From: Perkinsus olseni
Lineage: Eukaryota
Length of the DNA: 38,517 bases
Reading direction: 5' to 3'
NCBI GenBank assembly: GCA_013115125.1
Contig: JABANN010000331.1
Coordinates: 1-38,517 of the forward strand
The position numbers and the translations under genes were made by a program. Below are positions 1-38,517 of this stretch, one piece after another; the stretch's first letter is position 1, and every line of letters starts with the position of its first letter. Below the pieces are notes generated by a model, which had not been told where the DNA came from, ran no database searches, and was given only the letters and a program-made list of their open reading frames with translations.

Positions 1-69
<69 letters not shown>
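1..69 (-). repeat. (CAA)23+ microsatellite encoding poly-Gln in the gamma-adaptin hinge
   Basis: 23 TTG units on the + strand, in frame with the exon reading ...[35 protein letters not shown]. Truncated by the window edge. Confidence 0.85.
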
Positions 70-70
<1 letters not shown>

Positions 71-3000
71 GGTACCGAAGGTGCGGACACTGCGGGGGGA
101 GCGGTTGAAGTAACCGCAGGCGGCATCCCCAAGATGGAGTCAAGGTCATCGAGAAGGTCTCCTCCAGGTTGCTTGGTCGTCGACGACGACGTCTGATCCG
201 CTGGGCCTACGAGAGGGCACATGCGTCAACGCCAATAATCGCCACAACTACTGTCCCGCAGCTGAGCCTGAGTTCCGAAGAACGAACGATAGAGAGCGCC
301 TCAACCCTGACGATTCAGAAGGGTCCGCAGAGGCCCCACCCGACTGACAACCGAAGACCACCGCATACCTGTCTCCTGTCCGAAGGAGTCAATGTCCCCC
401 ATCAAGTTGCCATTATAAGAAGTAGCGCTCGCCCCAACATTGGCCTCGTAGAACTCTTCACTTGGAGAAGGCTCACTGGGAAGGCTCGTGACCGAGGGGA
501 CCTGTGGGAAAACGTAAGGCGGGCAGCAGGAATAGAGTTTCGCAATATTTCTCTTCGCGCGCCCTAAGATTCCTCGTCAGCATACGGATTACATCCGACT
601 AAGCATCCACGCACAAGGAGCCTTCAGAGAACACCCCCACCGTCCCATCCCAACTCACCTCATCGACGGTCGTCTCTCCCACTGGAAGATCTCGCATGGG
701 CTCATCTCCTGCATACGGTGGCACTTTCCCCGTCAGCTCCTTCCTCATGTCCTGGGTAGACAACGACAGCAAGGCTGTGTACCTGAACGGAGAGGGGAAG
801 GTCCCCACTCATTACTCCGCATCCCAACGGCGCTGGCGGCCAACTCAGCATGCCCAGCCGCACCGAGCGAAGCAAAGAACCCTTCACGCTGTCGAAGGCA
901 AGCCCTCGGTCAAATCATGTGCGGTGATTCGCATAAGTGCTTCTCTGACGGTGAAAGCTTCTCGCTGTGCCCCTCGCAGCAGTACGAGTTCAGAATTCGC
1001 GCCGAAGACCCTCTCCCCCTTCTCACTCGCACGCCCGCTGTTGCAGCTCCACGTTGATGGAGCTCGTGAACTGCTTCAAGAGAGCCTGTAGTCTGTCTTG
1101 CTGTGCTGTCGACAGATCCAGTCGACTGAGCAACTTCACTACACAGGTAAGGACGTACCTAAGGCAACAATGATCACGCCACACCGGATGATGCATTGAT
1201 AACTGCTTCGAGGGAGAAATTTGAGAATTTGCAGGCTATCGGGATGACAACTCCCCGACAGATGTTCACCTCAAGATCATCGCCAAAATGTTCACCGCGT
1301 GGCGCTCATGGAATCCCGCGCGGGCTATCGAGATGGCAGTTTTCTCTCATAAATGGTCACGGGCCTCCCCAACTCGGATTATCGCCAATCTTCCCCGCGT
1401 GAAAGGACTAGTTGATTCGGGTTATAGGAGAAAAAATAGGGCGATAGACGTCGATGCACGATCGCCTCAAGCGATTCATACTTGTAAGGCTTCAAGTAGA
1501 TCTCATCTATGAGCAATCAAACTTACGTCGGCCATGATACCGTCGACCGTGGCAACATGAGACACTCTTTGATCAGAGTGATCCACCAAATCCGTAGCGA
1601 ACTTATCGCCGCAATGGACAGCAGTTTTCCGCTTCAAATGCTATACTAGTCGATCCCTTCTATGCAGCTAGTTACAAAGCGATACGGATGGGAAGATGCA
1701 ATAGGATGTGTATACTGGATCAGTATTGCCAACGAACTGTAGTACTAACGGTATTGGTCGTGCTAGTACAGTCTGGTGAATCCAACCATCCGAGTGGGTG
1801 AAAAACCCTCGGAGGTGCCACAAGGCGGACGAGAAACTTTTTTGAGAAATTATATCTTTCTTACTCGCAAATCACTGCTGGTCCTCGCTCAGAATTCTGA
1901 CCATTGTCCGCTTTCGCCACGCCCGTCCTGACAGTTCCTATCGAGCCAATGTCAGATGACATCATCGCCGAAGCCTTCTGAGCAACCTGATCGACGAGAA
2001 GAGAGAATTATGTCAAACTCAAAAGGATTATGATGGAAGAGCATCGGAAATATCGGAAACTCGTTTAACAGCGCTGGCGACTCGCTTCCTAACTAAGCTT
2101 CAAAACACGAGGCTCATGCAATCCAGACCGAGCGAGCACTTCGACGCGCAGGATGTCGGTACAACTCCTCCACACAGATCTACCAACGACGCCCGTAGAC
2201 CACATGTCTGCATGCACAAGCTCGCAAGTTATTTCTCCCGACCGCCCGATTCTTACAAATTCAACCAAGTTGATGACGTCATCATTAGTGATGTTGATCT
2301 TGCTGCCATCGGCACCCACAACACCCTCCCCTTCAACCAACAGGTCGCCATACTCTCCGATCGCCCAGAGACCCGTCTCGATCTTGAAAAGGACAAGAAT
2401 TTCCTTTCAAGTTGATGAGTTCAGGATGAAAAACGCGACGGCAAGTTCACTGGATGAGTTCGAAAATCATTACCATACCGTAAGGGCCATACGAAACGTC
2501 GCCTCGACTCGACTCAGCGGTCTGCTCTTTTCTGATCCCCCTTACAACCGGAGGAGTCACCAGAAGACTCTTGCAACGTCAAAAGTGTCCTCACTAGCGT
2601 GAGAAAATACTCAGCCCATCGCTAACTCTACCGAACTCGACGGTGCAACGCGAATTCAGTTTCCCGATCGCCCCGGCGTAATTACCAAAGCATCGCTCGA
2701 CTTCATAGCCAGCTTCTGGAGCTTCGATTGTCCCAAGGTTTCCTAACAGAGCACGGCAATGAGGATCCACGCCGAGGCCATACGAATAACGAAAGGAGTG
2801 GTATGAACTTCCAATCCTCGTTACTGCTCTTACCAGCATAGTAAAATAAAGCTTGTGAACCGCGTAATTGTAGAGCCCCGGAGTAGAGGCGACGGCGCTG
2901 CAGACCGAGGACAGAGCCGTGTCCGGCACTGACGAGCCGCCGAGCAGCATGACCTGCAAAGATGGATGAGCTGAGCATTGCTAATGCATCTAAAATCGTC

Positions 3001-6000
3001 CGAACGATTCGCTCAAGTGCTCTATCGTTTTTGGAGGAATCTTTGCAGTGCGCGACCCCGCCAAGTATGAATGGAAAAAAGATCCTAACACCCTCACATC
3101 GCCGAGGATACTAGCACACCAACTTGCGACCGTTTTCATCGTCAGAAAAATATCACAGTAACCAAAAAAAGACTCCCCGGTCGAGGCAGTGCACACTGAC
3201 GATGGGCTCCTACCTTAACAAGCGTATCGATTTGCCATCTTCTCGTCGGTGCAAACTTCTTGGCCATGTTGCAGATGCAAGACACTAGGTCGGGCCGGAA
3301 CTCGGTATCAGTCACAATCAGGTAATTCAAAAACTCGTTAGTCATTTGCTGAGAAGAATATCTTGCAATCTTGCACTCTCTAGCATTTTCTCAACGCACC
3401 TTCACATTGTCCTCATTGATGAGACTGTAGGCCACATCGAGCGCCCTTCTTCGGAGGCTGATATCGGTGTCCGTCAGGCAGCCCAAAATGACGGAGCGAT
3501 GCTTCTGGACCTGCATCCGGAAGGTCCCGAGTTCAATCCCCGGTGACGACATGGAAGCGGGAATTAGGGCACCAGCACTTACCGCTCCAATATCGACTGA
3601 GACAACCCCCTTGAGTGCCTCTAGAGCAACGTACCTAAAAGATACGAAAAATCGATCAAGTGATCGATTATCGGGCCACGCCAATCTGAGCTCGCTGCGT
3701 CAAAAATACGAAGAACTCTGCTTGAACAGATCTTCAACTTACTTGACATTACTGTCCTTATGCGTGAGGAATCTTCCCAGGATATTGACACCAAGTACCC
3801 GCAGAGAAGGATCCGCTACTGGACCCACGTACACTATGGTACGCACGCACTCGTATCTACAGGTCAAGCATGCAAGATACAAATTGGGTCAGTTTTAAAG
3901 CAGACGGTCGGACCGTCACGGTCCTGTTCAAATCAGCCCTCCCTCATCATTCCAGAGGCGAGAACACACTAAAAACGAAGATCTGCCTCCAAGACCTCCG
4001 AAAGTGACACTACAGTCCTTCACAAGAAGTAAGATACCAAACTTTCCCCAACTCATCCCGACGCCTCTTACAGGACAGCATTGCCAGCGTTCTTAGCACC
4101 CTCTGTATTAGTAGCCACCTGGGCCAGCACGTCACTAACATCCTCCGCCAGAGGCTGAGTCAAGTCCGTCAACATACGCATAGTCCGAAGAATCTTAACC
4201 TGACCAAAACACCACCACGAATAATAAAACTCTTTCACTAACTCGCACGAATCCAATTTGAATCACCAAGAACATTAACTCGTTCACCACCCAACTCCTG
4301 ATTCGGCGTCCTTTGCGACACAGCCCGAGCATGGCCAGAATCTTTCAAACGCTCTCAATCGTCACCGAAAACCCCCTCTCCGTTTTCACTACCACAGCAA
4401 AAGCTTGCATCACCCACCTGGAGGAAGGGATCCGTTATTCCGCCAACATCATACTCCTGCGAGTTGCCATACCCGCTGATGGTGAGGGACCTCAACAGCT
4501 TAACCAGGGTTGGTTGGACGTAGGCTAGCTCTCGACGGTAGGCCTCGGGATTTATCTGAAAGGCATTTTAGTCGCACGATAGAGCACTAAAAAAACTCCG
4601 CTCGATAAAAATGTGAAAAAAGTCTCGTCGGCTGAATTGCGCAAAAATTGGTATTAAATACCAGGATACATCCTCCAATAGTTGTTCACGCCTCGTATAA
4701 TCGATCAACCGTTTCATTCCCCCTCGAATCAGCGGTAAAAGCTTCACAATCAAAACGGAAAAGTTATCGCCGAAAGTAAGATACCTATCCCAGAGAATAG
4801 AACCCGGATCGACCGGTACATAGGCCACACTACTAACCCGCTCAACAATAATGATTCATTCCCGACACAACTGCCATGGACTTTCTTCCGCATGCACGCT
4901 CAATCTCGTCACCTTCCCGACCATTTCCCATCGAGGACAGTAAAAACTTTACCTTCAATAAGTAGTCCATCAAACTCAATGCACTCAACAACACGCCGTG
5001 ACTTCCGGACGTTCCAGCATGTGACCTGACCGAAAAAGTAAACTCAAATTCGACCATTTGGCAAAATTTGGCACAACCCTCTCATCAGGCCAATCTCACC
5101 CGTTGGCTCCGCAGGCTCCCTCCACCAGCGGTCCCACACGCGCCGAAAACTTGTCCTCCAATTCCGTGACCTGAAGAAAAAATTTCTCATTAAATCACCG
5201 ATCTTTTCAAAATAAACTTTCTTTCCCGTAAGAAAGGATAACAAAAAAAACACGCCTGATTGAAGTAAAACTGAAAAAAAAAATTAATCTCACCGCTATG
5301 TCGCGCTCTAGCTAGTGGGAAGCGTCGCAAGCAAACGAGCTCCTCAGACAGAGGGACGAGAACATCCCAGAGGACGAAGCGCCACGAACGCTGATCCGCC
5401 GGAGCCAACGTCTGCCAAGCCGCCATCCACTGTAGAAAATGAGCCTACGGAGATGGTCACTAGCCTTGATTCCCTCGGTTCCAAGGCCCTAGGTCCCTCC
5501 GCTGTTACCGACCTATCGTCCACAATGAAGAATCCCCTAGTCATAATTATGCCTCTTAAACGACCTCCAACGTAACATGACAGGTACTATCGTAGAGCGC
5601 AAAAATTGCATGGCATTCTCAGACAAGCATTAGTCCGATACCAAAAAAAAGTCGTCCACGAAATCGCAGGATACGCGTGAAGGACATCCTTCACAATAAA
5701 TACAACAGTAATAAAGCTTCGTAAAAACCCATTACCAAAATATTTCAAGTCAAATCCTCCGGCAAACCCCAGAATCTATTACTTTCTTCACGATCCTCAG
5801 CGCACACAGCGCGGCCTTCTTCTGAATATACGGACTCGAGCTGCCAGGACCAACCAGAAGCTGCTCAACCTGACGTGAGCGTACAACATTTCATACCAAA
5901 ACTTCACCAAATTATCACCTCGCGACTCAGCGACATGCACATTTCTGTTGACCCGATGTTGGCCAGGGCGCACAGGGCCAAACCCGTAACATATTGATTC

Positions 6001-7590
6001 TGAAAAGAAAAAAAATATGACACAAAAATCCGTGAAAATCCCTCTTCAACCTAAAATACGCAAAGAGTTCCTCCCCACCCGTATGAACTCATTCTCAGAC
6101 TCACGAGAACAGATTCGACCTGCCGAATCGACAGAAAAACCAAAAACGCCGTGCTCGCAATGCTCAGCTTCTCTCAACATTCCGAAATCAAAACGGAAAT
6201 AGAGCTGGGCAACCGTACTGGGGTCGAGGAAAGTACGGTACGGAGTAGGTTTCAAACTGTCAACCTAGTATGGGTACGGTGAATCAGTACGTATTAACTA
6301 TATTAAACAATGCATACGTGTATTGAATTACGCCGTACTTCAAGTACGGCGTACTAGTACGGTACTTGGGAACCGCTGCGACGGGTAGTACGGTTACGAA
6401 GCCGTACTCGTACCCGTACCGTACTCCGTACTACACCGTACCCGTACTGTCGCCCACCTCTAAACGGAAAATTTTCTCCCGAAATTCAAAATACACGAGA
6501 TAACATTTTTTCTGACGTACCCTTTTCAACCTAAGATACGCATGCTTCTCATCCCCACCCTGGTGAGCTAGCCTTCATAATGAAAATGGATTCGACACGT
6601 TCAACTCGGCGGTGGAAATAAGGGCACCGAGCTGACAAGCAACTCCGACCGGGAAATTTTTTGTCAAAATTCAAAAAAAAGACAAACTTTTTTCTGACAC
6701 CTCTAGCCATCTCACCTTCGAGTTCAAATCATTCTTTATGCTATTTGTAACGAGCATCAGCAACTCCGAGTTTTCGTCCAACAGCTGCGTCAACCCAAGA
6801 TACCTGACCCGAACTCCTGCGATTTGGCGGAAATGTGGTACTACCCTACCCCACTCTCTTCTCCGAAAACTTAGATGATGCGATGAGCTTTAGACAATCC
6901 ATCTGGCCGAAGTGCGTCGGGTAACCGAGCATGTGGATGTAGACCAACTTCGCCACATTCCGACTCCGATGGCTGAGGAAATGAGGCGATTTGGGGAAAA
7001 TGAGGTATCCAAAATTTCACACGAGAAAGCAGTTGACCCGATAACTGTAGAAAGGCAGAAAAGTCCGACACGCCCAATACTCAAAATACATAAACATGCT
7101 AAGATTGCGTGGCGCTGGAAAAGTGAGATGGAACTTTATTGCTGTAGATCGGTCGACTGAGATCGTAGGCGTTGGTGAATATTTGTATACCATCGAGTGG
7201 GGTATGATACTGAGATTTCAATCCTCAAATTGATTCAAGGTCGCACACCACTCAAGCAAAAAATTTTTTCCTTAAATTTGTGAATTTGAAATCGAGGATG
7301 TATATTGCATCGTTACACACACGGATACGCGCCAGTTGGTGATATGCATCTGACGAGACCGTGATAGCTAACACTCCTAATCGACGTAACACAATAAACG
7401 TGCAACGATTATTGAGTACCACCCCATGCAATCATCACGACGCTACATGAGCACACATCCCGTACTACTCCGGATCGCCATCCTTGAAGGACTGTCTGAT
7501 CATGGCACACTCCCTGGCCACCACCGCCTTCTCCTCCGACTGCGTCTTGCACGCTCGAACTTGACGGATCAACTCGCGAAGCTTCGTCAT
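1..7590 (-). CDS. AP1G1: AP-1 adaptor complex gamma subunit (gamma-adaptin), multi-exon, 3' end (rest of hinge and ear domain) outside the window
   Basis: Hand-spliced GT-AG exons (inner boundaries approximate): 7590-7469 [35 protein letters not shown]; 6972-6850 [29 protein letters not shown]; 6803-6716; 5999-5919; 5869-5783 [10 protein letters not shown]; 5170-5100; ~5025-4953; ~4555-4418 [13 protein letters not shown]; ~4199-4070 [19 protein letters not shown]; ~3855-3742; ~3634-3582; ~3510-3399; ~3348-3213 RWQIDT; ~2953-2834; ~2742-2686; ~2382-2257 [10 protein letters not shown]; ~2179-2129; ~1986-1902; ~1566-1528; ~1159-1028 VELQQRACE; ~782-658; ~501-369; 206-1. These motifs match the gamma-adaptin trunk in order. 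Confidence 0.95.
3903..3924. other. Exact 7-8-7 palindromic scar (putative hAT excision footprint, 8-mer GACGGTCC) in a gamma-adaptin intron
   Basis: gacggtc|ggaccgtc|acggtcc. Confidence 0.75.
6200..6462 (+). mobile_element. Non-autonomous hAT-like MITE (263 bp), copy 1, in gamma-adaptin intron 3
   Basis: Imperfect TIRs tagagctgggcaaccgtac / gtactgtcgcccacctcta (16/19). Perfect 8-bp TSD aacggaaa at 6192-6199 and 6463-6470. Many internal CGTAC/GTACG repeats. A second copy lies at 9898-10141. Confidence 0.9.
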
Positions 7591-8000
7591 GATAGTGATA
7601 ACAAAAGAAGAAAAACGAAGCTGTCTGATGCTGCTGAGCTTCAACCTTGCATCATTCAGAAAAAAAGATACTTTCCAAAAACATCATCTTTCCCATATAC
7701 ACTGCTCACCAACAAAATAAGAAATATTTTTCTTCGCTAAGCGAGAATCCATAGAACACTCCCACTTACTCTAAGACGGGCAGGGACGGGTCCCTCTGAG
7801 GCTTGCGATGAACTCCGGGAGGGTTCACGACGATTCGAAGCACTTCCCGCGCGCCACGAAATTATCATTATTATTGATAACCAGCTGAAACTCGACTTAG
7901 CATCATCAATGAGAAATGCTTCAACTTACAGTCTCGAAACAATCATACAAAATGTCAGGAATCTTTTTGCACGCACGCGCAAAATCTTCCCCGCGCGCAC

Positions 8001-9324
8001 CTACGCCAGCTTCCGCTTGTCCTGCGCTTGGAAACTGAAGTACTGCACTCCACCGAAGGTCCTCGGCCACCATCTCTGCCGCAGCATCAGGTACACGCCC
8101 CAAAGGAAATACGCTCCGCCCACCATAACCAGGAAACCACCAACGACCATATTATTTCCGCCTTGCCAGTTCGTCGTCGTAACATAGACTGACTTCTTTC
8201 CACCGAAATCCTTCGCCGGCCAATTATCGAATACATCAACAACAATAACATCGCCCTCGGTAAAGTCGCTGTCGATTCTTCCGTATAATTTCAAGAACGT
8301 CGATGTAGCCGCAGTAGTAATCCAATTTCGAAACACCGTAGATTCCATACCCCATCCACTAGGATTCGGTACTTCATGATACCCCTCCAGTTCGTCCGAC
8401 CCACAAGTTTGCGTAAAATTACAATGCAGCGTGTCACCATAAGAGCAATCAGGCACGTAGATAACATCCCTCGCCCCACTACCATATCTGATTTCCCTTC
8501 CCTTCGGTCTTACTGTAGTAAACTCGACGTCCGCTGTCTTCGGCACGCACAGCGTCGGCGGCTGCAGCCAAAGCAACCAGAAATCGTTAACCCCGTACGG
8601 CTTCCCTTCAGAGTCCTTCCAAAGAAAAGCATCATCGCTCATGTCCCTCGGATTAACCGTTTCAACCGTCGCGTCATTAGTAAGCTCAGTTCCCATATAA
8701 ATTCTAGGGATCTCATTACTCCCATTCGCTCGCTCCACTGTAAACCAGTAGGTATCATTAAACGTACTCTTCGCCACCAACCCACACGGCAACGCTCCCA
8801 CATTTTTATCATCTCCCATATGGTCAAACAACCCACACTTTGCATAACGACTAGGATGGACGTTAGACGCTCCCGAGGTTAACTGATCCGTCGAAATCGA
8901 TTTCATGTACTCAGCTTCGTTCTGATACACCCAGTCCATCCGATAGTAAATATAAACCGGTCCCGAGATATTCTTAGTAACGGGAAATCTCAGCTGACCA
9001 TCAGCGTTGTATTTTTTATTAATCGCCCAAACCTTGCCACTCGCAATAACAATCAAAATTCCATACGACAACAGTATCGCTGCAATAACCCAGACCAATA
9101 AAACTGCAGTGAAAGGGGTCATAACCTGACAACAGCGGAGCGAAGCGTTGCATGTTTACCATTTTAGCATCACTGCCTACCGGCATAGAAACCTTGTAAT
9201 CCTGTTGTAATAGGGCGTCCCAAGCTCCAATGATTTTATCCTTGAAACTCACACGTCTCCTGCCTTCTCCCTCATCCAACTCGTCCCCCTTCACAGTGAT
9301 TCTATGGTCCCTGAACAGCGACAA
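8001..9324 (-). CDS. CDC50/LEM3-family P4-ATPase (lipid flippase) beta subunit; 5' end unresolved
   Basis: Motifs GPVYIYYRMDWVYQN, PCGLVAKSTFNDTY, FRNWITTAATSTFLKLYGRI, FGGKKSVYVTTTNWQGGNN, and two hydrophobic TM segments. Intron 9180-9126 joins LLQQDYKVSMP|VMTP, which resembles the family's QQxLxAWQPxLT motif. The true start codon was not identified. Confidence 0.9.
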
Positions 9325-9897
9325 ACGAAACTCATCGCTCCGAGCCCTTGCTTCTCTAACGATCGCTCAGCATAATTCTAGATTGCACCTCCCCCTGCAA
9401 AGTACATATCAAAGTATTCTAACATTACGAAAAAAAAGTAGACGATGAAGGTATCCCAAATTCATCAAAAAATTAGATATTTGAAAAAATACTACTTGAG
9501 AAACAACAAAAATTTATATTCGAGAAAATTACATTTATCTACATAAATGTGGACGTGCTGAAATCGGCGGTTTCAGATATTCTACTAGGGCGAGCGAGAT
9601 TCGATTTGATTTTTATATATGTTTTTTCTCCATGCTTGATAACCCCGTATGCCAAGTTTCAGACACCCAATCGCAATAAATGGCAAGAAATGAGAAAAAA
9701 TCGCGATGTGATATAATTTTGTGGAAGGGTTTATAAAAATAATTTCTGCAAAATAAAATATATATTCAATGACTATGAAACCCAAATCAAACACAAATTG
9801 ACGAATGCAGGAAAAACCTTTCCGAGCACTCCCTTCTGTAGCGGTTTCTCGGTTTGCTTCGACATAGAGCCAGCCACATGCAATCCTCTCTACGTTA

Positions 9898-10141
9898 TAG
9901 AGGTGGGCGACAGTACGGGTTCGGTCTAGTACGGGAAACGGTACGGGTACGGCTCCGAACCCGTACTATCCGTCGCAGCGGTTCCCAAGTGCCGTACTAG
10001 TACGCCGTATTTGAAGTACGGCGTAACTCAATACACGTATGCGTTGTTTAATATATTTAATACGTACCCGTATTAGGTTGGCAGTTGGGAACGTACTCCG
10101 TACCGCATTTTCCTCGACCCCAGTACGGTTGCCCAGCTCTA
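9898..10141 (-). mobile_element. hAT-like MITE, copy 2 (244 bp), inverted relative to copy 1
   Basis: Starts tagaggtgggcgacagtac and ends gtacggttgcccagctcta. Reverse-complement similar to 6200-6462. Flanks are ctacgtta (9890-9897) and ctaggtta (10142-10149), a 7/8 TSD. Confidence 0.9.
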
Positions 10142-10549
10142 CTAGGTTACAATAAGATCACGAACAATCTCAAAATGCATTTCAGATACAAGCCGGGCTC
10201 GTGACTACCATGTTAACCGAGCCAGCAAGATTTCAACACCCAGCATTCTCACCAGCATCACTTCAATGCCTCTGCAAGTTACAGAAGATTATTCCCTCCG
10301 CCGGAGAGCTACGGACTGTAACCCTACCTCACGACCTTCACATCGTGAGGATCACCATAGTAGGCTGCTATTGGCAACCGCAGTACACGTGCCAATACCC
10401 ACTTTTCCGCAACTATTCTGTCGTCATCGCGATTAGTCCTCGGAGATTAAACATTCCAAATCCGAAAACGACTCTCACATTACTCGAGCATATTATAATC
10501 ATCAATAAAACATAAATAAAAAAAGTATTTCACAATAATTGTGACTAAT

Positions 10550-10625
10550 AAATACGAAAAATAATATGAAAAATACGAAAAATAATATGAAAAATACGAA
10601 AAATAATATGAAAAATACGAAAAAA
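10550..10625. repeat. 21-bp AT-rich minisatellite, about 3.5 copies
   Basis: Unit aatacgaaaaataatatgaaa repeated in tandem. Confidence 0.9.
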
Positions 10626-11457
10626 AGAGAAACATTTCGCATATGACATCGCCATCGACATCGCCGAGCTTGACGTAGTACTGGTGGAACCCCACGATTT
10701 ATTCATCATCAACAACGCATAAACGAAACAAATATTCCACAAAATCGCGTAACAATAATCCCTCCCCCAGCCCCACAATTACCCTTCATCCAGTGATATA
10801 TTATGATCTGGATGGTGGGGCAAATCTGTCATGGTCGCCCCTCCCGAAACTTGATGCCTTCTACCAAAGATTGAACGGAGATTCACCATTGTTATTACAA
10901 ATAATATTTTACAACTAAGAGAAAGTAGAAAGCACTTTCGATGTCTCTCGCGGTTCAGATCACAACTTCGTCAACATCCTCGTTACTGTATATTAAATAC
11001 AGGTATTGAGGGGAACGAAAGATCTTTCTTCCTACTGCGAAACATCTTCAATTCTTACAAAGTTCAAACCGGGTGAGATACAAAATTCCGTGAGCAAAGT
11101 TTCTCCGATTGTTGAATTATGGAATAACCTTCGGTCGCAAAATTGAAATGGTAAGTTTTAGACATAACCACAGGGAATGATTTTCGATATTTCCCAACGA
11201 TACAATTCCAAGTAATAGTAATTTTCATAGAACTCACTTTATGCCACATGCAAAAGATGAGGCCACTATGCTACGTGGTGGCGAGGCGACAACAGCGGGC
11301 TTACAATAATAGTAGCCACTGCATGTGTCTATCGCTGAGCAATACAGGTACTACTAATCTCGAAGAGATTAGCATGCTGCGTTAAGATTGGCTAGTGGAC
11401 ACAGTGTCGACGGCGTGCTAGGGGAAAATGACAAGATAGTATTTTTGTGCGGAAAAA

Positions 11458-11488
11458 TGACAGGTGTGGGGTTCGAACCTGCGCCCCC
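11458..11488 (-). pseudogene. 3' fragment of a tRNA-like sequence (Leu/Ser-type 3' half) followed by TTTTT
   Basis: Minus strand reads gggggcgcaggttcgaaccccacacctgtca-ttttt: a B-box GGTTCGAACC, an acceptor-like 3' end and a Pol III-type terminator. The T-stem is mispaired and there is no matching 5' half. Confidence 0.4.
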
Positions 11489-11572
11489 AAATCGTGACAC
11501 GACAAAGACCTGCATGCATATGAAACAGTTGCTAGAAAATAAGGCCCTTGTAAATGAAGCCATATTGATTAA

Positions 11573-14500
11573 CTAAGAGCCACCGAATATCCGGCCGGCT
11601 CCATACCGCTCCTTTCGTAACTTATACTGAGTCACCGTACCACCACCGCCGCCCTCGTCCTTCATGGCGTCCACTGTACCCATACGCTCTTGCACTAATA
11701 ACACTCGTGAATCCTCTCGCCATACCAACTTTCTCCCAACTCCTTCCCTCACCAGCCACACCCTAGGCAAGCACCGGACCGCCTCAACAGAAGGCTCCTG
11801 TGGCGTCGTAGAGAACACGACCCCAACAGCCACGAACTCGTCGCTTGGAGGCATCGGTCGCCACACGTTCAACGGCACTTCGCCACGACGCTCAGACCAG
11901 ATCAATCTGTAGGCAATCGGACGCGGCAAGTATCTGTTCAGCCACTCAGTCATCGCTGAGGGTGCAGCAGAATTATCGACCTTCACCGAGTCCACCACCT
12001 CCAACGACAGACCGTGCGAGGGCTGCTTGAAGCTGTCCACGGCCAAGTCGCCGAGGTTGATACGGACGCGAATTTCAGGACTTCTCTTTGTCGTCCAACC
12101 GCCGCCGTCTTCTAGGTGAGAATATCGCCATACACTTAAAGGGGCGCAGCTGATACCAGATGATGACCAAATCTTGGTGAAATGGCGATGGGGGACCAGA
12201 CGGAACTTGTACCGTGTAATCCTATCATCAACATCGGATATTTCCAGCTGACGAGGATCGATCTTCGGTGTTGTGGCAGCTTCAATCGTCAGAGACTTGG
12301 AACTTTCAGAGCCACTCGCTACGAGGGAGTCAGGAAATTGCTCCGTCCACGCCTTTGCCGTGACGACCCCGTCAGAATTCATCAAAAACTGCACGACTCT
12401 TTGAATATGGAGATCCATAAGACCAGGAATATGGAGACCCTTCAAACCCGTCACCGCCAGCTGCGGGGTTATACCATCTCGGTGATGCTCCGACCAAGCC
12501 ATGAAGAGGTCGCTGGGTCGAATCCCACGCGCTGCAATTCCTCCCCTCACCAGCGAGAGCGCATTTTTCAATGCGGCCCGTCTTGCTTCCTCGGGAGATA
12601 TCAACACCCGCGCTATCGACGAGCCTTGCCACGACCCCTGACTCTGCGGTCTCCGGCGACACGCCCGCATGCGCAGCCACCACTTCAACCTGGCCTCATA
12701 CGGCACCCCCTCCAACGCTGTTTGCATAAGGGCGAGCTGCTGCGACGTAAACCCAGTACGCTCACAATCGACAAACTGCCAGAGTTGGTCGACGGTCGTG
12801 GTCGCGAAGGTCCTGCTGGTATCCTTATACGACGGACTGGCATCCAAGGGCCTGGCTGACAGGCCCGGGCACCTCAAGGAAAAGGAGGCCACCTCCACAG
12901 CAGCAGCCTGGTCATCCCTGAGTCGATGCATCGCTACTCGTATGTGCTCAGCTTCAACCAAAGATACCACCCCGCTCAAGCGAGGCCCTGCAAGGTACTC
13001 CTCCAGTGAGACCTCCGACGGCAGCCGCTTCGGCGAGGCGTCCAGGTCTATCAGATTCACAGCCGGCGAGCCCAACTCCTCCGATTCAACCCGATCCATC
13101 AGCTGCTTGATCGTGATGCTCTCCTGTCCCTGCATAATCCCGTCAACACTTATACCAGCCGAATCGACCATATCCCTCGGCAGGCTACTGACCAGCGTCT
13201 CCACGTCTTCTCGAGTGAGACTAGCAGCGACATCAAAATCCAGCAGCTCCAGCGCGTTCTTCACCGTTTTTGAAATCACCTCGCGACCGACAGGTTCCAC
13301 CGGAATGCCCTGGGGAGGTCCAAACTCAAACGTAACGATTACGTTCTTCAGTCGTCTAACCGCCCGCAGTTTCCAAGTATTCCGATAGAAGTTATTCGAC
13401 ACCATCATCGCCATCGGGAACTCCAAAGGTTCCGCTGCAGTTTGCCCCAACAGCCCGTTCGACACAGTGAGCTGATTGGCCGGATAAAATGTCTTGGCCG
13501 TCGCGCAGGCGTCCAGGCAAACTTGGCAAAGGTCCCATGGTGCGATGGGGTCCTTATCGCGGTTGTACTTCTGATCTGTCGCGTACTCTGACTCCGTCTC
13601 TATCTCCAACTCCTGAAGAACAGTCAAATAGATCCTCACCGCGCACACTCACAGTCGCTAGGGTGCGGTAAAGAGAAATCGACCATCGGGCCATTCAAGG
13701 TTGTTGGAAGAAACAGAACGACGGTCACGATGAGTTACTGGTGTGTTCGGTATAAAATGGGATAAACGAAAAATGGTTTTCAACACGAGCGAATACGCAA
13801 AGATGGTCGACCAAACCAGCACACTCTTGTCAGACGAAAAAACTTGAGACGAAAGGAACGGTGGATCAATGACTTTGGCACCCAACATATCCTGGACGAA
13901 ACGCGGTACACCCACCAAAAAGTATCATCCCAGTCAACGAAGCAGCATGAAGTTACCTGTTGGACTTCCTGTTCCTGCTCTTGTTCTTGCTCTTCTTCCT
14001 GTTCTTGCTCCTGTTCTTCAACCTGTCACCAACCGCACCTAACGAGACATTTTATGAAATAAAACCCTACCTGTTCGCCCGACAGCTGAAGGAACGCGCT
14101 GCCGTATGATCTCGGGGCGCGTGACACTGCAGCGGCGAGCTCTCCTAGACGCTCCCTAGCCTGGAAAATCCGGTAATTCTTCCAAACACTCAGCAGAATT
14201 TCTCACGATATTCTGAGACTTCATGTCGAGCCAGTCGGTGGAGTAGTTCCCCAACTTTCGCTCTTCCTTCTGGTAAAGTTCTAGCTGCAAGCTGTCAGCC
14301 TCTGGGTCAGTGCTGATCGTATGGTCCACAGGCTCCCGCAGGATCGACAGACATCTGACCAGTGAGATATTCCGTCCTCAGTTCATTATCATCTAATGCT
14401 CTCTGTCTTAACGAAGAACATGCAAAATTGAGGCTACTATGCCACAAACAAAGATGGAAGATGATGCCTTTGCCTGATGCAAAAAGGACACATTTTTGCA

Positions 14501-17500
14501 TGTGGCATACAGAAATTAGGCCATTCAACAGCCCCACGGACTTCCGACCATGGACGACTCACTTGGCTGATTCATCGGGAATGTCCTTCATTCTCTTCCA
14601 CGCAACCCAGCGCCAAACGTTTTCAAGGTTCTGCTGGCACAACAGGATGAACTGAGAACTCTCGCTCGTGATGGAGTTCACACATGCCCTGACAAAACCA
14701 AAGGAATACAAAAGGGAGACCCGGCGCACGGTGTAGCCAACCCTGCATTAATTAGTTAAAAAACCACACGTTCTCCCAGTGGAGAAGACTGAAAGCGCGA
14801 GGCTTCCCCTACCTACCGTGCAAGCACTTTCAATAGAAGATCCTGTTGTGTGATAGGGCGGGGCTGATGATCTCCCAGGATTTGATGGCTCACCTGCGGC
14901 GGACGAACATCACTCACACACGTTGATCGCATAGAAATTCGCAATGAAAATCTGTAATATGTAAAAAGACCGCTGAGCTAGAGCCTAACCGTTTGCCTAT
15001 CACTCAACAACGCCATGGTTGCTCTAACTCAGACTCTATCCAGTAATTTCATGCGTCATTGTCGGCCCTGATAGACGATCTGTGCTTTTCCAGGGGGCAC
15101 CTAAAATTCCGGTGAAGTACATGTAGGTCAATCAAACTCTACTAGTTACTTCATGCCTAGTCTCTAGTTTTCCGAGTGCGCACCTACGAAACCTTAGCCC
15201 AGCTTGTCGCGAGTCAATGAAGTTATTAGATAAAATCTCAGCATCCCACCAACCATTCGCCGCTCAAGTTTCTTGTCATATTCGGACGTACGATGCAAAG
15301 AAAGAGGACTCCCACAGCCCCCTACCTGCGTCGTAGTGATAAGACTCAGCTTCTGTCTCTGAGTTCCTCCCAGTCCCCTCAGGCGGAATGCCGATTGTGC
15401 GTAGTCCCTAAAGACACAGTACACAGCAGCAACGACCAGACGGCTGAAAACCCTTTGAGTTATTTCGTTGCAGTAGGGGTTGATGTAGAACCCTAGTAGA
15501 CTTGGCTCGTAGTGAGGCGACAGTAAGAGTAGTTGAGAGAACGGTTAGATAATGCGAGGCTAGTATGGGCACAGCCCGATTGTGTGGCCTACCTGAAAGT
15601 CGTATCCTTGCCCAAGGTAATCATTCCAATGCAACCCGCTGGCTGAGGGATGTCCATTCCCGTAGTATGGATGTGGTCGTAGAAGGTGAACCGCCGACTG
15701 GGTGCCAGTCCCGAGTGTGCTAGGGGGATGACTAACCCGTTGTTGGACCGCTCCAGTATCTAAGCTTAATCGCTGCCATACGTCAGAAAGCCGCCACGGC
15801 CACCAGTAAAACGTGAAATGAGTATCTTAGGTTGAAGCGTGCCATGAATGAAACAGGTCGCCACAGCATACCGCATTGAAGGCATTCAAAGTCGTTCATC
15901 GCTCATTTCCATGATATGCTCTATCACAGCAGTAGCAATATTGCCTCTCATGGCTGAGGAAACCTCATCACGTTGTAACAGCACACAAGAGCAAACAAAG
16001 ACTCGCTCCCCCCTCTCATCAATCATCATCAACTCCTCAGTTCCGGATGACTAGGCCAGACGCGGCTCAGCGTTCCAGCCAACTTATGATGGAAAGAAAA
16101 CAACTCCCAGGTTACCAGTCGCTCATCGGAGCTGTCGTCCAAGAAGACAACAGCATCAAAGGCATCCTCGGGCAGCAGGCGAAGGAGCTCTCGAGCAACT
16201 TGCAGGTTACTCACACCCGTGATCAGCGCACCACAATCTATCAAAGCGTAGACACCGTCAAGGGACGAGGCCTGAGACAAAAAATAACACTCCCGGCCAC
16301 AGTCGTCTACCCCATCAGACAGGGTTGGAATATCGCACGAACGAAGACAGAGCCTCATCCATCTGAGGCATTATCTATGATGTTGCCAAGCTCAGAGCTT
16401 GGCGGTACGGTTGCCGAGCTCAGTACGGTTTTTTCTGGCATAAGTGACGCGGCGCGATTGAGGTGTATTCTTTAAGCTTCTTTGCATGAAAAGCCATCCT
16501 ACTTGACGAGCTAGTGAACAACCTCCTGGTTGCGTGTAAAGATACACATCCCCGCACCGCACAGAATAAAATCGATTAAGACGTTCCACAACGCGAAGGG
16601 TTCCTTACTCGCTCGAGAAGGTCGTGGACGGTCCACTCAGCGGGAAGAGTAGCCAAACGACCATCACCAACAACAACATCAGTGTCCGTCAGAGTAGCAG
16701 CAATATGGCCATCACAACCACGATCGTACCTAGCAGGAGCCTTCTCCGCCCGATAGCAACAGTCCCGGCTTACTGGCAGGCCCCCATTTCGGTCGGAAGA
16801 AGGTCGTTCGGAGTTCCCGAGAAGCCCAGGCGATGATGGAACAGGAGAGGGGACCCGAGCTCTTGGCCGCTGGCGACCAACACGCCTGAGAGACGCCACT
16901 TTATGAGAACGCCTTCGCCAACTACGCTTACCAGGAGTGTGGGAGAGGGCAGCAGGGAAGGCCACGTTAAAGAGATAGTAGATCGTGGCGGAGGGCGACG
17001 CTCGACGCATAAGGTGCCACAGGATGTCTGAAAGGGTCATAAACGATAATGTCTTCACGAGTAGCCGCTTCTTGCAACGACAGGCCCAATAAAGACACAG
17101 AATGCTGTATGATAGAGAATTTCCTGTAGAGTTAAAACTATAATCATTCTATTATTCTCAGATAAGTGACAAAAACGCGCTTTCTCGTAGCTTGAATGCT
17201 TGATATTGATCGACATGGACTACTAGTATACCGTAGTACGATAACCGTACATTACTGAATACAGCTGTGAACGAGGGTTACGTGCAACGTGAAGAAGGGA
17301 GTTCGAGACCATTTTCGGCGTCAGGCCGTCGCGACACCAGAGTCGTGAAAGCCGTCGAAAGCTCAAGCGCAAAATTTTTATACGGCGCTCGGAAGAGCTT
17401 GTGACCGACCCCAATGACGAACGAATACGAATGACCCGAAACGAGCTATCTATCACTAATTGCTGTATACCAAACCATTGAGGCTCTCACTGGATAGAGA

Positions 17501-20500
17501 TCCGAACAAGCCTTCAACAAGAGTTACGCGAGGCACAACCGAACTCTGAACGCTATTCACCCTAGCTGTACTCACCCATCTGTGCTGTATCCCGAGGATC
17601 CACCAGCTCTAGTGGCCACAGGGAGTTTCTTATAGAATCCATGTCGTCAGCATCATCACCATCAGTTGTCTCTGCATCGCTGACACTAGGCTCGAACTCA
17701 TGCCATGCCGTACCTAAGACGTATCCAAGGTCGACCCTAGGACTTCACAGATTGCCTCACCCGTAGCGCTCTTGTCCGTGCCCTTGCCAATGTCGACCAA
17801 CGGCGTCCCATCCCACGCAAAGCCTCTCACTCGAGCTCTCGCTTCTCTCGCCCACTTGACCCATCTCAAGCAATCAGCTCGTCTATAATGAGGCTTCCCA
17901 ACCTCACTTTCCATACCATCTCTTGCGCAAATCACCAGCGCCTTGAAGTCCGACAGCCTCAGACCACTGCGGCGATAGGCGAGCAGAGTAAAACCAATCA
18001 GTACATCGGGATGGGAGAACTCTGAAGTCGCGCTAGGCCTGTCTTTCCCCACATAAGGAACCGCCATCAACCTCCGAGATTTCGACGTCGTCGGAGTTAT
18101 CCAATCTGACGGTAGCAGTCCGTAGTCCACCAGATGCCTCTTCTCAAGAATGAAGGGTAGGATGGTCTGCAGCCACTGGCGAGCCAACAGAAGGAGCTTC
18201 ACGTCCTTATCGCCCAGCGAGTTGCATATGCCAGTCTCGTCCTCACCAAAACCGTTCAAGAAGGCCGCCAATGCACTGTCAGTAACTTGAAGGGCCACCG
18301 AGTGAAATCGGAGCCAGATGAGAGTCCACTTGCACAACCACGGCAGCAGCTGCTGTTCGTAACATCCACGGTCATGCAGCAGGAGGTGGGGTCGATCAGA
18401 AAGCCATTCGCCCTCTCTGCCCCGCCTCAAAGTCTCCTTGATACTCCCAGCGACGTCCAAGGCGTCTTTCAAATTGGCAAAGCCTAGCGTTTCGATGTCT
18501 TCAAGCAACACGCTGATTATGTGCCAAGCCAGCTTCCAGCGCAGCCCGGCGGAATCCTCAGGACTCTCCTCACTCATTGGCTCCGTCATATCGAGTGGTC
18601 GCTTCTCACCGAGAGGCCACCGGAGCTCCGACTTCAACGGGTGTAAAAGCAAATCAACCTCGTCCATCAAAATCACGCCGGCCTGGAAGACGTCAAGGAC
18701 CTTCAAACAGCGGTCGATCTCCCCTTCAATTTCGCTCCGCTCGGCGGTACTGAGCGGCTCGAGACGCTCATCAGCGCTGTGCCTTCCGATGAGTTTTTTG
18801 AAGAACCTCTTGCCCTTCCGACCAGCACTGGTGTTTGCCTTGAGAATATCGTCGTCCACCAGCCTCTGGCGCAGTTCAGCCCATTTCAACGCCACACTCT
18901 TCAACGTCTGCGGGGTCGTCACAACAACAGCCTGACGACGCTGGGCCGTCAACACCTTCCGTAGGAACTTCCCATCACAGCTATCAGATCGACCAAAGTC
19001 AAGAGTGATGACAGAGGCAGCGATGGCCGGTGACGAGTAACGACCTCGAAGGACCTCTCGCGTGAACTCCAGGAGAGACGCCGTGACACAGCAAACGACG
19101 AGCTTCTGTCTACTGCGGAAGAGGAGGCCAAGCAAGGGCAGCAGCACAGTGGTCTTGCCAGCCCCCATGATCATCTGGTGGACCATTGGCTCATCATCAG
19201 CCACGGCCTTAGTGAACTTATTCAACAGCTCCACCTGTCCTTGTCGCAGTAAAATTCCAAAGAGGAACTCGCAAGTCAGCAGCCGAGGGTCATACGCAAA
19301 TCGGCCGTTCACGACAGGACCGCAGTACATACGCCTAGCGCACAGCTCCGAAAGTGTCTTCTCATCGCCCTTCCCCTTCGCCCTCTCCGCAGACTCCAAG
19401 ACCCGTCGAAGCTGCTCAATCCGGCTGGCCACAAACATAGCTTGGGCAACCACATTAAACGCAGCCTCAGGGTCCAGCTCGGCGTCACCGGACTTCAATT
19501 GCCGTAAGATGCCCGCTCCGTCTTCAGTCACGAATAACCGGATAAGAGTACAGAAGTTGACCGAGACCTCCTGACCAGATACCATCTCAACCCGTTCTCT
19601 CGAGCCGACCGTCGCATTGGCCAGCTCCGTAGCTCTTCGTATCAAACCATCCAAAAGCTGACCATCTTCCCGTAGCCTCGTCCTCGCCTGCTCGACCACT
19701 CCCTCAACACCCTGCGTCAGGAAATAGCTCTCCTTCTCCTCTTCAATTTGCCGGAAGCTCTCAACGTCAGCCTTCATTCGAGCCACCCATTTCCTCGACA
19801 GCGGGCTTCTACAGGCCTGATGACCACCGATGTCATCCAGCAGCTCTTCCACCTTCCCAAGGTGCTGCGTGGCCGGATTCGCCTCCACGCCGCTGCCCGT
19901 ACGGACCAAGCATGCCCCGCGAACTATGTCGCCGAGCGGTCTTTCAGCGAACGCCGAAGAGACTTCATCGCAGTGGAACTCACGCTGATCACGGTCGAAG
20001 CTCTCCACGAACGGGGCGCACATCCACGGCCTTGGACAGGGCACAGAGGTCTTGGCGCGCCATGGCGATGCGAAGTGCGGTGGCATCGGTAACTTCGATA
20101 TTGCACCGCCGACCTCACGCAGCCACTTGGATTTTTGCTGCCCCAGGATGTCGAACTTGCTCAGCTTGGGTAGCGGCGGCAGGACCCTCTGCACATCAGC
20201 CGACGGCGAGTCGGATAAAGTTCTCAGCACTAAGGCAAGGCCATCGGAACCTCGAACGCACGTACGAGACAGACAGGCAGCCACAGTGTGAGGATCATCC
20301 TCATTCCAGGCCTTGAAAGACAACGCGCCGGCGAAGACCTCATAGATGAACATAAAGTGAAGTGTGTCATTCTCCACAAGATACGCCACAGCATCAGCTC
20401 CGGAAATCTCCGAGGACTCCCCAGTGGACTTCGAGTAGCCACCCAGCTTGGTCCACGACGACAGAGTGCTCGTAAGGACACCATCAACGTCACCGCGACC

Positions 20501-23500
20501 GCCGCTACTGCACCAACCATCGCCATGGTTGAAGGCGAGATTTACGTCAACAAAGGCAGCATCAAGCGACGTTCCTCGCAAGATCTTACGCCGGTTCTCG
20601 ACCTCAGGCGAGCCCGTCCCAACTGCTATGGTTTCAAGGACCGCTAATTCGTCCTCTAGGGAAACCACCGCCCCTGCCGCCACATAACGCAGCTTGGACA
20701 CGTAGTTGTGCACTAAGTCGGGTATCCCCCACGGGAAGACGGTGTCACAGTCGTCGATAAAGGGCAGCAGAGCCGCGGTCAACCTCATCTTCAAAGCGCA
20801 AGCATCGACGTGAGTATCATTGAGGAAATCAGACCGCCCGAAAATGGAAATCTGCCCAACCGTGGCCTCATCCGTGAAGATATTCATGATCATATCGGCC
20901 GCGTCAGCGTAGAGCCCCGCGAGCCACTTCATGCATAGTAGATGTACCGCGGCGCTCTGGTCCGGCGGGCTCACAAACTGCCCAGAAACATGCTGGGGAT
21001 ACACAAAATGGCCACACACAGGACTTGCACTGTGCTCGAAGAGGACCACTTCCCCACCCACAGCCGCCCGGCCAGCAGAGAGACCAGCGGAGCACAGGAT
21101 AGCTCGAGTGCCGTAGTCACCGCATAGCAGGGCCGTGGCGCCGATGAACTCCTTCAGCAGGGCTTCGGTGCTGGCCGAAATAACATCACCACGACGAGCC
21201 AGCCAGTAGTGCTCGTGCTGATCGGACACCAACTTGCCCTCGTGATTTTTGAAGGTCAACTGCAGCCTCGGAAACTCCACCAGTTCGACCTTGTCGGCCC
21301 TGCCCCAGGCCAGCACATGAGACATCCCCTCCAGCCTACTGCACAGCGCAGCCAGCGACGCTACGTCAGAATCGCCAGCGGCGAGAGACAGATTGAGTAG
21401 CTCCAACGGTGGCTCCTGGGACCCCACAATTTGACGGTAGACCCGAGCGTGAGAGCGATGCTTGTCATCATCGCCAAACTCCACTGTTAGCACCGTCGGG
21501 GGCCGATTGGGTTCCGGTCGTCTCAGCTCACCAACTAGCCAGCCTTTGTGAGCGCCGCTTTGCTGCTGCCAGAAAATGTACTTCTCTAAGAGCTGCTCAG
21601 GCAGGAGTCCCCTGAAGAACCTTCCCGGCACGAACTTCTCCACTCCCCGTTCGTCCGAGACGCTGCGAGTGATCACCAAAGATTCCTGCGGGACCACATC
21701 ATCAACCTCCCGAGGGCCAGCATATGCACTCAGCTTGCTACCCACAACGAGCGCCCTATCGTCAAGCGTAGAGGCAGGCGCATCGCCATCAATGCGACCC
21801 GCGAGTGATGCAGACTCGTCGCTGCACCAGACGAGTTGCCTGTAGGGCTGGCGGCCGTGACCAACGACATCAAAGACCATGACGAGAGGCGACGGTCGGG
21901 ATACGACAACCACATCACGAGGAGAGCCTTGATCACAAAGGCCAGACAGCAGACACCAGTCACCACTAGCAGCTTCCTCGTGCAAGCGAAGATTCTTCGG
22001 AATGAAGTCAGTCCACGTGGGTAACTCGGCAAGGAGCTGTCGAGCCCAGTGCTGTGACGAAAGCTTCTTGCCACCCAGCGCCCCCGGCGACCATTTCGGA
22101 TCGACCGTCCACCTTTGAAGATCATGCCTTGACCCAACCACACGATACCATTCTCTAAACTGGGAAGTTTCCACCTGTGCCACTTGCACGCTCTCCGCGG
22201 TGGTCCCCTCGCCGAAAACTTCAAAAAAATCGGGGAACTGCAACGCCCACTCCGGCAAGGTCCCCGGCTGGTGCTGCTTCAGCGTGAACCGTCCAAGGTT
22301 CACATTCACCGTCAAAGCTGGCGGCTGAGTGACCCTGAGCAACCACGCTGCATAGCCCTCCTTCTTGCCACTGTCCTCTCCACGGTCGCCCTCAGAGGAC
22401 TCAGACTGCGGCACAAAGACACCAGGCAAGCCACCCTGCTCGGTCCAATGCCTGTTGGTCGGCGACTCACTGTCGCTGTTGGACACCATCTTAACGACGT
22501 CCTCCAGCAAGCTACCAGCCCAGGCGCCATCCGCTTTAAGGCGGAGATAAATCGGCCGGCGGAAGAGCGTGAAGGTGTTCATGACTTCGACATTATAGAT
22601 CCCTCCCAACACGCCCGACGGGACCTCCGGTTTGCTCCAGCGATGATGCATCGACAAGTACACTTGGGCCTTCAGTACCGCACCATACACAACTCTCACC
22701 TCTTCTTCGTCCATCTCACAGCTGCTCCGCGCAGCCGCCAGAAGCAGCAAGTGCGCGTGGGCGCTGTTGGCATCCTCGTACTTGCGTTTCCGCATGCTTG
22801 ACTCGCACCATCTCGAAACGATTCGCCAAATCTTGCCAGTGAGTTTCGACCTCAAGATACTCAGACACTCCTCCATCTCTCCCCGGTCGATCTCCTCGCC
22901 ATACCACTCCTTCGCATGCTCAACGTAAATGCACACGCGTGAAACCAGCCGAGCAGCGTAGAGAATGCACCTCTGGCTTGGCGCGGTGTCCCTGCCCGTG
23001 TCTCGCTCCGCCGCAGCATCCACCAGATCCCCGACGGCGACGGCGATCTGCTTCGGGCAGTGGAGAAGTTCGTTCATCAGCAGACCATCCCGAGTGTAGG
23101 TATTTTCCACCGGGCCAGGAATCTTAAATTTTTCACTCGACGGCGGAGCGGAGGTCCATCGACCAGGCTCATACAGAGCCGCGTCCAAGACCATCTGCAA
23201 CCTAGGATTCGCCAAAGCAGCACATCTGTCCCGGTCCGAAAAGAACGCCAAGAGCAGGGGAATCCGGACATACGGCGCTGTCAGGATCGCCAACACTCGC
23301 TCCACTTGAGAAGGCGACAGCGCGCCGTCGAAATCCGGGAGGTGTTTCAAATACAGAACGTCTTCCTCCGAGTGAATTTCCTCGTCATCATCGCACAGCG
23401 TGGACGGGTCCGCCATGCTCGGCACGGAGCGGCACTTCCCTTTTCTCTTCCACTGGAAGATCATACGCCTCATCCTCCCTTTGCCAGTCTCCACCCCGGT

Positions 23501-26500
23501 GTTGTAGCCCGCGCACTGTTCCAGATTTTTCATACCAAAACCGCCAACCATAACCTTCCCCTTATCAACCCGCCACTGCAATCGGGCGTCGCTGCTGCGG
23601 TACCCCTTGGCCGAGGGACTCGGCAATTTCTCGCCGTTCGAGTTCAGCACAATTTTAGACAAGAACACCACATCCCGCAGCCAAGCCAGCTCGGGACAAT
23701 GGTCCAAGACATCCGACCTCTCGCCGGTGAGCAGCTCAGGAACGTACTCCCGACACGACGCGCCAATCCCCAGCTTCAAGCCTAGCTGCTCGATCAGCTG
23801 TGTCTCAGCCGGGCCAACCTTCACGCCAGACACGTCAAATTTGAACAGAGTCTGTCGCTCTTTCTGACCTTCAACCACAACCGATTGGAGCCCTTGGAAG
23901 TACTCCAACGCCGCAGCACGGGCACTGCACAGCTCCGGCCACAACAGCAGCGAGAAGGAGCTCTCCTCGCCAAACACTCCCGGGTCCAACACAAATGGGA
24001 GTACAGGCCCATCAGCCTTTCCACTGTAATGCTTCGCAAACAGGGATGGTGTGTCAGTAGAGACAATTCGACACAGTCGATCGGTGAGCACGACCAGCAT
24101 AGTCGCGGTCACCAGGCGTACCGCGTCAGACGCTCTATCAGAGCGACAGTCAATACTGAATGCAGCGGCAGCAAAGTGTCTCGTAAGCAGGTGGGTATAG
24201 TGTAGCAGGAAGCTTCGGTTAGCCTCAACTCTGAGCTCGGGGAGGCGCCAAAACTCCTCGTCGGTCGGCAATGGCACCACTCGGCACATCGCGCTCGCGA
24301 TCAGTGAAAAGGATGTCTGCTGTGCTTGCGGAATCTCCTCAGACTGATTTTGCAGCAGGGCAATTGACGTGACAGCGTTGTACAGGAAATCACGGAGCTG
24401 GGCAACCGACCGGATGCGTTCGCTCTGCAGCGAGCACAAGTCCACCGGAATGACGATAGCTGGCGGCCTGGCTGGGCCCGCTAGACCGTCCTCATCTTCT
24501 ATCCTGGACAAGCGGTCGAACCAAGGGAATTCTGTATTCACCTCAGAGTACCTACGAACAACGAAATCTCTCCGGACGTTGCGGAATTTCACAAAAAAAA
24601 TATTCTACATAGAATTTTGCGTCCAGAATTCCAGAAAGCCGTCAGTTTTTCCACTGCCTCGAGGTGAGGTGAATATTGCTTGCTAGCAAGCTATTATCCT
24701 GAATTCTCGGCTTCAACTCGGTCGCGTTGACACCACTGAGAATTTTACTGGGGGGGGAGGGGTATATATACTGGGTATTTATTAACCCACAGGAGACTCC
24801 CAGACAACCCCGAGAATGTCCGTATTTTTCCACCCCTCTCCACTGAACGTCCTGCTACCCCTATCTAAATGCTAATGCCAACCCTTCTCTTACTGAATAG
24901 AGCCGTCCGGAAGGCTGGGAGGTCTCCACTGCTGCTGACTCTCATCGGGGCATGCCAGCGTGGCCTCGATCGCCGCCTCTATCTTGGAAGTTTCATGCGC
25001 TATGAAGGGCGATGACCTCGAATTAGGGAACCTGCCAGCCACTACTTCTACCGACCAAGCGGAGTCACATCAATCGAAAAGAATATTCAACACTGGCCGC
25101 CTCCTGCAGTCAAGATCCCTAGGAGTGCCCAGAAGGTAGATTTCTCAGAGAGAGAATGAGAACAGCTTCCACGATGCTCGTCCAGTTTATGGGTCGAGAC
25201 CCTCAGAGACGTGTAGAATTATTCAGTAAGCACACGAATAGTGCTCGGATTGCCGGAAGCTCGCCGAGTGCGACTACTACGGACTCGTCAAGGTGTCATT
25301 ATAGGGGTTTCTTTCGATGAAAGTGACAACCAACTTGAGTTAGTGACAACAGCAATACCTCAGGTTAGTGACATGCACAGAGATCTCCCAGTGAGTCCAC
25401 CTATGAATAATCCTATCGCTATCATTAGGCTGAAGTAACCATATTACAATTCAATCTATGGGTACAATATAATTACCAGTATAATTTACTGATCCTCTCT
25501 ATATTAAGACATATACTTTTGTCCAGGACGGTCCATCCATACCCAACTTACACTTTCTTATGCTCAGCAGCATACCAGGCCAACCCCCGGCACAGCAGCC
25601 GTCGAGTACGTTGCGTCATACCCATCAAAGTTTTCCCCGGTAGAAGACTTAGCACGCACTCCCGCGTGGACACAAACGCCGTCCAGGCGGCAGTGGACTC
25701 GTCGAAGCCCTCAGGCGAAGGCAACCATCGAAGAATCTAAAAACACACAAGTGTCTCTGCGGGATAGCGAGCACGTGAGCAAACCAAGCGCGCGGCTTAC
25801 CAGGCCCCTGAAACCCCGAGCCCATCGGAGCAGACCTCTCTAGAATGGTTAGCCGCTCAGAAGCGACTCGAGTCCTCTACGCGTTGACGCCGAAAAACGA
25901 AATCTCAAAGGACCACAAATTAGAGAATATCCATCCCAGAAGGACGCTGTTTTACGACTGCCCGAGGCGTTCTTTCTGCCGAGAGGTCCGAGAGAATTGC
26001 AAAACACACGGTTTGAGGGCGCAATCATGCTCATTATACTCGACTACCAGCCATTAGAATGATTCCCTTTAAGTATTTACAACATCCCCATTCTCCTGTA
26101 GGATTCCCACAACGGCAGTGCCACTCAATACTCAGCGACCGAGCAGCCCCACACCCTCCCCGAGAATCAAGCTCACCGTGTAGAGCGCCGCTGTGCAGGT
26201 GATAGCACAGGAATTGTCCCCACCGATCGCTGGATGCAGCCACGACGCGAACTCCACCATCCCTGGGTATTTCTGACACGATGATTCTGCCTTTCCGCTG
26301 CAGGTCCGAGTCGCTTACATTCATCTGTCCCTCGATGGGCGTGTCGTTCAAAAAGGGCAATAAAGTTCCGAAAACAAACTTCGCTCCGCCTGATTTTTTC
26401 TCTGGCACTAAAAGTTGCTTGAACAGCTCGATCCAGAACGTCGTCACTTCAACCCTTTCTCTCGGGACATCGTTAAAAATGAGAGGATTCAGTCGCTGCT

Positions 26501-29254
26501 CGCCAAGCCCATCATGATACACAGGAAAGTATCTCAGAGCCTTCCCGCCGCAGCAAGCCACCGCCACTTGACACTTCTGGTCGCTGACCGCGCGCACCAA
26601 AATTAATACCATACGCCCAGGGAATCCCGCGGGAATCATCACAATCTGCCCGACCGCCAACTGTCGGACCTTCGCGGTGACGGAGATGACGAGTTCCAAG
26701 ACAGACTGGTAGGCGCCACGGCGAACCTGAAAAAAACTACTGATGGGTCGAAGGCACCCACGAGGGAGACTACGCTAGTATGATCCGCAAAGACCCGCGA
26801 TTGCCGTTCGAAAACAGCGCCAAAAATTTGAGTCAATTTATGACGGGTCTCTGCTAGGACGATGCCTCCTCAGCTAAGCTTCTACCCGTTAGCGAAGATT
26901 TGGTATGAGCGCGTCGCACGTCAGGACAGCCGATAAGCTCCTCGCAGCATGGATGGCTCTGTTCAGTGTTTGCTACAGCAAGGGCCGCAAGAGAGACTCC
27001 AACGACTATGATAATCCTTAAGTGCTATAAATTCGGCGAAGTTTGCGCGGTCAAGTCCAAAACTCAAGCTCACCTCTGGCGATGCTTTCTTGGGTACTGG
27101 TCGAGGTAGAGTTCGACACACGGAGCACGCGGCCGCGAAGACATTTTTGACTGACTGAGGAACACCGGTGATCCGACCAAGAACCTGAACGAGGAACGCT
27201 TCATCAGACTGGGCCAAGTATTCCGTTGTGGTGTTGTTTTTTTCCGAACGTTTTAGAAACACGCGAACCAAAGCATTCGCCAGTGATACAATGCCATGCT
27301 ATATGCTGCTAAAATAGTGTGAGTTACAGTCGGTGATTCAATATCCAGTACCATTGTGTGGAACTTATCCCATCAGGTATCCACTCGGTCGCCCTATTAT
27401 TAGCTCAGCTGTCTTTGAGTACGATAGAGACCCAAGAGCAAGAGGATATCAAGGAACCCAGATAAAATCTCGCGAGCTTTCTCCAAGCCCACAGAGGCAG
27501 ACCTCCCGAGACGCTTTACACGCATTCCAACTGAAGATGAACTGTAGTAGCGACGACCACAGTGCAACAGCACGATCTCAATAATCAGTTGAGGACAACC
27601 CAACGCCTCCCCCCTACTTTCCCTCGGGCGACTCACCATCGAGAATATTCCCAACGTCCCCTGCATACCCTCCACTGTCCCAGTCTCTGCCGACTCAGAG
27701 AGCTCATCCATAAGAACCTCTCTCGGCTGTGCGGCACCAACCTGATAAACTCAAGTTGCACGATGGCAAGCAGCCGAGGTTCTGAAACTTGCAACCCGCA
27801 GTAGGCTACAAGTAGCTTGCTGGTCTGAAGCTAAAGTAGTTCGAAGGTTGCCGATGAAAACTGCAATGTTGCGCTGCAATATCCGAAGTAGGTTTCTCTC
27901 AACAACGCCAGAACGCACGGCCTAATTTCCAAATTTTGGATGACTCATCCAGAATAAAAATCATGAGAAGATTTCGGTTGTAACACCCTGACGGCCGAAA
28001 TCTTCGGAATCTTCATCCCGCGCTCCAAAAGCAGTGCCTCTGACGATTCCGTCACGAAGCCTGATTCCAATGCACTTAGTCGTTCAGGCCCAAGCTCAGG
28101 AGCTGGCCACTAGCAGCAGGAGCACGGCTCACCCATGACCCTGGGCCGTCCAAAAATGAAAGATGACCTCGCCCCTTCCCCAATACTACCACATCCTCCG
28201 GCAAGCAGCCATCCATGCCATATTCCGAAGCCGCTGAGTGAATCAAACGGTTCTGAGCCCAAGTGCCAACTGACGCACACCGCCAAAGCCCGAGCCACTC
28301 ACCTCAGCTTTATGAGTCAACTTCCTCTTGGACTTCTCTGCTGCTGACGTGGCACGATCGACCAACTCCTTCGCGCTCCTTTTCGGCGTCGACGCTCCTG
28401 CCGGCAGACACAGTTTGATACCAGATTTTCGGATTGTAAAATTTTTCGATGACTTCCCACACGGTGATATATCGTGAACCGAGCCTACAAAAAAGGCGTG
28501 AAGAACATATAGATGATTAATGATGCTGGGAGCTTTAAAATCCGAAAATTTTCGGCCCTCCCCGATGATGATACCAGAAATTTCCGAGGAATTTTCCAAT
28601 AAATTTTTTACATGCAATAAATGGTCACAATTAATCATTCAAGTATGAATAACGCTAGATCAGAGTATCAGCCTCGTTTTACCCGAAACTGGAGGTTGCA
28701 GTGAAACTGGCCTTCGATCGAAATGAGGCAATCAATGATACTGAGCGAGCCAAAATCCGAAAATCTTTTGGTTTTCTCATTTTAATGACCTTGAGGTTAG
28801 TCTGGGACGGAACTTCCATCGGAGCTCCCGTCTAGCTGCTCAGCAGTCTAGAAGCCAATTGCCCCCAATAAAGATTTTCACAGAGAAGCAACTTCAATTT
28901 GGACAGGAGAGTATTTTCTGACCAGGCGAACCTCAGATTCCATCAGATCTCATCACATCAGACCCTCGACATTCTAAGGATGATCATGTGGTGTCGACAT
29001 GAGCATACCACAATCTCACCAGAAAACTCAAAACCCCTACCGATGATTTGATGAACAGACAACCACATAAACTCCACCAACTCCCGTTCACCCTTACTAC
29101 CACCATTCTCATCATCACTCGACGACGCCAGAGGTATCGATGCGTCACAGAGCAGATCGGTGAGCACTGCGTCCATGAAGGGGCTATGTGCTAGGGACTC
29201 AGCAGCTGACGGGGTCGAAGCGTCTGCAGTAACATTTTCGGGGAGGTCCATCAT
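11573..29254 (-). CDS. Giant (~4000 aa) DUF3638/DUF3645-type P-loop NTPase protein with C-terminal Vps62/DUF946-like segment, about 22 exons
   Basis: Phase-consistent hand-spliced exons (approximate): 29254-29092, 28397-28303, 27741-27637, 27184-27073, 26726-26177, 25835-25801, 25737-25578, 25047-24894, 24551-17761, 17713-17576, 17028-16932, 16884-16774, 16729-16609, 16271-16116, 15759-15593, 15407-15326, 14894-14817, 14688-14563, 14354-14207, 14160-14071, 14022-13957, 13612-11573. Motifs: HQMIMGAGKTTV (Walker A), ILMDEVD (Walker B), AVPYVGKDRPSATSEFSHPDV, RLGFSGTPNDLLP, ALIDCGALITG, FTFYDHIHTTGMDI, TLGKDTTFRDYAQSAFRLRG, an EQEQEQ tract, and VWRPMPPSDEFVAVGVV...VRCLP. The first few exons are the least certain. 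Confidence 0.85.
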
Positions 29255-30434
29255 AGGAATACTACAGAACTGATCAGCAACCGATCATCCGGCAGGCCCG
29301 GTGGGCGAATGGAAGCTCTAGTTCCAACCAGCGATCATGGACAGCAACGAGCTCACCTCATCATTCCTTGACAAGAGACCCTCAGCGATATTTTCCCACA
29401 AATAATATTGACTTGTAGGCATCACTGTAACCCACTGGGGCCAGCCCAGTGCACTGAGTCAGACGCTAAGATCTGTCAGATCGTCATAATCTATGGCGGT
29501 CTGATAGTTCTTAGCATTCACGAGTCATTTCGTTTACGACTCATAAAGGAAATGACTCGTAAATGGAGAACAGACAGTCGATTCACTGTGGCCTGTGAAG
29601 CATATATTCACCGTGGCCCCTTAGGGGTGGTTGATTCAGGGACCACTAAGCTTAAGTAACCACCCCAGAGGGAATCAGTTCGACCCATGTTCGAATCCCC
29701 ACAGAAAATACAGTCTACTTCAACTTAATCAGCCATTGTTAGTCTCCGAGTTGCCGAGCTACAAGCGATGTTGCTCAATCGCTGATCTGGCTTTTTGGTA
29801 CGATGGACGAGCAGCCGACTGATAGCCCGGTGCCGAAAACCTACCGTGGTTCGATCCGCGGAGGCATCACTTCGGGCTACGGCCCGTAGCCTAGCCTACG
29901 GGCCACTTCGCCGGAGTTCAGGCAGGTTCAGAGCTCTCTAACGCGTTCGCCCAAGAGGTGGATATTTTAGTCGGACTGAATTAGCCCCTCCCACTTATCG
30001 ACTGTTTCACACACTTAAAAGTCACTGGCCGGACAAGTGGGACAGTGGGGCAGGTCTTGTCCCAGAGTGCCCGAAACCTATCCCTAAAGTGAAAGGCCAC
30101 TTCAGGCTCAGTGCGCAATTAAGTGGCCACTCACTTGAAAAGCCCTCAAGTTGTGGAGCTCTTTGATAAACGGCGACCTAAGGGAGGTCTCGTGAAACCC
30201 AGTATCCTTCAAAGGCTTTGAATTAAAGCGGCCCGTAAGCCGTTACTTGGCCTTTGTGGCTGCCATCAGGGAACTCTTCAGATTGACAGCGCTGAGCATA
30301 AGAAACGGATGGCCCGGAAGTTTCAGACTGGCTGAAACCATCCATCAGCCATGACGCAACGCCGGGGCACTCAGTGGGCAGTAATAATAGTATCAAACAA
30401 TTACATCCGATATTGTGGGTCTGTTTGTTAGCGT

Positions 30435-30456
30435 ACACAGAGTCTGTGTCACAGAC
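30435..30456. other. Exact 7-8-7 scar (8-mer ACACAGAC)
   Basis: acacaga|gtctgtgt|cacagac. Confidence 0.75.
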
Positions 30457-30626
30457 AGAAGAGGAGGAGCTAGGATACAGTATCCTAGCTCTTCAGTATC
30501 CTGCAAGTATCCTGGATATTTTCAACACCTTTTGCTGTGTTGAACATGGCGGAGAACCCTTCCTCCCAGGGACAGGGTGGGTAGCTGTCTCCCACTATCT
30601 TTGTGTACAGAGAGCTACTCGTTCGG

Positions 30627-30887
30627 TGGGGGGGGGGGGGGGGGCCCGCCCCCCCCCCCCCGCCCCCCCCACGGGGGGGGGGGGGTGGGGGCGGTGGTAA
30701 GAGGTATTATAAAATGTTGAGGAGAAGGATGGATGGGCGCGCCACCGGGAGAGNNNNNNNNNNTGTTTTCTCCCGGGCCCCCCCCCCCCCCCCCGGGGGG
30801 GGGGGGGCCCCCCCCCCCCCCCCCTTTTTTTCCCCCCCCCCCCCCCGGGGGGGGGGGGGGCCCCCCCCCCCCCACCCCCCCCCCCCC
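30627..30887. other. Poly-G/poly-C low-complexity sequence flanking a 10-N scaffold gap (30754-30763); probable low-quality sequence
   Basis: Long G and C homopolymer runs on both sides of the N run. Confidence 0.8.
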
Positions 30888-32209
30888 AACCGAGCCCAGA
30901 ATCTGGAGTATGGTTACCAGATGCTATCTGGCTTTATCCGGCAGATAGAGCCATCGTCTACCGTAAACCACCAGCCCCTACCTTAGTGGAGGCCTTGCTA
31001 TCGTACAAAGATTTCTGGTAGCACGTCGTGCTCGTTAGCTACAGTACCCGAGTAGCATTCCCAACTTCCCCGTCGAATATTGAGTCCAGCAGTTTTGAGT
31101 TCACGCGATTGCGTAGCAAGACAGCAGCAGCTGGCGACGGAAGAGTTTTCGAAAAGCTTGTTTGAGCTTCACAAAGATATGACTTGGATGCATTCGACTT
31201 ACGAAAATATGTTACGGGTTCAACCCAGCCATTGTCATTTCAGCTGCAGTGCGACTATTACGTAAAGATGGAGTATAGATGTATTATCCATGATCTCACT
31301 ATGGAGCCGTGATGAAATATCTACTGTATCACGCTGAAGAAAACTACAAACTTGCTGATGGGCATGATCTCTTGAAGATAGACGAACGGCAGCGATGCAC
31401 CAACGACCGCAGGACGTACGTCTGCGTGCAAGTCGACACGGACAGGAACTAGGACGCATCCATTGGAAGGCAACATCTTATGTTGTGGCACACCAGTTGT
31501 GCTGAACAGATACATATCGACCTGTATATGGTACCCAGTCGAACGAGTCGACCCACAGCTTGCTGTCCACAGATCGAAATTGCGTCAAGAGCTGTCGATA
31601 GTCACTCTACGCGACTCGCACGTTTACTATTCTCCCTCGTGTCACGCGCGGTGTCGGGTGACGTGACGACGTATGGTCATAGTGTTGTGGTTTCCAGCCA
31701 TACTGAAAGCAAGGGGCAACTTTCTCTAGTAGCTTACAGACGTGCCGGACAACCGATAGGGGAAGGGCGCAATCACTATTCCAAGTCCCTGGACTCAAGG
31801 GCGGGCGCTCCGGGAGCGAAGGGCTCTCTACTAGCATAATCCCTAACACGTAAACAGCTCGCGGGAGACGAGAGTCAATCAGAGTTACCGGCTCTCCCCC
31901 CGGCCGTCACAGCGAGACGCATACCGGCAAAGGGGTGACACCATGCCCAGAATGTTCCTAGCCGATCCGACTGGGCTATCGACCATCGTTGGTCGTCCGT
32001 GATCCAGGAACGGCATGATCAAGCCGGACATGCAGAATACAACGTATCCAACACGTCACCGTGACTGTGTCCCTCTTGTCTCCTCGTGCTTCGTCCCTCG
32101 TTGTCTCCTCGACATCTGCTGAGATGCCCCTCTGAGTGTGACCCTTATCATCATTCGTATTTCCCAAGTTGTAGTTGCCGACCTCCGAGGTTCTATTCTG
32201 AGTTGATCC

Positions 32210-32626
32210 ATGGTCTTCCCAAGAAAAGTCATCTGCGGCATCTTTCTCATGGTTCCGGTATTCAGTGGTTCTACTCCTCCATCCGGGCCCTATCATAAGG
32301 TGATCCGCGACGTCCCTGCTGTCTGCGCGCAAGCCTCCTTCAGCGATGGCCCGCTTGATAGCGTTGTATTGAGTGTGACGTGTGGTTCGGGCAAGGGCCA
32401 GAGCAGAAGTCTGACTGTCAATGAAGTGGAACCCTGGGTTTTCAAGCTCGATAATACTAGCCAGCACGACCACATCCTCTTCATCGATTTTCAGAATCTC
32501 TTCTGTCAGGGAAAGGTTGCCCTGCTGGATGATGATCTGTCTGAGTTCCAGTACGATGGCTGCACTCAGACGATGAAGACTGCCTTTGAAGGGGTCGAAT
32601 ACAATCTACAACCTGGAACCTGCTAG
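32210..32626 (+). CDS. Small secreted 4-Cys protein, paralog A (138 aa, intronless)
   Basis: Hydrophobic N-terminus, PPSGPY motif, Cys at positions shared with 33297-33736 and 36066-36482, C-terminus GVEYNLQPGTC. Confidence 0.8.
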   Translation: MVFPRKVICGIFLMVPVFSGSTPPSGPYHKVIRDVPAVCAQASFSDGPLDSVVLSVTCGSGKGQSRSLTVNEVEPWVFKLDNTSQHDHILFIDFQNLFCQGKVALLDDDLSEFQYDGCTQTMKTAFEGVEYNLQPGTC

Positions 32627-33058
32627 TGGAGCATGGTGTCCAGTCCCCGATACAATTCCCTGATACATCAGGGGAAGTCTCACGGGGAACCCTCAACCTA
32701 TTTGACACTAGTAAGCCGCTACTCAGCAGCGACTCCTTCGACCATATCAGCTCCCACATTATGCCATCATTGTTAGCGCCTAAGCTCCTTTCACAAGATA
32801 CTTTTTCTGGCAAGAAGCTCCTGCCTGGTCTCTCTTTGCGTGCGTGCACATTCTCAAATTGAGAATCTCAATCGAGGTGTTTAATCTGTTGTTGTGCGAC
32901 CTGCAGCAGCATCGTACCGCCTCTCGAGGTCTCCGTGCTGGGGCGGCTCAGCCATACTCGAGGTCAGCCGTAATAGATTTGCTAAGTATACCCCTACTCC
33001 GGCACGGTGCAAGGCACTCGCGAGTCAGTTTTTAGTTCTTTTTCGACTCGAGCACATA

Positions 33059-33080
33059 CTATGAGGCTCATAGTATGAGC
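33059..33080. other. Exact 7-8-7 scar (8-mer CTATGAGC)
   Basis: ctatgag|gctcatag|tatgagc. Confidence 0.75.
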
Positions 33081-33296
33081 CTTATGGGGTAAGCGAAGTC
33101 ATATGGCTATGTTTATGGCGTATCATTAGATATTATCACCCTTATCGACTCAACCCAAGTATTTGTTTAATTACACTCATTCACAGGGGAGCATGATTTT
33201 TGTTGTGACGATTTGGCCCGGGATAGTTAGTCTGAGAAGCTCGACATTATACTTGGGGTGATCTCGTCTAGGATCCATTATTTCTGATTTCAACTA

Positions 33297-33736
33297 ATGA
33301 TCTGCCTGAAGACCATCTGCAGTATCTCTCTCATGACTCCCGGAGTCAGACTCCGATATTCGGTCGTCCCTATCCTCCTGCCGGGTCCTACCACAAAGTG
33401 ATCGCTCAGCAGCCCATTGTTATCTGTGCGCAAATTAATTGGACCAATGACCCGGATATGGGCATCGAAGTTGCTGCTTTGTGCGGTTTAGGGATGTCCA
33501 CATCCGACGACCTGTATCTTGATGAACTGCCGCTTCTCGCTTACAAAGTTGATCCGGTCAGTGAGTACAAGCACACTGATTTCATTCGTACTATTAACTC
33601 CTTCTGCAATGGTACGGTGGCCTTGCTGAGTGACGACATGTTCAAGTTTGAGTACCACATCTCTGAGCAGACGATTGAGACCAAGTTCAGGCCTCAAGGA
33701 GTAGAGTACAATTTAACATTCGGCCTCTGCTTTTGA
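33297..33736 (+). pseudogene. Small secreted 4-Cys protein, paralog B, frameshifted by a 14-bp insertion in the signal-peptide region
   Basis: ATG at 33297 gives MICLKTICSISLMT, which aligns with paralog A. Deleting 33341-33354 restores the frame to ...PIFGRPYPPAGSYHKVIAQQ...QGVEYNLTFGLCF. The insertion forms the scar tgactcc|cggagtca|gactccg at 33334-33355. Confidence 0.85.
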
Positions 33737-34373
33737 CGCCTGGGACTCGGGCCCTCATCTGATGGGAGACCACTCGCGCCGCCCCGCATGAGCAATTTTC
33801 AATCCCTCAGGCTCTCTGATTTTCATAGTGGATAATCGTACAACATGTAAGACATTCACCAGTTAATGACCGGGCTGAGGACCGAGAGTGGTATCCTTAG
33901 TGTAGTCTCGCGAGGTTGCGCTGGATTATCTTATACTTGGTTTAGAGCACACTCGTGGGTATACATGAGTATTTCATTGGAGTGTTGGGAGGTCGTATGA
34001 TACGACTCGTGTCCCTTCTTTATATTTTCTCGCCTTTCTTCAGTTGGTGACACAGCCGAGTATAGTTGATTCACTAAACGCATTTCATACCACCTCAGCA
34101 ATACGTCCGGTTCGAGTTGTCGAGTCGTACAGTTCGAGTTCCACTAATATAGTGGCACTCTGTCATAGTGAATCTAATCCCTATCACTGCTGACAAACGA
34201 GGATCCTTGTAACTGGTGCGAGCTGCGCCCAACCATTTCTCGGCAACCAACACTGAGGAACGAGTGCTTCAGTTTTATGATAAAACTTCTATCAGATAAG
34301 ACTGAACGAGTCAATAAGGTGGGTTGACAAGGTCACCACTGCCAGCCCCCCTAGCTGGGGCTCGGCGTCAACA

Positions 34374-34395
34374 GCGCTCTTAGAGCGCCGCTCTA
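34374..34395. other. Exact 7-8-7 scar (8-mer GCGCTCTA)
   Basis: gcgctct|tagagcgc|cgctcta. Confidence 0.75.
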
Positions 34396-34668
34396 CATGC
34401 GTCCTTGTGATTCTTAACAACGACAGCTATGGAATCTTTCTATAGCTGTATGTTCAGCCAGGAATGAGACCTTTCAGATATCTCATCGGGCACTGCGCAT
34501 CTTGCGCACTCGCCGTGTGTGTTTACCAGCCCAGCGGCCCCAGCCCATTGCCGCTATTTGCTGGCTCCCCGAGATTCGAGTACGGCCGAGATGTTCAATC
34601 GTGAAGGTCGACCTGTCTGCTTTTGGCATCAGCCGAACCTTCCATGATGGCCCTTTGAGTCAAAGGGC

Positions 34669-34690
34669 CTCTCTCGGAGAGAGTCTCTCC
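34669..34690. other. Exact 7-8-7 scar (8-mer CTCTCTCC)
   Basis: ctctctc|ggagagag|tctctcc. Confidence 0.65.
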
Positions 34691-35263
34691 ACATCTCGGG
34701 ATCCGTTTCGGACCTGAGCGACTCAGGCTGAGTCTGACCTAGGTTCCCCAAGGCGACCACGCGCCACTGAATTCAAGCCGCCAAGGCTGGTTTGGTCGGG
34801 GGCCCCGACTCGGAGCGATGGTGCTGTACCAGCACCTGTAAATGGATGAAGCGAGTTGTTCTTTTTACGTAACGCGCCACTTGTCCGAAGAGGCAACACT
34901 GGCAGAACGAGGATTCAACCTGAACAGCGATAGTATTCTCGTTCGGTATTATTATAATACAGTCAATCGACCAACCGTTTCATCCAAGATCGTGATAGCA
35001 GGCGATCAGGAGACCTTTCTCGGGATGTTGGGCACACCACCGATCACAGCCGCGCCGTACCTGTACGATGATGGTCATACGCTAGCCAGTAGTACTAGCC
35101 CAGTACGCGTGCAGGCTGCAGTTGTGTGATTCGCGCCTAGCGTTTCACGTGCAATGTGTGTAAAATGACGCGTAGTGTAGTGCGTGATGCGTGTTACGCT
35201 AGCGTAACACGCTTGCGTCACGCAACAGGGGTGCATCTCCAGTGCGTCCGACAATGTCGGGCC

Positions 35264-35285
35264 GACATCGTCGATGTCACATCGA
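35264..35285. other. Exact 7-8-7 scar (8-mer GACATCGA)
   Basis: gacatcg|tcgatgtc|acatcga. Confidence 0.75.
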
Positions 35286-36065
35286 CTCAGGGTCTGGCCC
35301 GGGCGACCGGACGCCCCGCCGGTGACCATCATTTGTACTATTGTGACGACTATTCACCCTGCTTCATTCGTTGCAGGCTAACTACCTTTATGTACCGGAT
35401 ACTATCTGGTATGATCCTGCGCCCTGCACTCGCGTGTACGACTATGCGCGCTAGGTTGCGTCACTGATCACGCTGCTCCCAGTCTTAAAGCCGCGGCCTA
35501 CCTCTCATCGATATCAAGGCGAAGTAGGTCGTCAAACAGTGTAGCAGATCAGGTTCGTGACTACTGCATTATGTAGAGTGAAAGCCATCACCGCGGCTTA
35601 CTAACTACCTGTAGCTCGTATCATTACGCGGCTCGCACTCACGTGCATGAGAACGTGTTATAGATTACGCTGTAGATCGCCTTCTCGCTCTTAATCCATT
35701 CGAGTTCAGATTTCGGGTTTCTTCGAGCCCCGTCTCAAATATAGACACTGTACTGCATTATTGTGCTCTGCTGTTCTTCCTATAGCATACTACATCTGGT
35801 ACTGTAAACCACTGCAAGAGTTGCCTTCACGTTATCTGTTCTACTCACTCAATGCGTACGTGCTTTCGTGCGTGGCCCCGATGACGCAATAGATCTCGCT
35901 GTAGATTAATTATCCAGGATGACCCTTCACGTCATAGCTCCGCTGGGGTTGGATGCCCCCTCAACCCGAAGCGCAGAGCCACTCAGCCTGAGTTTGATCA
36001 TGACCTTCACCCAAATCTATCTATGCCCTCATCAGCCTTGTTGCGAATACTGCTCCGTTCAAATA

Positions 36066-36482
36066 ATGTTCATCAAGAACACAGTCAGCTACATCGCCGC
36101 CGCTCTGTTGACGGCGCTGGCTCGCCCCGGCCCTCCGACTGGGATCTATTATGCTAACATCAATCCGCAGGGTACAGTCTGTGTTGAAGTCACTTGGGTC
36201 CCTGACCCTGACAAGGATGTGAGGCTTGAAGTGAGGTGTGGTGCACGCTCGAAGGTGAGCAGGGATCTGACGGTTGATGAAGGGCCGCCGTTCGTCTATA
36301 AGATTGACACTCATAGCGAACCTGTCCACAGTTCCTTCCGCCAAGCGGCGAATGCCGTTTGTCTTGAGTTGGCGACCATGCAGGCGCATGATCTCTACAA
36401 GTTCGTTTACAACAGGGATAGCAATACCATAGTAACTGCGTTTCAAGCGCAGGGAGTCGAGCTGAGACCTGGGCACTGCTGA
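36066..36482 (+). CDS. Small secreted 4-Cys protein, paralog C (138 aa, intronless)
   Basis: ATG at 36066 gives MFIKNTVSYIAAALLTALARPGPPTGIYY...QGVELRPGHC. Same length and Cys spacing as paralog A. The longer ORF start at 35919 has no counterpart in the paralogs. Confidence 0.8.
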   Translation: MFIKNTVSYIAAALLTALARPGPPTGIYYANINPQGTVCVEVTWVPDPDKDVRLEVRCGARSKVSRDLTVDEGPPFVYKIDTHSEPVHSSFRQAANAVCLELATMQAHDLYKFVYNRDSNTIVTAFQAQGVELRPGHC

Positions 36483-36613
36483 TGTTGGGCCTATGTACCG
36501 TGGAGAGTCAGCTCACCTTGCTTTCTCTGGATGATGGAGTTATTGGCTTTTGGAGATAGTTATTCTAGTCGGTCTTTCACAGTTCGGTATCTCTTGTATG
36601 AGCCCATACATGC

Positions 36614-36653
36614 TTCTCGGGCCGAGAATCTCGGCTCAGCGAGCCGGGCTCGC
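36614..36653. other. Two overlapping 7-8-7 scars (TTCTCGGC exact; CGGCTCGC with 1 mismatch)
   Basis: ttctcgg|gccgagaa|tctcggc at 36614-36635 and cggctca|gcgagccg|ggctcgc at 36632-36653. Confidence 0.75.
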
Positions 36654-37055
36654 TCAAGATCTCTATGCTTGCAGGGCTGCCGTGCAAGAATCTGCGTCGT
36701 ATCAGTGTCATATCACATTCAACAATATTGAGGAAGTCTTTTGCTCCCACCCAGCACCTTGCGGTTGCGTTACATGTCCCGGGCCATCGCCGATCCTCTC
36801 AACTTCAGAGTCCTAAGAGCCGGCACATCCATCACCCGTCCCGTTCTCCACAGCCGATTCGGCTGAGCCAAATGCCACTTTGAAGTTTTTATTGCGCGAG
36901 TCACTCCGCCGTGACTCTCCGCGTCAGTTTATGCGCACCCTGGTTCCCAGCGAGAAATTTTATCTGCATTTTACTTCAGAAGTTTTTCAGACTCAGCTGC
37001 TTTCAGCATGTATCAACCTCTGGCAAAACTCAATGATTGATGAACTACTCCAACG

Positions 37056-37616
37056 CAGGATGTACACATCCAGGAAATTTCCGAGCCGTCGGAAATTTCA
37101 GCCAGTCCTCAGAGGGAATTTCCTGAAATTTCCGTTTCCGTTGAAATGGGGGAAAATGTCCGAATTTCCTCCTTGATTTTCTTGAAACTTCTCCGGCAAT
37201 GTCGATGTGACATTGTCACATCGCCCTTGATTCATCAGTGCGTCAGTCGCCTAATAATACTGATAGACTATTAGAAATAGTCTATCAGTAATAATCTATT
37301 AGCGATACTCTATTAGTTGGGATCAAATCGATCATCTGGGCGCGTGCTCAGCACATCCTTCACTTCTATGTTTGAGGGGATTTCAATTTGACAGGTCGAA
37401 GCTTCCACGTTTAAAGGTTTGGAACGTCGACGCATTAGCATATCAGGCCGGACACGTCACAACGCTACATTGCAAATCTGGCGAAATAAGGCTGGAACAG
37501 CGAGCATTCGCGAATTTCAGATTTTTTCGAAATTTTCGCCTTCGCCGGAAATTTCCGAAATACACTTCGGAAATTTCAATGAAATTTCCGCCGTGGAAAT
37601 CCATGTGCACACCCTG
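37056..37616. mobile_element. Putative non-autonomous hAT-like element (561 bp) with CAGG TIRs and GAAATTTC subterminal repeats
   Basis: Left end caggatgtacacat versus reverse complement of the right end cagggtgtgcacat (12/14). GAAATTTC(C)-type palindromes cluster near both ends (about 37072-37170 and 37512-37590). No intact direct TSD, but see findings. Confidence 0.6.
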
Positions 37617-37838
37617 TTGGAGTCCAACATTGGAGTCCAATGGCGAGTGATTCCAAAGCCAACGCTAAACCAACCATCGACACGATGCGCTCCCTTCCCG
37701 ACCGACACAAAATTTATGTTAGTCACTGAGCACTCTATATCCGCATTCGCATTCGATTCGAATAACTCGAGAAACAGAAGAGCTTTCTCGAGGAAGTCTA
37801 ACTTGAGTACGACGAAGTGGCAACTACCAGGATTCGCA

Positions 37839-37860
37839 CTCTCCGTCGGAGAGTCTCCGA
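37839..37860. other. Exact 7-8-7 scar (8-mer CTCTCCGA)
   Basis: ctctccg|tcggagag|tctccga. Confidence 0.75.
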
Positions 37861-38231
37861 GATATTCTACAGTGTGGGAGCTACACCCTGCACATGGTAG
37901 ACTGAAACCCTGGGTTTCAGATATACATGCGAGTATGCTTCAATAAGGATCTTAATACATGCAACAATAAGGATAACAAACAATGGTAGCAATGGTCATA
38001 TACTCGCATCGTCGTACCCAACAGGTGTGCCTGGCGCTGTCAGCCACTGACGAGTCTCTGTGGTGGAGACGGAACACGTCTTAAGAGTGACATAATCTGA
38101 TTTGAGGTAACAGACCTTTTGCCCAATATCAGACTATGTCACTTGTCACAAGAAAGCAATTCCAGTATAGGTCTGTTACCAGGATAACAACGATGCACTA
38201 TGAAGGTATGAGATGGGCTGTCCGTCACATT

Positions 38232-38363
38232 CCCGGAGCCTCCGGGCCGGAGGTCCCAGTACTCAAGGCTCGTCATTTTGCTTGTGAAATTCACAATGTG
38301 AATTGTTTAGTGAATCTGAAACATTGCCGGACGTGCCCCAGCTCCGGTGACCGGAGTCCGGTC
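38232..38363. other. Cluster of three exact 7-8-7 scars
   Basis: cccggag|cctccggg|ccggagg (38232-38253); ttgtgaa|attcacaa|tgtgaat (38282-38303); ctccggt|gaccggag|tccggtc (38342-38363). Confidence 0.8.
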
Positions 38364-38517
38364 GGGACTGCCGAGCATGAACTTTTGACTTCTATATAAG
38401 CTCGGCAATCCCGTCAGCTACCCCGCTTAGCCACCGAGTCGGCGGGACGGCGAAGTTATCGAGAGTTTGTCTGTACGTCACTATCGCCAGGAACCACTAT
38501 ATGCCCTGCTAGAGGTG

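What the first reader, a model, noticed from the sequence alone, without database searches (positions are those of the whole stretch)
3903..38363. Recurrent sequence-independent 22-nt '7-8-7' double-palindrome scars: a fixed +14-bp transposon excision/repair signature
Seen in sequence: a structure N1..N7 + revcomp(N1..N8) + N2..N8, with a different 8-mer each time. Exact copies start at 3903, 30435, 33059, 33334, 34374, 34669, 35264, 36614, 37839, 38232, 38282 and 38342. One-mismatch copies start at 30208, 33992, 34795, 36632 and 36851, and a two-mismatch copy at 29966. Fourteen positions are constrained, so chance expectation is about 38.5 kb x 4^-14, or ~1e-4 per window at uniform composition. 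Established: hAT transposases (Hermes, Ac, Tam3) make 8-bp TSDs and excise by nicking 1 nt into the flank and forming hairpins on the flanking DNA. Inference: opening both hairpins to 3' overhangs gives N1..N7-N8'..N1' on the left and a strand carrying N1..N8 on the right, and annealing through the TSD yields exactly this 22-mer. hAT footprints are normally heterogeneous. One dominant product suggests a dedicated hairpin-opening plus microhomology-annealing repair route, and gives a readable fossil record of excisions that homology-based repeat finders cannot see. I do not know of a description of this at such density, but could not search the literature.
Basis: partly seen in the sequence, partly recalled or inferred. 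Interest (0 to 1): 0.88.

Follow-up and report, generated by a model that had tools for sequence, protein, structure and literature searches.

The report
Transposon excision scars in Perkinsus DNA
One stretch of a shellfish parasite's genome is peppered with 22-letter double palindromes that each add 14 letters to an 8-letter site, and they are most likely the marks left when cut-and-paste (hAT-type) transposons jumped out.

Summary
Only one geometry is enriched: 8-mer, 1-nt offset. Other lengths (6-10) and offsets (0, 2) sit at chance.

Contigs from two other samples carry all 11 exact copies in the stretch laid. Two divergent isolates lack exactly 14 nt at scars 33059 and 38342. They also carry a 14-nt scar, and a longer 'unannealed' variant, at sites that are intact in the window.

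The organism is Perkinsus (99% protein identity to P. olseni), not a fungus.

The window also holds TIR elements: a MITE with 8-bp target-site duplications, and a 561-bp element that is absent in the divergent isolates.

The geometry is the published hallmark of Ac/Ds (hAT) footprints: palindromes centred on the complement of the base next to the element. Best reading (0.8): excision scars of hAT-like elements, with both flank hairpins unfolded and annealed through the 8-bp duplication.

Not shown: an occupied allele at a scarred 8-mer, a transposase, or the repair pathway. This is a new variant of a known kind.

The parts
3903..3924 (.). exact 7-8-7 scar, 8-mer GACGGTCC
17229..17250 (.). scar with one G>A change in the middle 8-mer, 8-mer TACCGTAC
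30208..30229 (.). scar with one transition
30435..30456 (.). exact scar, ACACAGAC
31481..31502 (.). scar with one change (the only transversion among the 11 single-change copies)
33059..33080 (.). exact scar, CTATGAGC; X7 and X8 lack exactly 14 nt here
   Evidence: table 4
33334..33355 (.). exact scar, TGACTCCG, inside ORF B; it shifts the frame between the ATG with its signal-like N-terminus and the conserved domain. Probably absent in X8 (record 26 has 15 gap letters, of which a 1-nt gap is listed)
33992..34013 (.). scar with one transition
34272..34293 (.). scar with one transition
34374..34395 (.). exact scar, GCGCTCTA
34669..34690 (.). exact scar, CTCTCTCC; it abuts a 21-nt odd palindrome at 34649-34669
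34713..34734 (.). scar with one transition
34795..34816 (.). scar with one transition
35085..35106 (.). scar with one transition in the middle 8-mer
35247..35268 (.). scar with one transition; overlapped by the next scar, with target sites offset by 3 bp
35264..35285 (.). exact scar, GACATCGA, made partly within the previous scar
36614..36635 (.). exact scar, TTCTCGGC; shared with X7 (record 22 spans it with only a 2-nt gap elsewhere)
36632..36653 (.). scar with one transition, overlapping the previous scar (targets offset by 4 bp)
36851..36872 (.). scar with one transition
37839..37860 (.). exact scar, CTCTCCGA; X7 record 23 has 14 gap letters over 37636-37910
38232..38253 (.). exact scar, CCCGGAGG; the X7/X8 records over 37996-38312 are 28 nt shorter than the window (two scars)
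38282..38303 (.). exact scar, TTGTGAAT; see the previous row
38342..38363 (.). exact scar, CTCCGGTC, inside a multi-copy repeat. X7 and X8 lack exactly 14 nt. Other copies in X6-X8 join the upstream sequence directly to the third segment
   Evidence: tables 4, 7
35676..35683 (.). intact 8-mer ATCGCCTT in the window. X7/X8 carry here first segment + inverted 8-mer + 16 nt + inverted 8-mer again + third segment (+38 nt), i.e. both hairpin-derived halves kept apart
   Evidence: (table 5c), read by hand
36408..36415 (.). intact 8-mer in the window, inside ORF C; X7/X8 carry a 14-nt insertion that makes a 7-8-7 scar (at most 1 mismatch to the window's 8-mer)
   Evidence: (table 4), read by hand
6200..6462 (+). 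263-bp MITE with termini TAGAG...CTCTA and a perfect 8-bp target-site duplication AACGGAAA (6192-6199 and 6463-6470)
9898..10141 (-). second, inverted copy of the same MITE (alignment incl. flanks: 88% mean column identity); its 8-bp duplication matches at 7 of 8 positions
37056..37616 (.). 561-bp TIR element with termini CAGGATGTACACAT / CAGGGTGTGCACAT. 6 of the window's 7 GAAATTTC motifs lie within about 80 nt of its two ends. It is multi-copy and absent from X7/X8 (joint 37048>37636). Its flanks are palindromic, with no clean duplication
32207..32623 (+). ORF A, a small Cys-containing protein and paralogue of ORFs B and C
33272..33733 (+). ORF B, paralogue interrupted by scar 33334
35910..36479 (+). 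ORF C, paralogue. The protein atlas holds it from residue 53 on, with a confident predicted fold. It is hit by a scar in X7/X8

Best explanation
The 22-mers are excision footprints of cut-and-paste transposons that make 8-bp target-site duplications and leave hairpin-capped flanks with a 1-nt offset, the hAT-type chemistry.

Proposed sequence of events:
1. An element sits between two copies of an 8-mer N1..N8.
2. On excision each flank keeps 7 nt on one strand and 8 nt on the other, joined as a hairpin.
3. Both hairpins are opened far from the tip, or unfolded by resection. This gives 3' tails that carry N8'..N1' on the left and N1..N8 on the right.
4. The tails anneal over all 8 nt, any flaps are trimmed, and the nicks are sealed.
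5. The product is always N1..N7 + revcomp(N1..N8) + N2..N8, which is the original 8-mer plus 14 nt.

Shown here: the exact geometry and its specificity; presence/absence of exactly 14 nt between isolates, in both directions; decay of older copies by point changes; TIR elements in the window, including a MITE with 8-bp duplications; and a variant in which the two hairpin-derived halves stayed apart.

Inferred: the transposase family, the hairpin intermediate, and the annealing/trimming repair.
For: - Only k=8 with a 1-nt offset is enriched. Odd palindromes with 7-nt arms number 35, against 2.3 per shuffle, while even palindromes are at chance.
- Published Ac/Ds footprints are palindromic P-nucleotide insertions centred on the complement of the base next to the transposon. 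Arms reach 20 nt in yeast, and joints mostly use microhomology (passages of PMC5873905). The two centres of the 22-mer are exactly those bases.
- X5 and X6 (a different study from the possible source sample) carry all 11 of the 11 exact scars in the laid stretch, in contigs with 0 gaps (table 8).
- X7 and X8 lack exactly 14 nt at 33059 and 38342 (table 4). Record lengths imply the same at 33334, 37839, 38232 and 38282.
- X7/X8 have a 14-nt scar behind 36407 and a +38-nt 'first+inverted ... inverted+third' form at 35676, both at sites intact in the window (tables 4, 5c).
- 10 of the 11 single-change copies differ by a transition, as expected if copies are born exact and then decay.
- MITE copies at 6200 and 9898 have 8-bp duplications (8 of 8 and 7 of 8 matching) and TAGAG termini.
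- A 561-bp TIR element inside the cluster is present or absent between isolates (table 5).
- Shorter P-nucleotide footprints with intact 7+7 flanks are at chance level.
Against: - No allele was seen with an element at the same 8-mer as a scar.
- No transposase domain was found in any of the 65 ORFs of >=90 aa scanned, out of 98. No genome is held.
- The 8-mers show only a weak target preference (T at position 2 in 11 of 21), not a clear published hAT target motif.
- The resident 561-bp element has no clean 8-bp duplication. A simple insertion-plus-scar model did not reproduce its flanks (best edit distance 7).
- All population evidence comes from assembled contigs of 4 runs, not raw reads.
- 22 of 24 scars lie in 8.5 kb. 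That needs an added assumption: local hopping, a regional insertion preference, or relaxed selection.
- Footprints that also deleted flank bases would be invisible to my scans, so the 'single product' may be overstated.
Confidence: 0.8

Rival explanations
1. The scars are excision footprints, but of another superfamily that makes 8-bp duplications and hairpins (for example an 8-bp Mutator-like or an undescribed DDE family of alveolates), not hAT proper.
For: No transposase was identified. Muta1 makes 8 or 9 bp duplications and flank hairpins (passages of PMC5499845). Perkinsus carries unusual DDE families such as Dada (passages of PMC3706591).
Against: The length is strictly 8: k=9 gives 0 exact copies. 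More than 90% of Muta1 excisions in yeast were precise. Dada makes 6-7 bp duplications. The 1-nt offset is the documented Ac/Ds signature. The MITE termini TAGAG and CAGGG fit the hAT end motif as I recall it.
Confidence: 0.1
2. A transposon-free process: a domesticated transposase-like nuclease makes 8-bp staggered, hairpin-forming breaks in this variable region, and their repair adds the 14 nt.
For: Scars far outnumber resident elements in the cluster (22 scars against 1 TIR element). They cluster around a small secreted-like gene family and hit two of its three members. No occupied allele was seen.
Against: Cut-and-paste elements normally leave more scars than copies. Mobile TIR elements are in the same window, including a MITE with 8-bp duplications. 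A TIR element is polymorphic inside the cluster. Scars also occur at 3903 and 17229, far from the gene family.
Confidence: 0.05
3. Template-switch or snap-back synthesis (for example polymerase-theta end joining) at ordinary breaks copies the flank in inverted orientation.
For: Such repair can produce short inverted templated insertions (my own knowledge; no call).
Against: That process has no reason to give a fixed 8-nt unit with a 1-nt offset at 24 of 24 sites. Lengths 6, 7, 9 and 10 and offsets 0 and 2 are at chance.
Confidence: 0.03
4. Assembly or library artefact.
For: The window has a 10-N gap flanked by G/C homopolymer runs, so parts of the assembly are poor.
Against: Contigs built independently from runs of two other samples in another study reproduce all 11 of the 11 exact scars laid. 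Divergent isolates differ by exactly 14 nt at some sites, in both directions.
Confidence: 0.01

Closest known systems
Ac/Ds (hAT) excision footprints in plants, budding yeast and Candida albicans
   Same: Both duplication copies are kept minus the base next to the element. Palindromic P-nucleotides are centred on the complement of that base. Joints use microhomology. All from passages of PMC5873905.
   Different: Those footprints are heterogeneous (28 types among 128 events in C. albicans, mostly 0-3 P-nucleotides). Here one product, the full 8-nt inverted copy, accounts for every recognisable footprint with intact 7+7 flanks in the window. In addition, the scars here are natural, fixed or polymorphic genomic sites rather than reporter revertants.
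Ascot-1 (Ds-like hAT element of Ascobolus immersus) footprints
   Same: By its title (Colot et al. 1998, seen only in the reference list of PMC5499845), it reports non-random footprints with parallels to V(D)J joining.
   Different: I could not read the paper (not held), so I cannot say whether the 7-8-7 form occurs there. The title speaks of 'extensive diversity', unlike the uniform product here.
V(D)J coding joints with P nucleotides (RAG) and Transib
   Same: Hairpin-capped flanks are opened off-centre, giving palindromic additions.
   Different: RAG and Transib hairpins form at the exact border (offset 0) and have a 5-bp stagger (my own knowledge). The offset-0 structures are absent here.
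TSD-derived microhomology repair of mPing excision sites
   Same: The target-site duplication itself supplies the microhomology that makes repair uniform (title and start of the abstract of PMC4561436 only, from the listing).
   Different: There the outcome is precise restoration of the site. Here, because the duplication is carried on unfolded hairpins, annealing gives +14 nt.

Membership tests
hAT-superfamily excision footprint | 8-bp target-site duplication | tested here: met
   Only k=8 is enriched (13 copies against 0 in shuffles). MITE copies in the window have 8-bp duplications.
hAT-superfamily excision footprint | [quoted passage not shown] | tested here: met
   Offset 1 only; offsets 0 and 2 are at chance. 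Odd palindromes are enriched and even ones are not. The definition comes from passages of PMC5873905.
hAT-superfamily excision footprint | Empty allele with a single copy of the 8-mer | tested here: met
   X7/X8 lack exactly 14 nt at 33059 and 38342. The window is empty where X7/X8 are scarred (36407, 35676). All.
hAT-superfamily excision footprint | Allele occupied by a TIR element flanked by the same 8-mer | tested here: inconclusive
   None was seen among contigs of the 4 of 8 listed runs that were laid over 7.6 kb.
hAT-superfamily excision footprint | Mobile elements with hAT-type termini in the same genome | tested here: met
   The MITE has TAGAG...CTCTA termini and an 8-bp duplication. 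The 561-bp element has CAGGG/CAGGA termini and is present or absent between isolates. The hAT end motif (YARNG) is recalled, not from a call.
hAT-superfamily excision footprint | hAT transposase (DDE core with C-terminal hAT dimerisation domain) encoded in the genome | not testable with these tools
   No genome is held. None was found among 65 of the 98 ORFs of >=90 aa in the window.
Transib/RAG- or MULE-type hairpin footprint | Hairpin at the exact element border (even palindromes) and 5-bp or 9-10-bp duplications | tested here: not met
   Offset 0 gives 0 exact copies at k=6-10; k=9 and 10 give 0 exact copies at any offset. k=5 (Transib/RAG size) was scanned only at offset 1 and was at shuffle level.
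P-element footprint | 8-bp duplication with remnants of the element's terminal repeats left behind | tested here: not met
   The inserted 14 nt is fully determined by the local 8-mer and shares no sequence between sites. The P-element feature itself is recalled.

The most novel reading that the evidence does not exclude
In Perkinsus, hairpin-capped breaks left by transposon excision are repaired almost only by unfolding both hairpins and annealing them through the 8-bp duplication. This could be because tip-proximal hairpin opening and classical end joining are weak or absent in this lineage. Every excision would then write the same +14-nt double palindrome. The genome would hold a countable, datable record of excisions that repeat finders cannot see. 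The scars would be a recurrent source of frameshifts in secreted-protein genes, and they could in principle be lost precisely again by slippage between their 6-nt direct repeats.
Probability: 0.35. Interest if true: 0.75.

Novelty: new variant of a known kind. Interest (0 to 1): 0.62.

Why it matters
- Excision is the invisible half of cut-and-paste transposition. A fixed, sequence-independent scar makes past excisions countable and roughly datable from sequence alone, here in a protist lineage whose mobile elements and break repair are barely described.
- The uniform product says something testable about how this parasite repairs hairpin-ended breaks.
- The scars are polymorphic between isolates and interrupt members of a small secreted-like gene family, so they are a real source of variation and usable strain markers.
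- In practice, such 14-nt palindromic indels will confuse read mappers and variant callers unless they are recognised.

Tried and rejected
- Whole-genome scan: no genome is held.
- Fungal origin, assumed from the Pfam hits: rejected (99% identity over 60% of the query to a P. olseni protein; 80% to P. chesapeaki).
- Simple history for the flanks of the 561-bp element (one insertion plus up to two standard scars from the X7/X8 empty allele): not reproduced, best edit distance 7. My hand reading is speculation: an 8-bp duplication CTCCAAC[G/A] with six palindromic letters at the right end, next to a 6-8-7 scar.
- Target-site motif: weak.
- Shorter footprints: at chance.
- Transposase in the window: none.
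- Protein atlas on the CDC50-like ORF gave no taxonomy.
- Metagenome scan with the 24-nt MITE terminus: 0 matches.
- Literature: searches found no description of a fixed 7-8-7 footprint or of Perkinsus transposon footprints. One search returned 0 only because I asked for a word stem as a whole word, so it is uninformative.
- Colot 1998 and Yu 2004 are not held. Paper supplements were not opened.
- Parts of the stretch have little or no X7/X8 cover (for example 31154-31661), and scars 34374, 34669 and 35264 could not be scored in X7/X8 from the truncated tables. This says nothing either way.

Full report
**What is there.**
29966 has three mismatches against its own middle 8-mer, or two changes against a three-way consensus.
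- I found one more exact copy at 32851.
- I found six more copies that differ from a perfect scar by a single base: 17229, 31481, 34272, 34713, 35085 and 35247.
- In total there are 13 exact and 11 single-change copies. Of these 24, 22 lie between 29.9 and 38.4 kb. The other two are at 3903 and 17229.

**More than chance, and one geometry only.**
- A scan for X[1..k-1]+revcomp(X)+X[2..k] with k=4-12 gave 13 hits at k=8, against 0 in each of 5 dinucleotide-preserving shuffles. It gave 0 hits at k=6, 7 and 9-12, and shuffle-level counts at k=4 and 5.
- In 20 mononucleotide shuffles no copy with 0 or 1 change appeared.
- I varied both the unit length (6-10) and the number of bases dropped at the junctions (0, 1, 2). 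Only k=8 with one base dropped is enriched: 12 exact and 20 with at most one mismatch, against 0 in shuffles. That scan's low-complexity filter removes 34669.
- Odd palindromes with 7-nt arms number 35, against 2.3 per shuffle. Even palindromes are at chance.
- Footprints with the same 7+7 flanks but a shorter inverted middle (2-7 nt) are at chance level. Among recognisable footprints, the full 8-nt form is the only enriched product.

**Not an artefact, and polymorphic.**
- Eight public runs of one organism hold the stretch 30900-38517. I laid four of them, all as independently built contigs: X5 and X6, and X7 and X8. X5 and X6 come from samples and a study other than the possible source. X7 and X8 share only 16% of the sampled words.
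- X5 and X6 contigs cover all 11 of the 11 exact scars in that stretch with 0 gaps and 0-2 differing letters (table 8).
- X7 and X8 lack exactly 14 letters at scars 33059 and 38342 (table 4).
- Record lengths imply the same at four more scars:
  - 33334: X8 record 26 has 15 gap letters, one of which is a listed 1-nt gap.
  - 37839: X7 record 23 has 14 gap letters.
  - 38232 and 38282: the records are 28 letters shorter than the window.
- Scar 36614 and its overlapping neighbour 36632 are shared with X7: record 22 has only a 2-nt insertion.
- Conversely, X7/X8 carry a 14-letter insertion behind 36407. Read against the window, it makes a 7-8-7 scar of the local 8-mer.
- At 35676-35683, where the window has the plain 8-mer, X7/X8 carry the first segment, the inverted 8-mer, 16 other letters, the inverted 8-mer again, and the third segment (table 5c, read by hand). 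Two separate hairpin-derived halves would look like this if they were joined without collapsing onto each other.
- Other copies of the repeat that contains scar 38342 join the upstream sequence directly to the scar's third segment (table 7).
- These are contigs, not raw reads, and the tables were truncated: 42 further indels were not shown.

**Age spectrum.** Of the 11 single-change copies, 10 differ by a transition. This fits scars that are born exact and then decay by ordinary point mutation. Two pairs overlap (35247/35264 and 36614/36632), with target 8-mers offset by 3 and 4 bp, so some sites were hit twice. By my rough estimate about 0.5 such pairs are expected by chance, so this is only mildly unusual.

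**Context.**
- The organism is Perkinsus, an alveolate parasite of molluscs, not a fungus as I first assumed. The CDC50-like ORF is 99% identical over 60% of its length to a P. olseni protein, and 80% identical to one from P. chesapeaki.
- No transposase domain was found in 65 of the 98 ORFs of at least 90 aa.
- The window does hold non-autonomous TIR elements.
  - A 263-bp MITE at 6200-6462 has TAGAG...CTCTA termini and a perfect 8-bp duplication.
  - An inverted second copy at 9898-10141 has a duplication matching at 7 of 8 positions.
  - Inside the scar cluster, a multi-copy 561-bp element (37056-37616) has CAGGA/CAGGG termini. Six of the window's seven GAAATTTC motifs lie within about 80 nt of its two ends. 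It is absent from X7/X8.
  - Its flanks are palindromic and lack a clean duplication, and a simple model failed to derive them.
- The cluster also holds three paralogous small Cys-containing ORFs. Scar 33334 separates the start and signal-like N-terminus of ORF B from its conserved domain by a frameshift. The X7/X8 scar at 36407 falls in ORF C.

**Mechanism.**
- Passages of PMC5873905 state three things about Ac/Ds footprints in plants, yeast and Candida:
  - Palindrome arms reach 20 nt in yeast.
  - 85-100% of joints in Arabidopsis and yeast show microhomology.
- The two centres of the 22-mer are exactly those complements, and the unit is the hAT duplication length.
- From my own knowledge (the Hermes work of Zhou et al. 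2004, not seen here), the first nick lies one base into the flank, so the flank hairpin has 7 nt on one strand and 8 on the other.
- If both hairpins are unfolded, the two 3' tails are complementary over exactly the 8 nt of the duplication. Annealing plus flap trimming then gives 7+8+7 wherever the hairpin was opened beyond 8 nt.
- The geometry, the +/-14 polymorphism and the unannealed variant are shown. The hairpins, the annealing and the enzyme family are inferred.

**Rivals.**
- Another 8-bp-duplicating, hairpin-forming family is possible (0.1).
  - Muta1 makes 8-9 bp duplications, but most of its excisions in yeast were precise.
  - Dada of Perkinsus makes 6-7 bp duplications.
- A transposon-free nuclease is not excluded (0.05), because no occupied allele was seen.
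- Template-switch repair does not predict a fixed 8/1 geometry.
- An artefact is excluded for practical purposes.

**Novelty.**
- Nine full-text searches found no description of a fixed 7-8-7 footprint, nor any account of transposon footprints in Perkinsus. A tenth search was mis-specified.
- The library lacks most subscription papers, and the two most relevant older papers are not held. Paper supplements were not opened.
- The ingredients are known: hairpins, P nucleotides and microhomology. What appears new is the single, deterministic full-duplication product, its density (22 in 8.5 kb), and its occurrence in Perkinsozoa.

Noticed in passing
window 30618-30894: Long G and C homopolymer runs on both sides of the 10-N gap at 30754-30763. 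They look like scaffold-edge junk rather than biology.
   Followed up: no
window 6200-6462 and 9898-10141: Two inverted copies of one MITE bracket the CDC50-like gene (8004-9155), an arrangement that could move or invert the gene as a composite unit.
   Followed up: partly
window 32207-32623, 33272-33733, 35910-36479: Three paralogous small Cys-containing ORFs with signal-like N-termini and no Pfam family. The atlas holds ORF C from residue 53 on, with a confident predicted fold (pTM 0.79). Its nearest structural neighbours are unnamed Perkinsozoa clusters and, below the bar, lipocalin-like proteins.
   Followed up: partly
window 37615-37642: Two 15-nt odd palindromes 13 nt apart, directly beside the right end of the 561-bp element. 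The element's flanks form a 16-nt palindrome around it. This may be a one-sided hairpin repair plus a 6-8-7 scar, but it is unexplained.
   Followed up: partly
window 30467-30491, 34649-34669, 35189-35212, 37203-37223, 37902-37920: Longer perfect palindromes with arms of 9-12 nt. All are odd except 35189-35212, which is even. They could be one-sided long P-tract footprints, and 34649-34669 abuts scar 34669.
   Followed up: no
window 10550-10633: A short AT-rich tandem array, with units spaced alternately 12 and 9 nt.
   Followed up: no
window 17717-24604 (-): A 2296-aa open frame with DUF3638, DUF3645 and a ResIII helicase-like match.
   Followed up: no
window 35981-37736: One X8 contig joins 37736 back to 35981 with 911 other letters between, which is a rearrangement or another copy in that isolate (table 5).
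   Followed up: no
window 35720-35980, 36996-37757, 38266-38517: Summed contig depth is several-fold above the neighbouring bins in all four runs, with many loose ends. These are multi-copy repeats of unknown family (tables 2 and 7).
   Followed up: no

Follow-up and report, generated by a model that had tools for sequence, protein, structure and literature searches.

The window, by which we mean the whole stretch of 38,517 nt of Perkinsus olseni DNA that was analyzed, contains three tandem genes on the plus strand, paralogs A, B and C, encoding related proteins of about 138 aa (Table 1). P. olseni proteins provided the best database matches for paralog A (86% identity) and for paralog B (94% and 78% identity). 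A search with a family profile retrieved 40 cluster representatives at E ≤ 0.001, including 16 at E ≤ 1e-10, most of them 110-145 aa long. We looked up ten of these representatives: six came from P. olseni, two from P. chesapeaki and one from P. marinus, and one of the ten bears the automatic UniRef name 'Secreted protein'. The alignment revealed a hydrophobic N-terminus, a PPxGxY motif and conserved cysteines as traits of the family, while the Pfam scan of the window ORFs returned no family match for its members.

The AlphaFold model of paralog A is of high confidence (pLDDT 90.1, pTM 0.78) and consists of nine strands and one helix. Foldseek returned no match to this model at E ≤ 0.001; the best was 5byp_A (E 6.7e-3, TM 0.42/0.47), and lipocalin-2 appeared in lower rows with a TM of ~0.3. 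VIA-align gave a best Z of 7.7 (rmsd 2.9, 84 aligned), with no chain at Z ≥ 8. The model weakly resembles small lipocalin- or avidin-like (calycin-like) barrels and, since the matches are weak, we regard this fold class as suggestive. The family profile also matched five large proteins (P0031, P0033, P0037, P0042 and P0045; 580 to 5009 aa), each in 4 to 7 stretches that correspond to profile positions 25-84. It is therefore possible that large proteins, too, use the first half of the putative barrel as a repeat module.

Contigs from four sequencing samples were compared with the window: X1 (a source-like run), X7 (a run from another study), X8 and X9. None of the listed runs is recorded as RNA, and to treat X7 as RNA is a guess only; its depth over paralog B (~7) equals that over the neighboring non-coding DNA. 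In paralog A, an X7 contig (depth 3.1) joins 32297 to 32508, and the 210 nt skipped (32300-32509) begin with GT and end with AG if shifted by 2. This skip is in frame and would drop 70 codons from paralog A. Database models read through the region, and the skip may represent an intron or an alternative form. An X7 contig also skips 56 nt at 34916-34971, whose ends, CT..AC, read as GT..AG on the minus strand. X7 depth at 34765-35015 is 222, compared with ~5 nearby, which suggests, if the guess about X7 is right, a small, highly represented, spliced minus-strand transcript without a Pfam match.

The window has several other features. A 2296-aa open frame on the minus strand (17714-24604) matches DUF3638, DUF3645 and, weakly, the ResIII helicase domain, and represents a large helicase-like gene. 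Long alternating poly-G and poly-C runs surround a 10-N gap (30754-30763) at 30618-30894; this could reflect a difficulty in the assembly or a homopolymer block of an unusual kind. Finally, a repeated sequence lies at 35518-35768, where summed contig depth reaches 458 to 1406 in all DNA runs, compared with ~80.

Table 1 Coordinates of the paralogs, scars and candidate elements in the window
Feature	Position	Strand	Remarks
Paralog A	32210..32626	+	intact, 138 aa; outgroup at the scar site, with TGGTTCCG in place of TGACTCCG
Paralog B	33297..33736	+	small secreted-type protein gene; frameshift at codon 15, inside the signal-peptide-like N-terminus
Paralog C	36066..36482	+	intact in the window; without the 14-nt insert at the paralog B scar site
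7-8-7 scar in paralog B	33334..33355	.	TGACTCC + CGGAGTCA + GACTCCG; 14 nt over the 8-mer TGACTCCG
Unscarred 8-mer TTTACAAC in paralog C	36406..36413	+	14 extra nt here in X8 and X9 contigs
Miniature inverted-repeat element, 263 bp	6200..6462	+	ends TAGAGCTGGGCAACCGTAC / revcomp TAGAGGTGGGCGACAGTAC; perfect 8-bp target duplication AACGGAAA/AACGGAAA
Second copy of this element, opposite orientation	9898..10141	-	8-bp flanks TAACCTAG / TAACGTAG, 7/8 identical
Exact scar	3903..3924	.	unit GACGGTCC; sole exact scar of the first 30 kb
Exact scar	30435..30456	.	unit ACACAGAC
Exact scar	32851..32872	.	unit TTCTCAAT
Exact scar	33059..33080	.	unit CTATGAGC; between paralogs A and B; 14 nt missing in X8 and X9
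Exact scar	34374..34395	.	unit GCGCTCTA
Exact scar	34669..34690	.	unit CTCTCTCC
Exact scar	35264..35285	.	unit GACATCGA; overlaps the one-mismatch scar 35247-35268
Exact scar	36614..36635	.	unit TTCTCGGC; overlaps the one-mismatch scar 36632-36653
Exact scar	37839..37860	.	unit CTCTCCGA
Exact scar	38232..38253	.	unit CCCGGAGG
Exact scar	38282..38303	.	unit TTGTGAAT
Exact scar	38342..38363	.	unit CTCCGGTC; 14 nt missing in X8 and X9

A 14-nt gain that breaks paralog B

Paralog B reads ctc atg act cc[cggagtcagactcc]g ata ttc across the site of interest. The 22-mer TGACTCCCGGAGTCAGACTCCG found there starts with the first 7 bases of TGACTCCG, continues with its full reverse complement and finishes with its last 7 bases, a design that we refer to as a 7-8-7 scar. 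This 22-mer matches the window only once, even with up to three mismatches allowed. Its counterpart in paralog A, CTCATGGTTCCGGTATTC at 32246-32263 (one match in the window; none in 100 shuffles), lacks the additional bases, and the MAFFT alignment gives paralog A a gap of 14 columns at precisely the position of the scar. The original prediction had described the scar as a 14-bp insertion that turned an 8-mer into a 22-mer, and the sequence reads as described. The scar interior contains direct repeats of 6-7 nt, spaced 14 nt apart. Folded as single-stranded DNA, the scar reached -6.8 kcal/mol (z -1.78), which is unremarkable.

A length of 14 nt cannot be divided by 3; the insertion therefore shifts the frame, and translation from the ATG at 33297 ends after 34 residues. 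From 33356 onwards, 126 residues can be read without interruption before the stop at 33734-33736. When the two pieces were translated separately, they met end to end on P0003 and P0004, two P. olseni proteins that are intact natural alleles of paralog B and read ...SLMTPIFGRPYPP... across the site. The alignment of 38 family sequences places the conserved PPxGxY motif immediately 3' of the scar, and the frame is colinear with the family only in the 8-mer state. The premature stop is the result of the scar; we found no second disabling lesion in paralog B, in agreement with the earlier claim that the scar alone breaks the frame. A 6-nt difference at 33689 was considered as a lesion and rejected: it is variable and in frame, it agrees with P0003 and P0004, and paralog C has two extra residues at the same position. 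The scarred allele of paralog B would thus be a frameshift null and a nascent unitary pseudogene, with its loss of function predicted from the reading frame.

We then asked the contigs of the four samples for the state of this site. The X8 contig (60/60 depth) and the X9 contig (66.7/66.7 depth), one in each sample, lack the 14 nt at 33335. The 14 nt are kept, with no differences from the window, in the X1 contig spanning 31126-36485 and in the X7 contig spanning 33155-33690. Colinearity of the X9 contig with the window (33214-34628) shows it to be the same locus and no distant copy. Independent data thus support the assembly, and the insert is strain-variable.

These observations confirmed that the 14 nt in paralog B are a derived, strain-level gain. 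Three lines establish the direction: the outgroup paralogs A and C, the open frame of the 8-mer state and the polymorphism between strains. The prediction that the 8-mer gave rise to the 22-mer is therefore borne out, and the alleles without the 14 bp, which it had proposed to look for, are present both in the X8 and X9 contigs and in P0003 and P0004. The event had also been called recent. This holds in the sense that the insert is strain-variable, with a limit: divergence between the window and the haplotypes without the scar is ~1.5% over paralog B (7/468 letters) and ~9% over paralog A (39/435), so that 'recent' means after these haplotypes split.

Paralog C provides the reciprocal case. 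In X8 (88.2/88.2 depth) and X9 (23.4/23.4 depth), 14 extra nt are inserted behind 36407, and together with the window flanks they form a 7-8-7 scar with one mismatch. In the frame of paralog C this insert reads V-Y-K-L and then a stop, with the codons worked out by hand. Two P. olseni orthologs of paralog C, P0007 and P0046, are 117 aa long and end in ...KFVYKL; they come from three locus-tag series. The claim that such a scar always shifts the frame thus extends to a second gene, which is shortened in other strains. As read from the sequences, the damage is reciprocal: paralog B is broken here and whole elsewhere, and paralog C is whole here and cut short elsewhere.

Number, design and position of the scars in the window

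We searched the window for exact 22-mers of the form W[1-7] + revcomp(W) + W[2-8] and found 13 in 38.5 kb, versus a mean of 0 in 100 dinucleotide shuffles (Table 1). With up to one mismatch the number was 21 (0.01 in the shuffles), and with up to two mismatches 27 (0.2). Among unit lengths of 5-11 and offsets of 0-2 (five shuffles), the combination of unit 8 and offset 1 was the sole outlier, with 13 matches versus 0. The other combinations gave 0-2 matches each, with the exception of unit 5 at offset 2 (17 versus 9.6). Units of 6, 7, 9, 10 and 11 at offset 1 gave none, and neither did unit 8 at offsets 0 and 2. Footprint variants with 0-3 palindromic nucleotides were weakly enriched at most (8 versus 2.2 and 8 versus 1.6; 20 shuffles). 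The 13 units show a weak bias towards a pyrimidine at position 2 and a purine at position 7 (18/26 after symmetrisation), a sample too small to build on.

The last 8.5 kb, a region that is gene-poor besides the small paralogs, holds 12 of the 13 exact scars and eight one-mismatch scars; the first 30 kb, where the large genes are located, has a single exact scar. Overlapping pairs occur at 35247-35285 and at 36614-36653, and in both the target 8-mer of the later event overlaps the earlier scar at its end. To judge from these sequences, scarred spots seem to be hit repeatedly. Strain variation extends beyond paralogs B and C: among the differences listed, those at the scars 33059 and 38342 consist of the absence of the 14 nt from X8 and X9. 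A further 14-nt strain difference, at 34230-34243, was rejected as a scar; it sits between two CAACCA direct repeats.

Candidate elements and the origin of the scars

The window contains two small inverted-repeat elements associated with 8-bp target duplications (Table 1). Both have TAGAG... inverted ends and many subterminal GTACGG repeats, and the 8-bp duplication together with the terminal consensus makes them candidate hAT elements. They flank a CDC50/LEM3-family gene (8001-9155, minus strand) in opposite orientation, and so delimit a 3.9-kb inverted-repeat structure (6200-10141). A 19-nt terminus of the element matched 31 metagenome loci once each, but BLAST found nothing past 19-21 nt; these loci are thus chance matches and were rejected as relatives of the element. 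A third element, of 587 bp (37049-37635), has the inverted ends CAGGATGT... / revcomp CAGGGTGT... and many GGAAATTTCC motifs, lies in a region of high read depth and is missing from the X8 and X9 contigs, which join 37048 to 37636. We did not count it as hAT-type: its junctions share 5 nt only (TCCAA). No transposase domain was detected by Pfam in 86 window ORFs (77 of the 115 ORFs of at least 85 aa and nine others, five of which belong to the same 115); the other 33 of the 115 are frames overlapping the poly-G/C tract and the large genes, two in number.

The geometry of the paralog B scar suggests how it may have formed. Its left 15 nt (TGACTCC-C-GGAGTCA) and its right 15 nt (CGGAGTC-A-GACTCCG) are odd palindromes, centered on C and A. 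These are the complements of G and T, the last and the first base of TGACTCCG. The Hermes transposase, which belongs to the hAT superfamily, nicks the DNA one base into the flank. We hypothesize that an element, probably small and non-autonomous like the two in the window, inserted at TGACTCCG (codons 13-15) and duplicated 8 bp. At excision, the transposase would nick one base into each flank and both flanks would be sealed as hairpins. If these hairpins were opened at least 8 nt from the tip, the reverse complement of the duplicated 8-mer would be exposed at both ends, and the two 8-nt tails, being mutually complementary, could anneal and be ligated to give 7 + 8 + 7 bases. Hairpin opening followed by tail annealing would explain why the unit is 8 nt long and why it is offset by 1. 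The uniformity of the scar further suggests an unusual repair bias, with a long hairpin opening and then a join at 8 nt of microhomology. If Perkinsus had lost classical end joining, this would account for so uniform a microhomology join.

No element allele was seen at the paralog B site, and no loose contig end among those listed begins with an element terminus. As no TIR element is visible there, we infer excision from the geometry of the scar, and the former element, the hairpin chemistry and the repair route are likewise reconstructions. Our preferred reading, to which we give a probability of about 0.72, is that a single 14-nt footprint, left by the excision of a hAT-like cut-and-paste element, has turned paralog B, whose family of small secreted-type beta-barrel proteins extends throughout Perkinsus, into a strain-specific null allele. 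It had been predicted that excision cannot restore gene function. This stands for the canonical scar only: an exact excision would be traceless, and a later exact deletion could occur between the 6-7-nt direct repeats within the scar.

Could the 14 nt have arisen without any transposon? In such a scenario, a repair or replication error, in which a break or a stalled fork folds back and switches template, would generate a forward-reverse-forward micro-triplication. In its favor, no element is seen at the paralog B site, the window ORFs scanned include no transposase and the outcome is unusually uniform beside known footprints. Since this uniformity exceeds that published for Ac/Ds or rice, and variants with short palindromes are weak, a dedicated transposon-independent process may be involved. 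However, template switching offers no reason for exactly 8 nt and a 1-nt offset in all 13 exact cases, nor for the lack of scars with units of 6, 7, 9, 10 or 11 at offset 1, and the same window holds elements that make 8-bp duplications; we consider this origin unlikely. It is also quite unlikely that the scar is the excision footprint of another superfamily with 8-bp duplications (Mutator-like, P or Merlin-like) and not of hAT. Muta1 is described as making target duplications of 8 or 9 bp (PMC5225508), and the account of Merlin mentions 8-9-bp duplications and Merlin-related ORFs in P. marinus (PMC8101967). Yet the same account gives Merlin ends a conserved terminal GG, versus the TAGAG start of the window elements (PMC8101967), the window contains none of the 9-nt scars that Muta1 might leave, and an odd palindrome centered on a complement is the signature given for Ac/Ds (PMC5873905). 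For these reasons a hAT-like element appears, on sequence grounds, to be the best fit for both the 8-bp duplications and the scars.

Two further alternatives bear on the direction of change and on its effect. If the 22-mer were ancestral, the 8-mer alleles would have arisen via deletion between short direct repeats, and the 6-7-nt repeats spaced 14 nt apart make an exact 14-nt deletion mechanically possible. Against this, the outgroup paralogs A and C are without the insert, and only the 8-mer state is open and colinear with the family, whereas the 22-mer state stops after 34 codons. We regard this reversal as hardly tenable. Very improbable, too, is that paralog B still yields a working protein because the scar is spliced out, the ribosome shifts frame or another start codon is used. 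The downstream frame is indeed open from 33272 and includes an internal ATG at 33458, but it has no ATG 5' of the scar, and a product from 33458 would include neither the signal-peptide-like N-terminus nor the first of the conserved cysteines. Moreover, the sole X7 contig over the site keeps the 14 nt, X7 being RNA by guess only.

Known footprints and what the scars mean for Perkinsus

Read as the footprint of a hAT-type excision that causes a frameshift null mutation, the paralog B scar belongs to a known class of events. In the description of Ac/Ds footprints, the hallmark is a palindrome centered on the complement of the base that adjoins the element (PMC5873905). The window scars resemble the footprints reported for Ac/Ds and other hAT elements in maize, Arabidopsis, yeast and Candida in their 8-bp duplicated target, palindromic additions and microhomology join, and hairpins at the flanks, as in V(D)J recombination, would explain the design of both (PMC5873905, PMC1978519). 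Ac/Ds footprints are mixed: 28 types are given for 128 events in Candida, with arms of up to 3 nt, and in yeast the arms can reach 20 nt (PMC5873905). In contrast, one outcome dominates in the window, with a complete 8-nt inverted copy common to both ends, and it is known here from the scars alone.

A comparison of Asian and African rice, as reported, counted 8 of 94 excisions as 'perfect', while most had deletions or filler DNA (PMC4423477). As with these excision polymorphisms, the presence or absence of a scar between close genomes would be a record of recent DNA-transposon activity (PMC4423477). The same source names nDart (PMC4423477), a small non-autonomous hAT element of rice. The window elements are like nDart in being short and in their terminal inverted repeats, subterminal repeats and 8-bp duplication, with the superfamily putative. 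Unlike in rice, the scars of the Perkinsus window are uniform and dense, with 12 exact ones in the last 8.5 kb; uniformity and density are the unusual features of these scars among known footprints.

In maize and snapdragon, the excision of elements from exons leaves stable null or altered alleles, and a footprint whose length is not a multiple of three is a permanent frameshift. Unlike those cases, which were followed genetically from known insertions, paralog B is a case in which we infer the insertion stage. Our literature search found no paper that pairs Perkinsus with excision footprints and, in the portions of text that it returned, none on hAT elements in Perkinsus; a wider search on repeat content yielded nothing specific.

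The 7-8-7 motifs that are abundant in the genome represent 14-nt gains rather than conserved signals. Two members of one tandem secreted-protein family are predicted to be knocked out in different strains, and cut-and-paste traffic would therefore be a live source of gene loss and of strain differences in Perkinsus, a parasite of importance for shellfish farming. This analysis adds a clear argument on polarity, the predicted reciprocal knock-outs of two paralogs and a candidate type of element, and the scars can serve as simple presence/absence markers for strain typing. A more far-reaching reading, which we think is unlikely to hold, is that a hAT-like system, together with a repair route that nearly always gives the same 14-nt footprint, often switches tandem secreted-protein genes off, and does so differently from strain to strain, with paralog B off here and paralog C off in other strains. 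Such a switch could even be reversible, via exact deletion between the direct repeats of the scar itself. If this were true, the scars would represent a major, so far undescribed source of variation in the secreted repertoire of Perkinsus and a ready-made strain marker.
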